Virus record (IMG/VR): IMGVR_UViG_3300037502_003770
Location: 124,001-188,000 of that record
Length of the DNA stretch: 64,000 nt
Reading direction: 5' to 3' (one strand)
In this document: piece by piece, positions 1 through 64,000 of the stretch
Layout: every line of letters starts with the position of its first letter
Position numbering within the stretch: position 1 is the stretch's first letter
The notes under the pieces: model-generated
Database searches by the model: none
Told to the model about the DNA's origin: nothing
Seen by the model: only the letters and a program-made list of their open reading frames with translations
Made by a program: the position numbers and the translations under genes

Positions 1-2
1 TA

Positions 3-116
3 TATATTGCAGATGATTTTGAAACATATAATCATGGCAGCCTTTTATATTTTGAATCTAATGGTTTAAAATATTATACCAATCAAAAATTTTTAATTAC
101 TAAAAAAAGAAAATAA
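3..116 (+). CDS. 3' end of hypothetical protein (partial)
   Basis: Open frame YIADDFETYNHG...KKRK* runs in from the window edge and stops just before ORF 119. Confidence 0.6.
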   Translation, partial: YIADDFETYNHGSLLYFESNGLKYYTNQKFLITKKRK

Positions 117-118
117 TA

Positions 119-433
119 ATGAAATACATTTGTTCAGAAACAACTACAGTTTTAGAAAGTCTTCCTTTAATAAAAACAAGGCTTCATATTAATAATGAAA
201 ATGTTGAACATATTTGGATTAAATATGATAAGGCAACAAATAAAATGTGGTTACAAAATAACGCTATTAATTTATATCCTTTTCATAGTTGGGGAATGGA
301 GTTAGATTATTCTTCAAGTTTTGATTTAAACGATACTTTAAATCAAACAGAAATTAAAATTCATCCTGAAACTTTTAAATCAATGATTGTTAAAAATATT
401 ATTGATAATGAAGGAAATCTTATTAAAGAATAA
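119..433 (+). CDS. hypothetical protein
   Basis: 104 aa ORF followed by a terminator. Confidence 0.75.
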   Translation: MKYICSETTTVLESLPLIKTRLHINNENVEHIWIKYDKATNKMWLQNNAINLYPFHSWGMELDYSSSFDLNDTLNQTEIKIHPETFKSMIVKNIIDNEGNLIKE

Positions 434-449
434 AATGATTAAACCCTTT

Positions 450-480
450 AAAACTTATTTCTTTTAGAAATAAGTTTTTT
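450..480 (+). terminator. intrinsic terminator
   Basis: AAAACTTATTTC-tttta-GAAATAAGTTTT followed by a T-run. Confidence 0.75.
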
Positions 481-850
481 CTTTTATATAACACCTTTCC
501 GTTTATAGGTAGGAAACCTAACTAAGTCCGTTTAAGTGGTTGGAGGCTTTGAGGTAGTCCGAAAAAAAGTTCACTTTTTTCAGGTTTTTGAATAGATTAT
601 TCAATTTTGAAATTTTGAGTATATGAATCTAAGGTAAGGATAGTTTCATATAGAGGCTAGATTTTGGCTACATTATGTTAAGTAGAGGGTTAAAAAACCT
701 TAAAAACAGGCTCTTTCTTTAAAAGATTAAAAATTTCTTAAAGAAAGAGGGTTTTTATTAACAAAATAGTAGTAGCAAAGGTAGTATCTATATCAATGAA
801 ACAACGGTAGTACGGAGTTTTTCAGAGAGTAAAAAAAGTTTAAAAAAAGC

Positions 851-972
851 TTGCATACCTCAAAACGATTAACTACCTTTGTAATGTTGAAACAACAAAC
901 GGCAGACGGTCTGAAATAGCGAAAAAAATTAATAAAAAAACTTGCATACCTCAAAAACAATCACTACCTTTG
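851..972 (+). promoter_or_regulatory. two tandem Bacteroidota-type housekeeping promoters
   Basis: TTGCATACCTCAAAA...TACCTTTG at 851-881 and 942-972; matches the -33 TTG / -7 TAnnTTTG consensus. Confidence 0.8.
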
Positions 973-1079
973 TATGGTAGTAATCAAAGTAAGCAAAGCT
1001 TAACCATTAATAATAATAAAGCTATTCTTATTGAAAGCTACAAACAGTATTAACCTTTATAACATTTTAAACAAGTCTT

Positions 1080-2612
1080 ATGGGACAAAACACAAACAAC
1101 ACAGTAGCAAAAGCTACAAGTAATGCAGATGAAACTATTGCTGCATTTCAAAATGAATCAACACCTACTCAAGAAGTAGAAACTACCGAAACTCAAGAGG
1201 TAGAGGAAACTGAAACCAACAGGGATGAGGTTTTAAATGAATTAAAATCTAAGGCAGTTTCTATGCAATCGCACTTAGGTATCAATGCAGAAGAGCAAGA
1301 AATTGTTTCTAACATCATTAACGAAGCTTTCCCTGACCCAACTCAATATGGTTTAAAACAATACCAAGGTGGTAGCGAAGCAGCCAAAAAAGGTGATAAA
1401 GTTGGTTCAATCGCTCTTAGAATGTTAAAAACCACAGGTGAAAATCCTAGGTTTGGTACAAAAGATGCTTATGATGTTGAAACGTTGGCAGAACAAATTT
1501 TAACAATGAAAAGGTTAACCTCACCTATTCATGTTATTGAAAACAATCCAGAAATCACTGGGATTCAAAATCCTGGTTCAAAAGCAATTTATTATATTGT
1601 ACTAGATGGTCACCGCAGAATTAGTGCAATAGAATTATTATTAGCACAAGGTAAAATTGATGCTACTAGTAGTTTAGTAATGAATGTTCCAATTGTTAAA
1701 GTTCCGTTATCGTGGACTAAAGAAAATTGGAGAGAGCGTGTAACTGAATATATGTTAAAACAAAGTGGTTCAGTAAAACCTTTACATTTTGTAGAATTTA
1801 CTAACGCTCTTTTAAAGGTCACAAGATTAGCCAATAAAACAGCTGGCGAATGGTCTAAAACTTTATTAGTACCTATTACCAAAATGAAACAATACTTAGA
1901 TTTAGTTAAGTTTGTTGATTTTACTGGCGATTCTCAAGAAGAAGCACTAGAAATTGAAAAAACTAGAAGTGCATTATTCTTAATCATTCAAGAAAAAGAA
2001 TATACTTTAACTGATGTTTTAAATAAATTAAAAGAATTTAAAACATCTTTCACAAAGGAGAATAACATTGCTCCTGATTTAAATGATATTCTTATCTTCT
2101 TATCTGAAGCAAAAGTATCAAAAAGAGGTCGTATTTCTGAAAAGAATATGACTGAGGCAGAAAAAGAGCAATTTGAAAAAGACCGTTTGGCTAAGGCTCA
2201 GGCTGAAGCTCAAGAGGCTAATGCAAAAGTGGCAGCTTTAAGTGGCAATGCTTCTCAAGCTTCACAAAATTCATTATCAGAAAGTACAAACTCTACTTCT
2301 GAAAATGAAGGTAGTGCTGAAAGTGATGTTGCTCTAACTATGGAACAAAAACATAATAGAGCGAAAATTGAAGGTCGTATGGCATTATTTAGTGAAAATG
2401 CACCTACAATTTTAAACGAGAAATTAAGTCAAAACTTAATTACTCAAGAACAATATGACGCTGCAATTGTTGCACTTAATGTTGTTTCTAATTTGAATAT
2501 ATTAGTAACAACTGTCCTTACAAAAGGTAAGACTTTTGAAGAACAAGTTTTAGATGTTTTAGGAATTACTTTGCCAGTTCAAAGTGATACTGAAAACCCT
2601 GATACTATCTAA
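1080..2612 (+). CDS. ParB/Srx N-terminal (CTPase-like) domain protein with acidic low-complexity ends
   Basis: ENPR, LAEQI...LTSPIHV, YIVLDGHRRISA (ParB GxxR box). Confidence 0.75.
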   Translation: MGQNTNNTVAKATSNADETIAAFQNESTPTQEVETTETQEVEETETNRDEVLNELKSKAVSMQSHLGINAEEQEIVSNIINEAFPDPTQYGLKQYQGGSEAAKKGDKVGSIALRMLKTTGENPRFGTKDAYDVETLAEQILTMKRLTSPIHVIENNPEITGIQNPGSKAIYYIVLDGHRRISAIELLLAQGKIDATSSLVMNVPIVKVPLSWTKENWRERVTEYMLKQSGSVKPLHFVEFTNALLKVTRLANKTAGEWSKTLLVPITKMKQYLDLVKFVDFTGDSQEEALEIEKTRSALFLIIQEKEYTLTDVLNKLKEFKTSFTKENNIAPDLNDILIFLSEAKVSKRGRISEKNMTEAEKEQFEKDRLAKAQAEAQEANAKVAALSGNASQASQNSLSESTNSTSENEGSAESDVALTMEQKHNRAKIEGRMALFSENAPTILNEKLSQNLITQEQYDAAIVALNVVSNLNILVTTVLTKGKTFEEQVLDVLGITLPVQSDTENPDTI

Positions 2613-2624
2613 TATAATTAAATT

Positions 2625-2667
2625 TACCTTGCTAAGTATTTAATTATATTTAGCAAGGTATTTTTTC
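2625..2667 (+). terminator. intrinsic terminator
   Basis: TACCTTGCTAA...TTAGCAAGGTA followed by a T-run. Confidence 0.75.
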
Positions 2668-2688
2668 TTTAAGAAAGGAATAGTTATA

Positions 2689-2889
2689 ATGGCAGCAAAA
2701 AAAATATGTAAACCAATTTTTCATGGTTGGTTTATCAATAGTACTGATGGTACTTTAGAGGTAGTTAAAGTTAGAAGTAATAATTTATCTAACGCTAGAA
2801 TTCTAGCTATAAATAAATTTGAAAATCTCTTTAAATTTGAATCATCTGATTTTTATTTATCTAATGTAGTTCAGGCTACTTTAGGTTAA
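2689..2889 (+). CDS. hypothetical protein
   Basis: 66 aa ORF between two terminators. Confidence 0.65.
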   Translation: MAAKKICKPIFHGWFINSTDGTLEVVKVRSNNLSNARILAINKFENLFKFESSDFYLSNVVQATLG

Positions 2890-2967
2890 CCCTTACCAAT
2901 ATTAAGCCTATATTAAGTTATAGGTTTTTTTTCTTAACATAAAGATAACATTGCAGGTATTGATTTA

Positions 2968-2999
2968 TTAACAAAAAACCCTTATCTTTGTAGTATAAA
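2968..2999 (+). promoter_or_regulatory. composite promoter (host-type TATCTTTG overlapping class II TTAACA-N17-TAGTATAA)
   Basis: TTAACAAAAAACCCTTATCTTTGTAGTATAAA. Confidence 0.6.
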
Positions 3000-3019
3000 T
3001 ACCTTAAATCAGTTAAACG

Positions 3020-4267
3020 ATGTTAACACAGACCCAATTTGAAGAGCAGTTCAGAAATTTAGTAGCTATCATAGATATAGCAAAAACTAAGTTTCCATCA
3101 TATATTAATAATCCTTTCAAATTAAATATAATTGATGGTTTATTAAGTTTATCTTTTTATAAAATTTCTTTTTCAAAAGAAAAGACAATCACCAAATTTT
3201 CTCAAAAGATAAATAAAACTTTAACAAAAAAAGTTGTTGAAGATACTATTGATGTTATAAAAACTGTTCCTATAAATAGTTTTATTCTTTCAGAAGAATT
3301 TCTTTCTTATTTAGATAATAATCTTTTAATAAAGACTTCTGAAAAAAGTAATAAACTTTACTTTTTTAAATCATTAAATGAAGTAAAGCTTAATGATATT
3401 GATTTTACTTTTGATGGTAAAATTCTTAAAAAGAATAAGACTGGCAGTCTTTCAGAAAGAAACAGAAAACTATTTCTTTTAAATTATTTTTATGCTACAT
3501 CGAGCAATAAAACAATAAATAAAAAATATCTTCTTTCAAAGACAGATATTTCTCATATTGAAAATATTGCTTACAGGAAGTATTTTAAAAACAGAAGTAA
3601 AATTGAAATAGAAGATTTTATTTCTGATACTCAAGTAAGAGTATTTCAATATATTTGTTATTTTGATATAACAAAAGCCAATTTTAAAGCTTTCTTTATT
3701 TTTGTAATGAAAAATATTATTAACAGTAATAATGTTAATGATTATAAGAAAGGGAACTTTAGGCAAGTTTCAATTGAAATAGAAAATGAACAAGGCGATT
3801 TTTCACAAAATACAGCTTTAAATTCTTTATCAAGTGAAACTTTTAATTCTGATTTTGATAGGAATTTTAGTAATTCTTCTCAAAAGAATAAAAGGATGTT
3901 TGATTTAATAATAAATTTACCTTTAAGTAACCAAAGTAGAATTATTCTTAGGTCAATATATAACGTAGCTTTAATTGGTAATACTTCTATTCAACAAGAA
4001 GATAAAAGGAAAAAAAATCAGTTCAAAATATCCGTAATGGATGAGTTAAGAAAAACATTTAGAAAAGATATTAGCGATGATTCATATCGTGTATATCTTA
4101 CTAATATGAATAAATATCTTAAACAAATAGGTATTATTGAACCTGATAAGGAAACCCAACATATTCTAAATGAATATAAAAATGGTGAACTTGATATTAA
4201 GATTGCTTATGAATATATGGAGAACAAAATCAAAAACAGTCTTATTTCAGAACCTTGCATTTCTTAA
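3020..4267 (+). CDS. phage sigma70-like RNA polymerase sigma factor
   Basis: Region-2-like HIENIAYRKY..IEDFISDTQVRVFQYICYFDITKANFKAFFIFVMKNII; region-4-like LPLSNQSRIILRSIY...ISDDSYRVYLTNMNKYLK. Confidence 0.65.
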   Translation: MLTQTQFEEQFRNLVAIIDIAKTKFPSYINNPFKLNIIDGLLSLSFYKISFSKEKTITKFSQKINKTLTKKVVEDTIDVIKTVPINSFILSEEFLSYLDNNLLIKTSEKSNKLYFFKSLNEVKLNDIDFTFDGKILKKNKTGSLSERNRKLFLLNYFYATSSNKTINKKYLLSKTDISHIENIAYRKYFKNRSKIEIEDFISDTQVRVFQYICYFDITKANFKAFFIFVMKNIINSNNVNDYKKGNFRQVSIEIENEQGDFSQNTALNSLSSETFNSDFDRNFSNSSQKNKRMFDLIINLPLSNQSRIILRSIYNVALIGNTSIQQEDKRKKNQFKISVMDELRKTFRKDISDDSYRVYLTNMNKYLKQIGIIEPDKETQHILNEYKNGELDIKIAYEYMENKIKNSLISEPCIS

Positions 4268-4340
4268 CAATAAGATAATATTCAAGGCTTGCGAGTAACA
4301 GTAATAACCATTATCTTTGTAAACATTTTAATCTTTATAT

Positions 4341-4733
4341 ATGGAGCGTTATAGTTTCACAATTTCAAAATTTTCTGTAATTGTACAGAAATTAGTTAAT
4401 CCAAAATCTGTATTATTATGCAGGGAAGAGAAATCTTCTGATAGTAATGCAGTAAATTTCATAACAGCATTAATTGATGTTTGTTATGACGAAATAAAAG
4501 ATTTTTTAGAAAATAATAATGACCTTTTCTTAAAAGACTTATTTCTATTAGAAAATAATATTCTTTCTTGCAATCAAAGCAAAGTAAAAGAATTATTTTC
4601 AGTAGATAGTAACGATATTTTAGAGCCGTTTGGTAAAGGAAATATTACTGAGGTTTTAATTAAAAAGCTAGACTTTACTTTAACGATGATAAGTAAAACT
4701 AAATCTTCAGTTGTAATTCTTTTAAACAAATAA
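4341..4733 (+). CDS. hypothetical protein
   Basis: 130 aa ORF after TATCTTTG promoter at 4312. Confidence 0.7.
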   Translation: MERYSFTISKFSVIVQKLVNPKSVLLCREEKSSDSNAVNFITALIDVCYDEIKDFLENNNDLFLKDLFLLENNILSCNQSKVKELFSVDSNDILEPFGKGNITEVLIKKLDFTLTMISKTKSSVVILLNK

Positions 4734-4740
4734 TTTTCTT

Positions 4741-4866
4741 ATGGGAAAATCATATAATTCCAAAATTGAATCTTCTTCTAAAAGAAGTAGTGAGAACTCT
4801 AAAAAAAGAGATGAACAAAGAAAGATTCAAGAAAAAAGACAGTTAAAGAAAATGTTATATCAATAA
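4741..4866 (+). CDS. small basic protein (41 aa, not in ORF track)
   Basis: MGKSYNSKIESSSKRSSENSKKRDEQRKIQEKRQLKKMLYQ*. Confidence 0.5.
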   Translation: MGKSYNSKIESSSKRSSENSKKRDEQRKIQEKRQLKKMLYQ

Positions 4867-5011
4867 TATTCTTTAACAAAAGAACGTGATTTAGGTTACG
4901 GTTTAAGGTTGTATATAAGGAAAAAACCTATTTCTTTTAGAGATAGGTTTTTTATTTTAACAAAAAAGCTTTATTTCTGTAATATAAATAGTTCACTTAA
5001 ACAACTAAATC

Positions 5012-5389
5012 ATGTTAAACTATATCTTACTTTATATTTTCTTTACTTATGGTATTTCTTTTGCATACCATTTCTTATTGTTGATAACTCTTTTCTTTAA
5101 AAAAGATATTTTCCCTAAGATATATAATTTATATTATGGGAGAGAAACTGAAGAATTAAAATTAGAACAGCTAAGTAATAAAAGATATTATAAAAATGAA
5201 CTATTTAGTAGAGGTTATACCACTAAGAATAAAGAACTAACTTGGTTTATTGTAAGTACTTTATTATTTCCTATGTTACCTATAAGTGTTTTTATTATTT
5301 TAATAATACCTACTACTTTAATTTCTTTAATAGAAAAAGAATTTAAAAAATATAGGGATTCAACTAAGAATGGCAGTAACGAAAATTAA
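5012..5389 (+). CDS. membrane protein (2 hydrophobic segments)
   Basis: Hydrophobic N- and C-terminal stretches; class II promoter at 4957. Confidence 0.7.
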   Translation: MLNYILLYIFFTYGISFAYHFLLLITLFFKKDIFPKIYNLYYGRETEELKLEQLSNKRYYKNELFSRGYTTKNKELTWFIVSTLLFPMLPISVFIILIIPTTLISLIEKEFKKYRDSTKNGSNEN

Positions 5390-5395
5390 CAGAAT

Positions 5396-5441
5396 AGTAA
5401 CATTGCAGGTATTGACAAGTTCAAAAATAGTAGTACCTTTG
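5396..5441 (+). promoter_or_regulatory. host-type promoter with upstream TAACATTG box
   Basis: TAACATTGCAGGTATTGACA...TACCTTTG; near-identical copies at 9496 and 18021. Confidence 0.8.
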
Positions 5442-5494
5442 TAATGTAATCAATCACAATCGAGTTCTAAACAACCCTTAACCTTAATCATAGT

Positions 5495-5752
5495 ATGGCA
5501 ACTAAAATAGACAAAAACCTCAATACAGAGAAAGTAGGCACGTTTTTCGTTATGTATGATACAGACGTTAGACAAGCTATTCAGTTCAACCTTGAAGATA
5601 ATAATCTTGTGGAAATTAATAGTGCTGAAGTACAAAACTTTCTAGTAAAAAATATTTCAGAAGCCGAATTAGATGCTCTTTTGGAAAATCTAGTTGATAC
5701 CAAAAAAATCAATTGCTATTGTTATCATGAAGTTCAAGCTAATATGTTATGA
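5495..5752 (+). CDS. hypothetical protein
   Basis: 85 aa ORF directly after the promoter. Confidence 0.75.
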   Translation: MATKIDKNLNTEKVGTFFVMYDTDVRQAIQFNLEDNNLVEINSAEVQNFLVKNISEAELDALLENLVDTKKINCYCYHEVQANML

Positions 5753-5985
5753 GAAAGCCTTTCTTTAACAAATGGTGCTGGTGTTTTAATGATATTTTAA
5801 TTAATAAATATCATAAAACTAATAGTTCTAAAACTCTTGAAATTCAAACTAGGTTACATAAAAATAATTCTAGTGAAATAGTAAAATGTTCAGAAGTTTT
5901 CTTTCGTTATAAAAATGAAAAACCTAATGAACAAGGTCAGGCAATCTTTCGTTTAAAAACGTTAAACCTCAAAAATCTCAAATGA
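5749..5985 (+). CDS. hypothetical protein
   Basis: ATGA overlap with the upstream gene. Confidence 0.65.
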   Translation: MRKPFFNKWCWCFNDILINKYHKTNSSKTLEIQTRLHKNNSSEIVKCSEVFFRYKNEKPNEQGQAIFRLKTLNLKNLK

Positions 5986-6143
5986 AAAATCAAACTCTTT
6001 CAATAATTTGTTTTATTTATATAGTGCTAAATATTAGTATTATATTTATTAAACAAAATGAAGAATCAATTCTATTATTTCTACCTATCTTAGTATCTTT
6101 CTTTCTTGGCGCAAAGAGTCTTTCTTTAAAAAAGAGATATTAA
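5982..6143 (+). CDS. small two-TM membrane protein (53 aa, not in track)
   Basis: MKNQTLSIICFIYIVLNISIIFIKQNEESILLFLPILVSFFLGAKSLSLKKRY*, ATGA overlap. Confidence 0.6.
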   Translation: MKNQTLSIICFIYIVLNISIIFIKQNEESILLFLPILVSFFLGAKSLSLKKRY

Positions 6144-6183
6144 AATAAAAAAAACAGCCTTTCACCCTTAAACACATACCGTA

Positions 6184-6495
6184 ATGGCAGGAGAACCTAG
6201 TATAGTAAATAAAATCAAAGATATTATTTCTCACAAAGAAGCTGAATACTCATTAAGTATTTTAAATGATGTAATAGAAATTATATCAGAAATACTTTCT
6301 ATTACAGGAAAAGATTTTATCTTTATAAATGAAGATAATTTGAAAGATACCTCATTTGGAATGGATAAAGTAACAAGACCAATTAAAGTAAATAAAGATG
6401 TTATTATCTTTAAAAATACTTATCTTGGTGAGTTTACGCTTTTTTTAGATGAGTTACCTTTGCCAGTTTTGATAGAGTTATCAAAAGTGATTTAA
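6184..6495 (+). CDS. hypothetical protein
   Basis: 103 aa; leader CCCTTAAACACATACCG is shared with gene 9579. Confidence 0.7.
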   Translation: MAGEPSIVNKIKDIISHKEAEYSLSILNDVIEIISEILSITGKDFIFINEDNLKDTSFGMDKVTRPIKVNKDVIIFKNTYLGEFTLFLDELPLPVLIELSKVI

Positions 6496-6584
6496 AACTT
6501 TTTGTTTTATTTTGAATATTAAAACCTACTTTCTTTGAAGGTAGGTTTTTTTAACTTTATAAATATTTTTTTGTATTATAAATA

Positions 6585-6905
6585 ATGGAAGGTATTAAAC
6601 TAAAAGTAATTAATGAAATTATTGACTTAATAATATCTTGTAATAGAGGTAAGATTTATCATTTTGATAAATCATTTTTAACATATAATAAAATTAATAA
6701 TATTTATATTGAACATAAAATTATTGCTTTCTTAACAGGTGAAAATATGATTCGTTTTTATGATAATGGTAGTTTAATAGCAAGTGCGATATATTTTAGA
6801 AAATCTAATCAAAATTTAATTATTTATTTAAGTAAATTTACTTTACTTGATTTACAGTATTTAAAATTAATAATGAAACAAGCAAAAAATAGACCTTTTC
6901 AATGA
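6585..6905 (+). CDS. LLDLQ-family paralogue
   Basis: IKLKVINEII ... FTLLDLQYLK. Confidence 0.75.
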   Translation: MEGIKLKVINEIIDLIISCNRGKIYHFDKSFLTYNKINNIYIEHKIIAFLTGENMIRFYDNGSLIASAIYFRKSNQNLIIYLSKFTLLDLQYLKLIMKQAKNRPFQ

Positions 6906-7261
6906 CAGATATTAAAACAAAACAAATAGACATATTCATAAAAAATATTGAACTTTTAAGAAAAAGTCAAGAAAGAAAATATTCCGTAATTACATTTGAA
7001 TTAGATAATATTTATTTTAAATTTAGAGGTGAGAACAGAAAAAATAAGAATATATTAAAGAGAATAACTTACAATTTAAAAACATATAAATATCGAATTA
7101 TATATGGTGATAAAAATTGTATAACAAGTGATTTAATTATAAAAAAAGACTTTTTCTATATATTAGAAAATCTTTCAGTATTAGATTTATTTTATGTAAA
7201 TAACTGTTTAAAACAGGCTTTAATTAAAAAATTTAATTTTTCTTATGAAACCCTTGCTTGA
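6902..7261 (+). CDS. LLDLQ-family paralogue
   Basis: IKTKQIDIFI ... LSVLDLFYVN. Confidence 0.7.
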   Translation: MTDIKTKQIDIFIKNIELLRKSQERKYSVITFELDNIYFKFRGENRKNKNILKRITYNLKTYKYRIIYGDKNCITSDLIIKKDFFYILENLSVLDLFYVNNCLKQALIKKFNFSYETLA

Positions 7262-7298
7262 CCTCCAATACATACATTTAAAATTAACACAAAGTTAA
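7245..7298 (+). CDS. 17 aa motif-only micropeptide or remnant of the LLDLQ family
   Basis: MKPLLDLQYIHLKLTQS*. Confidence 0.4.
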   Translation: MKPLLDLQYIHLKLTQS

Positions 7299-7356
7299 CA
7301 TTGAAAGCTTGACAAAGTGCAAAATTCTTTATACCTTTGTAATAGGTAATTAAACT

Positions 7357-7614
7357 ATGGAAGACTATAAATTTGAGCCGATAATGATAGGAATACATGA
7401 CCGAATGTATCATAATTTGCTTGTTTCTACAATTATCCCTGAAATATATTCTAGTAAATTACCGATATTTATTCCATCGCCACCTGAAAAGATAAAACCT
7501 AATATTCCAAAAATAAAGCTTTCTGATATACTTTACTATCCAAAAATAAGTATAAAAGAACTAGTCTTACCTTACCACAAAACAAGCGAATTTAAAAACT
7601 TCTTTTTAACATAA
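7357..7614 (+). CDS. hypothetical Pro-rich protein
   Basis: Follows host-type promoter 7309-7339. Confidence 0.65.
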   Translation: MEDYKFEPIMIGIHDRMYHNLLVSTIIPEIYSSKLPIFIPSPPEKIKPNIPKIKLSDILYYPKISIKELVLPYHKTSEFKNFFLT

Positions 7615-7657
7615 AGAAGTCTTTTTTTGTAATATAAGTAACTTTTATTTTTAATAT

Positions 7658-7960
7658 ATGATTATGTCTTTAAAAGAAAAGATAATTAATAAAATAATAT
7701 CTTACATAAATAAGGTTGATAATTACATAAGATTAGTTTACTATATACCTGATTATTGTTATGATGAAAATATTTTATTGAGAACAGAAATTTTTATTTC
7801 TTTAATAGATGAATTTAGCTATTATTATAGTTTGTATCGTACTGAAGATAATAGAGAATTTGAAATTACTTTAACATATAAAGAACTTATTTCTTTATTA
7901 AATAAACTTTCTTTGTTGGAACTACAATTTATTTTAATAAAAACAAATGAAAAAAACTAA
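7658..7960 (+). CDS. LLDLQ-family paralogue
   Basis: LKEKIINKII ... LSLLELQFIL. Confidence 0.75.
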   Translation: MIMSLKEKIINKIISYINKVDNYIRLVYYIPDYCYDENILLRTEIFISLIDEFSYYYSLYRTEDNREFEITLTYKELISLLNKLSLLELQFILIKTNEKN

Positions 7961-8249
7961 ATTTTCTTTAAAAAAAGAACTTTCTTTGAAAATATATAAA
8001 TCTCTTTTTTCTCTTTTCGATTGTCAGAAAGATTATGCTATTGAAATTTTAGTTTTTAGTAAATTCTATATAAAAAGAAATAAATTTAATAGTATAGTAC
8101 TTTCTGGTGATAAAAAATTTGGTTTTTCATCTTTTTGTTATTCGTTTGCATATAATGAAAAAAAACAATTTTTAGATTTTATGGTTAAAGAATTTCATTT
8201 ACTTGAATTACAAGTTATATTAAGAACAGTAAAAAAATACGTATGGTGA
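7947..8249 (+). CDS. LLDLQ-family paralogue
   Basis: LKKELSLKI ... FHLLELQVIL. Confidence 0.75.
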   Translation: MKKTKFSLKKELSLKIYKSLFSLFDCQKDYAIEILVFSKFYIKRNKFNSIVLSGDKKFGFSSFCYSFAYNEKKQFLDFMVKEFHLLELQVILRTVKKYVW

Positions 8250-8530
8250 AAAAAACTAAATCTTATCTTAAAAAACAACTTTCTTTGAAAATAATTACTA
8301 TTTTGAATAAATTATTTTTAACAACTTCATTTCCTAAATATGTTGGTTTTAAATCTTTTAAAAATTATATATCTATTACTTACATAAGATTTAATTATTT
8401 AAAAATTGATATTGGTAATAACACAAGATATATGAGTAAAACCGAATTTATTTATACATTTATGACTGAATTTTCTTTAATTGAACTTCAATATATAAAA
8501 AATTATGTTAAAATATATTTTTCTTTTTGA
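8243..8530 (+). CDS. LLDLQ-family paralogue
   Basis: LKKQLSLKI ... FSLIELQYIK. Confidence 0.75.
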   Translation: MVKKTKSYLKKQLSLKIITILNKLFLTTSFPKYVGFKSFKNYISITYIRFNYLKIDIGNNTRYMSKTEFIYTFMTEFSLIELQYIKNYVKIYFSF

Positions 8531-8903
8531 AATAAAAACTTTTCCAATTATAGATTTTAATAAAAGAAATATTGATATTTTAAAAAAATCTCTTACTAAA
8601 GAAATATTATCATCTTTAAAAAAAGGTATTAAATATAAGTTTGCGATTTCTTATGCTTTAATATTTATTTTAGAAGAAAGAATACTCAGGGAATATCCTA
8701 AGTATTTATATGGCTTATTTAATGGTATATACCCTCCATCTCAACCACCAATATTAGATGAACATGGAAAAGAAGAAAAATATTATAATGAAATTAATAC
8801 TTTAGAAACATTTAAAAAAGACTTTTTAATAAATCAATCATTACTTGATTTACAATTTATTTTGAAAATAATTAAACAAACAAATGAAAAACATCTTAAT
8901 TGA
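8505..8903 (+). CDS. LLDLQ-family paralogue
   Basis: LKKSLTKEIL ... QSLLDLQFIL. Confidence 0.75.
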   Translation: MLKYIFLFEIKTFPIIDFNKRNIDILKKSLTKEILSSLKKGIKYKFAISYALIFILEERILREYPKYLYGLFNGIYPPSQPPILDEHGKEEKYYNEINTLETFKKDFLINQSLLDLQFILKIIKQTNEKHLN

Positions 8904-9498
8904 AAAGATTAAATATCTTTTAGAAGTAATTAAACTTAAAGAAATAACTATTTCTAATTGTAATTTTGTTTTAGATTTTTATAATATAAGTGGTTTTGAT
9001 TATAGATGTCCAAAATGGTATGATTTTTTTAATCATAATTATTATAGAAAATCTAACCCTGTTCTTGAAATAAAAATATTTACATCAAAAAAAGAAGTAC
9101 GTTTTAGAATAAAAGATTTACCAAGTATTTTTCGTAATGAAGTAATTACTTGTTATGTTTCTTTTGAAGCATTTTACAAAATCATGGAAAATATGTCTTT
9201 ACTTGATTTACAATTTATTAAAAGAAATCTTTCCAAAATAAAAAATCAACAGATTAAAAAAGATAAAAATAAAATAGTTAACAATATTATAGAAAAAATT
9301 AAATCATATAAAACTTATTTTTGTGTAAATAATGTTTATAATTCAACATTTGAATTTTATGTAAATAAAATTACTGTATTATCAATATCTTTATACATAA
9401 ATGATATACCATATAATTTTAAAGAATTAAAATGGGAACTAAAGAGGTTTCCGTTGCTTGACCTCCAATACATTGATAAAAGATTAACAATTTCTTAA
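8884..9498 (+). CDS. LLDLQ-family paralogue, two fused units
   Basis: MSLLDLQFIK and FPLLDLQYID, each preceded by its own N-helix. Confidence 0.75.
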   Translation: MKNILIEKIKYLLEVIKLKEITISNCNFVLDFYNISGFDYRCPKWYDFFNHNYYRKSNPVLEIKIFTSKKEVRFRIKDLPSIFRNEVITCYVSFEAFYKIMENMSLLDLQFIKRNLSKIKNQQIKKDKNKIVNNIIEKIKSYKTYFCVNNVYNSTFEFYVNKITVLSISLYINDIPYNFKELKWELKRFPLLDLQYIDKRLTIS

Positions 9499-9578
9499 CA
9501 TTGCAGGTATTGACAAACCGAAAAATAGGTTGTACCTTTGTAATGTAATCAATCACGAACCCTTAAACACATACCGAA

Positions 9579-10046
9579 ATGGCAGTAGGAAAAACTTTTG
9601 TCGAAAGTTTAATACATGAACAAAAAGACCTCAGACATAAAATTATATATTCGATAATTGGATATATAAATGATTCACCTCAAAAAAGGATTGAATTTTA
9701 TGGTACAGACCATGATATTAGGTTGAATATTAATCACCCTAATTATACTTCAGCAGTTCACGTAAAATTGCTGGAAATCTCAATGAATCCTAACTATGTA
9801 GTTACTACTAACTTATTTAGTGATTTAGATACTGATAGATATGATTTAGCTGATATTCATCACATTGATAATATTTTATCATTTAAAGTTAAAACTTTAG
9901 ATGATTTAAATCATTATTTAGTTTCTGATGAAGAATTTAGTAATGATTGGGAGAATGAAGATTCACCTTTAAGTTTCAATGATATATTCACAGATGATTT
10001 AATGGAGATATTAAATCGTTTGAGTTTATTAAACGAAACAGAATAA
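9579..10046 (+). CDS. hypothetical acidic protein
   Basis: Follows host-type promoter 9510-9540; terminator at 10063. Confidence 0.75.
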   Translation: MAVGKTFVESLIHEQKDLRHKIIYSIIGYINDSPQKRIEFYGTDHDIRLNINHPNYTSAVHVKLLEISMNPNYVVTTNLFSDLDTDRYDLADIHHIDNILSFKVKTLDDLNHYLVSDEEFSNDWENEDSPLSFNDIFTDDLMEILNRLSLLNETE

Positions 10047-10062
10047 ATATCTCTTTCAAAAG

Positions 10063-10103
10063 AAAATCCCTTTAACAAATAAAGGGATTTTTTATAATAT
10101 AAA
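10063..10103 (+). terminator. terminator hairpin with embedded class II promoter
   Basis: AAAATCCCTTT-aacaaat-AAAGGGATTTT; TTAACA at 10072, N17, TAATATAA. Confidence 0.7.
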
Positions 10104-10112
10104 TAATATATC

Positions 10113-10556
10113 ATGAAAACAACACTTTCCGAAAGAAAAGAATTACTTATTAAAGAAATAATATCTTTAATAAAAAACTTTGATTATTCAAAAATACATA
10201 ATTCAAGATGGAAGGGTATTCATTTTGTTGAAATTGATTATAATTTATCCGAAAGAGATACGTTTAAAATAAAATTAAATGATTTATTTAATATTCGTTA
10301 TAATTATTTTGAAAGAGAATATTATTTATATTGTATTGAATGTAAAGAAGATTTTTCATTTTTCATGAAGGAAAATAAATATAGAGAAGAAAGAAAATAT
10401 AAAATTTGGTACTACACTATAGAACCATATAAATCTGGAGAAGAACATCATTCAACCACTCTAACAATAAGACAATTTAAAAAGTTATTTAATAAAATGT
10501 GTTTACTTGAGTTATTTAGTATTAAGTTAAAAATAAAAAAATTAGGAAGTAAATAA
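10113..10556 (+). CDS. LLDLQ-family paralogue
   Basis: RKELLIKEII ... MCLLELFSIK. Confidence 0.75.
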   Translation: MKTTLSERKELLIKEIISLIKNFDYSKIHNSRWKGIHFVEIDYNLSERDTFKIKLNDLFNIRYNYFEREYYLYCIECKEDFSFFMKENKYREERKYKIWYYTIEPYKSGEEHHSTTLTIRQFKKLFNKMCLLELFSIKLKIKKLGSK

Positions 10557-10563
10557 TTTTACA

Positions 10564-10926
10564 ATGAAAAAAACTTTAGTTAAAATAAAACTAATTTTGA
10601 AAATTCTATTCTCAAGAATGGATAATACAAAAAGATTTATTATTGTAAGAATTAAACCTTACGATAATAATGTTTTTATTGTTAATGAAATACATATTGT
10701 TGAGAATTATGGTCGACATAAAGAAAAATATTTTAGATTTAGATTAACTTGTACCGATAATAATTACGATGAAATTTATCGTACCAATAATAGATTTAGA
10801 ATGTTTCCATATTTATATGATTTATCATTATCAGATTTACAGTTTATTAAAAAAAATATTGAATATGCTTATAGTAAAGATTATCTATCACCTAAAATTA
10901 ATGATTTCTTAACATTGAAACCTTGA
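10564..10926 (+). CDS. LLDLQ-family paralogue
   Basis: VKIKLILKI ... LSLSDLQFIK. Confidence 0.75.
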   Translation: MKKTLVKIKLILKILFSRMDNTKRFIIVRIKPYDNNVFIVNEIHIVENYGRHKEKYFRFRLTCTDNNYDEIYRTNNRFRMFPYLYDLSLSDLQFIKKNIEYAYSKDYLSPKINDFLTLKP

Positions 10927-10988
10927 CATTCTCAAGTAGATGTATTACCTTTACAGAAGTAATACAACCACTCAAACCCTTAATTCGT

Positions 10989-11741
10989 ATGTTAACCACA
11001 ATTGCACAGCCAAGCTTCTTAAAACTAGATTCTGACCTATTCTTGCCAGTATTTTATGTTAGTACTGAAGCAAATCCTACATATATGGATTTTTATCCTG
11101 AAATAATTAATTTCTTTTCAAGAAAATTACTTTTCTCAAAAAAAGAATTATTAAATCATATTGATTATGAAGATAATTATAAACTTCATAATCAAGATAT
11201 TCCTTTAGATAATAAAGGTTTCAGGAAACTTATTCTGAAAGGAATAAGAGAAGCTAGGGAATTAGAATCATATCAAAATCATATTTTCTATATTCATTTG
11301 AGAATAAAAGATGAAAGTTTTGAACCGAATCCTATACCTCATAAATTGTATATTGAAAATTTTGGCAACGAAAATATTGGTAATCGTTATGAAGTAACCT
11401 TTAATTTAACTTATCAAGATAGAGATATTAGTGAAGATATTTCTATTGTAAGAGCAGCTTTTCATAATATTGAAAACAATGAAAGAGTTACTAAAATTAA
11501 AGTTGTTAAACACTTTGATTTACCAATTAAATCACAAAAGTTTTTAATTTCAACAGAAAATAAAAATACAGGTTTAGTTCTTTATGTAGCTGGTAGTGAT
11601 AAACATAAATTCTTTCACTCAAGCAGTATAGACCAAGCAAGAAGATATACTCAAAAAGAAATAGATAAATTTCTCGATAAAGATATTCACTTTAAAGAAA
11701 AGTTTACTATTACAAAAGATTTCAACTCAATAAAATTTTAA
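10989..11741 (+). CDS. hypothetical protein (start moved to ATG 10989)
   Basis: The track's TTG start at 10923 is the TTGACA of its own promoter. Confidence 0.7.
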   Translation: MLTTIAQPSFLKLDSDLFLPVFYVSTEANPTYMDFYPEIINFFSRKLLFSKKELLNHIDYEDNYKLHNQDIPLDNKGFRKLILKGIREARELESYQNHIFYIHLRIKDESFEPNPIPHKLYIENFGNENIGNRYEVTFNLTYQDRDISEDISIVRAAFHNIENNERVTKIKVVKHFDLPIKSQKFLISTENKNTGLVLYVAGSDKHKFFHSSSIDQARRYTQKEIDKFLDKDIHFKEKFTITKDFNSIKF

Positions 11742-11745
11742 CCTT

Positions 11746-11922
11746 ATGGCAGAATTCCCTGAACACTTAATTAAATGGTTTAATAAAATAGATAGAGAAA
11801 ATAAACTTCATATTGAAATGAAGAATAAAAAATATGTGTTGTATTTTAATCGAAAAGATAAAAAACTTCAACCGATAACTCAATTTATTAAACTAACCAA
11901 AAAACACAGACGTAAATACTAA
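11746..11922 (+). CDS. small basic protein (58 aa, not in track)
   Basis: MAEFPEHLIKWFNKIDRENK...HRRKY*; fills the gap in an operon. Confidence 0.55.
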   Translation: MAEFPEHLIKWFNKIDRENKLHIEMKNKKYVLYFNRKDKKLQPITQFIKLTKKHRRKY

Positions 11923-11940
11923 ACAAAACATCTTTCAAAC

Positions 11941-12390
11941 ATGAAAAAATTAAAAAAAGAACTAATCTCTTCTTTAAATAATGATTTTACTTTAAAGGTA
12001 GTAGATTTTCTACAAGATGATGTAAATAAGATTTCTTTTTTAAGAAATTCTTTAAACTTAGATAAACTTGAATCTTACAAGTTTTGCAATACCCATCGAG
12101 GTTTAACATTATCTTTTCAAAAAAGACTTAATGATTTACCGATGACAATTCATATTGGAGTTAAAAGAATAGGTAAACCAAAACAATATGAACCTAATAA
12201 TTTTCATTATGAATTGAGGATTTATCATCGACATTTACATTTTGAAGATGAAAGATTAATCGAAACTTGTAAAAGAATTAAACGTTCTAAACATAGTCCG
12301 TATCATTATTATACAGTAAAAAAGCACCCTTATCTTGGTGCAACTCTTGAATCTTCAATAGAACGATTCTTAACTGAGTTAATAAAGTAA
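11941..12390 (+). CDS. hypothetical protein
   Basis: 149 aa ORF before a terminator. Confidence 0.7.
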   Translation: MKKLKKELISSLNNDFTLKVVDFLQDDVNKISFLRNSLNLDKLESYKFCNTHRGLTLSFQKRLNDLPMTIHIGVKRIGKPKQYEPNNFHYELRIYHRHLHFEDERLIETCKRIKRSKHSPYHYYTVKKHPYLGATLESSIERFLTELIK

Positions 12391-12395
12391 AATAA

Positions 12396-12451
12396 TTCTT
12401 TCCTTAAAAACCTTTCATTCTTAACAAATGAAAGGTTTTTTTGTATATAAT
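12396..12451 (+). repeat. ~55 bp terminator/class II promoter unit, duplicated at 19482-19536
   Basis: TTCTTTCCTTAAAAACCTTTCATTCTTAACAAATGAAAGGTTTTTTTGTATATAA in both places. Confidence 0.85.
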
Positions 12452-12454
12452 AGT

Positions 12455-12742
12455 ATGGAGGAGGTAAGACTTAATTTAATAAAAGAAATTGTAGAAAAAA
12501 ATAAATTATGTTATGTTTCTAATTTAGATTTATTTTATTTTTACAATATTAAATATAAAAATTCTTTAGTTATTGATATTAATAATCGTATTAATGAAAT
12601 AAAAAATATTTTTTATTTTAATGATTATTTTAAATCTTTTGATGATGAAAAAAATAACTTTAATAATATAAAATTATATCAGATATTAGAAACATTACCT
12701 TTATTAAAATTACAATTTATTAACCATTGTCTTTATGAGTAA
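12455..12742 (+). CDS. LLDLQ-family paralogue (start moved to ATG 12455)
   Basis: VRLNLIKEIV ... LPLLKLQFIN; track start lies inside the terminator. Confidence 0.7.
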   Translation: MEEVRLNLIKEIVEKNKLCYVSNLDLFYFYNIKYKNSLVIDINNRINEIKNIFYFNDYFKSFDDEKNNFNNIKLYQILETLPLLKLQFINHCLYE

Positions 12743-13163
12743 AGAACAACTTAAAACTAAAGAAATAGATTTAATAATTGATTTCTTTCTGAAAGAAAAT
12801 AGAAAGCTAGATATTATTAATAGACATACAAGCGCAAGTGGTCATGAATTTAAAGTAAAAAATCCTTTTAATCATAATAAATCAAATATATATAAACATT
12901 TTCTTTTTTCAATTAAATCAAAAGAACTACCGTATGATTTTGATGAAAGAAATATAAATGGTTTTATTTTTACTAAATTTAAAACTAGAAAAATATTTGT
13001 GTTAGAAATATGTTTAGTTAATGATAAAAATGAAAATATTGGAATTGATGATTATAATTATATAGAACTAGAAGTAAAAAAATATTTAAAATCAATGAGT
13101 TTACTTGATTTACAGTTCATTAAAAATAAATCTTTAAATGAAAATAACCCCTTACAAAAATAA
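12735..13163 (+). CDS. LLDLQ-family paralogue
   Basis: MSLLDLQFIK. Confidence 0.75.
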   Translation: MSKEQLKTKEIDLIIDFFLKENRKLDIINRHTSASGHEFKVKNPFNHNKSNIYKHFLFSIKSKELPYDFDERNINGFIFTKFKTRKIFVLEICLVNDKNENIGIDDYNYIELEVKKYLKSMSLLDLQFIKNKSLNENNPLQK

Positions 13164-13530
13164 TAAATTTCTTTTAAAGAAAAGAATTGTCAATCAAATA
13201 GTAAAACTTCTTGATGTTGTTTCTTTTGATAATAGAAAAAATAATTATAATTTATGGTTTAAGAGTACTATTATAAATGTTGAAGCTAAATTTGATTATA
13301 TATTACTTAATTATGTAGTAAATACTTACTTAAATGAAAAAAAAGTTGAATATACTTTTGTTGTTGAAGGTAAAAATGGTCAGTTTTTTGGTATGGAAAA
13401 TTATAAATACGTTACAATTTCTCAACTGAAAAAAATATTTAATTCCTTTAGTTTACTCATGTTACAAAAAATAAAAACAATTCTTCAAAATAAAAAAATA
13501 CAATATGAAAAAACTTCTTACTTAAAGTAA
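13138..13530 (+). CDS. LLDLQ-family paralogue
   Basis: LKKRIVNQIV ... FSLLMLQKIK. Confidence 0.75.
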   Translation: MKITPYKNNKFLLKKRIVNQIVKLLDVVSFDNRKNNYNLWFKSTIINVEAKFDYILLNYVVNTYLNEKKVEYTFVVEGKNGQFFGMENYKYVTISQLKKIFNSFSLLMLQKIKTILQNKKIQYEKTSYLK

Positions 13531-13838
13531 AACTTATAATAGAAATAAATAATTCTATTCAAAAATTTAAATCTGTTAATTATAAACTTGATATATTATT
13601 AAATTCAAATATAAAAATATCTAAAATATATTATAATCATGATAATAGCAGGAAAAGGAAGTTTGAATTTTATTACTCATATAGAAATAATTATGAACAA
13701 AATATGTGTTATTCAAAATTTGATTTTTTAAATTTTTTATTTAAATTAAAATTACAAGATTTACAATACATTCATAATATAATTACATCTGAAAAAGATT
13801 TAAGTGATTTACGTATTCAATTAAGAAAATTATTATGA
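13505..13838 (+). pseudogene. LLDLQ-family paralogue with a +1 frameshift in an A6 run after ATG
   Basis: Removing one A gives MKNFLLKVKLIIEI...LKLQDLQYIH...RKLL*. Confidence 0.7.
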
Positions 13839-14236
13839 TAAAAAACCTCTTTCTTAAAGTAAAGGAATATTTTCTTAAAAAGAAATCAATTAAAGAAAAT
13901 ATAAAACTAAAAAATAAATTAGTTAAAGAAATAATAAACTTCTTAGATAAGTTTCAAGATATTAATTATTCAACTTTTGAAATTAAAATTAATGATAGAT
14001 TAACTATTACTAAATTAAAATTACAGTATAGTGGAATTACTGAAACAACAAAATATGATTTATTTTATACTGCTCTAAACAGTAAACAAGAAGAACATAA
14101 TTTAGATAAATATACATTTAAACGTTTTTTGTTTACTTTAAATTTATTAGATTTACAAAGGTTTCATAAACATATTTTAGATGTAGAAAATATTTATTAT
14201 CATAAAGTTAAATTTAATAGATTGCTTGATATATGA
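13835..14236 (+). CDS. LLDLQ-family paralogue
   Basis: LKNKLVKEII ... LNLLDLQRFH. Confidence 0.75.
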   Translation: MIKNLFLKVKEYFLKKKSIKENIKLKNKLVKEIINFLDKFQDINYSTFEIKINDRLTITKLKLQYSGITETTKYDLFYTALNSKQEEHNLDKYTFKRFLFTLNLLDLQRFHKHILDVENIYYHKVKFNRLLDI

Positions 14237-14592
14237 AAAAACTTTTTATTAAAGTAAGACTGATTTATCAAATAGTCATTTCTCAAAGTGAAAGCTTTAA
14301 GAAAAATAATATCTGTTTAAATGAAGAAGATTATTCTTTTGCAAGTAAAAAACTAATTGAAACAAGGTATTTAAATAGATTTAATAATCCCTCATTTTAT
14401 GGTGGAATTCAAACATTTACTATACATAAATTTACAGGTGCTTTAAAACCTTTAATATTAGTTACACATGAAAAGAATATTGGTTCAAGTGATTATATTA
14501 CAATTTTTAAATTCTTATTAAAATTAAATATTTTAACCTTACAAAAAATAAAAATGGTTTTAAAAAATGTTACAGAAACAAAAACTAATTGA
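14233..14592 (+). CDS. LLDLQ-family paralogue
   Basis: IKVRLIYQIV ... LNILTLQKIK. Confidence 0.7.
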   Translation: MKKLFIKVRLIYQIVISQSESFKKNNICLNEEDYSFASKKLIETRYLNRFNNPSFYGGIQTFTIHKFTGALKPLILVTHEKNIGSSDYITIFKFLLKLNILTLQKIKMVLKNVTETKTN

Positions 14593-14857
14593 AGAAATAT
14601 ATTATTATTCAATATATAATGAAGATGTGATTGAACTTAATTTTAAATTTAATAATTTTGTATTATATAAAATTGAAGATAGAAAACTTCATTATCATAA
14701 AGAAACAAAGATTCATTCATTATTTTATTTTGAAATAAATAACTATCTTTATCTTAAAGATATACCTACTTTGACTATGTTCTTTAGCGAAAATAAAATC
14801 TCTTTACTTGATTTACAGTTTTTAACAAATAAAATTAGAAATAATGCAAACAATTAA
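14567..14857 (+). CDS. LLDLQ-family paralogue
   Basis: QKQKLIEEIY ... ISLLDLQFLT. Confidence 0.75.
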   Translation: MLQKQKLIEEIYYYSIYNEDVIELNFKFNNFVLYKIEDRKLHYHKETKIHSLFYFEINNYLYLKDIPTLTMFFSENKISLLDLQFLTNKIRNNANN

Positions 14858-15152
14858 AGAAAATTTTATTGAACAAATTGAATCCATTCTTTTAGAAAAG
14901 AATATTTCTCATTATAATAATTTATATAATATTTATATTAATAATTATTCTTCAAAAATATTAGAAATAGGTGTTCATTCCAGTAAATATATATTTGTTA
15001 TGTATTCTTTAAATGAAAATACAGATGAAGATACTAATATTAATAGTTTTGATGTTCAATTTTCTTTTGATAAAAATTTTTTATTAAACATTAACCTTCT
15101 TGATTTACAATATATTAAAAATAAATTATGTACATACAGCAATCACCATTAG
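14844..15152 (+). CDS. LLDLQ-family paralogue
   Basis: IKENFIEQIE ... INLLDLQYIK. Confidence 0.75.
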   Translation: MQTIKENFIEQIESILLEKNISHYNNLYNIYINNYSSKILEIGVHSSKYIFVMYSLNENTDEDTNINSFDVQFSFDKNFLLNINLLDLQYIKNKLCTYSNHH

Positions 15153-15469
15153 AAAAACTAAAATTAAAACTTATTGAAGAAATCTATCAAAAGATATTAT
15201 TTATATTAAATAATACTTCTAAGACTGTAAATTTTATTATTTTTAATTATGTTTTTAATAAAAAAACAATTAAAGGTGAATTTAAAACTATTCAATTAAC
15301 CAAAAATTGTATTGTTTTTTTATCACCATTAGGATATATTAAACATACTTCTGATATAAAACTTACTAAAAATTCATTTATTAAACTAAATTTATCTCTT
15401 CTTGAACTACAATATATTAAAATAAATATGAACTCGAGTCTAATCAATCCCGACTTTTGTAATTATTAA
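15128..15469 (+). CDS. LLDLQ-family paralogue
   Basis: LKLKLIEEIY ... LSLLELQYIK. Confidence 0.75.
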   Translation: MYIQQSPLEKLKLKLIEEIYQKILFILNNTSKTVNFIIFNYVFNKKTIKGEFKTIQLTKNCIVFLSPLGYIKHTSDIKLTKNSFIKLNLSLLELQYIKINMNSSLINPDFCNY

Positions 15470-15513
15470 AAAATAACCATCTTTAACAAAAGATATGGTT
15501 TTTTGTATTATAT

Positions 15514-15801
15514 ATGATGAATGAAATAAAAGAAAGCTTAATAAATAGAATTATATTAGAAGGTAAATTATATCATGCAGATACAGGTCATTTCGCTCTT
15601 AATATATTTTATTTTTATAATAAAAAAATTAAAATGTCAATTATTATTAACCCTAGTAAATATATTAATAATAAACCGTACATTTATACATACAATCATA
15701 ATTATCATTTTATGACAGAAATTCATAATGAAAAATTATATAAACTATTAAAACAATTACCTTTATTAGATTTACAATTTATCTTGTACTTTATTTTATG
15801 A
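15514..15801 (+). CDS. LLDLQ-family paralogue
   Basis: IKESLINRII ... LPLLDLQFIL. Confidence 0.75.
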   Translation: MMNEIKESLINRIILEGKLYHADTGHFALNIFYFYNKKIKMSIIINPSKYINNKPYIYTYNHNYHFMTEIHNEKLYKLLKQLPLLDLQFILYFIL

Positions 15802-16214
15802 AAGAAAACTTAATTAAAGAAATAATTGATAACCTTAGTTCAATAAAAGAATATTTTAATATAGGAAACGTAGATACAGTTATTAGAAGTATTTTATTTG
15901 AAAATAAAATCTTTTTTTCAAAAAAGAAATACTTTGATTATATAGAACTTGAATTTGGGGATGGCGTATATTCACATAATTTATTAGAGATAAGGTTTGG
16001 TGAACGTGAATCAAAATATGGTTTTTATATACATAAAGAAATTTATTTCTTAAATCCAAATAAAGTAAATAAATTTTTTAATAAACTAACAATTCTTCAA
16101 TTACAATCATTTCTTATTGAAATAAAACATTTTATTAAATATAATGAGTATTCAATTTATCGCTCTAAATATAGAAAAACAGGAAGAAAAACAAAAGCGA
16201 TTACATATTATTAA
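15798..16214 (+). CDS. LLDLQ-family paralogue
   Basis: MKENLIKEII ... LTILQLQSFL. Confidence 0.75.
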   Translation: MKENLIKEIIDNLSSIKEYFNIGNVDTVIRSILFENKIFFSKKKYFDYIELEFGDGVYSHNLLEIRFGERESKYGFYIHKEIYFLNPNKVNKFFNKLTILQLQSFLIEIKHFIKYNEYSIYRSKYRKTGRKTKAITYY

Positions 16215-16518
16215 AAAGCAGTTAATTAAAAAAATAAAGAAATCTATTTTTAAAAGTAAAACCGTTGACCCTTCAGTTATTATTATTTCAAATAAAATAT
16301 CTTTATTAAGAAATAAAGATTTAACATATTTTAATATGCTTTCAATAGAAAGAAATATTTCAAATAAAATAACTTATATTAATTTTTTTAAATGGTTAAA
16401 TGATAATAGTTTAATTAGAATAACATATCTAAAATATCCAAGTTTAAATTATTTTCTTAATAAATTAACGATTCTTCAATTACAATCAATTCTAATAAAT
16501 TTAAAAAATGATGACTAA
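16144..16518 (+). CDS. LLDLQ-family paralogue
   Basis: IKKQLIKKIK ... LTILQLQSIL. Confidence 0.75.
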   Translation: MSIQFIALNIEKQEEKQKRLHIIKKQLIKKIKKSIFKSKTVDPSVIIISNKISLLRNKDLTYFNMLSIERNISNKITYINFFKWLNDNSLIRITYLKYPSLNYFLNKLTILQLQSILINLKNDD

Positions 16519-16819
16519 AGAAGAACTAAAAACTAAACTTATTTTAGATATTTATTATAATTTAAGATGTTGCTATGATTTTCATTTAAATTCAATTTGT
16601 TTATATAATAATATTAATTATAAAGGTGTTAATTTTAATAAATTGTTTTTAACAGTTAGAGAAGATATTAAATTAAAATATACTACTTATGAACATGATT
16701 ATACAATTAGTGAGATATATAATAAATGTATTTTCTTCAATGAACTAACAATACTTCAATTACAATTGATTTTAGTACATTTTAAACGAGTGGTCAATGA
16801 AAGAAGAGATAAAAAATAA
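16508..16819 (+). CDS. LLDLQ-family paralogue
   Basis: LKTKLILDIY ... LTILQLQLIL. Confidence 0.75.
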   Translation: MMTKEELKTKLILDIYYNLRCCYDFHLNSICLYNNINYKGVNFNKLFLTVREDIKLKYTTYEHDYTISEIYNKCIFFNELTILQLQLILVHFKRVVNERRDKK

Positions 16820-17183
16820 CATTATCAATAAAATAATGTATATAATAGAAAAAGTATATCTTTATTCAAAAGGAAATGATTATATAAATATTCCTTTAAA
16901 TAAAAATCATTTTATTTCTATCAATAATAAAATTTTTAACCATATTATTATAGACCCTGAAGACTTTGAAATATTATTGGTGAACATATTTGACGGTTTA
17001 TACAAAACAAAACGTAATGAAGTTATTCTTAAATCCAATTACTCAACATTTAATGAACATTTATTTAAACAATTTACTTTACTCCAGTTACAATACATAT
17101 TAATTGATTTAATTTCAAAAGAAAATAATCCTTCATTATTAAAAAATAGAATCAATCAGATATGGGAAAAGTATCCACAATAA
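16797..17183 (+). CDS. LLDLQ-family paralogue
   Basis: IKNNIINKIM ... FTLLQLQYIL. Confidence 0.75.
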   Translation: MKEEIKNNIINKIMYIIEKVYLYSKGNDYINIPLNKNHFISINNKIFNHIIIDPEDFEILLVNIFDGLYKTKRNEVILKSNYSTFNEHLFKQFTLLQLQYILIDLISKENNPSLLKNRINQIWEKYPQ

Positions 17184-17653
17184 AGAAAAATTTAATAAAA
17201 GAAGTTATAATTAAGGAAGCAACTTATTTTGTTGAAGAATTTTTATTAAAAAGAAAAATAAAAAAATTTAGTTTTATTAGAAATCATGAATTACTTTTAA
17301 ATTGTAAAAATTTTAAAAGTAAGTTAATTGGTGCTTATGATTATTCATATAACTTTTGTGAATACATACCTAAATATAATAAAACTTTATATTATTTAGA
17401 TGATATAAATATTAATTATTCTCATCGTAATCTTGGTGATATTTTTGAAGTTAAATTAAGATGTTTACCTTTTAATATAAAACATTTCTCTAATGATAGA
17501 TTTAATATGGATAAAGACACCTTTATAGAATTATTATCCACAACAAAAAATTTATTATATTTACAATATATAAATAAGAAAATACAAAGTATCGAACAAA
17601 ATTCTAATTTAATTAATAAACATTATGAGTCTGAGTTCTATTTTAATTGGTAA
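17162..17653 (+). CDS. LLDLQ-family paralogue
   Basis: IKKNLIKEVI ... KNLLYLQYIN. Confidence 0.75.
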   Translation: MGKVSTIKKNLIKEVIIKEATYFVEEFLLKRKIKKFSFIRNHELLLNCKNFKSKLIGAYDYSYNFCEYIPKYNKTLYYLDDININYSHRNLGDIFEVKLRCLPFNIKHFSNDRFNMDKDTFIELLSTTKNLLYLQYINKKIQSIEQNSNLINKHYESEFYFNW

Positions 17654-18000
17654 TAAAAATGATTTTAATTTCTATTCTTAAAATAAAAACTATTTTTCTA
17701 ATAATATATCTTTTATTAAAGAAAAATATTCATACTTACTTTAAAGTAATTAAAATAAATAAAGAATACACATATAGATATATTATTATAGGTAATTTTT
17801 ATTTTGTTAAAAATATTATTTACCTTACTAGAGAAGAATTTTTAAGTATAAAATTTTTGCCTATATTATTTAGTTTACCCTTATCTGATTTACATTATAT
17901 AAAAATTAAATTATCATTAGAAAAACCATATAAAGTAAAAAATTTACCAACAAATAAAACAGTCACCTTTATTCAAGGAAGACGCTTTTTTGCAAAATAG
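17647..18000 (+). CDS. LLDLQ-family paralogue (ATG at 17659 is an alternative start)
   Basis: LPLSDLHYIK. Confidence 0.7.
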   Translation: MVIKMILISILKIKTIFLIIYLLLKKNIHTYFKVIKINKEYTYRYIIIGNFYFVKNIIYLTREEFLSIKFLPILFSLPLSDLHYIKIKLSLEKPYKVKNLPTNKTVTFIQGRRFFAK

Positions 18001-18098
18001 ACCATTTCTTAACAAAAAGATAACATTGTAGGTATTGACAAATCCAAAAATAGGTCGTATCTTTGTAAGGTATTCAGAAACAACCTTAACCGAGCCTT

Positions 18099-18164
18099 AT
18101 GCTAAAAGGAAGAACAATAACCAAAGAAAGATTCAATCTTATTGAAGAAATTATTGAATTATAA
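18099..18164 (+). pseudogene. 5' fragment of an early gene interrupted by the TnpB insertion
   Basis: Host-type promoter 18035-18065, then MLKGRTITKERFNLIEEIIEL* ending where an A/T-only stretch begins; possible 3' remainder at ~19410-19475. Confidence 0.45.
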
Positions 18165-19410
18165 TAAATTATATAATATTTATATTAATAATTATTTTTT
18201 ACTATTTAATAATATACATTTAAATTAATGAAATTAATTCACAAAGGTTATAAATATAGAATCTACCCAAATAAAGAACAAACTGAATTGTTAAATAAAC
18301 ATTTTGGTTCTTGTAGATTTGTATTTAATTATTTCCTTAATTTAAAAATGAATACCTATAAACAAGAAAAGAAAAATCTAAATAATAATTATCTATCTTC
18401 ATTATTAACCCTTCTTAAAAAAGAACAGAATTATTCTTGGTTAAATGAAATTAATTCTCAAAGTTTGCAAGCTTCTTTAAAAAATGTTGACGTTGCTTAT
18501 GATAGGTTTTTTAAAAAGATAAGTCAATATCCAAAATTTAAAAGTAAAAATGATAAACAAAGTTTTAAAGTACCACAGTTTTTAACTATTGAAAATGATT
18601 TATTATATTTGCCTAAATTTAAGAAAGGAATTAAAATAAATATTCATAGAGATTTTAAAGGAAAGATTTTATATGGAACTGTATCAAAAACACCAACAGG
18701 TAAATATTATGTATCTATCACTTGTAAACAAGAATATATTCCTTTTGAAAAGACAGGTTCTATTATAGGAATTGATACTGGTATTAAAGATTTAGCTATC
18801 CTTTCAGATAAAACTGTTTATGAAAATAAAAAGGTTTTAAAGAAGAGGATAAAGAAAATAAAATATAAACAAAGGCAATTAAGTAAGAAAGTAAAAGGTA
18901 GCAAGAGTAGGATAAAACAAAGGAATAAACTTGCAATAGAACATGAGAAAGTAGTAAATATTAGAAAAGATTATTTACATAAAGTAAGTACAGAAATTAT
19001 CAAAAACCACGATATTATATGTATTGAAGACCTTTCAATAAAAAACATGATGAAGAACCATAAATTAGCGCAAGCATTTTCTGATGCAAGTTTAGGTACA
19101 TTCTATGATATGTTAGAATATAAAGCTTCTTTTAATGAGAAGAAAATTATTAAGATAGGAAGATTTTTTGCAAGTAGTAAAACTTGTTCAAAATGTAATT
19201 ATATTAATGAGGAATTAACATTAAAGGATAGGGAATGGACTTGCAAAGGTTGTGGCACGTTGCATGATAGAGATTATAATGCAAGTATAAATATTAAAAA
19301 CGAAGGTTTAAAGATATTATCTGGTTTGGGTTGCAAGTCGGATATAAAACAAAAAGTGATGGAGGCGTTTCCGTTAGGAGAGTCAATGAAATCATATATT
19401 TAGAAATAAA
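18165..19410 (+). mobile_element. IS200/IS605-family element, solo TnpB (IS1341-like), boundaries approximate
   Basis: TnpB ORF without TnpA, interrupting a promoter-gene-terminator unit. Confidence 0.65.
18228..19403 (+). CDS. tnpB: RNA-guided endonuclease TnpB
   Basis: HTH_OrfB start YKYRIYPNKEQ..FGSCRFVFN; RuvC-I GIDTG, RuvC-II IEDL, zinc finger CSKC/CKGC, RuvC-III HDRDYNASINI. Confidence 0.95.
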   Translation: MKLIHKGYKYRIYPNKEQTELLNKHFGSCRFVFNYFLNLKMNTYKQEKKNLNNNYLSSLLTLLKKEQNYSWLNEINSQSLQASLKNVDVAYDRFFKKISQYPKFKSKNDKQSFKVPQFLTIENDLLYLPKFKKGIKINIHRDFKGKILYGTVSKTPTGKYYVSITCKQEYIPFEKTGSIIGIDTGIKDLAILSDKTVYENKKVLKKRIKKIKYKQRQLSKKVKGSKSRIKQRNKLAIEHEKVVNIRKDYLHKVSTEIIKNHDIICIEDLSIKNMMKNHKLAQAFSDASLGTFYDMLEYKASFNEKKIIKIGRFFASSKTCSKCNYINEELTLKDREWTCKGCGTLHDRDYNASINIKNEGLKILSGLGCKSDIKQKVMEAFPLGESMKSYI

Positions 19411-19542
19411 TACAACATGGAGAAAATCCTGATTTTAATATCAATAAAATAAGCCTTGAATTGAACCCTCAATAAAACAATTTCTTTCCTTAAAAACCTT
19501 TCATTCTTAACAAATGAAAGGTTTTTTTGTATATAAAATAGT

Positions 19543-19788
19543 ATGGTAAAGGAAAAATCCGATTTATTGAAAGAAAATCTTATTAAAGAAATAATATTGA
19601 TTAAGTCCGAATCTGAATCAAAAAATATTCCGTCAGGTTCTATTTTAAAACTTATTATTTTTTATAATCCAACTTATAATTTAACTGTTATAAAATTTAA
19701 AAATAAAAGTATTAAAATTATTAAAAATAAATTATTTACATATAATTATGGTCATAGTAGTTCAATACATAAAACAATCTATCATTAA
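19543..19788 (+). CDS. LLDLQ-family paralogue, probably deleted or frameshifted near the C-terminus
   Basis: LKENLIKEII present; C-motif missing in frame but VVQYIK...* appears in another frame at ~19757-19813. Confidence 0.55.
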   Translation: MVKEKSDLLKENLIKEIILIKSESESKNIPSGSILKLIIFYNPTYNLTVIKFKNKSIKIIKNKLFTYNYGHSSSIHKTIYH

Positions 19789-19812
19789 AGAAAATAAACT
19801 TTTGAATTCGTA

Positions 19813-20136
19813 ATGAAAGAAAATCTTATTGAAAAAATATTTTCCCTTGAATGGAAAATACCTAAAAATAATTATGTATATCTTAATAAAGGAAATTTTC
19901 GTTCAAACAAATATTCACTAAATGCAATAAAAATAGAAAATAAAGAAATACTCATACACTATAAAAATAAATATTATGATATATATTTTTATGATGAAGT
20001 AACAACATTAGAAAAAAAGAATGTTCTTAAATCTTTATCTATTTTAGATTTACAATTTATTTTTCTATTTCTAAATTCAGAAAAAAATCAAAAACCTATT
20101 AATATGAAATTAAATTTTGATTCCATACCTAGATAA
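19813..20136 (+). CDS. LLDLQ-family paralogue
   Basis: MKENLIEKIF ... LSILDLQFIF. Confidence 0.8.
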   Translation: MKENLIEKIFSLEWKIPKNNYVYLNKGNFRSNKYSLNAIKIENKEILIHYKNKYYDIYFYDEVTTLEKKNVLKSLSILDLQFIFLFLNSEKNQKPINMKLNFDSIPR

Positions 20137-20147
20137 AATATATTCTT

Positions 20148-20453
20148 ATGAAAGAAAAATTAATTCAAGAAATATTGAATCTTGTTAAAAATACAAGAAA
20201 AGATTTTATTAACGATATTACTAACCCTTTTATCACTAATATCTATTATATAGACCCTGTATATGGCACTCGTAAAATATATTTAATGGATATAGTTGAT
20301 ATAGATATATACCAAATTATTACTGTAAAAAATTTAAATCTAGGTGATGATTATCGTAGTATAATTAATAAAACAGAAATAATAAGAATATTAAACCTTG
20401 TTTCATTATTAGACCTGCAATATATTCTATTATTATTAAAAAAATTTTTATGA
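20148..20453 (+). CDS. LLDLQ-family paralogue
   Basis: MKEKLIQEIL ... VSLLDLQYIL. Confidence 0.8.
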   Translation: MKEKLIQEILNLVKNTRKDFINDITNPFITNIYYIDPVYGTRKIYLMDIVDIDIYQIITVKNLNLGDDYRSIINKTEIIRILNLVSLLDLQYILLLLKKFL

Positions 20454-20752
20454 AAGAAATACTCCTTAAAGAAATAACCTCACTCCTTAAAGAAAAAGAT
20501 TTTACTTTAAAAAGTAACAATTATTATACTATTAATCTAAACCTTAAAAAAATACAAAATAAAGAATATTATTATTTCCTAAGAAATATACATTATAATA
20601 AAAATAATAATTCCTATATTCTAACATACAGTTTTAAAAATCAAACTCATCTAACAGATGATTATATCACACTTAAAAATAAAAATATAACCAAATATAT
20701 AAAACATATTTCCCTTCTTGATTTGCAATTTATAAAATTATCTCTTTTATGA
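20450..20752 (+). CDS. LLDLQ-family paralogue
   Basis: MKEILLKEIT ... ISLLDLQFIK. Confidence 0.8.
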   Translation: MKEILLKEITSLLKEKDFTLKSNNYYTINLNLKKIQNKEYYYFLRNIHYNKNNNSYILTYSFKNQTHLTDDYITLKNKNITKYIKHISLLDLQFIKLSLL

Positions 20753-20982
20753 AAGAAAAACTTATTCAAGAAATAAAAGATATTATTGAAAAATATGACC
20801 TTCATTATATGACAATATATACAGATATATATAAATTATCAAACCATATAAAAACTAATCGTACTCTAATGAAAGAAGTTTTCCTTTCTGATTTAAAAGA
20901 ATTTAACTTACTTGAATTGCAATTTACTTCTATAAAAATAAAAAATGATGCAAATAAACAAAGAAAAAATATCTTTTCTTAA
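20749..20982 (+). CDS. LLDLQ-family paralogue (short insert)
   Basis: MKEKLIQEIK ... FNLLELQFTS. Confidence 0.8.
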   Translation: MKEKLIQEIKDIIEKYDLHYMTIYTDIYKLSNHIKTNRTLMKEVFLSDLKEFNLLELQFTSIKIKNDANKQRKNIFS

Positions 20983-21295
20983 AGAAAAATCTTTACTTAA
21001 ATTTAAAAACCTTTTGGAATCACATAATAATTATGAAAATATCCTTAATTTTAGATATTATGTAAAACAAAAACATGGAGAAATTATAGGATATCCAAAA
21101 CCAATTTTAATAAATAATTATTATACTATACTTGAACTAAGAAAAAAACATTATACCTTATATACCCTACTTTATAAAACCACAAAAGAAAATAAATATA
21201 TATTCAAAGATTATAACCTTAATAAAATTATGAAAATATTTAAAAATATATCACTTCTTGACCTCCAATTTATTCTAATTCATATCAAAAAATAA
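20945..21295 (+). CDS. LLDLQ-family paralogue
   Basis: ISLLDLQFILIHIK. Confidence 0.8.
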   Translation: MMQINKEKISFLKEKSLLKFKNLLESHNNYENILNFRYYVKQKHGEIIGYPKPILINNYYTILELRKKHYTLYTLLYKTTKENKYIFKDYNLNKIMKIFKNISLLDLQFILIHIKK

Positions 21296-21306
21296 AACTT
21301 AATTAT

Positions 21307-21651
21307 ATGGATATATCACTTCTTAAAGAAAACCTTTTTAATCAAATATATAACATACTTGAAAAACAAAAAGAATTAGAATTAACAACACCCAATATTT
21401 ATATAAAATTTTTAGATGCTCATTCTATACATAATAAAAACCTATACCTACTAAAACTAAAATATCTAAATTCAAATAAAAAATATGAACTCCATTATAA
21501 ATATGATTATGATGGTAGTAATTTAAACCATTATAGAGTAAATTATTTAACAATTCAAGGAAAAGATATTTTATTGAAATCTATATCCTTACTTGACTTG
21601 CAATTTATTCTAATTCATATCAAAAACCGCTCACAATCAATTCAAATTTAA
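21307..21651 (+). CDS. LLDLQ-family paralogue
   Basis: LKENLFNQIY ... ISLLDLQFILIHIK. Confidence 0.8.
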   Translation: MDISLLKENLFNQIYNILEKQKELELTTPNIYIKFLDAHSIHNKNLYLLKLKYLNSNKKYELHYKYDYDGSNLNHYRVNYLTIQGKDILLKSISLLDLQFILIHIKNRSQSIQI

Positions 21652-21702
21652 AAAGGATATTCCACTACCAAAATATATTCTTCTCTTAAAATAACCATTT
21701 TT

Positions 21703-21981
21703 ATGAAAGAAAAAGATTTTATTAAAGAAAAACTCTTTAAACAAATAAAATACTATATTAAAAAATATCAACTTTGTTATATCCCATACACAGGTATTAA
21801 TGATTTACATAATATAAATAAAAACTCACCAACATATAAAATGTTTATTCATAATATAAATGAACTCCTTTCAAAAATAAAAACATTCCCACTATCAGAT
21901 TTAATCTTTCTAAAAAACCAAATTAAAAATGATGCACTCAAAAATAAAACAAAAACTAATAAATCAAATTCTTTCACCTAA
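21703..21981 (+). CDS. LLDLQ-family paralogue
   Basis: IKEKLFKQIK ... FPLSDLIFLK. Confidence 0.75.
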   Translation: MKEKDFIKEKLFKQIKYYIKKYQLCYIPYTGINDLHNINKNSPTYKMFIHNINELLSKIKTFPLSDLIFLKNQIKNDALKNKTKTNKSNSFT

Positions 21982-22345
21982 TAATAATCTAGTTGATAAT
22001 AAACATAATGTAGTAATAAGATATACCTCCGTTAATAACCCTAAACTCTATAATATAAAATTCTTTAATAAAGAAAAAACAACACATTACTCACTAAATG
22101 AACTCTCAATTAATAAACTCTTTATTAATACAAAAAAAATTAAAAGACATATAATAATTTATCAAAATAATTACCACCTTAAACCAATAACAATATCTCA
22201 TAAAAAATATATACACTCTTACCTAAACCTTATCCCACTACTTGACCTGCTCTTTATTAAAAATCTAATAATAAAAGAAAATAATAGAATAAAAAATTCT
22301 ATATTAAGAAATACTTTACTACTAGATAAACTTAAAAATGAATAA
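21929..22345 (+). CDS. LLDLQ-family paralogue
   Basis: IKQKLINQIL ... IPLLDLLFIK. Confidence 0.75.
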   Translation: MMHSKIKQKLINQILSPNNNLVDNKHNVVIRYTSVNNPKLYNIKFFNKEKTTHYSLNELSINKLFINTKKIKRHIIIYQNNYHLKPITISHKKYIHSYLNLIPLLDLLFIKNLIIKENNRIKNSILRNTLLLDKLKNE

Positions 22346-22595
22346 AATAACCTTTATTAAAAATACTCTTATTAAAGATATAAATAATTATAAAAATAAA
22401 TCACTTTCTCTTAATATAGAAAATTGTACATTTAAAATAAATAATACCTTATATAAATTAGAATTTTTTCAATATGGTGAAATATGTTATAGTACAAATG
22501 GTTGCTATACTTTCTTAAAAGATGATATTTTTTTATCTAAAATATCTTTACTCGACTTGCAATATATCCTTTTAAAAATGAAATCTTCTTTATGA
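22338..22595 (+). CDS. LLDLQ-family paralogue
   Basis: IKNTLIKDIN ... ISLLDLQYIL. Confidence 0.8.
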   Translation: MNKITFIKNTLIKDINNYKNKSLSLNIENCTFKINNTLYKLEFFQYGEICYSTNGCYTFLKDDIFLSKISLLDLQYILLKMKSSL

Positions 22596-22825
22596 AAGAA
22601 AAACTTGCCCTAAATATCCTACATACTATAAATCATTATAACCTTTTAAATAAAAAAATCCTTTATAATAATTTAATTTATGATTTTAAATCTTTTTATA
22701 CCATACTAGATTTTCAAGACCTACCCTTACTTGAACTACAATATTTGAAAATATTCCTTAAAACGATTGCAACCTATGGAAAAAATTACTCTTATTGGAA
22801 AAATTCTATCCCTTCTGAAAAATAA
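22592..22825 (+). CDS. LLDLQ-family paralogue (short insert)
   Basis: MKEKLALNIL ... LPLLELQYLK. Confidence 0.75.
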   Translation: MKEKLALNILHTINHYNLLNKKILYNNLIYDFKSFYTILDFQDLPLLELQYLKIFLKTIATYGKNYSYWKNSIPSEK

Positions 22826-23078
22826 AAACTTCTCACTAATAAAAAATAATAACCTAAAATTTATTTTAACTAATCAATATAATGGCTCATTATATTTCAT
22901 CTCTTATAATAATGTAAACAGTTATTATTATATACATTATTTTTACAATAATGACACCCATTTAACTACTGACTCTATTACAGAAAAAGAACTTTATTCA
23001 TACCTACTCTCTATGAATCTACTTGATATTCTCTTTATAAAATCTTATCTTATTAAAAATTCTATATATTACAGTTAG
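22767..23078 (+). CDS. LLDLQ-family paralogue (ATG at 22776 likely)
   Basis: EKITLIGKIL ... MNLLDILFIK. Confidence 0.75.
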   Translation: MQPMEKITLIGKILSLLKNKNFSLIKNNNLKFILTNQYNGSLYFISYNNVNSYYYIHYFYNNDTHLTTDSITEKELYSYLLSMNLLDILFIKSYLIKNSIYYS

Positions 23079-23083
23079 TAACC

Positions 23084-24035
23084 TAAAACATTTATAACAT
23101 TCTTTTAAATAAAACAATGTTTCCAAAACATAAATAGTTAAATATCAAAGAGTTATGAAAAATAATGGTATGTAATAATCACAAAGATTGTTTATTGAAA
23201 AGAATGTTTATACAAAACATTCTTTACTTAATAAAAAGAATCTTCTTAATAAAAACATTGTTCCTGATGAAAACATTGTTTTTTTTTAACAGCACTTTTT
23301 TTTAATAAAACATTCTTTCTAATAAAAACATTCTTCCCTTATATATTACATACATTGTATATAAAACATTGTTCTTAATAAGTAATATATTCTATTACAA
23401 TTACTTATATATAATAAAATAAACTTTTCTTGAATAAAAAGTTGTTTTTATATAGTACTTTTTTTATTGAAACCTATTTTTTCTATAGCACTTTTTTTCT
23501 TTTATATTATAGTTTTTATCTAAAAAAGGTTATTTTACTTGAAAACCTAATTTTTTCTACAGTACTTTTTCTTTAAAGAAGATACTTTTTTAATAAAAGT
23601 TGTTTTTTTCTATAGTACTTTTTTTCTTTTAAAAAAGATTATTTTACTTGAAAACCTAATTTTTTCTATAGTACTTTTTTTCTTTAAGTAAGGTTATTTC
23701 TTTCAGAAGGGAAGCTGTTTATCCCCTCGCCCATCGAGACACTCTAATTTTTTGAAATAAGTTTTCTTAAAGAAGACTTTTTTTCAAAAAACATATATTT
23801 CTTTAAGAAAACTTATTTTTTTATACAGCACTTTTTTTCAGAAAGTAAGTTTTTTATACAGCACTTTTTTTCTAAAACATATTCTTTTTTAAAGGGATAA
23901 ATTTTTCTTAGTAATTATTTCTTTTACAAAGGTAAAACTTTTTTCTTTAAAAACAAAATATTTCTTTAAAGTTTTATTTTTTCCTACAGCACTTTTTTTC
24001 TAAAAGTAAGTTTTTTTCTATAGTACTTTTTTTCT
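23084..24035 (+). repeat. non-coding iteron-like array
   Basis: About 9 AAA(C/G)A(T/A)T(G/C)TT boxes (23084-23375) and 10 A(C/T)AG(C/T)ACTTTTT boxes (23289, 23452, 23485, 23559, 23612, 23668, 23825, 23858, 23986, 24020); ~55 bp duplication 23522/23631. Confidence 0.8.
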
Positions 24036-24236
24036 TTTACAAAGATAGATATAATTTTTATATATACAAAATATTTCTTTAAAAAATTTCTTACCTTATA
24101 TATAGGTATGTTATACCGCTATGTTCCTGATGCCTGAAAAAAAACTTAAAAAACTTTAAGAAAAATTTGGTGGTATGAAAAATTGCCTTTATCTTTGCAG
24201 TAGATAAACAACCCAATAACCTTAACCGCTACTAAT

Positions 24237-24917
24237 ATGGCAAGTGAACTTAAAAGAGTACTGCACAAAGAAAGTAAAATTTTGTTTGTTGCAACCTATT
24301 CTGAGGATGCAGAAAGTCCTCGCACAATGTATGACAACTTATGCACTATGTTATGTTTTCATAATAGGTATAATTTAGGTGATACTGATTCACTTTTAAG
24401 AAAAAAAGGTTTCAACTATGATAGTGATGATTATGATAGTTGGGAAGAGATGGAGAAAGCTATCATAAAGGAGAATGATATTGCAATAATATTGCCTTTA
24501 TGGTTATACGACCACAGTGGATTAACAATTTCTTTTGGTAGAACTTGCAGCTGGGATAGTGGACAGGTAGGTTTTATACTTGTTGATAAAGCAACTATAA
24601 GAAAAGAATATAGTTGTAAGAGAATAAGTAAGAAACTTTTACTTAAAGTAGAAGAAATTCTAAAAAATGAAGTAAAAGAGTACGATTCATATTTAAGAGG
24701 TGATGTATATGACCTTAACCAATATACAATTTCTGATGAATATATGTCAGAAATAGAATCTGAAAATATCGATATTGATGAAATAGATATTGATATGTTA
24801 GAAGAGGTTGAATCTTGTTCCAATTATATTGGAGAAAGTTGGTTAGATGATGCTATAAATAATAGTATATCTTATCTAAATAAAAAATATCTTTCTCAAA
24901 AAGCTGAAACAATTTAA
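24237..24917 (+). CDS. conserved-looking phage hypothetical protein
   Basis: LPLWLYDHSGLTIS...WDSGQVGFI...YDSYLRGDVY; promoter at 24166-24197. Confidence 0.8.
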   Translation: MASELKRVLHKESKILFVATYSEDAESPRTMYDNLCTMLCFHNRYNLGDTDSLLRKKGFNYDSDDYDSWEEMEKAIIKENDIAIILPLWLYDHSGLTISFGRTCSWDSGQVGFILVDKATIRKEYSCKRISKKLLLKVEEILKNEVKEYDSYLRGDVYDLNQYTISDEYMSEIESENIDIDEIDIDMLEEVESCSNYIGESWLDDAINNSISYLNKKYLSQKAETI

Positions 24918-24938
24918 AATAGGGTTATATTGAACTTT

Positions 24939-25040
24939 AAAGCCTATCTTTTTTAAAGGTAGGTTTTTTTTCTTAAAGGTATTGTTTTATTCAGAAAAAA
25001 GGTTTATCTTTGTAATAAGTAAAACGAACTAATAACCTTT
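24939..25040 (+). repeat. terminator+promoter cassette repeat (related copies at 25446, 26222, 26386, 27317)
   Basis: AAAGCCTATCTTTTTTAAAGGTAGGTTTTT; TTATTCAGAAAAAAGGTTTATCTTTGTAATAAGTAAAACGAACTAATAACCTTT repeated at ~26393-26446. Confidence 0.8.
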
Positions 25041-25056
25041 AACCCTTAGAAAAGCT

Positions 25057-25416
25057 ATGTTAAACCATATAGGCGTAAGAGTAAAAAATTTGAGTGAACT
25101 TGTAGGTATATTTTTTACCACAGGTGAGCAGGTACAAAGTATTTCTAATACTTGTACTTTACATGATAATCATTTTTATCCTGATTCAAGGATTGAATTA
25201 TGGTTATACAGAACTTGCATAGCAAGGATAACAAAAGATGGTAAGTTATTTATTACTTATGGTGAGTATGGTAATAGTATGACTACTTCCAAAAGATTAA
25301 ATACTATTTTAAAAGATAGTAGTTTGAACTTGAGTAGAGAAAAAATTGCTCATTACACTAAATTGGCAAGGGAAAAAAAGCCTAATGAAGTGGAAATAAT
25401 AGAGTACAAAAAATAG
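25057..25416 (+). CDS. hypothetical protein
   Basis: Promoter-gene-terminator unit. Confidence 0.75.
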   Translation: MLNHIGVRVKNLSELVGIFFTTGEQVQSISNTCTLHDNHFYPDSRIELWLYRTCIARITKDGKLFITYGEYGNSMTTSKRLNTILKDSSLNLSREKIAHYTKLAREKKPNEVEIIEYKK

Positions 25417-25905
25417 TATTAATGATTGGGATTTTGGTTTATTTAAAGCCTACTTTTTTTAAAGGTAGGTTTTTTTCTTATATACTGATTCTTACTTAAC
25501 ATAATGAAAGCCTTTAGAATTGAATAAAAACTTTTATCCTGAAAGAAAGGTCGAATACTTAAAAATTTTACTTATTAAAAAAAGTTAAGTTTTTTGGTAA
25601 GAGTATTGTTTATTGAAAAAAATATGTTTATCTTTGTAATAAGTAAAGCAGTTCAAAAGAAAGAGCCTTTACCCAAGATTAAAACTTTTTTTCTTAAAGA
25701 AGTAGGATATATCAAAAATAGTCCTTATCTTTACAGAAAGAAAAGTACCACAAAGAAAGAGGCTTTCCTCAAGGAACAAAAAAACTTTAAAAATATTTCG
25801 CTTAAAGTTTGGAAGTATCAAAATAAAGTCTTAACTTTGTATAAGTAAAAACAATCAACCCAACCAATTTACCTTATGGTGTAGAGGCTAACCAAAATAC
25901 ATATT

Positions 25906-26157
25906 ATGAAAAAGTACACAATCGAGTTTTCAGTAACTTCAAAGAAGTTAAACACTACTTTAAATTCCGAGATGGAAATGCAAAGTAGTTCTGAAAATAT
26001 GGTACAAGCTTTTAAAGAAGCTACCATATTAGTAAATAAGTTAGCACCTATGTTTTCTGGTGAGGTCGAGTTCGATGTTACCAACGTGAAAATGAATAAG
26101 GTACATACTAAACCACGTAAAAGCAAAAATGAACCAGCAGCACCAGTAACCGCTTAA
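25906..26157 (+). CDS. hypothetical protein
   Basis: Promoter TAACTTTG at 25832; terminator at 26222. Confidence 0.7.
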   Translation: MKKYTIEFSVTSKKLNTTLNSEMEMQSSSENMVQAFKEATILVNKLAPMFSGEVEFDVTNVKMNKVHTKPRKSKNEPAAPVTA

Positions 26158-26453
26158 TATGTCCTGAGTACCTTGTAAACTACTCACTTCATATATACAA
26201 GTCAATAATATTTTACTTTCAAAAAACCTATCTTTCTTTAAGGATAGGTTTTTTCTTATATAATTAATTTTATCCTGATACCTTACTTAACATAATGAAA
26301 GCCTTTAGAATTGAATAGATTTTTATTAGTAGGATATTTCCTTGAATAAAGAAATTTTATATAAGGAAAAAATATTTTCAGAAAGTTATTGTTTATTCAG
26401 AAAAAAGGTTTATCTTTGTAATAAGTAAAACGAACTAATAACCTTTAGAAAAT

Positions 26454-26687
26454 ATGAGAAAAAACTCAACCCTTAGCAGAATAATTACTAAAGTAAATTG
26501 TTTTTATGGTGCACCTATGGGAAGGCAAAATGTAGGTAATTTACCTGATAATAAAACTATCTTTGATTGTAAAGTACCTATGAATGGTGCTTATGACGTT
26601 GGTGGCGTTTATTGGGGTTTAGGTTCTGAATTAAGGGTGTCTTATACAAAAGATTTAACCTTTATACATTTTTACAGAAAAGAATAA
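26454..26687 (+). CDS. hypothetical protein, Gly-rich
   Basis: YGAPMGR...GAYDVGGVYWGLG. Confidence 0.75.
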   Translation: MRKNSTLSRIITKVNCFYGAPMGRQNVGNLPDNKTIFDCKVPMNGAYDVGGVYWGLGSELRVSYTKDLTFIHFYRKE

Positions 26688-26771
26688 AAATATTTCCTTA
26701 AAGATTAGGTTTATTCAAAAAAATACCTTATCTTTACAGTAAGTTAAAACCTCAAAAAACCCTTATTCCTT

Positions 26772-26939
26772 ATGAAAAAATTCCTTTCCATTATCCTGAT
26801 TGCAGTTGTACTTTCAAGTTGTGCAACTTATCAATATCAACAACCTTGCCCACCTACCTATAAAGGTACGAGCAAAAAACGTACTAAATATATTAGTACT
26901 GAAAAGAATTGTTTAACCTATAAAAGAAATTCTAACTAA
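26772..26939 (+). CDS. small lipoprotein (55 aa, not in track)
   Basis: MKKFLSIILIAVVLSSC: signal peptide II with LSSC lipobox. Confidence 0.75.
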   Translation: MKKFLSIILIAVVLSSCATYQYQQPCPPTYKGTSKKRTKYISTEKNCLTYKRNSN

Positions 26940-26940
26940 T

Positions 26941-27273
26941 ATGAGAAAGTTCTTGCAAAATTGTTATTACAATATAGGTGGAATTATCCTTTCAAAAGGT
27001 GTTTCTATCTTAAATAAGATTCCTTTTTTTAAGAAAAGAGTTTCTTATATGGTTAAGCAAACAATAGTAGCTATCATATTTGATAATATGGTGTTACTTG
27101 TTAGTACAATAATATTTATTAGAATAACTAATTTGATAGTTTCTAATAATATTGTTAGTCAATATGCTGAATATGTTATATTGTCTTTAATGGTAATATA
27201 TTTTGTACCTGCAATGTATATACTTTGGAGACGTATGGAAAGGCATAGATTAGCATCAAAAGAACTAGAATAG
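26941..27273 (+). CDS. membrane protein
   Basis: Two hydrophobic segments. Confidence 0.7.
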   Translation: MRKFLQNCYYNIGGIILSKGVSILNKIPFFKKRVSYMVKQTIVAIIFDNMVLLVSTIIFIRITNLIVSNNIVSQYAEYVILSLMVIYFVPAMYILWRRMERHRLASKELE

Positions 27274-27450
27274 AATTAAGGTATTTGGTTAAATTTGGTT
27301 TAAGTAAAACGTTATTAAAGCCTATCTTTTTTAAAGGTAGGTTTTTTCTTATATAAAATTTTTTTTCTTAAAGGTATTGTTTTATTCAGAAATTATGTTT
27401 ACCTTTACACTAGGTAATTAAACCAATAACCTTTAACCCTTTGGCAGTCT

Positions 27451-27903
27451 ATGAATACAGAAGTGGCAACCCTAACCAACAAAGAACGTATCAAAAAACA
27501 TTTCTTTCAGATAATGAAGGATGTAAAATTTGTAAATACTTCTGATAATTTTTTAGAAGTATTAAACAATTATGATACAGTAGATATTGAAGAAATATCA
27601 AAAAAGTTATTAAAAGAATTATCAAAAGTTAGTGATTTTCTAAGAAAAGAGAATATACATTTATTAGATTATGATATAAGTTTAAAAATTTATGAACTAA
27701 TAATTCAACATTCGTTAGTTTATTGTATTTTAAGAGAAAGTATATATCTTGACGTTTCAATTGCTAGATATTTTGCTAGTATTGCTAGATTAAATTATAG
27801 AAAAGAAAATAATTTAAGTGACACTTTTATTACTACTGAACAAACTAGAATAGAAGGTAAAGCTTATTTAGATGCAATTTCTAAATTTAAGTATAAAGAA
27901 TAA
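27451..27903 (+). CDS. hypothetical protein
   Basis: Promoter-gene-terminator unit. Confidence 0.75.
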   Translation: MNTEVATLTNKERIKKHFFQIMKDVKFVNTSDNFLEVLNNYDTVDIEEISKKLLKELSKVSDFLRKENIHLLDYDISLKIYELIIQHSLVYCILRESIYLDVSIARYFASIARLNYRKENNLSDTFITTEQTRIEGKAYLDAISKFKYKE

Positions 27904-27984
27904 CCTAGAAGAATCTTTTATTTGAGAAAAACCTATTTCTTTTAGAAGTAGGTTTTTTTGTATATGAGAATTTTTCTATTATAT

Positions 27985-28510
27985 GAAAAAAAGTGCTGTT
28001 GAAAAAAATAGAATTTTATTAAATAAAACAATCTTTTTAATAAAACATTGTCTCAAATAAAAGAATCTTTATCTTAAAAGAATGTTTTTATAAAGAATGT
28101 TTATATATTTTAAGAGAAAATCTTCTTTTATTAGAAAAAAGTACCGTTGTAAATGGAGTTTCTTTTAGAAACTACAATACAAAAAGTATAATATTCAAAA
28201 AAAGTGCTGTACTAAAAATAGAATTTTACTTAAAAAGATACCAATTTTCAAAAAAAGTGCTATACAAAAAGTATAATTATATCATAATGTATGTATATAT
28301 TTTAATAAAAAAGAGTTTTATTAAAAAAAAGTACAGTACTAAAAATAGAAAATTCTTATATAATGGAATATTTTGCTATACAAAAAGTGTAAAATTAAAA
28401 AAAGTACTGTAGTATTTTTTACTTTTAAAGAATTTTAGTCCAATATAAGAGAAAAATTCCCTTATTAGAGAATAGTTTTTCTTTAATAAGAGAATTTTTT
28501 TGCTGTAGTA
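27985..28510 (-). repeat. second iteron-like array, inverted relative to the 23.3-24.0 kb array
   Basis: AAAAAAGT(G/A)C(T/C/A)(G/A)T at ~27987, 28135, 28198, 28251, 28325, 28398, plus AAA(C/G)A(A/T)T(C/G)T boxes at 28025-28102. Confidence 0.7.
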
Positions 28511-28766
28511 TTTTTCTATATGAGAATTTTTTTCTTATGGTAGATTTTTTTTCTCAAAAAGTATTTTCTCATTTAGTAGAATTTTTCTCCTATTGTATAT
28601 TTCTTATTGTAGAAAAGAGGTTTTCTCAAAAAGTAGTATCATTTCTAGCAAAGTATATCATTTCTTTGAGAAAAAAATAATTAAAAAAAAGTTTGGATAT
28701 ATGAAAAATAGATGTTTACTTTGTCTTGTTATTGCAATGGTGCTTTAACATTAACCCTTAAACCGT

Positions 28767-29267
28767 ATGGCAACTGCATTGTTAACCTTAGAAAATTGTA
28801 TTTACGAAATTGTAAACAATGGAAAAAATATAATTTTCCCTAAAGAAATTGAATCATTCAGTAATATTCTGATTGATAAAGAAAAAATATTAAATGAATA
28901 TGATTTTAATAAATTTGGATATATTCCTAGTTTAGAAAATCAATCTTTAAAAACAATTATTCAACATAATACAGAATTCAATGAATATCCGAATTATTGT
29001 TTACGTTCAATAATTGCAAACTTAATTCAAAATGAATTTAGTAATTATTATCAAAGTATATTTGATAAAAATATTAATGACCATAAATACATACCTGATG
29101 CAGAATATTTAGGTACACAATATCATAATTTCGTTTACAATAAAACGATGTTAGAAGTAATACAACACTTCAAACTAAATTTTAACTATAATCATTATAT
29201 AAATGATTTAGTTTTTCTTACTGATTTATTATACAAATATTCAGATTATGAAAAAGTAAATAATTAA
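28767..29267 (+). CDS. hypothetical protein
   Basis: Promoter-gene-terminator unit. Confidence 0.75.
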   Translation: MATALLTLENCIYEIVNNGKNIIFPKEIESFSNILIDKEKILNEYDFNKFGYIPSLENQSLKTIIQHNTEFNEYPNYCLRSIIANLIQNEFSNYYQSIFDKNINDHKYIPDAEYLGTQYHNFVYNKTMLEVIQHFKLNFNYNHYINDLVFLTDLLYKYSDYEKVNN

Positions 29268-29352
29268 TTGAAAGTAAAGCCTATTTCTTAATGAAGTAGG
29301 CTTTTTTTATATCCTTACTTTTTCTTAATGGTTACTACTTGTTTAGGTAGTC

Positions 29353-29570
29353 TTATTTCTTTAAGTAAAGCAGTTTTAAAGGTTCCTGATACTGCAAAGG
29401 TAGTTTGATACCTTTAAACTTTACAGTTGCTTAGATAGTCTTTCTAGTGGTTCCTGATACCCTAGAAAAAAAGTTTACTGAAAATTTGGATAACTCAAAG
29501 TAAGGTTATATCTTTGCAAGTGAATAGTAATAAAGCTATTCAATAACCTTAAACCTGATTCCCTTATGAA
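29353..29570 (+). repeat. upstream regulatory block duplicated at 31721-31943
   Basis: TTATTTCTTTAAGTAAAGCAGTTTTAAAGGTTCCTGAT, GGTTCCTGATACCCTAGAAAAAAAGTTTACTGAAAATTTGGATA and AAACCTGATTCCCTTATGAA are shared. Confidence 0.8.
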
Positions 29571-31461
29571 GTACCAACTTAACCCAAGATTAGATAGCTG
29601 CCAACTTAATGCAGTTAATACAGTTGCTCAAGCTACTGAAAATGAAGTTGTAAAAGTTGAGGCTGTTGCTGGTTCAGGCAAAACTACTACAATCATTGAA
29701 TCTATTAAGGAACTTGTAAATAGGGACTTAATACAATACAATAATAATGTATTGGTTCAGTTTAATAAAAATATTGCAACTGAAACAAAAGAGAAAATTA
29801 TGTTCAATAAATTAGATAAGTTTATTGATTGCAGAACTATTCATTCTGTATTTTTTCCTGCATTAAATGTAGTAAAAAAGTTCTTTGGAAAATTGCAAGT
29901 TAAATTAGTTGAGGATAATTTTAAAGCTACCTCAATTGTGAATAAGTATGTAGATGCTTATTGTGAAAATAATAATATTGATTCAGAAAAATCAATTGAA
30001 TTATTTAATCTTTCTGATATGTCAAGATTATTCGATTTAATCCGTTTATTTGCAATTACTGATTATTCAGATGTGGATGCAATTAACGAAATAATAGAAC
30101 GTTACAGTTTAAATATTTCACCGATTGCATTACAATTAATGCAAAATATCTTTGAACTGCAATATCCAAGTAGATATAAAGATATTGAAGTATTTACTAG
30201 TGGTGCTTTTAAATATAGTTTCTATTCACGTTCTGATAAAAAAACTGTAACCGTTTTTGAAAAGAACTTAAATAATAATATTCCTTATATGTATTTTGAT
30301 TTTACCGATATGCTTTATATTGCATATAAGTATTATTCAAGCTTACAAAACGAGCTACCTAGTTTTGAATACATATTTATAGATGAGGCTCAAGACTTAT
30401 CTAAATTGGATTATTGTTTAATTCAATTGATTAAACAAAAAAATTCAAAACTTATTTATGTTGGAGACCACCTGCAAGCTATTAATATGTTTAAAGGTGC
30501 TTTACCTGAATTGTATAAAAATTTCGATGCTACATACAATTGTGAATTAAATTACAATTACCGTAGTGGTTCCGAAATAATTCAGTATGTAAATGAAAAT
30601 ACAGTATGTAAAAATATTGTAAGTGGTTTAAATACTCAAGGTATAATTAATACCGATTATTTAACTACTTCTGAAAATAAAAACAAACTAATATCTTTTG
30701 TAAATGAATTAAAATCATTTTCCGAAGATAAAAGTAATAAAGAAAAACATTTAATACTTTCTGAAAAAAACGATATTTTAATTTCGTTGTATATTCAGTT
30801 AGCAAAAAATAATGTTTCTGATATTACTTTAAAAGGTGTAGCCGAATTATTAACAAGTTACAATACTTGTTTAAACTTTCAGAATGATAAAATGAAAGTA
30901 AAAGCAGTTAAAGATACTGATTCAATCGATACCGTTTTAAATGCAATACAATTGCAATTAAATATGAAAAGAAAAACTTTGCAGTCTTTGTATAATTTCG
31001 ATAATGAAAACGATTATCTAAAAGATACTGATTACTTCAATTTTAGTATCATTGAATATTTAGTAAAAGAACTTACTTCAATGAAGGAATATAATTCTGT
31101 AAAAGAATTAAGTTTGCAAGTAAATAAAATATTGAATAGTTATGATAGTGGTAAGCTTAGTAATAAAATTACCCTAATGACTGTTCATAAAGCCAAAGGT
31201 TTAGAAAGTGATATTGTAACTATCGTTAATTCAGATTTTAAACCTAAAGAAAAATTAAATAAAAATACAGGCAAACCTTATCCAATACCTAACTGGTTAG
31301 TTGAACAGTTTGAAAATTTAAAATATGTTGCTTTTACTCGTGCAGTAAAACAATTAAATATTTTAACATTGCCACAAACTGAAAATGAAAAAACAGGTTT
31401 TAAAAATAGTGGTAGGATGTATAAGGAAAATAACAAAGGTCAAACAGTAAGGAATTTTTAA
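29566..31461 (+). CDS. UvrD/Rep-like superfamily 1 helicase
   Basis: AVAGSGKTT, FNKNIA, RTIHS, DFTDML, FIDEAQD, VGDHLQAI, NYRS, TVHKAKGLE, YVAFTRA. Confidence 0.92.
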   Translation: MKYQLNPRLDSCQLNAVNTVAQATENEVVKVEAVAGSGKTTTIIESIKELVNRDLIQYNNNVLVQFNKNIATETKEKIMFNKLDKFIDCRTIHSVFFPALNVVKKFFGKLQVKLVEDNFKATSIVNKYVDAYCENNNIDSEKSIELFNLSDMSRLFDLIRLFAITDYSDVDAINEIIERYSLNISPIALQLMQNIFELQYPSRYKDIEVFTSGAFKYSFYSRSDKKTVTVFEKNLNNNIPYMYFDFTDMLYIAYKYYSSLQNELPSFEYIFIDEAQDLSKLDYCLIQLIKQKNSKLIYVGDHLQAINMFKGALPELYKNFDATYNCELNYNYRSGSEIIQYVNENTVCKNIVSGLNTQGIINTDYLTTSENKNKLISFVNELKSFSEDKSNKEKHLILSEKNDILISLYIQLAKNNVSDITLKGVAELLTSYNTCLNFQNDKMKVKAVKDTDSIDTVLNAIQLQLNMKRKTLQSLYNFDNENDYLKDTDYFNFSIIEYLVKELTSMKEYNSVKELSLQVNKILNSYDSGKLSNKITLMTVHKAKGLESDIVTIVNSDFKPKEKLNKNTGKPYPIPNWLVEQFENLKYVAFTRAVKQLNILTLPQTENEKTGFKNSGRMYKENNKGQTVRNF

Positions 31462-31938
31462 AATATCCTTACCTCAATATAAAACCTATCTTTTTTAAAG
31501 ATAGGTTTTTTTATATCCTTACTTTATCCTGATACCTACCTTAGTTCTCTATATAGTCTTATTAACGTTTTAAAGCCTCGTTAAGCTACTCTAAATACTA
31601 AATGATAGTTTGATACCTTTATACTATCCTGATGCCTTAAAGATACCTTTATGTAAGGAATAGAACTACCTACCTAGATAACCTTACTTAGTTGTGAAGT
31701 AGTAACCCTATATAAATAGCTTTATTTCTTTAAGTAAAGCAGTTTTAAAGGTTCCTGATTAGTGGTAAAGTAATTTACTATTAAAATAGCTTAGGTTCGC
31801 TTAGAGAGGCTTTATATAGGTTCCTGATACCCTAGAAAAAAAGTTTACTGAAAATTTGGATATATGAAAATAAAGTATTAACTTTGCAGTAGTTAAAGCA
31901 ATCAAGCTTTAATCATAACCAATAAACCTGATTCCCTT

Positions 31939-32124
31939 ATGAAAAATTTAATCTATGTAACTAATTTCCTGATAGGTGCTTTAACCTTATTATTACCTAT
32001 TACTTTATATCGTTTTGGTTTAGGAAATAATAATGCAATAATAGTAACTATTTTCTTACTGATTGAATTATTCTTATTAGTAAGATTAAATATTATATTC
32101 AGAAAATTAAATACAACTAAATAA
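31939..32124 (+). CDS. small two-TM membrane protein
   Basis: Hydrophobic 61 aa ORF after a promoter. Confidence 0.7.
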   Translation: MKNLIYVTNFLIGALTLLLPITLYRFGLGNNNAIIVTIFLLIELFLLVRLNIIFRKLNTTK

Positions 32125-32154
32125 ACCTATTCACTTAAAAACAATTTAATCCTT

Positions 32155-32325
32155 ATGGAAAAGACTTTCAGAAAATCAATTGCCTTAATAATTGATTCAT
32201 TATTGTATTTAATACTTTTATTAGTATTGAATTATTCAATTGAAAACATATTTCTTTTAATAGGAAGTGTTTTATTAGGAACATATATATATTTAATTCA
32301 TATAATTAAAAAATATCCTGATTGA
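32155..32325 (+). CDS. small two-TM membrane protein (56 aa, not in track)
   Basis: MEKTFRKSIALIIDSLLYLILLLVLNY...IKKYPD*. Confidence 0.6.
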   Translation: MEKTFRKSIALIIDSLLYLILLLVLNYSIENIFLLIGSVLLGTYIYLIHIIKKYPD

Positions 32326-32357
32326 ACGATGTCGCAAATAGTATTCTCATATATGGG

Positions 32358-32373
32358 AGTTCCACGTGGAACA
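32358..32373. promoter_or_regulatory. parS-like centromere site
   Basis: AGTTCCACGTGGAACA: perfect 14 bp palindrome, 15/16 match to the chromosomal parS form TGTTCCACGTGGAACA. Confidence 0.7.
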
Positions 32374-32376
32374 GTA

Positions 32377-32437
32377 GGGGTGGGGGTGGGTATCCCCTAG
32401 GGGGAGGGGAGGGGAGGTGGGGAGGACAGGGGTGGGG
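32377..32437 (+). other. G-rich tract with G-quadruplex potential
   Basis: Nine runs of 3 or more G in 61 nt, in an otherwise very AT-rich genome. Confidence 0.75.
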
Positions 32438-32483
32438 ACTACATCGAAACATTTTTTCCAAAAAAACAGAATTTTTCTAAGGA

Positions 32484-32624
32484 ACTTTTTTTTAAAGAAA
32501 ATAACCCTTTCTTAAAGGAAGAAATTGATTTACAGATACTTATGTTTTATTTAAAAGACTTTTTTTTAAAGAAAATAAGCTTTCTTTAAGAAAGAAATTG
32601 ATTTAGAGATAGTTATGTTTTATT
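32484..32624 (+). repeat. tandem imperfect repeat, period 74 bp, 2 copies
   Basis: ACTTTTTTTTAAAGAAAATAA...AAGAAATTGATTTA.AGATA.TTATGTTTTATT twice. Confidence 0.8.
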
Positions 32625-32836
32625 CTAAATAAATCTTTTTCAGAAGGTTATAAAATTTTAAGAAAACAGAATTTTTCTAAAGTACTTTTTCTTTACAAGA
32701 ATATTCTTTATGTGTAGATTTTCTAATAGGGGAAGGGGGGGGGTATTTTTATGAGTGGTCAATAAAATTTTTTTGTGGAAAAATTATGATTTTATAAAGA
32801 GAGCTATTTATTTAGAAAGGCGAATAATATTTAAAG

Positions 32837-34345
32837 ATGAGAGATATTAAGAACATTGATAAGCTGAGTGATAATAATCATAAGATAGATATTTTATCTT
32901 TAAATAAATTTTTAATTGAGAGGGGAGATAATTTTTTAGAAACTATTATTACAAACAATTATACCTTTATTAAGAGGGAAGATATTACAAAAGAATTTTT
33001 TCAATTAAATTATAAAAAGATTTTTCATGGTGAAAGTATTGATGATTTGGATTTTCTTGGTAAAGATTTTCCTATTGAGTGGTATAATGTGGATATTTTT
33101 AAATATATTCTTGATACATATTTTATTTTATTTCCAGCTTTTAAAACAATAAAATTATTTCCAAAGGAGATATTCTATATTTATAATTATTGCGAATTAT
33201 TTATTAAATATAATACAGTATTTTTAGAATATATACCAAAAGATATTGAGAATTATTATGAACTTGTTAAACAAGCTTTTATCAAATATGATGAGATAAT
33301 ATGGAAAAATTGGTTTCCAAAGGAATATATTCCTCAATTAAGAAAAGACTTTCCTGATAATTTAACTGTTAAAGCTTATATTCAATTAAAAAATTTATCA
33401 GAAAATAAAAATTCTTTATTAAGGGAAGATTATCGTTATGTATTAACTAATAGTGATGTATATCTTACTAAGAAGATAGAAGCTGTAAGTGATAAAAATA
33501 AGTTTGATGCTATTGCTTTTGATAAGTATTTACTTTCTTTTGGAAATAATGATTTACACAAGATATTATTTAATAAAAGGTATATTATTCCTAGTAAGGA
33601 GAGATTTCAAAAAAATTACATGAATATTTTAAGAAAGAATAATACTGTTAAAAATATTCATGGTTATGATGATGAGAAATATGGTTATTTAAGTTCTTTA
33701 ATACCTAAAGAGTATTATACTAAAGAAATGGTAGATAAGATAGTTGAACATTTTGGTTTATTTACTGTGGTAAAAAAGAGTCTAATAAATCAAAATGTTG
33801 ATGGGTTTGCTAATTTGGTTAAGGAGTATATTACGAATAGGGCTGTTTATTCAATACTTGCCAACATTAATCCTTATATTGAGGGTTATTATGATTTATT
33901 TAAATATGCAATTGAGAAAAATCCTTTTTCGATTAAATATTTAAATACTGAATTTGATAGGTATGAAGAGCTTGCTTTATTTGCTGTTTCTATTAGTGCT
34001 GGTGTCTTATTTTATATACCAGAATATAAAAGAAGTTATTATGTTTGTTTAAAAGCTGTTTCTGAAAATGGTTTTTTAATAAAAAGAGTACCAGAAGATG
34101 TTGAAAACTATTATTCTTTAGTAAAAGTTGCTTATTTACAGAATAAAGATAGTATTAATGAAATTAATTTAAATCCTTATTATATTGATATGTTAAAAAA
34201 GGATTTTCCTGAAGACGAGGAGCTTCAAAAAAAGAAAGGTTTTGATGATGTATTTGATGACCCTTATAATTTTCTTAAAGAACATATTTCAAAACAGGTA
34301 AGAAAGTTATTAAAAGAAGCTATTTATAAGAAAGGAAATTTTTAA
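32837..34345 (+). CDS. two-module DUF4116-like repeat protein with L-x-E linker and C-terminal tag; putative internal head protein
   Basis: KIDILSLNKFLIERGD start, (I/V)PxD(I/V)ENYY repeats, linker LSENKNSLLRE, tail LKEHISKQVRKLLKE. Confidence 0.7.
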   Translation: MRDIKNIDKLSDNNHKIDILSLNKFLIERGDNFLETIITNNYTFIKREDITKEFFQLNYKKIFHGESIDDLDFLGKDFPIEWYNVDIFKYILDTYFILFPAFKTIKLFPKEIFYIYNYCELFIKYNTVFLEYIPKDIENYYELVKQAFIKYDEIIWKNWFPKEYIPQLRKDFPDNLTVKAYIQLKNLSENKNSLLREDYRYVLTNSDVYLTKKIEAVSDKNKFDAIAFDKYLLSFGNNDLHKILFNKRYIIPSKERFQKNYMNILRKNNTVKNIHGYDDEKYGYLSSLIPKEYYTKEMVDKIVEHFGLFTVVKKSLINQNVDGFANLVKEYITNRAVYSILANINPYIEGYYDLFKYAIEKNPFSIKYLNTEFDRYEELALFAVSISAGVLFYIPEYKRSYYVCLKAVSENGFLIKRVPEDVENYYSLVKVAYLQNKDSINEINLNPYYIDMLKKDFPEDEELQKKKGFDDVFDDPYNFLKEHISKQVRKLLKEAIYKKGNF

Positions 34346-34944
34346 TGAAGAATTTTAATAAATTAAATGATACTAAACATGAGATAGATTTAATTTCTTT
34401 AAGTGATTTTTTACTTGAGAAGGATGATGATTATTTAGATAAGTTTATAAAAAAAGAATTTAAAAAACCTGAAGATATAACAGAGACATATCTTAAATTA
34501 TGGTATAAGTATATATTTAATATAGATAGTTATTTTGGTGTATCATACACTGAGTTTGATTTTACTGGTGATGATTTTCCTATTGAGTGGTATATGGATG
34601 CAAAATTTTTAGATACTTTATTTGAAGAATCTGGTATTAAGTTTTTAATGTGTGTACCAAAAGTATTAAGATATGATTATGAAGTTTGTGAACGTTCTAT
34701 TAATAAAAACCCTATTTCTTTAAAGTATGTCCCAAAAGATATTGAGAATTATTATGGTTTAGTAAAGCTTGCTTTTAAGAAAAAACAAAATTTAATTGGA
34801 CAAAAATGGTTTCCAAAGGAATATATTCCTCAATTAAAGAATGATTTGGATGATGAATTATCTCAACATTATTTAAATCTTCAGGAGCATATTTCAAAAG
34901 AAGTGAGGAAACTTTTAAAAGAATACTATTTAAAGAAAATATAG
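34345..34944 (+). CDS. DUF4116-like repeat protein with C-terminal tag
   Basis: EIDLISLSDFLLEKDD ... LQEHISKEVRKLLKE. Confidence 0.7.
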   Translation: MKNFNKLNDTKHEIDLISLSDFLLEKDDDYLDKFIKKEFKKPEDITETYLKLWYKYIFNIDSYFGVSYTEFDFTGDDFPIEWYMDAKFLDTLFEESGIKFLMCVPKVLRYDYEVCERSINKNPISLKYVPKDIENYYGLVKLAFKKKQNLIGQKWFPKEYIPQLKNDLDDELSQHYLNLQEHISKEVRKLLKEYYLKKI

Positions 34945-34948
34945 TTAG

Positions 34949-36511
34949 ATGGGATTAGTGTATAATAATAAGAGGATTAAAAAAGATATAAGTGATATTC
35001 ACAATATTGATATTATTTCTTTAAATAAATTTCTTCTTGATAAGGGTGATAAATTTTTTGGAAAGTTATTATATTACAATTGGTGTTTACTTCCTGATAA
35101 GGAGACTTTTCAAAAGAATTGGATGTATTATATTGAAAAGTACGATAAATACAATGAAGATGGTTTTGGTAAAAAATCAAATTTAATACCAAAAGAATAT
35201 TATACAAAAGAGATAATTAATTCTATATTAAAAACTGATTTTGATAGTAATCATAGTTTTACTTTAATTAATCAATATGCTGATGGTTTTGCTGAAAGTG
35301 TTAAGGGTTATTTATTAGATAGAGTTATGTATACAAATTTGTTATATTTTATTAAATCTGATATACCTGGTTATTTTGAGTTATGTAAATCTTTAATAAA
35401 AAAGAACCCATCATATATTGACTATGTACCTAAGACTTATGATAATCAAAAATTAGTTGAGCTTTGTGCGTTAGCTGTTTCTATTGATGGTATGATTTTA
35501 AGATATGTTAGAGATAAAATTGATTTATTTTCAAATCCAAATGTTATATATACGGCAATTAAAAATAATACAATAGCTTTAAGATTTGTACCTACTAGTA
35601 TAGAAAATTATTATTCTTTTCTTAAAACAGCTTATACATTAAATAAAAGAATAATTTCAATAGATAGTGCAAAAGAATATCTTGATGATTTAAAAAGAGA
35701 TTTTCCTGAAGATATAGATTTTATTGAGAAGCGAATTAATCTTCAAGAAAATAAATCTTTATTAAAGGAAGAGAATTTTAATGAGGAGTCTTTTGTTTTT
35801 ACTTCAGATAGACATAAGATAGATATTAAATCTTTAAGCAATTTCTTAATTGAGAAGGGTGACAGGGTTTTAGATACATTATTATATGCTCGTGGTTATA
35901 AGGAAATAGATTATTATTCAGATTTTTTTAGGGAAGAGATTATAAAATATGTTAATTCTGATATTATTAAAAAGATTCCAAAAGAATTGTGGGATGATTA
36001 TTCTTTTTGTTTAACAGTTTCTTCAAGAAATGGTTATTATGCAATTGATTTTATTAATGAAGATTTTTTAAATGATTATAATATTGTAAAAAATCTTTTA
36101 ACTCAACAAGGTGAATTAATAAATAAAGTTAATCCTGATATTTTGGATGAGAAATTAATTAGATTAGCGAATAAAACAAATACTAGTGGAAAAGATTTAA
36201 CTGATACTTGTTATTTTTGGGAACATTATGATGGGAGGTATGAATTATTAAAGAAAATTATTTCTGTATACCCTGATAAAATAAGGTTTATTAGACCTAG
36301 TGATAGTAGATTTGCTGTTGATAAAAAATATTATGAATTATTAAAAATAGCTTACTTAAAGAATAAGAATATTTTAAGATATAAAGATATTAAATACAAG
36401 TATACACCTTATTATGAAAAATTAAAAAATGAGTTTGGTATTAAATTTTATTTAAAAGAGTATATTTCAAAACAGGTAAGAAAGTTATTAAAAGAAAAAA
36501 TCTCCTTATAA
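34949..36511 (+). CDS. two-module DUF4116-like repeat protein
   Basis: Two ID.xSL..FL..KGD starts, linker LQENKSLLKEE, tail LKEYISKQVRKLLKE. Confidence 0.7.
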   Translation: MGLVYNNKRIKKDISDIHNIDIISLNKFLLDKGDKFFGKLLYYNWCLLPDKETFQKNWMYYIEKYDKYNEDGFGKKSNLIPKEYYTKEIINSILKTDFDSNHSFTLINQYADGFAESVKGYLLDRVMYTNLLYFIKSDIPGYFELCKSLIKKNPSYIDYVPKTYDNQKLVELCALAVSIDGMILRYVRDKIDLFSNPNVIYTAIKNNTIALRFVPTSIENYYSFLKTAYTLNKRIISIDSAKEYLDDLKRDFPEDIDFIEKRINLQENKSLLKEENFNEESFVFTSDRHKIDIKSLSNFLIEKGDRVLDTLLYARGYKEIDYYSDFFREEIIKYVNSDIIKKIPKELWDDYSFCLTVSSRNGYYAIDFINEDFLNDYNIVKNLLTQQGELINKVNPDILDEKLIRLANKTNTSGKDLTDTCYFWEHYDGRYELLKKIISVYPDKIRFIRPSDSRFAVDKKYYELLKIAYLKNKNILRYKDIKYKYTPYYEKLKNEFGIKFYLKEYISKQVRKLLKEKISL

Positions 36512-37165
36512 AAGGAGATTAATTTTTATTTGTTTAATTTCTTCTTTAAGAATTTTCTTTACTTGTTTTTGTATATATTCTTCAAGATAATTTCTATCGA
36601 TTTTATTTGGATTAACAATATTTAGTTTAATATTTCTTTGATTACAAAGGTTTTGTAGTTCATCTATAATTTCTTGAGGGTCACGATAATCCACATCCTC
36701 ATAATAATTATCTACTTTTTTTATATCTATTTGAATAATGTATTTTGAAAAATTTTCAATTCTATCTTTATTTGATAAAATCCTATCTTCATACTCAAAA
36801 TTCCTATCATCTTTATTAGCAAATTTAAAATGGTTAAATGGTTGACCTTTATAAGTTTGTGAAAGTTTTCTACCATCTAATTTTAATCTAACAATAAAAT
36901 CTAAATCATATAATTCTTTTTCATTCCAATCATTATTTAATTTATAAAAACCAGTTTTTGATGATTTAGTTCTACTTAGTGATAAATAATTATATCCATT
37001 TATATAATCATCATCTTCACCATATTTTAAATAAAAAATATCATCTTTTAAAATACTTATAATACTACTTAACGTTGTAAAATGATATACTTCATCAGTT
37101 ACAGATTCTTTTAATAAACTCTTTACTTGTTTTTGTATATATTCTTTTAATAATTGATTTTCCAT
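36506..37165 (-). CDS. ADP-ribosyltransferase-like domain flanked by two tags
   Basis: VYHFT...LSLSR...LDGRKL...FEYEDRILS; LKEYIQKQVKSLLKE at the N-end and LEEYIQKQVKKILKE at the C-end. Confidence 0.6.
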   Translation of the reverse strand: MENQLLKEYIQKQVKSLLKESVTDEVYHFTTLSSIISILKDDIFYLKYGEDDDYINGYNYLSLSRTKSSKTGFYKLNNDWNEKELYDLDFIVRLKLDGRKLSQTYKGQPFNHFKFANKDDRNFEYEDRILSNKDRIENFSKYIIQIDIKKVDNYYEDVDYRDPQEIIDELQNLCNQRNIKLNIVNPNKIDRNYLEEYIQKQVKKILKEEIKQIKINLLL

Positions 37166-37236
37166 TAAAAATAACTCTTTTATATAAATAGGTTTTATTT
37201 TAAAATTACTATTTAAGAAAAAGATGATTATTTTTA

Positions 37237-40200
37237 ATGAAAGATATTAATGTAATAAATGATAATAATAAGATAGATTTAAGTTCTTTGAATAAATTTC
37301 TTATTAGTAAAGGTGATGAGTATTTAGAATATTTATTAATTAGTAATGTTTATAATAAAAATATTACAGAAGACAAAATTAGAGAATATGTTTTAAAAGG
37401 TTATAATATTAAAGAAGAATTATTAAAGTTTGTTACAAAAGATAAAGAATTATATTCATATATTAGTTTAATGAATAAAGTACTTGAAGAAATATATAAA
37501 GAAAATTCAAGCGAAGAAGATACTGAGTTTTATATATTACCTTTAGATTTTATTAAAAGTAATAAATATTTTTCAATAGATAAATTTTTTAGTGTATATG
37601 GTGGGTATGCTATTAGATTTATACCATATGAATTACAAACAAAAGAATTATGGGAATTTTCAGCTTTAAAATCACCTTATTTTATAAGTGATGATAGTTT
37701 TCCTCAAGAGTATAAAAGTTATAATTTATTTTTAAAATTAATTGAGATTGAATCATCTCTTATTTATGATGCAGCTGATAGTAATATTTTTAATAAAGAT
37801 GAGATTTATAATTTATTCGAGTTTACATACAAAAAATATATTAAAGAAAATAATGTATCTGAATTTTGGAAAACACATAGATATAACCCATTAGATTTTA
37901 AAGATATATATCTTAAATTAGCAAGTAATTTTAAACATGAATCATATTTAAAAAAATATGGGATTCCTGATATTCATGATGTACCTAGATTTGCATTTAA
38001 TGAAAGTAAGTCTTTATTAAAAGAAGAAACTTTATTGGATAAATTTAAATTAATGGATGAAAATAAGATTGATTTATTTTCTTTAAATAAATTTCTTCTT
38101 TCAAAAGAAGATAATTTATTAGAATATTTATTATTAGAGAATAATTTAATTTTTGGTTTAGATGAAAATAAAATTAGAAACTTTATATTAAAAGGTTATA
38201 AACCGTTAGAAACATTTCCTAATAATATAAAAATTGATATGGATTTAAAGGAGTATGTTAATGTATTATTAACTTTTGAATCTATTAAATATATTCCTAA
38301 TGAGAAATATACTGTTTCGTATGCTAAATTAAAAGATAATAAATATATTTCAATAGAAGGTCTTTTAAAATATAATTCTTTATTTATTAGGTATATCCCT
38401 GAAAATTTATTAACACAAGAAATATGTAATAATGTATATAATAAAAATTACAGAATTTTTAGAGAAATTCCAAATAGGTTTAAAACATATGAAATGTGTG
38501 AAAATGTTATAGGTAAAAACGCATATTTTTTTGTTTATTTACCTGACCCTTTGGATAATGGTACTTTAATTACGGTTCAGGAATGTTATAAATTATTAAA
38601 ACTTGCTCATACTTATTATATTGATAAAGATAAATTTTCAAATGGTGTTGAACAATTTTGGAGTGATGCTATTGTTTCAAAATTAGATAGAGATTATTTT
38701 GTTAGATTAATGTATGAAGTAAATGCACAAGAATATGTAGGAAAATACGGTCAGGGTGGTATTAAGAAAAATAATAATCTTCAAGAAAGTAACTCTTTAT
38801 TAAAGGAAGAAGAATTCTTTAATGTAGAACAACTAGAATATGATTCAGATAAAAATAAAATAGATTTACAAGAATTAAGTGAATTTTTATATAATAACGG
38901 AGATGATTATTTAGAATATTTATTAGCCAATAAAGAATATATTAAAGTTGATAGTAAAAATGTTTTTAGATTATATAAAAATAAAAATTTTAAAGATGTA
39001 ACTGAATTTTTAAATATTGGTTATGATTTTTTAAATGTAATATTAACTGACCCTATTGAAAAAAACAAAATAGAACAATTTTATTTAAAAAACCGATACC
39101 CTCATGATTATCCAGATATTTTATGGGAAAGTCGTGCATTTTGTGAGGCTGCTTTAATTAAACAAAAGAGTTGTTTATATAAAGTACCACTTAAATTTAG
39201 AGATTATAAAATGTGTAAGCTTGCTGTTAGTTTTGATGGTGATAATATAAAAAGTGTACCTGAAAATATTGAGAATTATTATTCTCTTTGTGAAATGGCT
39301 GTTTCTCAAAGGGCTTGGTCTTTGATGTTAATTGATAAGAATAAATGGGATTATAATTTATATGAAAAAGCTGTTTCTCAGAATGGTGGTGTTTTATTTT
39401 ATATACCTGAAAAATATAGAGACTATAATTTATGTGAAAAAGCTGTATCTAGTGAACCTAGTTCAATATATGATGTACCTAAAAATATTGAGAATTACTA
39501 TTCTTTAATAAAACTTGCTTACTCAAAGGATAAAACAGTTATATTAGATATGAATTTACCAAAAGAGTATTTTGATAAATTAAAAAATGATTTTCCTAAA
39601 GACTTTAATCTTCAAGAAAGTAAGTCTTTGTTAAAGGAAGGAATTACTGATGAGGTATATCATTTTACAACATATCAATCAGCTGCTGAAATATTACAAT
39701 ATAATAGATTTAAATTTTCTATTGAGACTGAAGGTGATTCTTTATCAAGGATGAATAATTACAAAAATTATATGTCTGTAAGTAGGACTAAGTCTTTAAA
39801 TAAAGGTTTTTTTAATACAATAAAGAATGGTGTTAATTTAGTTATTAGATTTAAACTTGATGGTAGAAAATTAGCTCAAAAATATAAAGGTATTCCATTT
39901 AATTATTTCCCTGCTTGGGGTAAAGAAAATTATGCTTTTGAATATGAGGATAGATTGCTTTCAAATGATGAATATATTGAAAATTTTTCAAAATATCTTT
40001 TATCTGTAGATATTATTGATTTAACTATTGGAAATAATATAAATAAAACAAAAATCCATACAATAAAAGAATTATCTCAAAAATTAAATCTTGTTTGCAA
40101 TGTTTATAAACATGATGATAATAATATTGTAAGAAAACAATTTCAATCCGACCCGATTAATTTTATTAAAAATAAAGGAACTTTTGTTTTAAATGATTCT

Positions 40201-42216
40201 TTTTTTACAAAAGAAATTGTTGATGAAATATATAATCATTTTAAAGAAAATATTTATACATATATTCGTTTATCTCAAATACCAGCTGAATTTAGAAATT
40301 ATGAGCTTTGTGAATTATATATAAAAAAGAACCCTATTAATATTATAGGAGTACCTTCACCAAATAATACTTTAATAAAAAACAATTTAATATCAAGAGA
40401 AGAATATATGTCTTTGGTAAGGATAGCTTTTTCTTTAGATAAAAATATAATAGATTATATCCCAGATGAATTTGAGAAAATATTAAGAGATGAAATTAAT
40501 AAAGCAAGTAATAATAATCTTCAAGAAAGTAAATCTTTATTAAAGGAAGGTATTACTGATGAGGTGTATCATTTTACAAGTTTAGAAAATTTTATTAAAA
40601 TAATGAATACAAATACATTTAGATTTTCAGATTTATTATATGATTTAAGTGATGTTATTCATAATACACCTTTAAAAAAATATAAATATTATATGTCTTT
40701 AAGTAGGACTGGTTCAATAAAAACAGGTTATGGTAACTATCAAAGTGATAATAGTAATTTTATTGTTAGATTAAAAATAGATGGTAGAAAACTTTCGCAA
40801 AGTTATAAAGGTCAACCAATAAATTATCATAATTATGGTAGAAAACAAAAATCTAGTAAAAAAACTAGTTTTAGATTTGAATATGAGGATAGAATATTAT
40901 CCAATAAACCAACTATTGAGAATTTTTCAAATTATGTTTTAAGTGTTGATATTATTAAAATTACTAATTCATCTAATAATTTTTTATTAGATGATGATAT
41001 GAAATCATTAGAATATATATTAAAAAATAAAGAAAATTATAACGCACCAATAAATTTCACAAATGAAAAAAATTCACCTCTTAATGAAAATAAATCTTTA
41101 TTAAAGGAAGGTATTACTGATGAGGTGTATCATTTTACAAGTTTAGAGAATTTAATTAGAATATTAAAAAGTAATTCTTTAAATTTAAGTTTTATGGATA
41201 ATGATATTAATCAGACTTGGAATAGGAAAGATAGCAATATACATAAAACTTTAAATAAATATATGTATTTTTTATCATTAAGTAGAACAAAGAGTATTGA
41301 TAAAGGTTATGCTCAAGTATTAAAATCACAAAATATACCTGTCATTACCAGAATTAAACTTGATGGTAGAAAACTTTCTTTTAATAATAAAATTATACCT
41401 TTTGATTATAATCAAACTATTAGCCGAAATGTTAATAAAAATGATAAATATTTTGAATACGAAGATAGATTAGTTAGTGATAAATCTTCAATTAAAAATA
41501 TAAATAATTATATTTTAGAGATTGATATTTTTATGTATTATAATTATGATTTTCAAAAAGATAGTTTTTTATTCTTAAAAGAATATCAAAATACCACAAA
41601 TATACCGATAAAAGTTTTTAATAAAGTAAAAAATAATTCTTTAAATGAAAGTAAATTATTATTAAAGGAAGATTATACAGAGGAAGAAGTTTTAGAAGAA
41701 ATAAGTGATAAAAATAAAATAGATTTAATTTCTTTAAATAAATTTCTAAAAGAAAATAATGATGATTATTTAGAATATTTATTATTTTATAATGATTTTT
41801 TAAATATAGAAAGAAATATTATAAAAATAGTAAAAAATAAATACATTACAGGTTTTGGTAGTTTCCCAATAAAATATTTATATCAACCAAAAGTAATAAG
41901 AGAAATAGTATTAAGAAATCCTGAATTATTAGAAAGATTGAATTTATATTACTTAGAAAGAATGGAAGATAGTAAACAGGAAATGAAAGATATTTACAAA
42001 TACGCTGTAATAAATAAACCAAATATGTTATCACGTATACCAACTAATCTACCTTATTATGATGAACTGCTTGAGGTGATGTTTCAAAAAGATAGAGGTA
42101 ACTTATTTGATTTATTAATTATTCAACCAAAATCTATTCAACAAAGTAATATGTTAAATAAAGTAATATCTTTTTTACAAAATAAAGGTTATACTTTAGG
42201 AAAAAATCCTTCTTAA
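37237..42216 (+). CDS. 1659 aa seven-module polyprotein (4 DUF4116-family-type modules and 3 ART-like modules)
   Basis: Six (L/F)(Q/N)E(S/N)(K/N)(S/L)LLKE linkers at 37996, 38779, 39610, 40519, 41080, 41641. Confidence 0.75.
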   Translation: MKDINVINDNNKIDLSSLNKFLISKGDEYLEYLLISNVYNKNITEDKIREYVLKGYNIKEELLKFVTKDKELYSYISLMNKVLEEIYKENSSEEDTEFYILPLDFIKSNKYFSIDKFFSVYGGYAIRFIPYELQTKELWEFSALKSPYFISDDSFPQEYKSYNLFLKLIEIESSLIYDAADSNIFNKDEIYNLFEFTYKKYIKENNVSEFWKTHRYNPLDFKDIYLKLASNFKHESYLKKYGIPDIHDVPRFAFNESKSLLKEETLLDKFKLMDENKIDLFSLNKFLLSKEDNLLEYLLLENNLIFGLDENKIRNFILKGYKPLETFPNNIKIDMDLKEYVNVLLTFESIKYIPNEKYTVSYAKLKDNKYISIEGLLKYNSLFIRYIPENLLTQEICNNVYNKNYRIFREIPNRFKTYEMCENVIGKNAYFFVYLPDPLDNGTLITVQECYKLLKLAHTYYIDKDKFSNGVEQFWSDAIVSKLDRDYFVRLMYEVNAQEYVGKYGQGGIKKNNNLQESNSLLKEEEFFNVEQLEYDSDKNKIDLQELSEFLYNNGDDYLEYLLANKEYIKVDSKNVFRLYKNKNFKDVTEFLNIGYDFLNVILTDPIEKNKIEQFYLKNRYPHDYPDILWESRAFCEAALIKQKSCLYKVPLKFRDYKMCKLAVSFDGDNIKSVPENIENYYSLCEMAVSQRAWSLMLIDKNKWDYNLYEKAVSQNGGVLFYIPEKYRDYNLCEKAVSSEPSSIYDVPKNIENYYSLIKLAYSKDKTVILDMNLPKEYFDKLKNDFPKDFNLQESKSLLKEGITDEVYHFTTYQSAAEILQYNRFKFSIETEGDSLSRMNNYKNYMSVSRTKSLNKGFFNTIKNGVNLVIRFKLDGRKLAQKYKGIPFNYFPAWGKENYAFEYEDRLLSNDEYIENFSKYLLSVDIIDLTIGNNINKTKIHTIKELSQKLNLVCNVYKHDDNNIVRKQFQSDPINFIKNKGTFVLNDSFFTKEIVDEIYNHFKENIYTYIRLSQIPAEFRNYELCELYIKKNPINIIGVPSPNNTLIKNNLISREEYMSLVRIAFSLDKNIIDYIPDEFEKILRDEINKASNNNLQESKSLLKEGITDEVYHFTSLENFIKIMNTNTFRFSDLLYDLSDVIHNTPLKKYKYYMSLSRTGSIKTGYGNYQSDNSNFIVRLKIDGRKLSQSYKGQPINYHNYGRKQKSSKKTSFRFEYEDRILSNKPTIENFSNYVLSVDIIKITNSSNNFLLDDDMKSLEYILKNKENYNAPINFTNEKNSPLNENKSLLKEGITDEVYHFTSLENLIRILKSNSLNLSFMDNDINQTWNRKDSNIHKTLNKYMYFLSLSRTKSIDKGYAQVLKSQNIPVITRIKLDGRKLSFNNKIIPFDYNQTISRNVNKNDKYFEYEDRLVSDKSSIKNINNYILEIDIFMYYNYDFQKDSFLFLKEYQNTTNIPIKVFNKVKNNSLNESKLLLKEDYTEEEVLEEISDKNKIDLISLNKFLKENNDDYLEYLLFYNDFLNIERNIIKIVKNKYITGFGSFPIKYLYQPKVIREIVLRNPELLERLNLYYLERMEDSKQEMKDIYKYAVINKPNMLSRIPTNLPYYDELLEVMFQKDRGNLFDLLIIQPKSIQQSNMLNKVISFLQNKGYTLGKNPS

Positions 42217-42236
42217 TTAGAAGGATTTATTTTTTT
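42203..42236. terminator. bidirectional terminator between convergent genes
   Basis: AAATCCTTCT-taatt-AGAAGGATTT. Confidence 0.7.
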
Positions 42237-42258
42237 ATAATAAGATACCTCGTTTATT

Positions 42259-43221
42259 TTATTTAAATTTTTCATTTTTTATACCCATTTTATAATATTT
42301 TTCAAAAGTAAATTTTGCTTTAGTTAGTTGTATTTTTAAAAATTCCCAATACTTTTTAAAAATCTTTTTTAATATAAAAGAAATTCTTTTATAATGTTTT
42401 AATTCCACATAAGAATATAGTTTATTAAAATCATTAGTTATTTGATTATCTTTAATATTATTAAATATTGGTTTTAAACTATCCAATAGATATCTTGTAA
42501 TACCATCATCATATACAACATCATCAATATTTTTATATAATTCATATTCATTATTTGTTAAAATATTTTCAATATCTTGATAATATATTTTATATATCTT
42601 TGTTTTAGTTTTATCAGCTTTACATCTACCAAATACATAAAAATTAATAGTATTTGCTCTAATTTCTTGGTCGGACAAATAATAAATCATCCTTTTATCT
42701 ATTACAAGTGTTAATTCTTGAATAATTTCTTTTTCATTATTATAAGATTTGTATAAGTTATTTAAATATTTATTAGATGTATTATTAATGTTTTCGATTT
42801 CATCAAAATAATGTCTTAATTCATGAAAAACTGTTCTATATAATCTTTTTAGATAAGCGTGTTTATAATTTATCTTATCATCAATATCTAAATCTATCGC
42901 ATCATTAATATAATAATTATTAATTATAATTTCATGTATCCTAGAGTTTTTAAAATAATTACCTAATAACTCTTCTTTTTTATCAGATATTACATTTATT
43001 CGTAAATCTTTTTCTTTATTAAATTTTATATTAAAAAAATCAGAGTTAAAATCATATATATTATTATTATCAAAATTATAATATAACGACAACCGTTTAT
43101 TTAATTCAAAAGTTTTTAAATTAATAACAGAAAATATTTTTTTTGTTATATTAAAAGCAAGTTCTTTAATTCTTTTATTTATAATATTTTCTGATACTTT
43201 ATATTCGTTTAATTTTTTCAT
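42259..43221 (-). CDS. HExxH zincin-like protein
   Basis: TVFHELRHYFD...QEIRAN; N-terminal MKKLNE. Confidence 0.55.
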   Translation of the reverse strand: MKKLNEYKVSENIINKRIKELAFNITKKIFSVINLKTFELNKRLSLYYNFDNNNIYDFNSDFFNIKFNKEKDLRINVISDKKEELLGNYFKNSRIHEIIINNYYINDAIDLDIDDKINYKHAYLKRLYRTVFHELRHYFDEIENINNTSNKYLNNLYKSYNNEKEIIQELTLVIDKRMIYYLSDQEIRANTINFYVFGRCKADKTKTKIYKIYYQDIENILTNNEYELYKNIDDVVYDDGITRYLLDSLKPIFNNIKDNQITNDFNKLYSYVELKHYKRISFILKKIFKKYWEFLKIQLTKAKFTFEKYYKMGIKNEKFK

Positions 43222-43224
43222 GTT

Positions 43225-45411
43225 TTATCTACGTTTAACTACATAATAAGTATTATTTTCAAATTCAAAATCACCTAAAATAGTTTCATAAGCTAATATA
43301 TCATGTGCGCTGTATTCATATATAGTATTACTTACTAATTCTGTAATATAATCACTATACTTAGAACTATTACCAGTAAAATCAATATATTGTATTAGAT
43401 TTGAATAGCCATATAATTCAGTTACATAATCATTTATTATATTAATCATTTTTCCTTGTAATACTTTTTCTTTTACTTTTTCTTTTAACAAATTTATATA
43501 GTCTTCATCTAATATATCAGAATTATTATTGTTATATGATAAATAAAAAGCAATAGGATATTTATATTTTTTTCTTTTACTATAAAGATAAAGGTTTAAT
43601 CGATAAATATAATTTGATAGATTATTACCTTTTGGTACAACAAGAATATTAGCTTTTTCAAAATAAAATGTACTCTTATATAATTTTTTTATTTTATCAC
43701 ATAATTCAATTATCTCAGAATTATTTTCTTTTTTAGCTATTGCTTTTACTGTATATAATAAATTTTTTATGAAAAAATCATTATTAGGTCCAGGTAGTCT
43801 TATTTCATAAAACATGTTTTCTTTTTGATTTAAATAAAATTCATTTTCTTTTTCATTATTATTTGAATAATTTAAATAATGTCTATTTAAAAGTTCGTAT
43901 AATTTATATGGTTTACTTTGATAATAATTTAAATATTCAAACGGAAAAATATTTCTATCTAATTCAAGAAATTCTGTATATTTTTTTAAATCATTAATAA
44001 AATTTTGTCTATTACCGTTATATAAATTTTTTATTATACCATTTATATTAAATATTTTTTCATTATAGAATATATCAGTAAATAAATTTAAATCATTAAA
44101 ACTATATTCTAAATTATCAATAATATACTGACGAATTTCATCTGAGTCAAAATTATCATTTATATTATCCTCATTCCATTCTAATTTATCTAAAAATTGG
44201 TTAATATATTTTTTATTTTCAGCAAAGTCATCATAATAAGAACCAAAATTATCACGATAGAAAGAATCATATAAACTATCATGTTCATATACTTCATATT
44301 TATCACCGTCATTATCTATATAAACATTAGGTTCTGGTTCATCTACGATTTTAACTCCTAGGAAATCAGCTAAAGCTTCTTCAAAAGTTTCACTTTCTAC
44401 TTCTAACCCATCTGGTGTTAAAAACTTAGCTTTTAAACCATTATCAAGATATGGTAAAGATAACCCTTTAACGGCTGTACCATGATATGTTTCAGTAGTA
44501 TTTGTTGTTACTTTAAAACCTAGATTATTATTAATATAATTTTTTATTAAGTCACTATCTAAAACACCGTAAGTTCTATCTAAATAAAATTCACCTTTTT
44601 CTTTATAAAGAGTTTCTATATAACGAATAATATTTCTACTTAAAGGTGTATAATTAACTTTATTACCAGCTTGGTCAATAAAAGGTTCATCATATATCAT
44701 ATAACAGACTTTCATATTTTTATCAAAAACATTATTAAGAAGTTTTTGATTATGTGAACCATTATATAAATTTTGACAACTATTAAAAAAACAACTTACT
44801 GACATATTTAATACGTCAATAGGTTTATCACTTATATAAATATAAGCTTTCTTTAATTTATTATTATTTACAATTAAAGTTAAATTTGTTATACCATTAA
44901 TAATACCGTTAATTGTTTTTTCTTCAGATTTTAAATCTTGTGAAGTATATGATAAATTAAAATTATTTTTTTCACAATGGGTTAAAAAATTATAAAGAGA
45001 TGTTTTATTATTAGATATCTCTAATGTTTGAAAATTCTTTATTAAATAATATTCTTTACTTAGTATTTTTCTAATTTCATCTACCATTAAATAATCATCT
45101 TCATCACTAACATTATGATTAATATTTTTTAAAACATTAATTTTTGTTAGATAATCAACCAATTCAGATTTAGCAAATTTAGTTTTACGCAATTGTTTAA
45201 TTATATTTTTACTATTCTGTTTAATAATCTGTTCTTTAATAACTGATAATAATTTTTGGTCAGTTATTTCTTTTTTAATATTAGGTATTATAGGATTTTT
45301 TTCAGGAACTTCTAAATCAAGAGCTTTATCACCATGTTTTACAGCTTTTTGCATGTATTGAGGTACTACATCTCTAAACTTTGCTTCATCTATATATTTT
45401 CTTTTCATCAT
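43225..45411 (-). CDS. large hypothetical protein
   Basis: 728 aa; DVLNMS..FFNSCQ..LDRTYG; no confident family. Confidence 0.75.
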   Translation of the reverse strand: MMKRKYIDEAKFRDVVPQYMQKAVKHGDKALDLEVPEKNPIIPNIKKEITDQKLLSVIKEQIIKQNSKNIIKQLRKTKFAKSELVDYLTKINVLKNINHNVSDEDDYLMVDEIRKILSKEYYLIKNFQTLEISNNKTSLYNFLTHCEKNNFNLSYTSQDLKSEEKTINGIINGITNLTLIVNNNKLKKAYIYISDKPIDVLNMSVSCFFNSCQNLYNGSHNQKLLNNVFDKNMKVCYMIYDEPFIDQAGNKVNYTPLSRNIIRYIETLYKEKGEFYLDRTYGVLDSDLIKNYINNNLGFKVTTNTTETYHGTAVKGLSLPYLDNGLKAKFLTPDGLEVESETFEEALADFLGVKIVDEPEPNVYIDNDGDKYEVYEHDSLYDSFYRDNFGSYYDDFAENKKYINQFLDKLEWNEDNINDNFDSDEIRQYIIDNLEYSFNDLNLFTDIFYNEKIFNINGIIKNLYNGNRQNFINDLKKYTEFLELDRNIFPFEYLNYYQSKPYKLYELLNRHYLNYSNNNEKENEFYLNQKENMFYEIRLPGPNNDFFIKNLLYTVKAIAKKENNSEIIELCDKIKKLYKSTFYFEKANILVVPKGNNLSNYIYRLNLYLYSKRKKYKYPIAFYLSYNNNNSDILDEDYINLLKEKVKEKVLQGKMINIINDYVTELYGYSNLIQYIDFTGNSSKYSDYITELVSNTIYEYSAHDILAYETILGDFEFENNTYYVVKRR

Positions 45412-46211
45412 TATTCAGGTTTATTAATATTATTTTTGATACTAAATAATTCTTGGTTATTAACACTATATTTATTAATAATTGAAGTTGGTGCTTTCAC
45501 TATTTGGAAATCTGATTTCTTAATAAGATAACCTCTTAAAACAACTTTAAATACTTTTACATAATATCTTTTTCCTTCAAGGTCATTTAATGTTCCATCG
45601 GAACTAACATCTTCAAGATTTAAAGGCATGTAATGACCGTTTACATTAATATATAATTGTCTTTCATTAAACTTATTTAAATAAAGTTCAACCATTTCAT
45701 TTACATCGGTTATAAAAGCTGATATTAATCTTATTTCATATTCAATATCTATTGGAGTTGGTTGAGTTATTTTATAATGAATATATGTTAACATATCATT
45801 TTCAATAACAGGCATTTTATAATAACTAAAAGCTTTTTTATTAGGAATATTAAATTTCTCTCCGTAGATAGTTCCTTTAAGAATATTGGTTCTTTCCATT
45901 GTTATAAATGGAGGAACAAGGTTTTTATTATCATCTTGCAAGTGCCAAGTTTTTTGAAATTCACCCCATCTTTCATTATTCATAAAAATTGTATCAACTT
46001 TAACTCTTTCATCATTTTCACTAAGAATTGATAATGATAAATCACCTTCATTTGTACAATTAAATACAGCAATATCCAAATCGGCAATATCAATACTTTG
46101 AGGTAAAAAAGTAGAGTTTTCATCTGTTTGATTTAACAGTTCTTCAACACGAACAATTCCAACATTTGTAGGGTATGTATTTCTTAAAGAAGTTTTTTTA
46201 GGTAGAGCCAT
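45411..46211 (-). CDS. tail completion / sheath terminator (T4 gp15-like)
   Basis: VPPFITMER and QPTPIDIEYEIRLISAFITDVNEMVE resemble gp15-family motifs; structural gene context. Confidence 0.55.
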   Translation of the reverse strand: MALPKKTSLRNTYPTNVGIVRVEELLNQTDENSTFLPQSIDIADLDIAVFNCTNEGDLSLSILSENDERVKVDTIFMNNERWGEFQKTWHLQDDNKNLVPPFITMERTNILKGTIYGEKFNIPNKKAFSYYKMPVIENDMLTYIHYKITQPTPIDIEYEIRLISAFITDVNEMVELYLNKFNERQLYINVNGHYMPLNLEDVSSDGTLNDLEGKRYYVKVFKVVLRGYLIKKSDFQIVKAPTSIINKYSVNNQELFSIKNNINKPE

Positions 46212-46965
46212 TTACTTTTCTTTTAAATAGTAATTCTTTTAAAAGTTTTTTTACCTCTCTTGAAATATATTCTCTTAAATTAAACTTCTCTTTTATTTGT
46301 TTTAATATCAAAGGGTCTTCTATATAGTAAATAAGGGTTTTATCATTAGAAACAACTATTTCCCAAAGGTGAAAATCTTGTAAATGTTTAGGTACATGAA
46401 ATATTGAATCAGAAAAACTTAAAACAGCTTTTTCACAAAGAGAGTAATCTATAATTTTTTTAGATACATATGGTAAACAACCATATTGAGACGTAACAGC
46501 TTTTTCACAAAGAGAGTAATAATTTTCAATATTATCAGGTACAAATTGTAAAGCTGTGCCATCTTGAGAAATAGCTTTCTCGCAAAGAGAATAATCTCTT
46601 AATTCTTCTGGCACAAATTCTAAAGCTGTTCCATTTGTAAAAACAGCTTTCTCACAAATAGAATAATCTCTTAAATGTTTAGATACAAATTCTAAAATCC
46701 AACCATTTTTAGAAACAGCTTTTTCACGAAAAGAATATATATTCCATAATTCTTTTGGTATACGTTTAATATCATCTTCTTCATTGCTGTATATTATACT
46801 TATATAATAATTTAGTAATCTTTTATTAGAAAGGTTTTTTTCTTTAAAACCATTTACTTGCAATAATATATCTATTAAATCATCTCCTTTCTCAAGTAAA
46901 AAATTATTTAAAGAAAGTAAATCTATTTTATGTTTATCACTTATATTTTCTAACTTATTATTCAT
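46198..46965 (-). CDS. DUF4116-like repeat protein with C-terminal tag
   Basis: 25 aa repeats VPEELRDYSLCEKAxxxGxALxF; tail LREYISREVKKLLKE. Confidence 0.8.
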   Translation of the reverse strand: MNNKLENISDKHKIDLLSLNNFLLEKGDDLIDILLQVNGFKEKNLSNKRLLNYYISIIYSNEEDDIKRIPKELWNIYSFREKAVSKNGWILEFVSKHLRDYSICEKAVFTNGTALEFVPEELRDYSLCEKAISQDGTALQFVPDNIENYYSLCEKAVTSQYGCLPYVSKKIIDYSLCEKAVLSFSDSIFHVPKHLQDFHLWEIVVSNDKTLIYYIEDPLILKQIKEKFNLREYISREVKKLLKELLFKRKVNGST

Positions 46966-47002
46966 TATAAAAAATTACTTTTCTTTTAAATAGTAATTCT
47001 TT
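46212..47002. repeat. 28 bp perfect direct repeat flanking gene 46198-46965
   Basis: TTACTTTTCTTTTAAATAGTAATTCTTT at 46212-46239 and 46975-47002. Confidence 0.85.
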
Positions 47003-47010
47003 ACTATTTA
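46987..47010. promoter_or_regulatory. divergent pair of putative late promoters (CTATTTA)
   Basis: TAAATAG at 46987 (minus) and CTATTTA at 47004 (plus); motif recurs before most late genes. Confidence 0.6.
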
Positions 47011-47025
47011 CAATAAACAATATTT

Positions 47026-47502
47026 ATGGAAATTTATTTCAAAATAAATTATGACAAAAATTTTGATTTTACTTTAGAAAATAAACAAGATAAAATGGAT
47101 TTCATAATAAGAAAAAACTCAACTTTACCAATATTAAGATTAGAACCAATTAGAGTTTTAGATTATAAAGATTTAGTTGAAAATATTGAGAACGCAGCTG
47201 TAACATTTTCTATGATTGATATAGAAAATGGTTCATATAGAATAGCAAATAAGGCTGGTTATATTGAAATAAATGAAAGAGATAATGATACAAAAGTTAA
47301 AACAGGTAATGGTGATATGAAACCTGATTTTTATATATGTTATAAATTTACTGAATTTGATACAAGAGTTAATGGAGTATTTAGAGGTGAATTTAAAATA
47401 GATTTTATTAAAGATAATTGTGTTAATTCTTTAATTGCTCCCATTAAAAATGATTTATATATTCATATATTAGATTCTATTACAAAAACAAGTTTTATTT
47501 AA
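47026..47502 (+). CDS. putative virion structural protein (Ig/BppU-like beta sandwich)
   Basis: FIIRKNSTLPILRLE...AAVTFSM...YKFTEFDT...GVFRGEFKIDF. Confidence 0.45.
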   Translation: MEIYFKINYDKNFDFTLENKQDKMDFIIRKNSTLPILRLEPIRVLDYKDLVENIENAAVTFSMIDIENGSYRIANKAGYIEINERDNDTKVKTGNGDMKPDFYICYKFTEFDTRVNGVFRGEFKIDFIKDNCVNSLIAPIKNDLYIHILDSITKTSFI

Positions 47503-47506
47503 GAAA

Positions 47507-48991
47507 ATGAAAATTAAAAATATAAAAAGAATTTTAAAGGAAGAAACCAAAGGTGAAAGATATTTGAATAGTAAACTATCTAATATGGGTCCTATGGGTA
47601 TATCAAGACAGATTAGTAATCTTGGTGGTTACGGTCAAATAGATACTTTAAAGAAAGCTGAAGAAGAATTTTATAAATTACATAGAGTAGAATTTAAATT
47701 AAATAATCAAAAATATGAGGGTTATTTTATTGTATATCCTCAAAGTGATAATACTCTTATTTTTTATGATGGTTTACCCTTTGCAAAAAAGAGAGATACG
47801 ATGTATACAGGCGGTGAATTAAATAAAGATAAATCTGTAATATTTACAGGTTCAAGAGTAGATTTACAACTTTTAAAAACATATCAAAACTTTCTAAAAA
47901 GATTTAATTTAAAAAGTATAGTGTTAAAAGGATTTCCTGATATTACTGAACAAATTAAAAAAAATATAATTGTTGATGTAAAATTATTTTTTGAACAATT
48001 ATATAATCTTTTTATTATAAAAAATGAATTTTATAAAGAAATAGATGATTTTATAAATATATTTACTCAATTAAAAAAATACCCAAAAAATAGTAGATTG
48101 AATCGTAATGTAATTGATAAATATACTAATTTTAGAAATAATTTTGTTAATAGTAATGTATTGGAAAATAATATATTTAATGTCTTTAATAGTTATAATG
48201 TTGATGAAGCTTTTAATACTAGTGATATATCTGGTTTGTATATATATTTTAATTTTATAAAAAATAATATCGAAGAAATAAGAAATTCATCATCACAAAT
48301 AATTAAATTTTTAGAAAATTTATCTAATAAAAATAGTACCAGAATTAGTCAACCGTTTATCAGTAGTGATAAATATGATGTTAGTTATATTGTTAACGTA
48401 AAAAATAATTTATTACCAGGTGTTAAATCAGAATTAAAAAATCAAATACTTGAATTTACCTATATTAGTGAAAACTTAATAGATAAATCTAACTATAAAA
48501 TGGGTAAATCTTTGGGTGTTATGAAAATTAATGGTATATCTTTGAATATGAGGGATAAAAATGATAAATATGAAATAATATTTGATGCTGAAAAAAGTAT
48601 TATTTCATTAACTATTAACGGTAATAAACAATCTGGTAGTGATAGGGATAATAGTCTTAAAAAAATATTAGATAATATTTTTATTCAAAAATTTAATGGT
48701 GAATTTAATTATATAAATACTAAATTAATAAATGATGCTATAAATAATAAAATGTATAATTTTAATTATATTGAAAATAATAATAGACATTATCGTTTAG
48801 GTAGGTCAGGCGCACCTTTTAAATTTGATATTCTTTTCTATAATGACTTAGATGGTACAATGTTTAAAGGTAAATTACCTAACATTAATATTATATCCTT
48901 ACAAATAAATGATTTTAAAATATTAAAAGAACAGACAACATATATAGATGAAATAAAAATAAATATTGAATTTATATCAACAAATAATTAA
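47507..48991 (+). CDS. hypothetical protein with N-terminal ILKEE tag
   Basis: MKIKNIKRILKEE. Confidence 0.7.
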   Translation: MKIKNIKRILKEETKGERYLNSKLSNMGPMGISRQISNLGGYGQIDTLKKAEEEFYKLHRVEFKLNNQKYEGYFIVYPQSDNTLIFYDGLPFAKKRDTMYTGGELNKDKSVIFTGSRVDLQLLKTYQNFLKRFNLKSIVLKGFPDITEQIKKNIIVDVKLFFEQLYNLFIIKNEFYKEIDDFINIFTQLKKYPKNSRLNRNVIDKYTNFRNNFVNSNVLENNIFNVFNSYNVDEAFNTSDISGLYIYFNFIKNNIEEIRNSSSQIIKFLENLSNKNSTRISQPFISSDKYDVSYIVNVKNNLLPGVKSELKNQILEFTYISENLIDKSNYKMGKSLGVMKINGISLNMRDKNDKYEIIFDAEKSIISLTINGNKQSGSDRDNSLKKILDNIFIQKFNGEFNYINTKLINDAINNKMYNFNYIENNNRHYRLGRSGAPFKFDILFYNDLDGTMFKGKLPNINIISLQINDFKILKEQTTYIDEIKINIEFISTNN

Positions 48992-48993
48992 AT

Positions 48994-51483
48994 ATGAGTA
49001 TATCAAAAAAAGAAATAGCTGATGCTTTAGCTAGAAGTAATGCTGAAATGGAAAAGTATTCACAAAGTCTGAATACTCAAATGGATATACACGAAAAAAT
49101 TGCTAATTTAATTGATAAATCTAATAGTTCAATAGCTTCTTATTTTAAAACTTCTAAGGATATTAATAATCTTGAAAAAAAGAATCTTCAATTAGCTAAT
49201 GAAAGAAAAAAACTTGAAGAACAATTAAATACTTTAAGAGAAGCTCAAAGTAAAATTGAAAAGAAGATATTAAAAACTGTTGATGAAGAAAAAGAAAAAG
49301 CACTTAAATCTCAATTAGAATTACTAACAAAAAATCTAACAGCTTTAGAAAAACAATCTCTTCAACTAGAAAATAATATAGACGCAAATAATGAAATAGT
49401 AAGAGGATTTAAAGAACAAACATCATTACTTGGAACAATTGGTCAATCTATTCAGGATAATCTAGTTAATAGAATGGTTAATTTTAGTAAATCTATTTAT
49501 GGTTATTTTAATGAAGCTGATAGAGCTATAAAAGACTTAAATTTATCATTAGGTAAATCAGGAGCTAATTCTGCTATGCTTAGAGATAATATGACTGATG
49601 TTGCTATGCAAGCAGCTTATTTTGGTTTAAGTGTTAAAGATTTAGCAAGTATTCAAGAAAGATATGCTGAGGCAACAGGTAAAGCTAACGGTTTAAGAAG
49701 AGATGAATTAAATTCAGTAATGTTAATTGCTAAAGGTACTTCTTTAGGAAGTGAGGCTGCTGGTGAAATGGTAGGTAATTTTGAAACTATTGGATTGTCT
49801 GCTGTTCAAACAAAAAACTTTGTAGAAAAAACTGTTAACTTAAATGAAAAATTTGGTGTTAATTCAGGAAAAGTTTTAAAAACCATTAATCAAAATTTTA
49901 GTAAATTAAATGAATATAGATTTCAAAATGGTGTAGAAGGTCTTGCAAAAATGAGTAGACTTGCAGAAATAACTAAAATTTCAATAGAAAGTACTTTTTC
50001 CGCAATAGATAAATTTAGAACATTACAAGGTACATTAGAAGCTTCTGCAAGACTTATGACTATGGGTGGTAAGTTTGCTCAAGCTGACCCTTTTAAACTA
50101 TCTTTCTTATCAAGAAATCAACCTGAAAAGTTTGCTCAATCAATAGCTGATATGACTAGAGGAATAGCTACTTTTAATAAAGAAACTAGGGAATTTGAAT
50201 TGTCAGCTTTAGATATGGATAGATTAAGAGAAGTATCAGAAGCTACAGGTATTTCAGTTAAAGAATTAGCTGCTTCAGCAAAAGAAGTTTCAAAAATAGA
50301 TTTAGCTAAGAAAAGTATATTTATTGGAACTAAAGAAGATAGAGATTTTCTTGGTAGAATGGCTAAGTTTGGTGATAATGGTAGAATGGTTGTTGAAATT
50401 GATGGTCAAAATGTTGATTTACAAAATGTTACTAAATCACAATTAGATGTTTTAAAAGGTTCAGCTAAAAATTTAAAAGAAAGAGCTGATGCTGCAAAAA
50501 CATTTGATGAAATTTTTGTAAATACTGTAAATGAATTAAAAGCTTCTTTATTACCTTTCTTAAAACAATTTAATGCGTTAGCAACAAGTTTAAATAGTTT
50601 TATAGATGGTATAGATAATAATAAAGGTGTTTGGCAAATTATGGGTTCTATTGCTGTTATTGCAGGTGCAACATTACCATTTATTGCTGCTGCTGGCGGT
50701 ATAAAATCTATTCTTGGTGGAATAGGTGATATGATAAGTAATACAAAAGATAAAATAGTTGATAAATTAATAGATAAAAGTGTTGATACCGCTGTTAATA
50801 GAGGAGGTTCTTTATTAAATTCAGGTGCTAGTGCAGGAGCAACTGCAAGTAATTATAGTTTTGCAGCATCACTCGCTGCTGTTGGTGTAGCTGCTGCTGG
50901 TATTGGTTTTGGTATTAAACAAGCAACAGAAGGATTTGCAAGTTTGGCTACAGCTATGAAAGGTTTAACTGGTTCAGAAATGGAAGGTTTAAAAGATATA
51001 TTATTAGGTGTAGGTATTGGTATTGTTGCAATTGGAGGTGGATTAGCTGCTTTAGCTTATAGTCCTGCTGGACCTGGAGCTTTACTTATGTTAGGCGGTA
51101 TAACAGCTTCATTTATGGGTATTAGTTGGGCAACAAGAAATGTATTAGATGGTATTACAGATGTTGTAACAGGAATAGGTAAATTATCAAATGTAAATTA
51201 CGCAGGTATATTAAGACCTATTAATGATTTAATAAATGTTGATTTAGGTAAATTACAAAAATTAGAAGATTTCTTCACTAATTTAAGTCAAATCAAATAT
51301 AATAATTTTGCTACATTAGAACAAATATCTAAAGATGGTATTAAATTAGTTTTACCTGATAAAGTACCATTTAATATAGAAATAGATTTTACTGCGACAT
51401 TAGATAAAACTCAATTATCTAAACAATTAGCAAAACAAATACAAGTAGAAATATATAAAGGAAAAACAGGAAAAAGTAGTTAA
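48994..51483 (+). CDS. tape-measure-like protein
   Basis: N-terminal coiled coil, Ala/Gly-rich helical body, hydrophobic Gly/Ala C-terminal segments; next to the spike gene. Confidence 0.7.
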   Translation: MSISKKEIADALARSNAEMEKYSQSLNTQMDIHEKIANLIDKSNSSIASYFKTSKDINNLEKKNLQLANERKKLEEQLNTLREAQSKIEKKILKTVDEEKEKALKSQLELLTKNLTALEKQSLQLENNIDANNEIVRGFKEQTSLLGTIGQSIQDNLVNRMVNFSKSIYGYFNEADRAIKDLNLSLGKSGANSAMLRDNMTDVAMQAAYFGLSVKDLASIQERYAEATGKANGLRRDELNSVMLIAKGTSLGSEAAGEMVGNFETIGLSAVQTKNFVEKTVNLNEKFGVNSGKVLKTINQNFSKLNEYRFQNGVEGLAKMSRLAEITKISIESTFSAIDKFRTLQGTLEASARLMTMGGKFAQADPFKLSFLSRNQPEKFAQSIADMTRGIATFNKETREFELSALDMDRLREVSEATGISVKELAASAKEVSKIDLAKKSIFIGTKEDRDFLGRMAKFGDNGRMVVEIDGQNVDLQNVTKSQLDVLKGSAKNLKERADAAKTFDEIFVNTVNELKASLLPFLKQFNALATSLNSFIDGIDNNKGVWQIMGSIAVIAGATLPFIAAAGGIKSILGGIGDMISNTKDKIVDKLIDKSVDTAVNRGGSLLNSGASAGATASNYSFAASLAAVGVAAAGIGFGIKQATEGFASLATAMKGLTGSEMEGLKDILLGVGIGIVAIGGGLAALAYSPAGPGALLMLGGITASFMGISWATRNVLDGITDVVTGIGKLSNVNYAGILRPINDLINVDLGKLQKLEDFFTNLSQIKYNNFATLEQISKDGIKLVLPDKVPFNIEIDFTATLDKTQLSKQLAKQIQVEIYKGKTGKSS

Positions 51484-51488
51484 TTAAT

Positions 51489-52418
51489 ATGGATTTATTT
51501 TTTGATAAACAAACATTATTGGATAGAGAAACTAGTAATCCTACTAGTTCAAACCCTACTGGTCTTAGAAGTACTAAGACTATACATAAGGGTATTGTTG
51601 TTAGTGTAGATGATAGTGAGAATGGTAAAAGAATTAAAGTTCGTTTAACTGGTTTTGATGATGGCGTTACTGATGAAAATTTACCTTATTGTTATCCTTT
51701 ACTTCCTTTTAATATTACAATTACACCAACAGAAAAGAGTATTGTAAGAGTAATTATTTCTGATATTTCAGCTCCTTATCAAGATAGATTATATATTTCA
51801 GAAGTTATTTCACAATTTCAAAATTTAAATGGTCAACCGTTTTTTATTGATACTAAAAATAAATATAGTGAAGAAGCTTTATTTAATCAAAATAAAAATC
51901 AACCAATAAAAAATATACCAACAGTAGGTGATTTATACCCTAAAAATAAAAAAGAATTATTAGATACAATTTCATTTAATAGTAAAAACGGTAAAACCGA
52001 TTTATTATTAAATGAAAACTATTATTCTTTAAGGACAAATAAATTTAAAGTAAGTAATACTGAAAAGAATTTAACTAACCCTTGTTATATAAACGGTTTT
52101 TTAGAACCAAAGAAAAATGTTAACTATAATATAATTAATTCTGATAAGATATTTTTACTTTCAAATAAAACCAATCTTAATTATAATAAGAATTTAATAG
52201 AAAGTAAAGACTCTCAAGAAATAGATAATTTATTAAAACAAGTTCATAATGTTGGTTATGGTGATACCATTGCAGAGTTTTTAGATTTATTTAGAAAGGC
52301 TTTTACAAACCACGTTCATTCTTATGATGGTAAAGAACCAATTAATAGTGATTTTATTAAAAAATTAAATGAATTTGATTTATCAAGAATATTCTCAAAA
52401 GATATACATATTAATTAA
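51489..52418 (+). CDS. baseplate central spike (gp5/gpV/VgrG-type OB-fold)
   Basis: GIVVSVDD..GKRIKVR...LPYCYPLLP...RLYI; C-terminal NHVH metal-binding motif. Confidence 0.7.
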   Translation: MDLFFDKQTLLDRETSNPTSSNPTGLRSTKTIHKGIVVSVDDSENGKRIKVRLTGFDDGVTDENLPYCYPLLPFNITITPTEKSIVRVIISDISAPYQDRLYISEVISQFQNLNGQPFFIDTKNKYSEEALFNQNKNQPIKNIPTVGDLYPKNKKELLDTISFNSKNGKTDLLLNENYYSLRTNKFKVSNTEKNLTNPCYINGFLEPKKNVNYNIINSDKIFLLSNKTNLNYNKNLIESKDSQEIDNLLKQVHNVGYGDTIAEFLDLFRKAFTNHVHSYDGKEPINSDFIKKLNEFDLSRIFSKDIHIN

Positions 52419-52455
52419 AATAATATACTATTTATAATTAAAATAATTAATAATT

Positions 52456-53211
52456 ATGATTAATTTAGGTATTATAAAAACAAATCTGAGTAGAGTTGTA
52501 GCTGAGAATCTATTATCTGAAAATAAAGATATTAATAAAGTTGATTTATATAAAAATTTTTTAAATATTCTTAAAACATCAGATATTCTTATGTTGGAAT
52601 ATAATATATTTAAAAATTTTGAACAAAAGAATCATTCTATTGAATCAGCTTATAATTTAATATCTGAAAATTTAAGACCGATAAAGTCTTTTACAAAGAA
52701 AGAAATTATTAATGAGAATAAAAAAATAAAAGATTTTAATTTAAAAAATAATCTTTCTCAAAAAGAAAACACTTTTTATAATGCTATTCATAATTTAATT
52801 ATGGAATCAACAGCTAAATATCCTGATATTAATCTTTTACATGAATCACATGAAATTATATTAAATTCTTTACTTGAAAAAAAATCTCTTATTAAAGAAG
52901 AAAGACAAATTAATAAAGTAAATAATGCTGTTATAAATTTGGCTACTAAAAAAATTAATGAAGAGATAGGTAAATTCTCTTCTAAAGAAAAAGATATATT
53001 GCAAACTTTATCTAAAGGAACTTTTAATGATAAAGTAATGTTGCTTGAAAATATTAAAGGTGAGTGTAAGATATTAATAGAAGATTCTAAATCTTTAATA
53101 GAAGATTATGTTTATGAAAATACTATTAATAAAATAAATAATATTGATGCAACGCCTGAAACTATAAATGAATCAATACTTGATTTATATTCTTTGTTAA
53201 GTGATGAATAA
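52456..53211 (+). CDS. hypothetical late protein
   Basis: 251 aa with many L/I-x-E sites; CTATTTA at 52428. Confidence 0.75.
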   Translation: MINLGIIKTNLSRVVAENLLSENKDINKVDLYKNFLNILKTSDILMLEYNIFKNFEQKNHSIESAYNLISENLRPIKSFTKKEIINENKKIKDFNLKNNLSQKENTFYNAIHNLIMESTAKYPDINLLHESHEIILNSLLEKKSLIKEERQINKVNNAVINLATKKINEEIGKFSSKEKDILQTLSKGTFNDKVMLLENIKGECKILIEDSKSLIEDYVYENTINKINNIDATPETINESILDLYSLLSDE

Positions 53212-54007
53212 ATTAAAAGTAATTAATGATAATAATCAAATAGATTTACTTTCTTTAAGTAATTTTTTATTAAGAAAAAAAGATGATTATCTTGAAGCTT
53301 TATTAAAAATAAATGGTTATAAAAAATTAATTATTGATTATAATAGTGATTTCTTTTTTGATAGAATTTTACCATACGGAGAATCAAAATATTTTAATGT
53401 AAATATAATACCAGACCAATATTGGTATAATTATGATTTTTGTATGAGAGCCATTTCGTCTAATGGCTGTGGTTATTTATTATCTTATGTACCGAAAGAA
53501 TTAAGAGATTATAAACTTTGTAAGAAAGCTGTATCTGATAAAAATAGTGCTGGTATTATTTTAGGTTTTGTTCCAAAAAAATTAAGAGATTATTCTCTTT
53601 GTGAAATAGCTGTTTATAGTGATTGGATGAATTTAGAATATGTACCAGAAAATTTAATAGATTCTTCTTTATGTGAAATAGCTATCACTCAAAATGGTTA
53701 TTCTTTAAAATTTGTACCGAAAGAATTAAGAGATTATTCTCTTTGTGAGAAAGCTGTTAATAATAATGCTTTCGCTTTACAGTTTGTTCCTAAAAATATT
53801 GAAAATTATTATTCTTTACTAAAAATAGGTTTTAAACAATACGATTCAGCTTTAGTTAGTAATGAATGGTTTCCAATAAACTATATTCCTCAATTAATCA
53901 AAGATTTTCCACAATATAAAGAATCACTTGAATCGTATCTTCTTCAAGAATATATTAAAAAAGAAGTAAAGAAATTATTAAGGGAGTACTATTTAAAAGA
54001 AAAATAG
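53201..54007 (+). CDS. DUF4116-like repeat protein with C-terminal tag
   Basis: VPKELRDYSLCEKAV repeats; LQEYIKKEVKKLLRE. Confidence 0.8.
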   Translation: MMNKLKVINDNNQIDLLSLSNFLLRKKDDYLEALLKINGYKKLIIDYNSDFFFDRILPYGESKYFNVNIIPDQYWYNYDFCMRAISSNGCGYLLSYVPKELRDYKLCKKAVSDKNSAGIILGFVPKKLRDYSLCEIAVYSDWMNLEYVPENLIDSSLCEIAITQNGYSLKFVPKELRDYSLCEKAVNNNAFALQFVPKNIENYYSLLKIGFKQYDSALVSNEWFPINYIPQLIKDFPQYKESLESYLLQEYIKKEVKKLLREYYLKEK

Positions 54008-54008
54008 T

Positions 54009-55250
54009 ATGTCGTTTTTCAATTGTAACCTTGATGAAATCAATAAATATAAGATAGTAGATATTGATATATCAGATAATAAATCATGGAATTTAAATAC
54101 TGGTTTAACTATTAATTCATTAAAAAAATATAATGATGCAATAACATCTACTTTTGAATTACCTACTTATGGATTAACAGCGTTTGATTATGGTTTAGTT
54201 AATTCATTAACAGCAACAACTACCATCAATTATACAGATAATAAATTAAAATTACAAAGAGTAGGAGAAAATGATTTTACTGGTAATACAAGTTATACTG
54301 GGTATAGTATTACACCTGTAACAACAGCTACTACTGTAGGGAATTATTTTCTTTTAGAAGGAGGATATTTTACAGGGTTTTATAAACTTCATGATTATGA
54401 ATATGAAATATTACCTTATAGATATAACGAAGGTTTAACTATTTCAACATGGATTAATGTACAATCAGGTATTACTTTTGAAAATATTTTATCTGAAAAA
54501 GATGGTTTCTTTTTTTATATGGGTGCTTTAGCTGAGAATAAATATTCATTAGCTTATTCAGGTGATACAATATATTCTTCTTTTACTGGAACAAATATCA
54601 CAAAAAATGTAGATTTATCAGGAAATACAACAGGTTTAACAAATATTTTTTTAAATGACCATACTGATTTAGAATCAGGTATTACTAAAAATATAATAGC
54701 TTTTAGAATAAATCAAAATAAACAGATAGGTTATAGATTTTTAGATTATACTGGAAATACAATAGAAAATTATTCTGATAAAGAAATTTCTTATGGATGG
54801 AATAATATTACAATAACATTTAAACCAAAAGAATTAATTAAAGATAAAGATTTATTAAATTGTTATAAAGATAGGGATATGGTATTGACAATTTATTTAA
54901 ATGGGATTATTATTTATGAAGAAATAGATTTTAAAGAAATATGGTTTAAAGAAATGTTTACTGAAAGAGAAAAACAATTACATATACCATATGTTATTAA
55001 TTGGGGTGGAGGTAGTTTTGGTTTAAAACATTCTTGGCATTTCAATAATTCATTAAATGAGTTTATTCAAGATGAAAGAAAAAAAGATTTATTAATTGAG
55101 AAAAATTTTGATGGTTCTTTTTATGGTGGTATTCAAAAATTGGAATTATATAATAAAGCGTTAAATTTTATTGAGGTAAGAAAAATTATTGAATATTATT
55201 CAAAATATAATATAAATAATTTTAAAGGCGGAAGATTGATTAATATATAA
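54009..55250 (+). CDS. LamG/concanavalin-A-like virion protein
   Basis: LTISTWIN, GWNNITITF, TIYLNG, FYGGIQKLELYNKALNFIEV. Confidence 0.65.
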   Translation: MSFFNCNLDEINKYKIVDIDISDNKSWNLNTGLTINSLKKYNDAITSTFELPTYGLTAFDYGLVNSLTATTTINYTDNKLKLQRVGENDFTGNTSYTGYSITPVTTATTVGNYFLLEGGYFTGFYKLHDYEYEILPYRYNEGLTISTWINVQSGITFENILSEKDGFFFYMGALAENKYSLAYSGDTIYSSFTGTNITKNVDLSGNTTGLTNIFLNDHTDLESGITKNIIAFRINQNKQIGYRFLDYTGNTIENYSDKEISYGWNNITITFKPKELIKDKDLLNCYKDRDMVLTIYLNGIIIYEEIDFKEIWFKEMFTEREKQLHIPYVINWGGGSFGLKHSWHFNNSLNEFIQDERKKDLLIEKNFDGSFYGGIQKLELYNKALNFIEVRKIIEYYSKYNINNFKGGRLINI

Positions 55251-55837
55251 TGAAGAATATTGATAAGGTTAGTGATAGAAATCAAATAGATTTACTTTCT
55301 TTAAATAAATTCTTTATTGAGAAAGGGGATGATGAATTAGAATATTTATTATGGAATAATCAACTTATAGATACTAATTATTCAAATGAACGTATACAAA
55401 ATTATATTATAAAAAGATTTCAACCTAATGAAATAAAGAATGAGTTTTATTTATCATATAAATTTTGTGAAAAAATAGTTACTAAAGATGGTATGGCTTT
55501 AATGTATGTACCCGAACATTTAAAAGATTATAATCTTTGTGAGAAAGCTGTTAATAATGAACCATATGCTATACATTTTATACCAAAAACAATAGAAAAT
55601 TACTATGAATTAGTAAAAATTGTTTTTAAATTAGCAGTTAAATGGAAATTAAAAGAGTCTGAAATTTTTAAATATATATCAAGAGATGATTTAATACAAT
55701 TAAAAAAAGATTTTCCAGAACATATAGATTTTTTTGATGAGCTTAACTTAAAAGAATATATTTCCAAAGAAGTAAGAAAATTATTAAAAGAACAAATTTT
55801 TAAAAATAAAAACTATTTAATTAAAAATATAAAATAA
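55250..55837 (+). CDS. DUF4116-like repeat protein with C-terminal tag
   Basis: QIDLLSLNKFFIEKGD ... LKEYISKEVRKLLKE. Confidence 0.75.
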   Translation: MKNIDKVSDRNQIDLLSLNKFFIEKGDDELEYLLWNNQLIDTNYSNERIQNYIIKRFQPNEIKNEFYLSYKFCEKIVTKDGMALMYVPEHLKDYNLCEKAVNNEPYAIHFIPKTIENYYELVKIVFKLAVKWKLKESEIFKYISRDDLIQLKKDFPEHIDFFDELNLKEYISKEVRKLLKEQIFKNKNYLIKNIK

Positions 55838-58236
55838 TGAATATTAAGAAATATTTAGAAGGTAAATCAATTACAGAAGCCGAATATAAAGGAAGAAAAG
55901 TAAGTTTAAATAAACCTTTCAGAACACCAGGCGGACCTAAGAAATTTAGTGTGTATGTTAAAAATGAAAAAGATAATGTAGTTAAAGTTAATTTTGGAGA
56001 CCCAAATATGAGGATTAAAAGAAATTCCCCTGAAAGAAGAAAAAGTTTTAGAGCAAGACACAAATGTGATACACCAGGTCCAAAAACAAAAGCAAGATAT
56101 TGGAGTTGTCAAGCAGGTTGGAATAAAACAAAATCTGTAAAGGATTTAATTAAGGAAGAATATAAAAGTAAATCATCTCATTTTAGATGGGAAGATACTT
56201 ATAAGAGTGAAGAACAGGCTTGTAGTGATTATATGGCTGGTGTTAATTCTTCAAGTGGGACTATACAAATAGTAGACCCAAAAATTTCTTGTTATTATGA
56301 ATTATGTAAAATATCAGTTTCAAAAAATTGGTCAAATTTAAAATTTATATCAGGTGCTTATCTTGAAAATTATGATGATATATGTTTAATTGCTATTAAA
56401 CAAGATGAGAGTGCTTTTCGTTTTATTGAAATTAAATTTGTTAAATCTAATAATTTAAAACAAATGTATAACGAATATCATCAGAAATATTTAGATAGAG
56501 AAACAACTTGGGATAATAGTACTAAAGAAGATTATAGGAATTATTACGGATTAAATAATATTAATGAAAGTAAAACTTCAATTAAAAAAATAATTACTGA
56601 AGAAATACTAAAACAATTAAAAGAAAATACTCAAACAAAAGAATATGAAAATCATTTAAAAGATAAATTAAGAAAAAATGGTTTAGCTTTACAGGATGTA
56701 CCAAAAGATATTATTAATTATGATTTATTATGTAAGATAGCTCTTACACAAAATGGTCATGCTATTCAATTTATAGACCCTTCAAACGAATCATATTATC
56801 AGTTTTGTCAAATTGCAATTAGACAAAATCCTTATTCAATATCTTTAATTGATGAAAATAGTTTTTCTGAAAAAGAACTTTATTTCCGTCTTTGTGAAAG
56901 AGCTTATTTAATTAATCCTGATGTAATTAAATCTATTCCGCAAGAATATCAAGAGAAATTAAAAACTTCTTTTAATAATCCAGAATATAGAAAAGAAAAA
57001 GAAAATCAATTTCCTCAATCTGGTGATATTATGGAATCAGATGACCTTCAAGAAGGTTGGAGAGATAATATAACAAAAGTATTAGCTGGTTTGTCTTTAA
57101 TTACAACTTTAAATACAGGTGTTTCTTTTGCAAAAGGTGGTGAAAAAGATAGGGCTGTTAAAGAATATATTTCAAAGAAATTTACTGGGAATATTGAAGA
57201 TGTTGCTGGCTATACAAAAGGTGGTTATCCTGTTTATAAAAAAGATTCTCCTTCAGCAAAAGAATTCAATGCTAAATATAATAATGCTATTGAAAATAAA
57301 ATTCCTTCTTTTGAATATAACGGTTTTACTTATCAAGTAAATAATAATAGTAGGGAAAAATTAGATATTTTAGGTATTGCTCAATTAGGTCTTAAAACCG
57401 ATTTAAAACAACCTGAAATTAGTAATAAGCGTTATGATGTACCAGCTGTTAAAAGTGTCTCTGAGCCTGAAAGTGGGGGTAATTCAGTAGATAATAGTAA
57501 GAGTACAAACATATCCAAATTTAATAAGAATAAAATTTATGATTTATCGGCAGAAATAAATAATAATATTCGTAATAGTGATAATGAATGGTTTGAATTA
57601 CCTGATGATTATATGAAGTATTTAAAATCGTATGGTAAAGAAATCCAATCAACTTACAACGTTAAAGGTTTAAGAGATACAAAAACAAATAAGATTTATT
57701 TAGCTTTACCAAAAACTAAAGAAGGTGTTAATTCATACATACAAATATTTAAAAAATATATTTTACCAAAAATGAAAGGTATTGAAGCCGTTAAAACTTT
57801 AGATGGTAAAGTTGTTTCAGTACAAGATTTCTTAGGTGGTCAATTAAATGAATTATTGTTATTTAATAAAGATGCAAGGAAAAAAGGTTTTGACGCTGAA
57901 CAAGAAAAATATAAAGATAATCCAAACGCTATTCATTATAAATCAGAACCTCAACCCACAGCAAAATATAAACCTAAAACAAATTCAATATACGATGTAG
58001 TGGATAGTAAAAAATTAAAAGAGGAAAATGAGTCTAATAATTATGTAAAAGAAATTTTATATAGACATAAACGTGGTAATAAATGGCATGAATTACCATT
58101 ATTTCTACATGGTAAACCTATGAATCTTACATATGAAAAAGCATTAAAATATGTTGAAGAAAATTTTGGCGTTTTTAAAGTTATTAATAAAAATATTTTA
58201 AAAAGTCAAGATGATATAATTAAAATAAAATTCTAA
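55837..58236 (+). CDS. multi-module protein: basic RRKSFRARH(K/N)C domain, DUF4116-like modules and others, separated by x-x-E sites
   Basis: ITEAEYKGRKVSLNKP...FGDPNM..RRKSFRARHKC..KARYWSC; LIKEE, INES..ITEE..LKEN, LQEG, LNE, LKEE. Confidence 0.7.
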   Translation: MNIKKYLEGKSITEAEYKGRKVSLNKPFRTPGGPKKFSVYVKNEKDNVVKVNFGDPNMRIKRNSPERRKSFRARHKCDTPGPKTKARYWSCQAGWNKTKSVKDLIKEEYKSKSSHFRWEDTYKSEEQACSDYMAGVNSSSGTIQIVDPKISCYYELCKISVSKNWSNLKFISGAYLENYDDICLIAIKQDESAFRFIEIKFVKSNNLKQMYNEYHQKYLDRETTWDNSTKEDYRNYYGLNNINESKTSIKKIITEEILKQLKENTQTKEYENHLKDKLRKNGLALQDVPKDIINYDLLCKIALTQNGHAIQFIDPSNESYYQFCQIAIRQNPYSISLIDENSFSEKELYFRLCERAYLINPDVIKSIPQEYQEKLKTSFNNPEYRKEKENQFPQSGDIMESDDLQEGWRDNITKVLAGLSLITTLNTGVSFAKGGEKDRAVKEYISKKFTGNIEDVAGYTKGGYPVYKKDSPSAKEFNAKYNNAIENKIPSFEYNGFTYQVNNNSREKLDILGIAQLGLKTDLKQPEISNKRYDVPAVKSVSEPESGGNSVDNSKSTNISKFNKNKIYDLSAEINNNIRNSDNEWFELPDDYMKYLKSYGKEIQSTYNVKGLRDTKTNKIYLALPKTKEGVNSYIQIFKKYILPKMKGIEAVKTLDGKVVSVQDFLGGQLNELLLFNKDARKKGFDAEQEKYKDNPNAIHYKSEPQPTAKYKPKTNSIYDVVDSKKLKEENESNNYVKEILYRHKRGNKWHELPLFLHGKPMNLTYEKALKYVEENFGVFKVINKNILKSQDDIIKIKF

Positions 58237-58256
58237 ATTATAAAAAAAATAATAAT

Positions 58257-58862
58257 ATGAAAATTAAATCAAGTGAACTAAAAAAATTAATTAATGAAGC
58301 TATCGATACTGAAATGAAAGCTTTACTTAAAGAGGGTTATACCCAAGAACAATTAGATGAAATTGATTTTTCTAAAGTAGGGAACTTTTTCAAAGGTGCA
58401 GCTAGAGGTGTAAAAGATTTAGCTGTTGATACAAAGAAAAATTATTTTGATAATTCTGATTTAAATTTAGAAAGTGAAATAAAAAAACTTACTAAAATAT
58501 ATATGACTTTAAGTGAAGAAGTAGCTGATTTAACAGAAAATCTTTCTTCTATGAAGCAACAATTAAAAGATTTACAAAGAACAATTAAAGAAAAGAAATC
58601 TCAATTAGAGAAAATTAAAAAAGAAAGAGGTTCAGACCCTTACTTTAAGAAATATTCTCATGAAGATAGATATAAAAATGAGAAAAAACCTGTATCTAAA
58701 AAAGAACCTGAATCTAAGGAATCAACACCAGAAACAGAAAAAAGTAAACCTTCAATTGATGTAAATAGAGATGCTTCTACTTTTGAAAAAGACCCAAAAT
58801 CAGGACAAAGATTTAGAAGAAAAATGCAAGAAATGAAATTAAAAAGAAGTTTAAATAAATAA
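58257..58862 (+). CDS. coiled-coil protein with L/I-x-E leader
   Basis: LKKLINE...LLKE...LDEID. Confidence 0.7.
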   Translation: MKIKSSELKKLINEAIDTEMKALLKEGYTQEQLDEIDFSKVGNFFKGAARGVKDLAVDTKKNYFDNSDLNLESEIKKLTKIYMTLSEEVADLTENLSSMKQQLKDLQRTIKEKKSQLEKIKKERGSDPYFKKYSHEDRYKNEKKPVSKKEPESKESTPETEKSKPSIDVNRDASTFEKDPKSGQRFRRKMQEMKLKRSLNK

Positions 58863-58953
58863 ACTTTTATATTAAAAATAATTTACAATAAAAAAGCATA
58901 TATTCGTAAAAAATATATGCTTTTACTATTTAATAAAAAATATTGTACATACA

Positions 58954-60156
58954 ATGGATAACAAATTAAAACAAAGATTAAGAGCTTTAGGTGATGTAGA
59001 TAAAGTTAGAGTAAATGAAAATAAACTTTCTAATCTAATTTATCGTAAAAACACTATTAAAGGTGAAACTTTTGGTATTATAAATGAAAGTGGTAAATAC
59101 TTTATAAAAAAATCAAATAAATTAAATTCAGAAGATTCTAAAGATTTTGAATATATCGGTGGTTTAAAAAATAAATTACAAGAAAGTTATTCATCATATA
59201 ATTCAGCTTTACATAGATTAAATGAAAAAATTAAATTAATAAATGAATCCACAAAAGAAGAATTTATTGAAGATAAGAAAGAAGAAAAAACTGAAAAAGA
59301 AACTACTTCTGAAACAAAGAACACTATATTAGAAAAACTTTTATCTAAAATAGAAAAAAATGAAGGTAAAGAATGTGATTTATACAAAGATTTAGAAAGT
59401 GAAACTAAATCTATGTTAAATAAAGAAACTTTATCAAAAGACGATATTGATGATATTAAAAATATTTTAGATGACCACGATTGTTTAGATGAATATAGTT
59501 ATTTATTAAAGAAAAAAGTAAAAACTTCTGACAAAAAGGAAGAACCTTCAACTGATAAAGAAGAAAAGAAAGAAGAGCCTTTGGAAGAAAAACTAACTAA
59601 AGATGCTCGTGAAGAAAAACTTTTAAATAAATTAGATAAAGAAAAAGAAGATAATAATAAGCCAGTTCAACCAGCTGCGCCCGCACAACCTTCAGCTCCA
59701 GATATGATGGGTGGTGATTTACCTCCTGTTGATGATAAACCAATTGATACTAACGAACCTCAATTTGATTTGGGTGGTGAAGAAGGTGAATCGGAAGAAA
59801 GCATTGATACAACTGATAGCGAATCAGATGATGAAGAAAGTGAATCTGATGACCCAGCTAATGAAGCTTTAAAATTAATGGGTAAGATTACTAAGAATTG
59901 GGGTAAATTACAATCACCTGATAAAGACACCGCTAAAAATCTTTTTGGTCAATTAATTACTGCAACCAAAGAAGAAATTGGTGAAATGGATGATGAAGAA
60001 AAAACTAAAATTATCAAAAGAATTGAAAAGAATGGTGAGAAAATAGAGGAAGGTAAAAACTATACTATTCCAAGAGTTTCTATTAATGAAAATGTTAAAA
60101 ATTTAGTTAAAAAAATTGTTTCTGAAGAGATAAATAAATTTAAAGGTAAATTATAA
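58954..60156 (+). CDS. acidic/Pro-rich putative prohead core or scaffold-like protein
   Basis: Highly charged, PAAPAQP linker, many L/I-x-E sites, tail VKNLVKKIVSEE. Confidence 0.45.
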   Translation: MDNKLKQRLRALGDVDKVRVNENKLSNLIYRKNTIKGETFGIINESGKYFIKKSNKLNSEDSKDFEYIGGLKNKLQESYSSYNSALHRLNEKIKLINESTKEEFIEDKKEEKTEKETTSETKNTILEKLLSKIEKNEGKECDLYKDLESETKSMLNKETLSKDDIDDIKNILDDHDCLDEYSYLLKKKVKTSDKKEEPSTDKEEKKEEPLEEKLTKDAREEKLLNKLDKEKEDNNKPVQPAAPAQPSAPDMMGGDLPPVDDKPIDTNEPQFDLGGEEGESEESIDTTDSESDDEESESDDPANEALKLMGKITKNWGKLQSPDKDTAKNLFGQLITATKEEIGEMDDEEKTKIIKRIEKNGEKIEEGKNYTIPRVSINENVKNLVKKIVSEEINKFKGKL

Positions 60157-60165
60157 TTAGAAAGA

Positions 60166-60594
60166 ATGGATATAACATTATTACTTAGTATACTAGGTCC
60201 GATTATCTTGAGTGAGAGTATTACTTATTTTAAGGTTATACCTGAATTAAAGGGTAAAATAATTTCTTTAGAAGAAAAAACTTTAAACTTGGAAGCTGAA
60301 TATAAAAGTAATACAGATAACAGTAATGAATCAACTAAAGAATTAGTTAAAATTACAGAGAAGTTAGAAAACTTAGAAAAATCTAACAACGAACAAAAAC
60401 AAGAGAATAAAGAGTTATCTAAAATTGTTACAAAATTTGAAAATTTAGAAAAAAATTTTGACGAGCAAAAAAAAGAGAATAAAGAATTATATAAAGAAAT
60501 GCAAAAAACTTTAGAATTAAATACTTTAGCAATTGGTAAATTAGATACTACTTTAAAGAATTTAGAAAAAATGATTGATAGAACAAATAGTTAA
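60166..60594 (+). CDS. membrane-anchored coiled-coil protein
   Basis: Hydrophobic N-terminus, internal repeat (T/N)KELxKIxxKxENLEK. Confidence 0.65.
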   Translation: MDITLLLSILGPIILSESITYFKVIPELKGKIISLEEKTLNLEAEYKSNTDNSNESTKELVKITEKLENLEKSNNEQKQENKELSKIVTKFENLEKNFDEQKKENKELYKEMQKTLELNTLAIGKLDTTLKNLEKMIDRTNS

Positions 60595-61006
60595 TTTATT
60601 TATGAATGATTTATATTTAATATATGTTAAGGATTGTGGGGAAAATTTTAGAAAGGAAAGACTTTATGAATTTATTTTCTCCACAAAACCTGACGAAGCT
60701 ACAGGTGTTAACTGGCATTTAACATGTAAATATGGTGGGGTTGAACCTCCAGCTGATGAATTTATTGATTTTGTTTTAAAAGTTGAAATACCTGAATCAG
60801 AATTTACTTTAGAATTATTAGAAAATAGTACTGAATTTACATATTTTGATGGTGTTTATAATATTGTTGCTTTAGCTTGGGAATATATTGAAGACTATAA
60901 AGTATTTAATTTTGATAAGAAATTAACTGTATTTAAATACAGGGATTCATTAGAAAATATTAAAGAAATATTAGAAGATAAAGAAATAAATTTTTTAGAA
61001 TATTAA
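60575..61006 (+). CDS. hypothetical acidic protein (ATG at 60602 likely)
   Basis: ORF track. Confidence 0.7.
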   Translation: MIEQIVNLFMNDLYLIYVKDCGENFRKERLYEFIFSTKPDEATGVNWHLTCKYGGVEPPADEFIDFVLKVEIPESEFTLELLENSTEFTYFDGVYNIVALAWEYIEDYKVFNFDKKLTVFKYRDSLENIKEILEDKEINFLEY

Positions 61007-61061
61007 GATAATTACATTAAAATAATAAAAATCTCTATTTATAATAAAATAGAGATTTTTT

Positions 61062-62408
61062 ATGAAAAAACCAAAAATGTTAAAAAAAGCAGTAGAAGGA
61101 AGAGAAGATGCTACTGATATGATTGTACCTGATTATGTGTACACAGATAATGGGATTGAATTTGTAGATAGTATAAATTCTTTTCAGTATAATAATAAAG
61201 AGTATAAATTAAAAGAATTAACTGGTACTAGTTATAACGTACAATTTAGTATATCAAGATATATGAAAGTTGAACCTGATTTTGTATTTCATATATATGA
61301 TTTACAAACAAGAGAATTTACTTATAGAAAAGCTAAAGATTTAAAACTAGGTGATTATGTAATTCATAAAGACGAAATAAAACCTTATGTAAATAAAAAT
61401 AATAAAATAAATAAACTTTTTATTTTAGAAAAAGACTTTCTTTATTTTTATGGTTTAACTCTTAGAAATTTAGATAAATTAAATAAAAAAAACAATGACT
61501 TTGTAATTAAAAGAATTGGTAGATTTTCGTATATAGATGATATATTAAATAAAATAGACCCTGATTTTAAACATGATTCAATAAGTGATAAATTTACAGT
61601 AACACACCCTAGATTTAGAAAATTATTTAAAAGATTTCATATTAATTATAATGATAAAGTTTTAAAGGAATGGTTATTTACTTTAGATAAAGAAGCTATT
61701 ATAGATTTTTTAAGCGGTTACGCAGAAGGTCATATTAAAATAAGTGAATTTGATGGTGGATTAATGTCAACTAGTAATAATTTAGACAATATGTTAAAAA
61801 TTGCTTTACTTTTTAGACTAGTTGGTATTGAATGTACTGTTTTATCAAGACCTAGAAGACATTATAAGGGGAGATTAGATTTTCAATACTATCATAAATT
61901 TACAAGTGAAGGTGTTCAAAACTTTTATAATATAATTAAATTTAAAATACCTTCTAATAAAAAGAAGATAAGTAGAAGACCTAGAAAATTAGATAGGTCA
62001 ACAATTTTACCTGATATATTTTATCAAATACAAAAAGGTTTAGAACCAACAGATAAAAATATTTTAAGACCTATATTTCATGGTTATAGTAAACATAAAT
62101 GGTTTAAAGCTTTATATGGTTATAGTGCAAATATACAAAAAGCTTTAACTAGAAATTCATTTAAAAAAATATATTATGAACAGTTTTTACAACCTAATTT
62201 AGATAAAATAACTCTTTCTCAAGAATTTAAATCTAATTTAGAAAAATATTATTTAAGTGAAGAATACTCATTTATGGAAGTATCAAAAATAAGAATAAAA
62301 GAAAATGATGTATGGAAAAAAGTAGATAATGACGAACCATATTCATTTAGTGAATTTAGTTATATAGATTATATAGAAGAATGGAAGAAATTGCAAATAA
62401 AAAATTAA
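61062..62408 (+). CDS. free-standing degenerate intein (HINT) plus LAGLIDADG-like protein
   Basis: VYTDNG..I, KAKDLKLGDYV (HINT-N), FYGLTLRN and FLSGYAEG (LAGLIDADG-like), LLFRLVGIEC, FMEVSKIRI (HINT-C); no Cys1, block-B His or terminal HN. Confidence 0.6.
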   Translation: MKKPKMLKKAVEGREDATDMIVPDYVYTDNGIEFVDSINSFQYNNKEYKLKELTGTSYNVQFSISRYMKVEPDFVFHIYDLQTREFTYRKAKDLKLGDYVIHKDEIKPYVNKNNKINKLFILEKDFLYFYGLTLRNLDKLNKKNNDFVIKRIGRFSYIDDILNKIDPDFKHDSISDKFTVTHPRFRKLFKRFHINYNDKVLKEWLFTLDKEAIIDFLSGYAEGHIKISEFDGGLMSTSNNLDNMLKIALLFRLVGIECTVLSRPRRHYKGRLDFQYYHKFTSEGVQNFYNIIKFKIPSNKKKISRRPRKLDRSTILPDIFYQIQKGLEPTDKNILRPIFHGYSKHKWFKALYGYSANIQKALTRNSFKKIYYEQFLQPNLDKITLSQEFKSNLEKYYLSEEYSFMEVSKIRIKENDVWKKVDNDEPYSFSEFSYIDYIEEWKKLQIKN

Positions 62409-64000
62409 CAAAAGCTCAGATTACTGAAGAATTTATAAAAATTTCTTTGGATATAGAATATTTCGCTTTAAATTATTGTAAAGTAAAAGATAAAGCTAAA
62501 GGTGTTATAGGTCCTTTTAAAGTTATGCCTACACAAAAAAAGGTTTTAAAAGCTTATATGGAAAATGATTATGTAGGTGTTTTAAAATATAGGCAAGGAG
62601 GTATTACAACAGTAACTATTTTATATGTGTGTTGGTTAATTTGTACTCAAAATGATTTAAAAATTGCTATTGTTGCTGATAAACTTAAATTATCAATAAC
62701 AGATATTGTAATGCCAATACATAATATGTTAATGGATTTACCAGAGTGGCTTAGACCCACTTTATCAATCGATAGACAAGAGTTAAAACAATATAGTAAT
62801 GGATGTGTGCTAAAAGCAGTTGCAGCTTCTAAAGACGGTTTAAGAGGTATGTCTCCTGATTATTTAATAATTGATGAAGCAGCTTATTTACAATATGGTG
62901 AAGCATTTTGGACATCAGCATCAGGTACATTATCTGTCGCAGGGAAATGTATTATGATTTCAACACCTAATGGTCAAGACCCTGTTTATTTTGCTCAATA
63001 TGAAGCATCAAGAATAGGTGAAAGCGGATTTCATTTTGTGGAAATTAAATGGTATGAAGATATAAGATTTAATAAAGGGTTAGTTTGGAAACAAGGTAAT
63101 GAAATTATGGTTGAAGGTGAGGAAGCATTAGATGAAACAAAATTTAATGAATATATACAACTAGGTTATAAAGCTTCTTCTCCTTGGTATGTTACTATGT
63201 GTAAAACTTATTTTGGTGATAAAAAACGTATTGCTCAAGAAATTGAAAATAGTTTTATTGGTTCAGGTGGTGCAATGATACATGATGAAGATTTAATTAG
63301 ACATGAAAGAATTGCAAAAACTTTTCCATTTAGAGAATTAAATAGAGAACCGAATTTATGGATTTTTGAAGACCCTATTCCAACAGAAGATTATGTATTA
63401 TCAGCTGACGTTGCATCTGGAGGAGAAGATTATTCAACTTTTCAGATAGTTAGAATAGATAAAGTTTCAGGAAAATTAATTCAAGTTGCAGAATATCAAA
63501 ATAAAGTAAAAAATGATGTTTTAGCTCCAACTGTTTTTGAATTTGGTAGATTATATAATTTTGCTTATCTTGTTGTCGATGTTACAGGTTCACATGGTTT
63601 ACCTTTAGTTGAAAGATTAATAGAATTAAAATATCCTAACCTTCATTATAGTGATTATTCAACATCAGCTATTTCTGAAAGAATAGAAGGTTTAGAAAGT
63701 TTTGATGGTAAAAAACCTGGTTTTATTGTAGGGGGTGGTCAAATTAGACAATTAATATTGGCTAAATTTGAAGAAATGGTAAGACTTGATACTTTACAAA
63801 TTAGGTCAGTTAGATTAATTTCAGAAATGAAAACATTTGTATGGATGCCTTCAAAAAATAGATATGACCACACAAGAACTAAACACGATGACTTATTATT
63901 TGCTATGGCAATAGCTTGTTATGTTGTTGAATATTCTATTATTAAAAGTAAAAATAATAAAGAAGGTGTTAAAAATATGTTGGATAGTTGGACTTTTGTT
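62381..64000 (+). CDS. terL: terminase large subunit, T4 gp17-like (partial, runs off the window; not in track)
   Basis: MEEIANKKL...; adenine motif PTQ, Walker A KYRQGGITT, Walker B LIIDEAAY, coupling motif ISTPNG, nuclease ADVASG..DYS and HDDLLFA. Confidence 0.92.
   Translation, partial: MEEIANKKLTKAQITEEFIKISLDIEYFALNYCKVKDKAKGVIGPFKVMPTQKKVLKAYMENDYVGVLKYRQGGITTVTILYVCWLICTQNDLKIAIVADKLKLSITDIVMPIHNMLMDLPEWLRPTLSIDRQELKQYSNGCVLKAVAASKDGLRGMSPDYLIIDEAAYLQYGEAFWTSASGTLSVAGKCIMISTPNGQDPVYFAQYEASRIGESGFHFVEIKWYEDIRFNKGLVWKQGNEIMVEGEEALDETKFNEYIQLGYKASSPWYVTMCKTYFGDKKRIAQEIENSFIGSGGAMIHDEDLIRHERIAKTFPFRELNREPNLWIFEDPIPTEDYVLSADVASGGEDYSTFQIVRIDKVSGKLIQVAEYQNKVKNDVLAPTVFEFGRLYNFAYLVVDVTGSHGLPLVERLIELKYPNLHYSDYSTSAISERIEGLESFDGKKPGFIVGGGQIRQLILAKFEEMVRLDTLQIRSVRLISEMKTFVWMPSKNRYDHTRTKHDDLLFAMAIACYVVEYSIIKSKNNKEGVKNMLDSWTFV

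What the first reader, a model, noticed from the sequence alone, without database searches (positions are those of the whole stretch)
2968..4267. Phage sigma factor with a candidate cognate promoter and positive autoregulation
TTAAC(A/T)-N17-TA(A/G/T)(T/A)(A/T)(T/A)A recurs at 2968, 4957, 6551, 10072, 12421, 15483 and 19507, and with N18 at 7606. The spacing is strictly sigma70-like and unlike the host TAnnTTTG type. The copy at 2968 overlaps a host-type -7 box directly before the sigma-like gene. That arrangement fits a gene first transcribed by host sigma and then by its own product.
Basis: partly seen in the sequence, partly recalled or inferred. Interest (0 to 1): 0.65.

Follow-up and report, generated by a model that had tools for sequence, protein, structure and literature searches.

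The report
Phage promoter class beside sigma-like gene
A 313-kb uncultured jumbo phage, probably of a Bacteroidota host, carries about 45 copies of its own promoter-like motif, and one copy overlaps a host-type promoter in front of a very divergent sigma-like gene, which fits a phage sigma cascade that has not been shown.

Summary
As written, the pattern is not above chance in the window: 8 matches against 5.07 expected. Genome-wide, however, TTAACW-N-TANTATW occurs 48 times at N=17 against 1-13 at every other spacer. Of those 48, 43 lie on the + strand, mostly just upstream of start codons.

The window holds the tail of a cluster of about 45 sites, which I call class A. About three quarters of the sites are fused to or abut a stem-loop, many followed by a T-run. 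This resembles the PeSL cassettes of T4-type phages.

The genome also carries:
- 11 textbook Bacteroidota promoters (TTG-N19/20-TAHHTTTG, class H);
- about 70 boxes of a -10-only type (CTATTTA, class B);
- no Shine-Dalgarno sequences;
- no detectable RNA polymerase;
- a second, 150-aa ECF-like sigma candidate outside the window.

ORF 3020-4267 is sigma-like only by several weak, concordant signals. Its upstream region holds a class H and a class A promoter staggered by 8 bp. Both are conserved in a relative whose protein is 57% identical.

Which sigma reads class A is open. The claim that the spacing differs from the host type is wrong: the geometry is the same and the sequences differ.

The parts
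2904..2933 (+). Intrinsic-terminator-like hairpin (9-bp stem, -8.9 kcal/mol) plus a T8 run. It would insulate the sigma-like gene from transcription coming from upstream.
   Evidence: Fold. Conserved in L003.
2960..2990 (+). Class H (host-type, Bacteroidota sigmaA) promoter of the sigma-like gene: TTG 2960-2962, 20-nt spacer, TATCTTTG 2983-2990. The expected start is about 2995 by the published rule of 4-5 nt after the G.
   Evidence: Rule from PMC6847099. TTG-N19-TATCTTTG is kept in L003.
2968..2997 (+). Class A promoter-like site overlapping the class H promoter, offset by 8 bp: TTAACA 2968-2973, 17 nt, TAGTATA 2991-2997. Weight-matrix score 27.4 bits.
   Evidence: The hexamers and the 17-nt spacer length are identical in L003.
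3020..4267 (+). Sigma-like gene, 415 aa (P0001). The N-terminal 165 aa are of unknown kind. Residues about 175-320 align to sigma regions 2 and 4 of ECF-type models. A C-terminal tail follows.
   Evidence: Pfam Sigma70_r2 E=1.1e-3, 19.1 bits, below the 24-bit cut-off. PHROG 1740 E=2.9e-5. TIGR02952 E=5.2e-4 over residues 188-317. PDB ECF sigma 6dxo E=1.2. Protein-language-model features 0.95, with 26 of 30 nearest clusters carrying Sigma70_r2.
4957..4986 (+). Class A site before ORF 5012. A terminator hairpin (-11.0 kcal/mol as folded alone; about -16 in the 68-nt context fold) lies just upstream.
   Evidence: (33.2 bits).
6551..6580 (+). Class A site before ORF 6585, with a terminator hairpin just upstream. 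The ATG sits at motif position 34, which makes a leaderless transcript possible.
   Evidence: (29.3 bits).
7606..7636 (+). Class A site with an 18-nt spacer, before ORF 7658. TTAACAT is the loop of an 8-bp hairpin followed by a T-run.
10072..10101 (+). Class A site before ORF 10113. The -35 lies at the loop end of a 14-bp hairpin (its first bases in the stem, ACA in the loop) that is followed by a T-run.
   Evidence: (30.7 bits).
12421..12450 (+). Weak class A-like site with -10 TATATAA, inside a 14-bp terminator hairpin. It is one of two exact 55-nt copies. The likely true start is ATG 12455, at motif position 34.
15483..15512 (+). Class A site before ORF 15514. The hairpin overlaps the -35. 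The second ATG sits at motif position 34.
   Evidence: (29.0 bits).
19507..19536 (+). Weak class A-like site (11.8 bits), the second copy of the 55-nt duplicate. It lies just downstream of the TnpB gene and before ORF 19543.
942..972 (+). Class H promoter (TTG-N20-TACCTTTG) before ORF 1080-2612.
4289..4319 (+). Class H promoter (TTG-N20-TATCTTTG) before ORF 4341-4733. That ORF is the conserved 130-aa neighbour of the sigma-like gene.
   Evidence: The neighbour is kept in L003.
5412..5441 (+). Class H promoter (TTGACA..TACCTTTG) before ORF 5495.
7309..7339 (+). Class H promoter before ORF 7357.
9510..9540 (+). Class H promoter before ORF 9579.
18035..18065 (+). Class H-type cassette (TTGACA-N17-TATCTTTG) with no ORF within 160 nt.
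24167..24197 (+). Class H promoter before ORF 24237.
24982..25012 (+). Class H promoter before ORF 25057.
26389..26418 (+). Class H promoter before ORF 26454.
29486..29516 (+). Class H promoter before ORF 29566-31461, a DNA helicase by PHROG 1967 (E=1.4e-62).
31856..31886 (+). Class H promoter before ORF 31939.

Best explanation
The window comes from a 312.7-kb jumbo phage with 22% G+C. No RNA polymerase of its own was detected, and it probably infects a member of the Bacteroidota. It appears to use three promoter classes.

- Class H: 11 sites, all between window 940 and 31,900. It is the host primary-sigma type, TTG-N19/20-TAHHTTTG, and would be read on entry.
- Class A: about 45 sites, genome 35-144 kb with a few beyond. 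The motif is TTAACA-N17-TAWTATAA. The geometry is the same, but the -35 differs (A3 and C5 are invariant). The -10 also lacks the host's near-invariant T-8, T-6 and G-5. Host core polymerase carrying a phage sigma would therefore read it.
- Class B: about 70 sites. It is a -10-only box, tACTATTTAtA, 13-27 nt before the ATG, found ahead of structural and other genes.

The 415-aa sigma-like protein encoded at 3020-4267 is the more likely reader of class A. Its gene has a class H promoter and a class A promoter staggered by 8 bp. Host holoenzyme would therefore make the first transcripts and the protein would then reinforce its own synthesis.

Most class A promoters are fused to, or abut, a stem-loop, many followed by a T-run. 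This makes insulated promoter-terminator cassettes around small orphan genes.

Shown here: the motifs, their geometry, their positions, their conservation and the weak sigma-like signals. Inferred: that any of them is a promoter, which sigma reads which class, and the autoregulation.
For: Motif reality:
- Spacer test: 48 hits at N=17 against 1-13 elsewhere.
- Weight matrix: 44 (+), 4 (-) and 0 in a shuffled genome.
- The unbiased logo recovers the same positions.
- The motif ends at a median of about 27 nt before an ATG.

Independence from hairpins: 24 sites have a stem around TTAACA (12 of them with 8-16 bp). Ten have a hairpin just upstream and 11 have none.

Host type:
- 0 of 447 called genes has GGAG upstream. 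A is enriched at -13/-14 and -3, as published for Bacteroidetes (PMC6847099).
- Eleven intergenic TTG-N19/20-TA(T/C/A)CTTTG sites lie on the + strand within 31 kb.
- The full pattern occurs 39 times against 19.7 +/- 4.4 in shuffles, and 17 of the 24 + strand hits fall in that 31 kb.

The classes are discrete. TTAACW pairs with TANTATW 43 times and with TAHHTTTG 0 times at N17. In class A, T-8 occurs in 0% of sites, T-6 in 18% and G-5 in 18%.

No RNA polymerase was found: Pfam beta-prime and T7-type searches were empty and the largest proteins have other or no identities.

Sigma-like signals for P0001 come, and for its homologue P0003.

The dual promoter is conserved in L003. The 17-nt class A spacer is kept exactly, while a 10-nt indel upstream still leaves a TTG 19 nt from the TA. 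A terminator precedes it.

Three class A sites put an ATG exactly at motif position 34, which is 6 nt after TAWTAT. This fits a start there.

The small sigma gene ends an operon that contains an SbcC-like gene, the same neighbourhood as T4 genes 46/47 and 55. This favours it as the late-type sigma and leaves class A to P0001.
Against: - No profile match of P0001 reaches a curated cut-off.
- Both structure models are poor, with pLDDT 43 and 51.
- P0001 has only one homologue cluster among 1.8 billion representatives. A co-occurrence test of sigma against motif is therefore impossible.
- A second sigma candidate has both region 2 and region 4. As an ECF-type protein it would be expected to need a -35, and 'AAC' is the classic ECF -35 core (my own knowledge).
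- The operon of that second sigma also starts with a hybrid, TTTACA-N17-TAGTATA overlapping TAACTTTG. The cascade order is therefore not fixed by the sequence.
- Classes A and H share T-12, A-11 and T-7. They also share TTTGTA(A/G)T, though that string lies 8 nt further upstream in class A than in class H relative to the -10 box. Help from the host sigma cannot be excluded.
- The host is inferred, not identified.
- No RNA data exist.
Confidence: 0.42

Rival explanations
1. Class A is a phage-sigma promoter class, but the 150-aa ECF-like sigma (genome 49196-49648) reads it. P0001 instead reads the -10-only class B or has another role. The class A copy before the P0001 gene would then be cross-regulation, not autoregulation.
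For: The small protein aligns end to end with ECF sigma models, covering regions 2 and 4. TIGR02937 gives E=5.5e-5 over residues 6-146, and PDB 5uxx matches residues 22-145. ECF sigmas need a -35, and their -35 core is AAC (my own knowledge). TTAAC contains AAC, and C5 is the most informative base. Class B has no -35. The small sigma's own operon starts with a near-class-A site.
Against: The class A -10 (TAWTAT, with invariant A-11 and T-7) is not ECF-like. Known structures place the T-7 pocket partly in region 1.2. The 150-aa protein has no room for that region before region 2, whereas P0001 has 175 residues there (inference). The small sigma's position after an SbcC-like gene matches T4 late sigma gene 55. 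Its promoter has TTTACA, not TTAACA.
Confidence: 0.22
2. The host primary sigma reads class A. It does so either directly, as a weaker variant promoter, or with a phage activator or sigma-remodelling factor bound at TTAACA. The T4 MotA/AsiA system at middle promoters is the model. P0001 is not the reader.
For: Classes A and H have the same hexamer-N17 layout. They share T-12, A-11 and T-7, and both carry the string TTTGTA(A/G)T, though at positions 8 nt apart relative to the -10 box. The published F. johnsoniae data say the -33 element is weakly conserved in the host. The sigma identity of P0001 rests on sub-threshold matches.
Against: Class A lacks T-8, T-6 and G-5, which are near-invariant in host promoters. 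The -35 and -10 types never mix. This argues for two separate recognition systems, not one sigma with a modular helper. Two sigma-like genes are present and would otherwise lack targets.
Confidence: 0.2
3. The repeats are mainly terminators or recombination cassettes. TTAACA would be conserved as a hairpin loop or a recombination site, and the promoter-like look would be a by-product of A+T-rich sequence.
For: TTAACA is the loop of strong hairpins followed by T-runs at 12 sites. Terminator-like sites are enriched, 9 against 2.0 expected. Cassettes lie at the breaks of synteny between close strains.
Against: Twenty-one of 45 sites have no hairpin around TTAACA, yet they keep the exact 17-nt spacing to TAWTAT. 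All sites are oriented with the downstream gene at a fixed distance from the ATG. A terminator needs neither.
Confidence: 0.06

Closest known systems
PeSL (promoter-early stem-loop) cassettes of T4-type phages (PMC2839356, PMC4122927)
   Same: These are repeated intergenic cassettes of roughly 60-100 bp. They combine a -35/-10 promoter with a stem-loop terminator, which is often placed between the -35 and -10. They are concentrated in regions of small orphan genes and at indel or replacement junctions between close strains.
   Different: PeSL promoters match the host sigma70 consensus and are read on entry. Here the cassette promoter does not match the inferred host consensus, while separate host-type promoters exist. 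The downstream part has no Shine-Dalgarno sequence. Mini-circle formation was not tested.
Phage sigma cascades: B. subtilis phage SPO1 gp28 then gp33/34, and T4 gp55 (my own knowledge; T4 annotation)
   Same: The phage has no polymerase of its own. An early gene read by the host sigma encodes a sigma that redirects host core polymerase to a phage-specific promoter class. A later class follows. The -10-only class B resembles the logic of T4 late promoters.
   Different: No sequence similarity to T4 gp55 was found. The pairing of sigmas with classes is not known here. A self-promoter on the phage sigma gene is not, to my knowledge, a described feature of SPO1 gene 28.
Bacteroidota primary-sigma promoters, -33 TTTG / -7 TAHHTTTG (PMC6847099)
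   Same: Class H sites match the consensus at every near-invariant position and in spacing. The translation-start context is also of the Bacteroidota type.
   Different: Class A keeps only T-12, A-11 and T-7 of that box and has TTAACA in place of TTG.
Group 2 jumbo phages (PMC7824862)
   Same: There is no RNA polymerase. The phage carries phage-encoded sigma factors of a minimal and a fuller kind, a family B DNA polymerase and contractile-tail genes. The group includes Bacteroidetes phages.
   Different: Neither sigma-like protein has detectable relatives in phage collections. No gp33 or clamp homologue was identified.
ECF sigma factors with positive autoregulation (my own knowledge)
   Same: The protein has a two-domain region 2 / region 4 core. 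The -35 contains AAC. The sigma gene sits behind its own presumed cognate promoter.
   Different: The -10 is TAWTAT, not the CGT type. P0001 carries a 175-aa N-terminal extension and an insertion in region 4. No anti-sigma partner was identified.

Membership tests
Sigma-70 family (P0001) | Region 2 profile match above the curated threshold | tested here: not met
   Pfam Sigma70_r2 scores 19.1 bits against a 24-bit cut-off, E=1.1e-3, residues 182-234. The homologue P0003 hits the same region with E=0.13. It is the top or only hit in each case.
Sigma-70 family (P0001) | Region 4 helix-turn-helix | tested here: inconclusive
   A Pfam Sigma70_r4 search of the genome found nothing. The ECF model TIGR02952 aligns residues 188-317 to model positions 29-156 of 170, E=5.2e-4, far below its cut-off. 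By eye there is an LPLSNQSRIILRSIY .. ISDDSYRVYLTNMNKYL pattern with an insertion.
Sigma-70 family (P0001) | Overall likeness to sigma factors by an independent method | tested here: met
   Language-model features for residues 165-415 give a best score of 0.95 with 178 shared features. Twenty-six of the 30 nearest clusters carry Sigma70_r2, mostly viral. PHROG 1740 'RNA polymerase sigma factor' gives E=2.9e-5.
Sigma-70 family (P0001) | Sigma fold and binding to core polymerase | not testable with these tools
   The AlphaFold2 models have pLDDT 43 and 51, so no fold search was run.
PeSL-type promoter/terminator cassette | -35/-10 promoter with sigma70-like spacing in a repeated intergenic unit | tested here: met
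PeSL-type promoter/terminator cassette | Stem-loop within or next to the promoter | tested here: met
   Thirty-four of 45 sites have one: 24 around the -35 and 10 just upstream. Fold energies run from -6.6 to -15.2 kcal/mol in the window.
PeSL-type promoter/terminator cassette | Concentrated among small orphan genes and at strain-specific indel junctions | tested here: met
   The cluster at genome 82-144 kb consists of roughly 100-aa ORFs, and the few scanned there had no family hits. Synteny with the 93-97% identical contig L004 is mosaic, with repeated class H (and one class A) cassette pieces at the block ends.
PeSL-type promoter/terminator cassette | Promoter equals the host primary-sigma consensus | tested here: not met
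   Class A differs from the class H / Bacteroidota consensus.
Bacteroidota sigmaA promoter (site at 2960-2990) | TAHHTTTG box with TTG 19-20 nt upstream | tested here: met
   TTG 2960-2962 and TATCTTTG 2983-2990. Consensus.
Positively autoregulated sigma gene | The gene's own promoter carries the cognate motif | tested here: met
   The sequence requirement holds only if class A is indeed the cognate motif. TTAACA-N17-TAGTATA at 2968-2997 scores 27.4 bits and is conserved in L003.
Positively autoregulated sigma gene | The protein directs transcription from that motif | not testable with these tools
   No RNA data hold this phage. A second sigma candidate exists.
T4-type late promoter (class B) | -10-only box with no -35, ahead of structural genes | tested here: met
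   The logo has no information upstream of tACTATTTAtA. The box precedes tail sheath and baseplate genes.
T4-type late promoter (class B) | Sequence TATAAATA and a gp55 homologue | tested here: not met
   The box reads CTATTTA in the direction of the gene. phmmer with T4 gp55 finds nothing (best E=0.098).

The most novel reading that the evidence does not exclude
A Bacteroidota jumbo phage carries an orphan sigma with no relatives beyond one cluster in 1.8 billion proteins. This sigma would re-tool the host's atypical polymerase to read canonical-looking -35/-10 promoters (TTAACA-N17-TAWTAT). Those promoters are built into mobile terminator-promoter cassettes. The sigma would lock in its own expression through a staggered pair of host and phage promoters. 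That would make it a PeSL-like shuffling system that depends on a phage sigma, not the host sigma.
Probability: 0.35. Interest if true: 0.7.

Novelty: new variant of a known kind. Interest (0 to 1): 0.55.

Why it matters
Almost nothing is known about how large phages of Bacteroidota schedule transcription, and the host's promoters are unlike those of model bacteria. This genome offers three cleanly separable promoter-like classes and two sigma candidates. It also offers a compact, conserved 40-bp region where a host-type and a phage-type promoter overlap.

If the model holds, it would give a defined orthogonal sigma/promoter pair for Bacteroidota. It would also show that promoter-terminator cassettes can spread orphan genes while remaining under phage control. 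If host sigma reads class A after all, the sites would redefine how much the Bacteroidota -7 box can vary.

Tried and rejected
**Searches that led nowhere**
- Chance was rejected by the spacer test and the weight-matrix scan.
- Close or distant relatives were sought to test whether sigma and motif co-occur. The phage collection gave nothing by DNA or protein. The word search and the full HMMER search found only P0002 (99%) and P0003 (57%). IMG/VR scans with both sigma candidates found nothing.
- The 18 IMG/VR contigs with one exact class A-like match each look like chance. The three largest hold no P0001 relative.
- Structure: two AlphaFold2 runs, on the whole protein and on residues 165-415, reached only pLDDT 43 and 51. 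No fold search was run, because it would be meaningless.
It gives no evidence either way.
- Expression: no RNA run holds the phage, only DNA contigs from subsurface, aquatic and freshwater metagenomes. Read laying was not used, because contigs cannot show transcript starts.
- T4 gp55, gp45, gp44, gp47 and RpbA found no homologues by phmmer. Only gp46 matched the SbcC-like protein, weakly.
- P0001 and the small sigma show no pairwise similarity.
- The N-terminal 165 residues of P0001 stay unassigned.

**Ideas considered and dropped**
- 'Class A is simply the host sigma70-type early promoter of a non-Bacteroidota host.' Dropped because Shine-Dalgarno sequences are totally absent and textbook TTG/TAHHTTTG promoters are present.
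- Host identification through the TnpB gene was inconclusive. The best matches (about 70%) are short metagenome-bin contigs. Three of the five come from Bacteroidota bins.

**Caveats**
- Gene calls are my own heuristic, the longest non-overlapping ORFs. Distances to start codons carry that uncertainty.
Full report
**What the window is.** The window is bases 124,001-188,000 of a single 312,694-bp virus record with 22.3% G+C. The record carries six tRNA genes and has an estimated completeness of 96%. A heuristic ORF call gives 447 genes, 369 of them on the + strand. Profile scans of the largest proteins find a family B DNA polymerase, an SbcC-like nuclease, a tail sheath, a baseplate wedge protein, a helicase, a primase and PhoH. 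No RNA polymerase of any kind was found. This fits the 'group 2' jumbo phages, which lack a polymerase and carry sigma factors (PMC7824862). No related record exists in the phage collection.

**The observation.** The pattern as written is too loose to stand out in this A+T-rich window: 8 matches against 5.07 expected. Yet all seven N17 sites and the N18 site lie on the + strand just before ORFs. They share TTAACA(A/G)A, a T-run ending in G, and TAWTATAA.

Three genome-wide tests settle the matter:
- With the -10 tightened to TANTATW, the count is 48 at a 17-nt spacer and 1-13 at every spacer from 8 to 27. Forty-three of the 48 are on the + strand.
- A weight matrix finds 44 (+) and 4 (-) sites of at least 10 bits, and none in a shuffled genome.
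- A logo built from every TTAAC lying 30-85 nt before a start codon, with nothing required downstream, recovers G22, T23, A24, T26, A27 and T28.

Most of the roughly 45 sites lie at genome 82-144 kb, with a few ahead of an HNH endonuclease, a clamp-loader-like ATPase and an RNA ligase at 35-97 kb. I call this class A. Sites 12421 and 19507 are weak members and are two copies of one exact 55-nt repeat.

**Hairpins.** At 12 sites TTAACA(G) is the loop of an 8-16-bp hairpin followed by a T-run, which is the form of an intrinsic terminator. A further 12 sites have shorter stems, 10 have a strong hairpin immediately upstream, and 11 have none. The fixed TTAACA-N17-TAWTAT unit therefore does not depend on the hairpin, which argues against a pure terminator reading.

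The combination is what Arbiol, Comeau and Krisch called PeSLs in T4-type phages. [quoted passage not shown] As with PeSLs, synteny with a 93-97% identical strain contig (L004) is mosaic, and repeated cassette pieces, mostly of the class H type, sit at the block ends.

**The host and its promoters.** None of the 447 genes has GGAG upstream. G drops to 3-5% before start codons, and A peaks at -13/-14 and -3. This is the Shine-Dalgarno-free context described for Bacteroidetes (PMC6847099).

The same paper gives the host box as T-12 A-11 H H T-8 T-7 T-6 G-5, with the start 4-5 nt after the G. Eleven intergenic sites match it exactly, each with TTG 19-20 nt upstream. All are on the + strand between window 942 and 31,886, and a twelfth at 18035 has no ORF after it. 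I call these class H. They drive the sigma-like gene, a helicase and several unknown genes.

One point of the finding needs correcting. TTG-N19/20-TA is the same layout as hexamer-N16/17-TA (one search reports 18035 as TTGACA-17-TATCTT). Classes A and H therefore differ in sequence, not in spacing:
- Class A has A3 and C5 in the -35.
- It keeps T-12, A-11 and T-7.
- It has T-8 in 0% of sites, and T-6 and G-5 in 18% each.
- The element types never mix: TTAACW-N17-TAHHTTTG occurs 0 times on the + strand, against 43 for TTAACW-N17-TANTATW.

**A third class.** The most enriched intergenic word is CTATTTA. About 70 copies lie 13-27 nt before start codons on both strands, outside the class A region. 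There is no conserved -35. They precede the tail sheath gene, the baseplate gene and the exonuclease/DNA-polymerase block. This is class B, a -10-only type reminiscent in logic of T4 late promoters, though the sequence differs and no gp55 homologue exists.

**The sigma-like gene.** P0001 (3020-4267) gives only sub-threshold matches, but all point the same way:

| Search | Result |
|---|---|
| Pfam Sigma70_r2 | E=1.1e-3, 19.1 bits (cut-off 24) |
| PHROG 1740 'sigma factor' | E=2.9e-5 |
| ECF model TIGR02952, residues 188-317 | E=5.2e-4 |
| PDB ECF sigma 6dxo, residues 187-237 | E=1.2 |
| Language-model features | 0.95; 26 of 30 nearest clusters carry Sigma70_r2 |

Its one homologue (P0003, 57% identity) hits the same Pfam region. 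Two structure predictions failed. I take it as a probable, very divergent sigma-70-family protein with a 175-residue N-terminal part of unknown kind.

**Its promoter region.** After a terminator at 2904-2933 comes TTG (2960) -N20- TATCTTTG (2983-2990). Offset by 8 bp is TTAACA (2968) -N17- TAGTATA (2991-2997).

In the relative L003 nearly the whole intergenic region is conserved, although the proteins are only 57% identical. A 10-nt indel still leaves a TTG 19 nt from the TA, and the class A spacer stays at exactly 17 nt. None of the other ten class H promoters carries a class A motif. The overlap is thus specific and under selection.

**A complication.** The genome holds a second sigma candidate of 150 aa, at genome 49196-49648. 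It aligns end to end with ECF sigma models. It is the last gene of a tight operon that includes the SbcC-like gene and the primase. That operon starts, after a terminator, with TTTACA-N17-TAGTATA overlapping a host-type TAACTTTG box. Two phage-specific classes and two sigma candidates invite a one-to-one pairing, but the sequence does not say which pairing holds.

I favour P0001 for class A, for three reasons:
- It is the one with a perfect class A site.
- The class A -10 (A-11, T-7) is of the kind that needs a part ahead of region 2. Only P0001 has room for such a part (inference from known sigma structures).
- The small gene sits where T4 keeps its late sigma, after genes 46/47.

Against this, ECF-type proteins classically read an AAC-containing -35, and TTAAC contains one.

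**Mechanism proposed.**
1. Host holoenzyme reads class H on entry and makes P0001, and perhaps the small sigma.
2. P0001 with host core polymerase reads class A. This includes its own promoter, whose start would lie about 8 nt downstream of the host-type start, so expression reinforces itself.
3. The small sigma reads class B.

Three class A sites place an ATG exactly at motif position 34, which is 6 nt after TAWTAT (6585, 12455 and the second ATG at 15517). This fits a start at that position and leaderless messages. Every step after the motif anatomy is inference, and there are no RNA data for this phage.

**Verdict.** The finding is a new variant of known kinds: phage sigma cascades and PeSL-type cassettes. 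It is of moderate interest because it occurs in a Bacteroidota-type setting, where phage transcription is poorly known, and because the cassette promoters do not match the host type.

Noticed in passing
window 23078-24236: This ORF-free stretch holds ten + strand copies of TTTTYTAYAGYACTTTTT at 23283-24031 (13 in the window against 0.04 expected). It coincides with the minimum of cumulative GC skew. It may be an iteron-like array or an origin of replication.
   Followed up: partly
window 18228-19403: A TnpB (IS605 OrfB family) gene matches Pfam at E=1.9e-23. In the 93-97% identical strain contig L004 it lies elsewhere, between the equivalents of window 7976 and 8505, so it moved recently. A class B box (CTATTTA, 18202-18208) lies 20 nt before its ATG.
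   Followed up: partly
window 12395-12449 and 19481-19535: These are an exact 55-nt direct repeat of a terminator/class-A-like cassette. The second copy lies just after the TnpB gene.
   Followed up: partly
genome 49196-49648 (outside the window; L002:1507-1959): A second sigma-like ORF of 150 aa, ECF-like, is the last gene of an operon with SbcC-like and primase genes. It is followed at once by a class B box before PhoH.
   Followed up: yes
window 18208, 32810, 34326, 34932, 37215, 47010, 52434, 53995, 55819, 58932, 61041 (+) and 37185, 46224, 46987 (-): These are class B boxes (tACTATTTAtA), each 13-27 nt before a start codon. The genome holds about 70, with no -35 element.
   Followed up: partly
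genome 10504, 158320, 158926, 177989, 195067, 198029, 198635 and 170230 (-): A family of paralogous genes shares a conserved 3' end that encodes roughly YISKEVRKLLKEYYLKEK. That end contains the class B box for the next gene.
   Followed up: no
window 4341-4733: A 130-aa ORF lies directly after the sigma-like gene and has its own class H promoter. The pair is kept in the relative L003 (9088-9480). It could be a partner or regulator of the sigma-like protein, but no family match exists.
   Followed up: no
window 18009-18070: A complete class H-type cassette (TTAACA.. TTGACA-N17-TATCTTTG) has no ORF within 160 nt. Copies of its first 70 nt recur at 5384-5457 and 9479-9585 and at block ends in L004.
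   Followed up: partly
window 2940-2990 and 4270-4320: An inverted repeat, AAAGATAA .. TTATCTTT, brackets the -33/-35 region of the sigma gene promoter, and AAGATAAT .. ATTATCTT does the same for the next gene. It is conserved in L003. It may be an operator or a structure.
   Followed up: no

What the first reader, a model, noticed from the sequence alone, without database searches (positions are those of the whole stretch)
6585..23078. Array of ~37 hypervariable paralogues sharing only two terminal helices (LLDLQ family): candidate new system
About 37 small genes fill most of 16.5 kb. Most are 77-163 aa, one is a double unit and two are damaged. Each has an N-terminal K-x-x-(L/I)I-x-(E/K)I helix and a C-terminal (S/P/T/N)-L-L-(D/E/Q)-L-Q-(F/Y)-I helix around a Tyr/Ile/Lys/Asn-rich middle that I cannot align by eye, even between neighbours. 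Genes overlap in translationally coupled runs, and each run starts at a class II promoter. Codons in the motif vary synonymously (TTA GAT, CTT GAT, CTT GAC), so selection is on the protein. Inference: a library of adaptors with a constant docking module and variable target-binding inserts, by analogy with F-box/SOCS-box logic, for example recruiting diverse host defence proteins to one hub or protease. I recognise no named family.
Basis: partly seen in the sequence, partly recalled or inferred. Interest (0 to 1): 0.9.

Follow-up and report, generated by a model that had tools for sequence, protein, structure and literature searches.

The report
Expanded small-protein family in jumbo phage
An uncultured 313-kb phage, probably of a Bacteroidota host, spends 16.5 kb on 37 tandem copies of an undescribed ~100-residue protein whose two ends are conserved and whose middle differs in every copy; it is probably a battery of host-interaction proteins, but its function is untested.

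Summary
Window 6585-23078 (+ strand) carries 37 members of one protein family. One is a fused double unit, one lacks a start codon and one is truncated. They sit in six overlapping-gene runs, each behind a hairpin plus a TTAACA-N17/18-TA(T/A)(T/A)AT promoter.

Members share an N-terminal K-x-x-L-I-x-x-I helix and a C-terminal (S/N/P/T)-L-L-(D/E/Q)-L-Q-(F/Y)-I module. The motif codons vary synonymously. The middles (21-100 aa) are not alignable pairwise.

No member matches Pfam, PHROGs, NCBIfam, PADLOC or PDB sequences. A profile search of 1.84 billion representative proteins found 51 hits, all with the same signature, in this phage or close relatives.

Orthologues in relatives are 67-98% identical, with dN/dS about 0.2 (C module) to 0.5 (middle). 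Gene content of the array differs between otherwise near-identical phages.

Two AlphaFold2 models (pLDDT 69 and 76) give helix, β-meander, helix, helix. The (S/N/P/T)-L-L-(D/E/Q) stretch fits a helix N-capping box. Fold matches are weak; both models put PUR/Whirly (PC4-like) proteins on top.

Best reading: a lineage-specific expansion of a new small scaffold that displays variable surfaces and is used in phage-host conflict. The hub-adaptor idea is neither shown nor excluded.

The parts
6585..23078 (+). Whole array: 37 family genes in six runs, interrupted by five non-family genes and one TnpB element
6551..6580 (+). Run A promoter (TTAACT-N17-TATTAT) after terminator-like hairpin 6521-6549
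6585..7261 (+). Run A, 2 members: 6585-6905, 6902-7261
7606..7636 (+). Run B promoter (TTAACA-N18-TAATATA)
7658..9498 (+). Run B, 5 genes: 7658-7960, 7947-8249, 8243-8530, 8505-8903, 8884-9498
8884..9498 (+). Natural fusion of two units (204 aa, C motif at residues 106 and 191). It is kept in relatives L002/L003 at 89% identity, dN/dS 0.35.
10072..10101 (+). Run C promoter (TTAACA-N17-TAATATA); the -35 lies in the loop of a hairpin
10113..12390 (+). Run C: members 10113-10556 and 10564-10926, then co-directional non-family genes 10923-11741 (272 aa), 11746-11922 and 11941-12390
12406..12449 (+). Run D hairpin (12406-12440) and promoter (TTAACA 12421-12426, TATATA 12444-12449). Its first 45 bases are identical to those of 19492-19542, which differs only by two extra A before the ATG.
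12455..15469 (+). Run D, 9 members: 12455-12742 (mechanical ORF starts at 12428, inside the hairpin), 12735-13163, 13138-13530, 13509-13838 (no start codon), 13835-14236, 14233-14592, 14567-14857, 14844-15152, 15128-15469
13509..13838 (+). Full-length member with both motifs but no ATG/GTG/TTG before 13704. It is either a pseudogene or is started by an unusual codon or by reinitiation.
15483..15512 (+). Run E promoter (TTAACA-N17-TATTATA)
15514..18000 (+). Run E, 7 members: 15514-15801, 15798-16214, 16144-16518, 16508-16819, 16797-17183, 17162-17653, 17647-18000
18099..18164 (+). 21-codon ORF carrying only the N-helix motif, behind a class I promoter (18035-18065). It ends 10 nt before the TnpB unit and looks like the stump of a member.
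   Evidence: the stump reading is inference
18174..19419 (+). TnpB-only IS605-type unit (TnpB gene 18228-19403). It is not part of the family. The same unit (96.8% identical) sits at another array position in relative L002.
19492..19535 (+). Run F hairpin (19492-19526) and promoter (TTAACA 19507-19512, TATATA 19530-19535)
19543..23078 (+). Run F, 12 members: 19543-19788 (truncated), 19813-20136, 20148-20453, 20450-20752, 20749-20982, 20945-21295, 21307-21651, 21703-21981, 21929-22345, 22338-22595, 22592-22825, 22767-23078
7357..7614 (+). Non-family gene inside the array, behind class I promoter 7309-7339 (TTGACA-N17-TACCTTTG)
9579..10046 (+). Non-family acidic 155-aa gene behind class I promoter 9510-9540. 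Its ends look family-like by eye, but the match is not significant (hhalign probability 2%).

Best explanation
This is a lineage-specific tandem expansion of a new small single-domain protein in an uncultured ~313-kb phage that most likely infects a Bacteroidota host. There are 37 copies here, and more types across the clade.

Predicted architecture: an amphipathic N-terminal helix, then a β-meander of variable length and sequence (median 56 aa), then a short helix, then a longer helix that begins at an N-capping box. I infer that the three helices form the constant scaffold and probably an oligomerisation surface. I also infer that the β-sheet and its loops are the surface that differs in every paralogue.

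Expression. The genes are made in six polycistronic, overlapping-gene runs from a promoter class of their own. That class is distinct from the host-type promoters of the regulatory and replication genes and from the motif in front of the large tail-like genes.

Proposed mechanism (inferred). The paralogues act as stoichiometric binders, each presenting a different surface. Together they form a battery against variable host factors (defence or takeover targets) that is gained and lost gene by gene as hosts change.

Shown: the family, its limits, its restriction to one clade, purifying selection on each retained copy, fast turnover of array content, and the promoter classes.

Inferred: the fold details, dimerisation, the ligand class and the conflict role.
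For: Family and limits.

Clade restriction: 51 hits among 1.84 billion representatives, all with the same signature. There is no match in 50,697 phage records. There is no recurrent hit in Pfam, PHROGs, NCBIfam, PADLOC or PDB sequences.

Functional genes: pooled dN/dS against orthologues is 0.38 for the N helix, 0.50 for the middle and 0.21 for the C module. No pair is significantly above 1.

Turnover: neighbours outside the array include genes 93-99% identical between relatives. Inside the array, members are inserted, deleted, replaced or fused.

Structure: two members give the same predicted topology, with pLDDT 69 and 76.

Conservation pattern: hydrophobic faces plus S/N/P/T at the cap in 82 of 84 sequences and D/E/Q three residues later in 78 of 84.

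A fused double unit is stably kept, which is compatible with units working in pairs.

Own promoter class.

Precedents: about 35 copies of a zinc ribbon in Bacillus phage G (PMC7824862); accordion-like expansions in arms races (PMC13359090).
Against: - There is no direct evidence for any ligand or for a role in conflict.
- No positive selection is detectable between orthologues.
- All paralogues are old (at most 41% identity), so this is not a recent accordion.
- The models are of moderate confidence and are weakest in the middle.
- Members with a 21-33 aa middle cannot have the same sheet as the 55-aa majority.
- Residue-identity conservation in the helices suggests a constraint beyond the fold.
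- The family is more basic (median pI 9.4 against 7.0, p = 0.03) and more aromatic than its neighbours. The only recurring fold hits are nucleic-acid binders. Both points favour the nucleic-acid rival.
Confidence: 0.4

Rival explanations
1. The proteins are PC4/PUR/Whirly-like half-domains that dimerise and bind single-stranded DNA or RNA through the β-sheet. The expansion then supplies many specific regulators or structural nucleic-acid-coating proteins, as proposed for the zinc-ribbon expansion of phage G.
For: - Foldseek on two independently modelled members puts the same fold class on top: PURA repeats I-II (E 7e-3, probability 0.96), Pur-alpha with DNA, PBF-2 and WHY1-3 (both models), plus StWhy2 and MRP1/2.
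- That class is built from β-β-β-β-α units that either dimerise or are fused. The phage T5 member is β-β-β-β-α-α (PMC7549692). This parallels the single units and the fused double unit here.
- The family is basic and aromatic-rich relative to its neighbours.
Against: - TM-scores are only 0.3-0.38 and no hit reaches E 1e-3.
- Only three strands are confidently predicted, and there is an extra N-terminal helix.
- No member hits a PurA, Whirly, PC4 or related Pfam model.
- The presumed binding sheet is the least conserved part.
- Five of the 36 members scored are acidic or neutral.
- Fast gain and loss between near-identical phages is odd for regulators.
Confidence: 0.2
2. One reading: the constant helices dock every paralogue on one hub (a protease, RNA polymerase or other phage or host machine), and the variable middle recruits a different target to it.
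For: Residue-identity conservation at both ends (3-4 bits at nine positions), with synonymous codon variation, beside middles that have lost all similarity. The C module is under the tightest constraint (dN/dS 0.21).
Against: - The conserved positions are nearly all hydrophobic or helix-capping. Only K in the N helix and Q in the last helix are conserved polar residues.
- The first two turns of the last helix are hydrophobic on more than one face, as expected for a buried helix.
- No candidate hub is identifiable. The well-conserved 272-aa protein co-transcribed in run C is itself clade-restricted and unannotated.
- No member is fused to another domain among the 51 relatives.
Confidence: 0.12
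3. The proteins are packaged internal (ejection) proteins. A constant terminal signal targets them into the prohead and they are injected with the DNA to neutralise host nucleases, like the T4 internal proteins.
For: T4 internal proteins are described as a highly diverse set of counter-defence proteins sharing only a capsid targeting sequence. IPI* is a small compact protein of β-sheets flanked by N- and C-terminal helices, and the lysines of the internal proteins contact the packaged DNA (PMC3012670). Here the proteins are small, Lys-rich and basic. The conserved N helix starts at residue 2 in many members, and the locus turns over quickly.
Against: - The runs use a promoter class different from the TACTATTTA motif in front of the large genes at 34.9-59 kb, one of which is weakly baseplate-hub-like.
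- The N helix lies 20-25 residues into the ORF as called in two members (13835, 16144), and 11-13 residues in two more.
- A Glu that could serve as a protease P1 site follows the motif in only 35 of 80 sequences.
- The strongest conservation is C-terminal, which has no counterpart in T4.
- IPI* is not among the top 50 fold matches.
Confidence: 0.12
4. The genes encode immunity or superinfection-exclusion proteins (an orphan-immunity-like array), or are decaying, functionless duplicates.
For: Tandem arrays of divergent small genes with gain and loss are typical of immunity islands (my own knowledge). Two to three copies here are damaged.
Against: No toxin or effector partner genes are seen in or near the array. 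No immunity-family match was found. dN/dS is below 1 in nearly all retained copies, and reading frames are intact in 34 of 37, which argues against junk.
Confidence: 0.08

Closest known systems
Lineage-specific expansion of a small zinc ribbon (about 35 copies) in Bacillus phage G (Iyer et al. 2021, PMC7824862)
   Same: A jumbo phage with some 35-37 copies of one small domain that is restricted to its lineage. Function is unknown; it was proposed to be specific regulators or DNA-binding proteins.
   Different: The fold is unrelated: there is no zinc ligand pattern here. This family has constant ends with an unalignable middle, sits in one contiguous array of translationally coupled runs, and has documented gene-by-gene turnover between close relatives.
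PC4-like fold class (PC4, Pur-alpha, Whirly/PBF-2, MRP1/2, phage T5 PC4-like protein; PMC7549692)
   Same: Small β-sheet-then-helix units with no sequence conservation across the class. They work as dimers or as fused pairs. They are the best, though weak, fold matches for both models. The proteins here are basic and aromatic-rich.
   Different: There is an extra N-terminal helix and only three confident strands. TM-scores are below 0.4, there is no sequence-profile match, and nucleic-acid binding is untested.
T4 internal proteins IPI, IPII, IPIII with the capsid targeting sequence (PMC3012670)
   Same: The logic is a constant terminal signal plus a hypervariable small basic protein, in a fast-changing cluster. 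IPI* has helices flanking β-sheets and blocks a host restriction enzyme.
   Different: Here both ends are conserved and the C end more strongly. There is no consistent protease site, the promoter class differs from that of the putative structural genes, and there is no homology.
Multigene families and genomic accordions of large eukaryotic DNA viruses (poxviruses, ASFV MGF families; PMC13359090 and my own knowledge)
   Same: Tandem paralogue arrays with gain and loss between strains, tied to host-range and counter-defence functions.
   Different: The copies here are all anciently diverged (at most 41% identity). There is no sign of recent amplification, and the setting is prokaryotic.
F-box / SOCS-box substrate adaptors
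   Same: A short helical constant module combined with variable binding parts. The (S/T/P)-L-x-x-x pattern at a helix start superficially recalls the BC box (recalled from memory, so a lead only).
   Different: The hubs (Skp1, Elongin BC) are eukaryotic. No such domain is detected by Pfam, and the S ... D/E pattern is explained by a helix N-capping box.

Membership tests
Lineage-specific tandem expansion of a small protein in a jumbo phage (kind, not a homology family) | Tens of paralogues of one domain in one large phage genome | tested here: met
   37 members lie within 16.5 kb of a 312,694-bp viral contig.
Lineage-specific tandem expansion of a small protein in a jumbo phage (kind, not a homology family) | Family absent or rare outside the lineage | tested here: met
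   51 hits at E <= 1e-3 among 1.84 billion representatives, all with the same signature; most map to this phage or to related contigs L002-L004 at 77-100% identity, and about a dozen are more divergent paralogue types (28-56%). None was found in INPHARED phages.
PC4-like fold class (PUR, Whirly, PC4) | β-β-β-β-α unit topology | tested here: inconclusive
   AlphaFold2 gives three confident strands, preceded by a low-confidence stretch, then two helices, plus an extra N-terminal helix.
PC4-like fold class (PUR, Whirly, PC4) | Significant structural superposition on a member | tested here: not met
   The best hit is PURA repeats I-II at E 7e-3 and TM 0.38. No hit reaches E 1e-3.
PC4-like fold class (PUR, Whirly, PC4) | Sequence-profile match to PurA, Whirly, PC4 or related Pfam families | tested here: not met
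   No such family appears among the hits of 36 or 68 members, even at E up to 10.
PC4-like fold class (PUR, Whirly, PC4) | Dimer of two units (or fused pair) and single-stranded nucleic-acid binding | not testable with these tools
   One natural fused pair exists (8884-9498), which is suggestive only. No multimer prediction or assay was available.
T4-type internal proteins | Targeting signal at the extreme N terminus followed by a prohead-protease site with Glu at P1 | tested here: not met
   The motif starts at residue 2 in many members but 20-25 residues into the ORF as called in two (13835, 16144) and 11-13 residues in two more. Glu occupies the candidate position in 35 of 80 sequences.
T4-type internal proteins | Presence in virions and co-expression with head genes | tested here: inconclusive
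   The promoter class differs from that of the putative tail/baseplate genes. No proteome or transcriptome is available.
F-box / SOCS-box type adaptors | Recognisable box domain and a cognate hub encoded by phage or host | tested here: not met
   There is no Pfam match. The hubs are eukaryotic proteins (established knowledge).
Any described protein family | Profile or sequence match | tested here: not met
   Pfam, PHROGs, NCBIfam and PADLOC give only singleton chance-level hits. The best PDB sequence match has E 8.4.

The most novel reading that the evidence does not exclude
The conserved three-helix handle is an assembly or docking device. It would let dozens of paralogues pair with each other or load onto one phage or host machine (possibly the prohead), so that the phage deploys a combinatorial, rapidly exchangeable library of variable β-sheet surfaces. 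That would be a phage-encoded binder repertoire with a common chassis, for which no bacterial-virus precedent of this size is described.
Probability: 0.2. Interest if true: 0.85.

Novelty: new variant of a known kind. Interest (0 to 1): 0.6.

Why it matters
About 5% of a 313-kb phage genome is given to one family that has no relative outside its clade. Each retained copy is kept under purifying selection, yet the set changes between near-identical phages. That combination is typical of loci at the phage-host interface.

If the members are counter-defence or takeover proteins, the array is a ready-made collection of several dozen new inhibitors built on one small scaffold, from Bacteroidota phages, a group with few characterised anti-defence proteins (my own knowledge).

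If instead they are PC4-like nucleic-acid binders, it would be the largest expansion of that fold in a virus.

Either way, the constant-ends, variable-middle design makes it a tractable system for studying how a small fold tolerates complete resurfacing.

Tried and rejected
- The search for related loci with the family alignment failed because no 7-10-column conserved stretch exists.
- Scans of IMG/VR with the helicase, the 272-aa array gene and the sigma-like gene returned only the source contig.
- Both metagenome-contig scans found nothing.
- Megablast and tblastn against 50,697 phage records found nothing for the array or for a member. The only hit was a short TnpB stretch.
- The 272-aa gene co-transcribed in run C was tested as a possible hub. 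It has only two clade-restricted relatives and no domain.
- The genes at 9579-10046 and 6184-6495 look family-like at their ends by eye, but hhalign probabilities are 2% and 0.3%, so they are not counted.
- TnpB relatives in bacterial genomes carry no family genes in their flanks.
- Mutual information between the N-helix and C-module columns gave one pair (N+14 with C+10) just above a permutation null that ignores phylogeny. This is inconclusive.
- The neighbour effect on paralogue similarity is weak (Spearman -0.08), so there is no evidence of recent tandem duplication.
- Positive selection: several pairs have pN/pS at or above 1 (two with dN/dS above 1), but none is significant.
- A bacterial sliding-clamp-binding motif was considered for L-L-D-L-Q-F and rejected from memory. 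The invariant Gln is in the wrong position, and the motif lies in a predicted buried helix.
- AcrIIA4 (recalled as α-β-β-β-α-α) and T4 IPI* do not appear among the top 50 fold matches.

Full report
**What is there**

The + strand between 6585 and 23078 is almost completely filled by small ORFs. A regex for the C-terminal motif found it in 33 consecutive ORFs, always 12-40 residues from the end, and twice in the 204-aa ORF at 8884-9498.

A MAFFT alignment of 36 ORFs (A1) has nearly invariant K, I and L columns at the two ends. I built an HMM from A1 and ran it over all 280 ORFs of at least 40 aa, on both strands, of the window and three related contigs. It splits them cleanly. Family members score E < 3e-5 and everything else scores E > 0.1. 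No member lies elsewhere in the 64-kb window, nor in the 7 kb upstream of it.

The count is 37 in six runs:
- Run A: 2 members, from 6585.
- Run B: 5 members, from 7658, the last one a fused double unit.
- Run C: 2 members, from 10113, followed by three non-family genes.
- Run D: 9 members, from 12455.
- Run E: 7 members, from 15514.
- Run F: 12 members, from 19543.

Three copies are damaged or unusual. The frame 13509-13838 is a full-length member without any ATG/GTG/TTG before 13704. The gene at 19543-19788 lacks the C module present in its 107-aa orthologue. A 21-codon ORF at 18099-18164 carries only the N-helix motif and ends 10 nt before a TnpB insertion.

**More than chance, and selection on the protein**

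The motif codons differ synonymously from gene to gene, so the repeat is not a DNA repeat. Against orthologues in related contigs, pooled dN/dS is 0.38 for the N helix, 0.50 for the middle, 0.21 for the C module and 0.60 for the tail. Individual pairs range from 0.15 to about 1 or above, and none is significantly above 1. Most neighbouring non-family genes give 0.04-0.33. The copies are therefore functional genes under relaxed purifying selection, including their middles.

**The middle**

I cut out the middles and compared them alone. They show essentially no pairwise similarity: mean z is 0.22 against shuffles, 9% of pairs exceed z 2, and only 12455/15514 and 20450/22767 are clearly related. 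Full-length BLAST identities of 20-41% between paralogues are carried by the ends.

Middle length runs from 21 to 100 aa with a median of 56. The Lys/Asn/Ile/Tyr richness mostly mirrors the 18-23% G+C of the region. Even so, the family is more basic (median pI 9.4 against 7.0, p = 0.03) and more aromatic (14.5% against 11.9%) than the other proteins of the window.

**Genome and host**

The window is bases 124001-188000 of IMGVR_UViG_3300037502_003770, a 312,694-bp viral contig. Few genes are recognisable:
- a UvrD-type helicase at 29566-31461;
- a weakly sigma-like protein at 3020-4267;
- four large proteins with DUF4116 repeats;
- a weak baseplate-hub match at 51489-52418;
- a TnpB gene.

Four lines of evidence point to a Bacteroidota host:
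- Genes are not preceded by Shine-Dalgarno sequences.
- Three perfect and several near-perfect TTGACA-N17-TAnCTTTG sites contain the Bacteroidota -7 element TAnnTTTG (my knowledge of that consensus). They precede the sigma-like gene, the helicase and other non-family genes.
- The helicase's nearest cultured-phage relatives are Bacteroides and Flavobacterium phages, at about 26% identity.
- The closest TnpB relatives (68-70%) lie on short contigs binned to Bacteroidales, Flavobacteriales and Sphingobacteriales, though also to Sedimentibacter and Acholeplasmataceae.

**Promoter classes**

I see three upstream motif classes.
- Class I is the host-like motif above.
- Class II is a hairpin, a T-run and TTAACA-N17/18-TA(T/A)(T/A)AT, with the -35 hexamer in the hairpin loop and the ATG only 4-8 nt after the -10. 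It precedes each of the six runs and also the gene at 5012. The strict pattern has 4 matches against 0.94 expected.
- Class III is TACTATTTA, in front of the large genes between 34.9 and 59 kb and of TnpB.

The array is thus expressed as a unit of its own. Which factor reads class II, and when, is not known.

**Distribution**

No member matches a known family. Pfam, PHROGs, NCBIfam and PADLOC give only singleton hits at chance level, and a profile search of PDB sequences gives nothing.

A word-indexed search of 5.8 billion proteins found three foreign relatives. An exhaustive HMMER search of 1.84 billion cluster representatives found 51 proteins at E <= 1e-3. All are 75-203 aa, all carry the same two motifs, and none is fused to another domain.

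**Comparison with relatives**

Contigs L002/L003 (first third of the array), L077 (second half) and L004 (last fifth) come from close relatives. Outside the array several genes are 93-99% identical; the sigma-like protein is 99.3% identical. Inside it, orthologues are 67-98% identical, and individual members are present in one phage and absent from or replaced in another.

Two examples:
- L002 lacks the window's 7947 and 8243 genes and has a TnpB unit there.
- L077 has four extra members where the window has TnpB plus the truncated 19543 gene.

The 1.25-kb TnpB unit is 96.8% identical in its two different positions. The clade's pan-array is therefore larger than 37.

**Structure**

AlphaFold2, using the paralogue alignments, gave the same topology for two members that are 29% identical:
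- helix 3-20, strands 46-54, 59-67 and 74-81, helices 83-92 and 95-112 (pLDDT 69);
- helix 2-15, strands 41-50, 55-63 and 68-76, helices 77-84 and 89-99 (pLDDT 76, pTM 0.62).

The stretch after the first helix is of low confidence in both.

Foldseek found nothing at E <= 1e-3 in the PDB or BFVD. The top PDB hits of both models nevertheless belong to one class: PURA repeats I-II (E 7e-3, probability 0.96, TM 0.38), Pur-alpha with DNA, PBF-2 and WHY1-3 in both, plus StWhy2 and MRP1/2. According to PMC7549692 this PC4-like class has no sequence conservation. It is built from β-β-β-β-α units that dimerise or are fused, and it includes a phage T5 protein with β-β-β-β-α-α units. This is a lead, not a membership.

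**Reading the conserved positions**

In 80-84 non-identical sequences the N helix conserves K (95%), then L, I and I (95%) at +3, +4 and +7.

The C module has:
- hydrophobic positions at -9, -6, -5 and -2;
- S/N/P/T at -1 (98%);
- L, L, D/E/Q (93%), L, Q (80%), F/Y, I at 0 to +6;
- a further hydrophobic position at +10.

The -1 residue and the acidic or amide residue three positions later sit exactly where both models start the last helix. That is the classical helix N-capping box with a hydrophobic staple (established knowledge of helix capping). So most of the motif has a structural explanation.

The degree of conservation (3-4 bits, i.e. residue identity rather than class) still contrasts with total loss of similarity in the middle. 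It suggests an extra constraint such as mutual assembly or a common partner. A covariation test between the two ends was inconclusive.

**Mechanism**

I commit, at 0.4, to a battery of small binders on a constant helical scaffold that display variable β-sheet surfaces and are used against variable host factors. I think they probably act as dimers, because of the stable natural fusion and the overlapping-gene co-production of neighbours.

The main rivals are:
- PC4-like nucleic-acid binders (0.2);
- packaged internal proteins in the manner of T4, whose internal proteins are described as a highly diverse set of defence proteins sharing only a capsid targeting sequence (PMC3012670) (0.12);
- immunity proteins or junk (0.08).

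**Comparison with the known, and novelty**

The phenomenon has precedents. There is a ~35-copy zinc-ribbon expansion in Bacillus phage G (PMC7824862). There are also the expanding and contracting gene families of large DNA viruses (PMC13359090).

The family itself is undescribed, as are its constant-ends, variable-middle design, its dedicated promoter and terminator cassettes and its documented gene-by-gene turnover. I therefore rate it a new variant of a known kind.

**Limits**

- There are no coordinates, multimer models or AlphaFold DB searches.
- Only four related contigs were recovered.
- The models are weakest where the biology is most interesting.
- The host, the timing of expression and any ligand are all inferred.

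Noticed in passing
window 18174-19419; L002 12025-13272: A 1.25-kb TnpB-only IS605-type unit, 96.8% identical, sits at different positions of the array in two related phages. In the window it is associated with the loss of several members that relative L077 still has. It is preceded by the class III motif TACTATTTA.
   Followed up: partly
window 23400-24050: The 1.16-kb non-coding stretch just after the array holds about ten copies of an iteron-like motif, CTA(T/C)AG(T/C)ACTTTTTTT, plus several inverted repeats. It coincides with a flip of GC skew from -0.35 (20-24 kb) to +0.18. It could be an origin or a regulatory region.
   Followed up: partly
window 2960-2990, 4289-4319, 7309-7339, 9510-9540, 18035-18065 and upstream of 5495, 24237, 25057, 26454, 27451, 29566, 31939: A host-like promoter class (TTG...N...TAnCTTTG) is followed by a 35-45-nt leader that often contains AACCTTAA or CCCTTAAAC. 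It precedes the regulatory and replication genes.
   Followed up: partly
window 34924, 37207, 47002, 52426, 53987, 58924 (+ strand); 46224, 46987 (- strand): The motif TACTATTTA lies directly upstream of the large genes of the right half of the window, which look like tail/baseplate genes. It is a candidate late promoter element (9 matches against 5.1 expected).
   Followed up: no
window 12406-12454 and 19492-19542: The first 45 bases of these two terminator-hairpin-plus-promoter cassettes are identical; the second has two extra A before the ATG. The mechanical ORF start at 12428 lies inside the hairpin, so the real start is probably 12455.
   Followed up: yes
window 32837-34345, 34949-36511, 37237-42216, 55837-58236: Four large proteins (502-1659 aa) carry DUF4116 repeats and nothing else recognisable. 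This may be a second paralogous set in the same phage.
   Followed up: no
window 6184-6495 and 9579-10046: Two non-family genes share a near-identical 5' leader (CCCTTAAACACATACCG) and begin M-A. The second is acidic and ends with an L-S-L-L-N stretch that resembles the family cap. Similarity to the family is not significant.
   Followed up: yes
L077 5851-6279 and 6137-6631: In a relative, the orthologues of 20945 and 21929 are longer (142 and 164 aa) and overlap by about 140 nt. The orthologue of 21307 appears to be missing or merged. This is another case of fusion or rearrangement inside the array.
   Followed up: no
window 20000-24000: The last run of the array has strongly negative GC skew and uses C-ending Leu and Asp codons (CTT, CTC, GAC) more often than the earlier runs.
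   Followed up: no

What the first reader, a model, noticed from the sequence alone, without database searches (positions are those of the whole stretch)
7596..19537. Terminator-promoter fusions: the -35 box sits in the terminator loop
At 7596-7637, 10063-10103, 12408-12451, 15473-15513 and 19494-19537, TTAACA lies in or at the loop of an intrinsic terminator. The 3' stem and U-tract form the 17-18 bp spacer, and the -10-like box follows the U-tract. One ~45 bp element therefore stops the upstream transcript and starts the LLDLQ run. In four of the five cases the pattern is host promoter, unrelated gene(s), fused element, LLDLQ run.
Basis: partly seen in the sequence, partly recalled or inferred. 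Interest (0 to 1): 0.65.

Follow-up and report, generated by a model that had tools for sequence, protein, structure and literature searches.

The report
Combined terminator-promoter cassettes in jumbo phage
In a 313-kb T4-like phage genome from groundwater, about a dozen short intergenic elements nest a promoter's -35 box in the loop of a terminator hairpin; they look real and probably work, but they belong to an already described kind, the PeSL promoter/stem-loop cassettes of T4-type phages.

Summary
All five sites have a hairpin with TTAACA in or at the loop, then a T-run, then TAATAT, TATTAT or TATATA at 17-18 nt.

The pattern is not special to the LLDLQ genes. The window lies in a 312,694-bp, 22% GC T4-like jumbo phage that carries a Gp23-type capsid gene and a tail sheath. 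A promoter class, P1 (TTAACA-N17-TAWTAT with a T-rich spacer ending in G), occurs about 40 times, almost only on the coding strand.
- 13 copies are fused: the hairpin loop centre lies within 0 to +2.5 nt of the -35 centre.
- 8-9 have a terminator abutting the -35.
- The rest have no hairpin.

At least five unrelated stem sequences keep pairing, with z -4.5 to -8.2 for 11 of the 13. In relatives with about 72-88% identity the elements are kept. One is 43/43 identical and another 57/57, while the genes between them are swapped, with breakpoints inside the cassettes.

This matches PeSLs (Arbiol 2010; Comeau 2014), one subclass of which has the stem-loop over the -35. No RNA data exist, so termination and initiation are inferred.

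Which sigma factor reads P1 is open.

The parts
7594..7635 (+). Fused element 1. Hairpin 7598-7620 with TTAACA (7606-7611) in the loop, T-run 7622-7628, TAATAT 7630-7635. The stop codon of ORF 7357-7614 lies in the loop. It precedes LLDLQ run 7658-9498.
   Evidence: -6.6 kcal/mol, weak. A 91%-identical copy lies in relative L022:5781-5822 in another gene context.
10057..10107 (+). Fused element 2. 14-bp hairpin, TTAACA 10072-10077, 17-nt spacer, TAATAT 10095-10100. It precedes LLDLQ run 10113-10926.
   Evidence: -15.0 kcal/mol, z -5.3. 43/43 identical in L022 and L025 and 46/47 in L024, while the upstream gene is 80-87% identical.
12396..12452 (+). Fused element 3. 57-nt cassette with hairpin 12406-12440, TTAACA 12421-12426, T-run 12436-12442, TATATA 12444-12449. 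The likely true start codon is at 12455. It precedes LLDLQ run 12455-15469.
   Evidence: 100% identical to L022:9078-9134. Direct repeat of element 5.
15471..15511 (+). Fused element 4. Bulged hairpin, TTAACA 15483-15488, TATTAT 15506-15511. It sits between two LLDLQ genes, and ATG codons follow 3 and 6 nt after the -10.
   Evidence: -6.4 kcal/mol, weak.
19482..19537 (+). Fused element 5. Copy of element 3, TTAACA 19507-19512, TATATA 19530-19535. It follows TnpB and precedes LLDLQ run 19543-23078.
6521..6579 (+). Tandem (not nested) version. 13-bp terminator 6521-6549, then TTAACT 6551-6556, 17 nt, TATTAT 6574-6579. The ATG of the first LLDLQ gene is at 6585.
   Evidence: -14.4 kcal/mol. Member of the terminator family with covariation.
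4925..4985 (+). Tandem terminator plus P1 promoter (TTAACA 4957-4962, TAATAT 4980-4985) before ORF 5012-5389.
   Evidence: The orthologous terminator in L022 keeps pairing through double changes (A:U to U:A, C:G to G:C), read from the sequences.
5382..5459 (+). Boxes TAACATTG, TTGACA-N17-TACCTTTG. Further copies at 2925-3015, 7280-7353, 9478-9566, 10894-10980 and 18005-18091.
   Evidence: families D6, D7.
6585..23078 (+). About 35 small paralogous genes of roughly 80-200 aa. They share an N-terminal K-x-L-I-x-E-I motif and a C-terminal SLLDLQ[FY]I motif and lie in six runs that the cassettes start. Within runs the genes abut or overlap.
   Evidence: No Pfam or PHROG hit.
18228..19403 (+). TnpB (IS605 OrfB-type) gene between a P2 copy and fused element 5.
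   Evidence: PF01385, PF07282, PF12323. Absent at this place in relative L022.

Best explanation
These are composite regulatory cassettes of a T4-like jumbo phage: an intrinsic terminator and a sigma-70-type promoter written into the same roughly 45-60 bp.

How the sequence is built:
- The promoter class (P1) has a quasi-palindromic core, T-run, TTAACA, A-run, and a T-rich spacer ending in G just before TAWTAT.
- Adding a complementary arm upstream of the -35 turns the spacer into the 3' arm and U-tract of a hairpin.

Inferred working:
1. RNA polymerase coming from the upstream gene transcribes the hairpin and U-tract and terminates within the spacer.
2. A new transcript starts about 7 nt after the -10, so it does not contain the hairpin.
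3. Each gene or gene run is therefore insulated and expressed from its own promoter.
4. At sites 1, 2, 3 and 5 the element separates genes driven by a different promoter class (P2) from the LLDLQ runs.

The cassettes, conserved over about 60-100 bp including the leader, also serve as homology for recombination that swaps the genes between them, as proposed for PeSLs.

Shown: sequence architecture, non-random pairing, strand and position bias, conservation, and shuffling breakpoints. Inferred: termination, initiation, timing, and which sigma factor acts.
For: Genome identity:
- A virus record of 312,694 bp with a Gp23 capsid match at E 2e-59.
- It also has a tail sheath, PolB and an Mre11/Rad50-like protein.

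P1 as a promoter:
- 57 strict matches on the + strand against 17 on the - strand and about 11-28 per strand by chance.
- The weight-matrix scan gives 39 against 1.
- Matches lie 3-54 nt before ORF starts.
- The T-rich spacer and the G are also present in 18 hairpin-free copies: T in 10-16 of 18 and G in 11 of 18.

Architecture classes: 13 fused, with the loop centre 0 to +2.5 nt from the -35 centre; 8-9 tandem, with the stem ending 1-9 nt before the -35; the rest without a hairpin.

Pairing is non-random:
- z -4.5 to -8.2 for 11 fused sites.
- Tool folds of -13.7 to -15.0 kcal/mol.
- Stems differ completely between families, as the alignment shows.
- A G:C to U:A double change and U:G wobbles occur within the main family.
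- The terminator family used in tandem copies is 100% paired, with 7 of 13 pairs compensatory and 0 of 500 shuffles as good.

Negative control: 0 of 53 chance matches elsewhere has a hairpin.

Conservation in relatives:
- Element 2 is 43/43 identical while the flanking gene is 80-81% identical.
- Element 3 is 57/57 identical in another gene context.
- The fused element downstream of the Bax1-I gene is kept in three lineages, with wobble-compatible changes.

Shuffling:
- Homology of the relatives to this genome runs only from inside the upstream element (108669) to the end of the downstream element's leader (109556), and the flanking genes differ.
- LLDLQ genes 6585-9498 are replaced in L022.
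- 62-nt direct repeats flank a 7.1-kb block.

Precedent: PeSLs were shown to act as promoters and terminators in lacZ fusions, and one subclass has the stem-loop over the -35 (PMC2839356; PMC4122927).
Against: - No RNA run holds this sequence, so no 5' or 3' ends are known.
- Hairpins 1 and 4 are weak, at about -6.5 kcal/mol and z about -2.
- Stems are AT-rich with 2-4 G:C pairs.
- In the minimum-energy folds the upstream A-run pairs with part of the U-tract, which could lower termination efficiency.
- The hairpin is dispensable for the promoter. At the orthologous place upstream of the Bax1-I gene, relatives have the promoter without it.
- The host is unknown. The near absence of Shine-Dalgarno sites, TTG/TAnnTTTG-type sites and the nearest TnpB relatives hint at Bacteroidota. 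The primary sigma factor of that phylum is not known to use a TTAACA/TAATAT-type promoter (my own knowledge of Bacteroides promoter studies, not checked here).
- Many copies are paralogues, so counts overstate independence.
Confidence: 0.7

Rival explanations
1. The promoter is real, but the hairpin is not a terminator. It could be a 3'-end stabiliser or processing site for the upstream mRNA. It could also act at the DNA level, as a cruciform or as a palindromic operator over the -35 that tunes promoter activity.
For: - The inverted repeat is centred on the -35 within about 1 nt in most copies, which is where a regulator or cruciform would matter.
- The A-run and T-run extend the stem and eat into the free U-tract.
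Against: - Arm sequences differ completely between families, so there is no common operator half-site.
- Every fused copy is followed by 5-8 T, as are the stand-alone terminators of the same genome, whose stems covary.
- The tandem copies place an ordinary terminator at the same boundary, which argues that termination is what is needed there.
Confidence: 0.12
2. The terminator is real, but TTAACA...TAWTAT is not a promoter. On this view the conserved boxes are part of a repeated terminator and leader cassette spread by duplication, and the LLDLQ runs are transcribed from farther upstream.
For: - Many copies are clearly paralogous over 60-100 bp, including the leader.
- In several cases the start codon lies only 3-7 nt after the '-10'. 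That would require leaderless mRNA.
- A TTAACA box also opens the P2 repeat, where no -10 follows at 17 nt.
Against: - The fixed 17 (16-18) nt spacing of two hexamers holds across copies whose spacers are otherwise unrelated.
- The strand bias is strong: 39 against 1.
- 18 hairpin-free copies sit directly before genes.
- If the hairpin terminates, the downstream runs need a new start.
- The only change in the element in relative L024 converts TAATAT to TATTAT, the other allowed -10 form.
Confidence: 0.08
3. The hairpins are ends or target sites of the IS200/IS605-type element, or a MITE-like selfish repeat, with no role in transcription.
For: - Element 5 lies 79 nt after the TnpB stop codon.
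- IS605-family ends are hairpins (my own knowledge).
- The elements are repeated and are found at rearrangement breakpoints.
Against: - Twelve of thirteen copies have no TnpB nearby.
- The identical copy at 12396 and the one in L022 have no IS next to them.
- No TnpA gene was seen among the window ORFs I scanned (and others); I did not search the whole genome for one.
- All copies point the same way as the genes and sit exactly between a stop codon and a start codon.
Confidence: 0.03

Closest known systems
PeSLs (promoter-early stem-loops), the composite promoter-terminator cassettes of T4-type phages (Arbiol et al. 2010, PMC2839356; Comeau et al. 2014, PMC4122927)
   Same: - A T4-type genome, shown by the Gp23 capsid match.
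- A bipartite -35/N17/-10 promoter joined to a stem-loop, sitting between a stop codon and the next start codon.
- Conservation over about 60-100 bp.
- Concentration in ORFan-rich variable regions.
- Both nested and upstream placements of the stem-loop occur. The 2010 paper lists five placements, including overlap with the -35; in PST the stem-loop lies just upstream.
- Gene swaps between relatives have breakpoints in the cassettes, and direct repeats flank gene blocks.
   Different: - A very distant lineage: PolB is only 24% identical to any isolate, GC is 22%, and the source is a subsurface metagenome.
- The -35 consensus is TTAACA, not TTGACA, TTTACW or TTGYVH.
- Stems are AT-rich and followed by a true U-tract, which is at the same time the conserved T-rich promoter spacer. 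The PeSL paper does not mention a T- or U-rich tract in a word search.
- The nesting is register-locked, with the loop centre on the -35 centre.
- There is no Shine-Dalgarno box at the 3' end.
- Activity, timing and mini-circles are untested here. The promoter may not be 'early' or host-sigma dependent.
Canonical intrinsic (Rho-independent) terminators
   Same: A stem-loop of 8-16 bp with a loop of 3-7 nt, followed by 5-8 T. The energies equal those of the stand-alone terminators of the same genome, -10 to -19 kcal/mol.
   Different: The loop and 3' arm are also promoter sequence. There are few G:C pairs. An upstream A-run gives a bidirectional look.
T4 early promoters ('uber' UP/-35/TGn/-10 promoters with extra conserved positions; Hinton 2010, PMC2988021)
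   Same: They are many, strong-looking and highly similar to each other. Conservation goes beyond the two hexamers: a T-run before the -35, TG before the -10, and a conserved start region.
   Different: The TG abuts the -10 hexamer directly instead of TGn. Whether host RNA polymerase alone reads them is unknown.

Membership tests
PeSL | Sigma-70-type promoter with -35 and -10 boxes about 17 bp apart | tested here: met
   TTAACA-N17(16-18)-TAWTAT. Enriched, strand-specific and placed before genes. Sequence evidence only.
PeSL | Stable stem-loop adjacent to or overlapping the promoter | tested here: met
   13 nested over the -35 and 8-9 directly upstream.
PeSL | The stem-loop terminates or attenuates transcription, and the cassette drives transcription (shown by lacZ fusions in the original work) | not testable with these tools
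   No RNA run holds the sequence. Only covariation and the U-tract support it.
PeSL | Resides in a T4-type phage genome, concentrated in variable ORFan-rich regions | tested here: met
   Gp23 match at E 2e-59. Fused copies lie at 68-144 kb among small genes without family hits.
PeSL | Associated with insertions, deletions or replacements between close relatives, with crossover points inside the cassette | tested here: met
   L022, L079 and L081 compared with this genome. A 7.1-kb block is flanked by 62-nt direct repeats.
PeSL | Promoter is 'early', read by unmodified host RNA polymerase | not testable with these tools
   Host unknown. Hints of a Bacteroidota-type host leave this open.
PeSL | Shine-Dalgarno box at the 3' end of the cassette | tested here: not met
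   Only 4 of 435 ORFs have an SD-like 4-mer. This is a host-dependent trait, not one that defines the mechanism.
PeSL | Formation of mini-circles by recombination between neighbouring cassettes | not tested
   Only contigs were available. The joints seen there are too short-sided to interpret.
Intrinsic terminator | Hairpin immediately followed by a U-tract, with pairing kept by compensatory change | tested here: met
   For the fused copies, compensation is seen mainly between families and only weakly within the main family (19 of 500 shuffles as good).
IS200/IS605 end hairpin | Hairpin at the end of an element that carries tnpA and/or tnpB | tested here: not met
   Only 1 of 13 copies is near TnpB, and identical copies lack it.

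The most novel reading that the evidence does not exclude
The fused elements may be class-switch insulators in a sigma cascade of a Bacteroidota-infecting T4-like phage.
1. Host-type promoters (P2, TTG-N19/20-TAnnTTTG) drive a few early genes. One of these is a sigma-like protein (window 3020-4267).
2. The nested terminator stops those transcripts exactly on top of a second promoter class (P1). Only a phage-directed polymerase reads P1, so the LLDLQ arrays are kept silent until then.

The overlap places the terminating polymerase on the next promoter, with the U-tract at about -20 to -13. That could allow direct re-initiation without leaving the DNA.
Probability: 0.15. Interest if true: 0.6.

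Novelty: new member of a known kind. Interest (0 to 1): 0.38.

Why it matters
- It extends composite promoter-terminator cassettes, and the gene shuffling linked to them, from cultured T4-type coliphages and vibriophages to a deeply divergent, uncultured 313-kb phage. This suggests the design is an old and general feature of T4-like genome organisation.
- The copies here are an unusually clean case of dual coding. One T-run serves as both terminator U-tract and promoter spacer, and one hexamer serves as both hairpin loop and -35. They are therefore useful as compact natural insulator parts, and for asking how termination and initiation interact at zero distance.
- The three clear promoter classes give a ready map of the transcription programme of a phage whose host is unknown.

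Tried and rejected
- **RNA evidence.** No RNA run holds the region.
- **Relatives in IMG/VR.** The LLDLQ alignment was too variable to search with. An exact element pattern found none.
- **Promoter-anchored pattern.** It gave 7 viral and 46 metagenome hits, all unrelated chance matches. I used them only as a negative control.
- **Rfam.** Nothing found.
- **Which sigma factor reads P1.**
  - Window 3020-4267 has only a weak PHROG sigma hit. It has no Pfam hit and no PDB hit.
  - The exhaustive protein search found only its orthologue, and the AlphaFold model was unusable, pLDDT 43.
  - A 150-aa ORF at genome 49196-49648 has four weak colinear sigma signals, but its model was also unusable, pLDDT 39.5.
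  - No fold search was run on either model.
- **One consensus structure for all 13 fused hairpins.** This was not possible because their registers differ by up to 2.5 nt. The formal count was made only on the main family and is weak.
- **IS605-end and operator readings.** Rejected, as set out under the rival explanations.
- **My terminator-centred table.** It undercounts fused copies, because the extended stems swallow the T-tail. I did not use it for proportions.

Full report
**What the window is.** The window is positions 124001-188000 of a single 312,694-bp contig with 22% GC and six tRNA genes. The tools class it as a virus record, about 96% complete.
- It encodes a T4-type major capsid protein (Pfam Gp23, E 2e-59).
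- It also encodes a tail sheath, a family-B DNA polymerase, an Mre11/Rad50-like protein and a lytic transglycosylase.
- The nearest isolates share only 24% identity in the polymerase.
- The DNA comes from a subsurface metagenome. Two other aquatic metagenomes hold related strains, and no RNA run holds it.

It is therefore a deeply divergent, uncultured T4-like jumbo phage.

**The observation.**
- Three hairpins are strong, at -13.7 to -15.0 kcal/mol and z about -5.5.
- Two are weak, at 7596 and 15473, with about -6.5 kcal/mol and z about -2.2.
- Sites 3 and 5 are two copies of one 62-nt repeat 7,086 bp apart.

**It is a genome-wide promoter class.** I call the promoter P1. It is a T-run, TTAACA, an A-rich then T-rich 17-nt spacer ending in G, TAWTAT, and a conserved start region.
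- Strict matches number 57 on the + strand. That compares with 17 on the - strand and about 11-28 per strand in simulated sequence.
- A two-block weight matrix finds 39 on the + strand and 1 on the - strand.
- Matches lie 3-54 nt before ORF starts, mostly at 80-145 kb among small genes without family matches.

Classified by promoter:

| Class | Number | Geometry |
|---|---|---|
| Fused | 13 | hairpin wrapped around the -35, loop centre 0 to +2.5 nt from the hexamer centre |
| Tandem | 8-9 | ordinary terminator whose stem ends 1-9 nt before the -35 |
| Bare | the rest | no hairpin |

The fused copies have their -35 at genome 68198, 98917, 108652, 109492, 113488, 115078, 115572 and 115960, and at window 7606, 10072, 12421, 15483 and 19507. 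So the fused form is one end of a series, and it is not specific to LLDLQ genes. It also precedes a Bax1-I-type membrane protein, a lipoprotein and other ORFans.

**Is the hairpin selected?**
- Shuffling only the 20 nt upstream of the -35, the arm that is not promoter, gives z -4.5 to -8.2 for 11 of the 13, with no shuffle as good. It gives z -2.4 for the two weak ones.
- The arms of the different families share no sequence, yet all pair (alignment).
- Within the main family there is one G:C to U:A double change and there are U:G wobbles. The formal statistic is weak because the copies are close paralogues.
- The 13-bp terminator family used in the tandem copies and elsewhere is paired in 100% of cells. 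It has compensatory changes at 7 of 13 pairs, and 0 of 500 shuffles do as well.
- As a negative control, 53 chance matches to the P1 pattern in unrelated viral and metagenome contigs have no hairpin better than -4.3 kcal/mol.
- The T-rich spacer and the G are also present in 18 hairpin-free P1 copies. The T-run is therefore a promoter feature that the hairpin copies reuse as a U-tract.

**Relatives.** Contigs from other samples carry orthologues of neighbouring genes.
- At site 2 the element is 43/43 identical in two relatives whose upstream gene is 80-81% identical at the DNA level.
- In a third relative site 2 is 46/47 identical. The single change turns TAATAT into TATTAT, the other usual -10 form.
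- The 57-nt element of site 3 is 100% identical in L022, although the genes around it differ. A copy of the site-1 type sits in yet another context there.
- Downstream of the Bax1-I gene all three lineages keep a fused element, with changes that preserve pairing. Upstream of it the relatives have the promoter without the hairpin.
- Homology between those relatives and this genome begins inside the upstream element's spacer (108669) and ends at the end of the downstream element's leader (109556). The flanking genes are different, and one has its homologue 6 kb away.
- In L022 the nine LLDLQ genes at 6585-9498 are replaced by other genes between conserved cassettes.

**Comparison with what is known.** This is the behaviour described for PeSLs. 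These are small cassettes of T4-type phages that combine a sigma-70-like early promoter with a stem-loop.
- The stem-loop was shown to terminate transcription in lacZ fusions.
- The cassettes are concentrated in hyperplastic ORFan regions.
- They have five placements of the stem-loop, including overlap with the -35.
- They mediate modular shuffling and mini-circle formation (PMC2839356; PMC4122927).

The present elements meet the sequence-level and comparative criteria. Activity, timing and mini-circles could not be tested.

Differences from PeSLs:
- the distant lineage;
- the TTAACA -35;
- AT-rich stems with a genuine U-tract that doubles as the conserved spacer;
- the register-locked nesting;
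- the absence of a Shine-Dalgarno box.

**Mechanism I consider most likely (inferred).** Transcripts from the upstream gene end in the T-run. A new transcript that lacks the hairpin starts a few nt after the TAWTAT. This insulates each gene or run. At sites 1, 2, 3 and 5 the upstream gene is driven by another repeated cassette, P2, so the fused element separates two promoter classes.

**An open question about the host and the polymerase.**
- Only 4 of 435 ORFs have a Shine-Dalgarno-like 4-mer, which is less than in random sequence.
- P2, and several otherwise unrelated upstream regions at 127-156 kb, share TTG-N19/20-TA(T/C)CTTTG. There are ten such sites before genes, against 1-4 in simulations. 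From my own knowledge, not checked in the papers here, this is the Bacteroidota primary-sigma consensus.
- The nearest TnpB relatives, at 68-70% identity, are on contigs binned as Bacteroidales, Flavobacteriales and Sphingobacteriales. One is binned as Sedimentibacter.
- A third class, taCTATTTA, lies mostly 12-25 nt before start codons. It has 65 sites on both strands, including before the capsid and sheath genes, and it looks like the late promoter.

If the host is a Bacteroidota member, P2 would be the host-type class and P1 might depend on a phage factor. Two weak sigma-like ORFs exist, but neither could be confirmed. This does not affect the architecture, but it does affect the label 'early'.

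**Verdict.** I rate it a new member of a known kind, of moderate interest.

Noticed in passing
window 6585-23078: About 35 tandem paralogues of roughly 80-200 aa. They share an N-terminal K-x-L-I-x-E-I helix and a C-terminal SLLDLQ[FY]I motif. No Pfam or PHROG match. Gene number and content differ between related strains.
   Followed up: partly
window 2925-3015, 5382-5459, 7280-7353, 9478-9566, 10894-10980, 18005-18091; also 24167, 24982, 26389, 29486, 31856: A second promoter class, P2. It is a roughly 90-nt repeat with invariant TAACATTG, TTGACA and TACCTTTG boxes. More generally, TTG-N19/20-TAnnTTTG sites lie before genes, which fits the Bacteroidota promoter consensus. The copy at 2960 precedes the sigma-like ORF 3020-4267 and overlaps a P1-like TTAACA-N17-TAGTAT.
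   Followed up: partly
e.g. window 32804, 34320, 34926, 37209, 47004, 52428, 53989, 55813, 58926, 61035; genome-wide 65 sites: A third motif, taCTATTTA(a/t)a, lies mostly 12-25 nt before start codons on both strands, including before the Gp23 capsid and tail sheath genes. It is probably the late promoter, the counterpart of T4's TATAAATA.
   Followed up: partly
whole genome: Shine-Dalgarno sequences are almost absent: 4 of 435 ORFs, against 5.5% of random 15-mers. Leaders are A-rich.
   Followed up: partly
window 6579-6585, 12449-12455, 15511-15517, 19535-19543; L022:5822-5826: The first gene of several LLDLQ runs starts only 3-7 nt after the -10 box, which implies leaderless or near-leaderless mRNAs. 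The listed ORF 12428-12742 probably starts at 12455 instead.
   Followed up: no
window 18228-19403: A TnpB (IS605 OrfB) gene with no TnpA next to it in the window. It is absent at this place in relative L022, and a homologue sits at another place in relative L024. The nearest relatives, at 68-70% identity, are on Bacteroidota-binned contigs.
   Followed up: partly
window 23237-24083: An array of about ten roughly 55-nt repeats with the core CTA(T/C)AG(T/C)ACTTTTTTT, lying between the last LLDLQ gene and ORF 24237, in a stretch of strongly negative GC skew. Function unknown.
   Followed up: no
window 3020-4267; genome 49196-49648 (L003:14196-14648): Two ORFs have weak similarity to phage sigma factors (phrog_1740). 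The 150-aa one also has weak Sigma70 r2 and r4_2 hits, and it lies next to the primase and after the Mre11/Rad50-like gene. Neither could be confirmed.
   Followed up: partly
genome 108713-109459 (L007:3713-4459): A Bax1-I / FtsH-binding membrane protein gene forms a single-gene cassette between two fused elements. It is 88% identical in relatives, where both neighbouring genes differ.
   Followed up: yes
window 58880-58930 (genome about 182880-182930); genome 197202-197260 and 199812-199870: Terminator hairpins are also followed directly by the late-type CTATTTA motif. Close terminator-promoter coupling is therefore general in this compact genome and not limited to P1.
   Followed up: no
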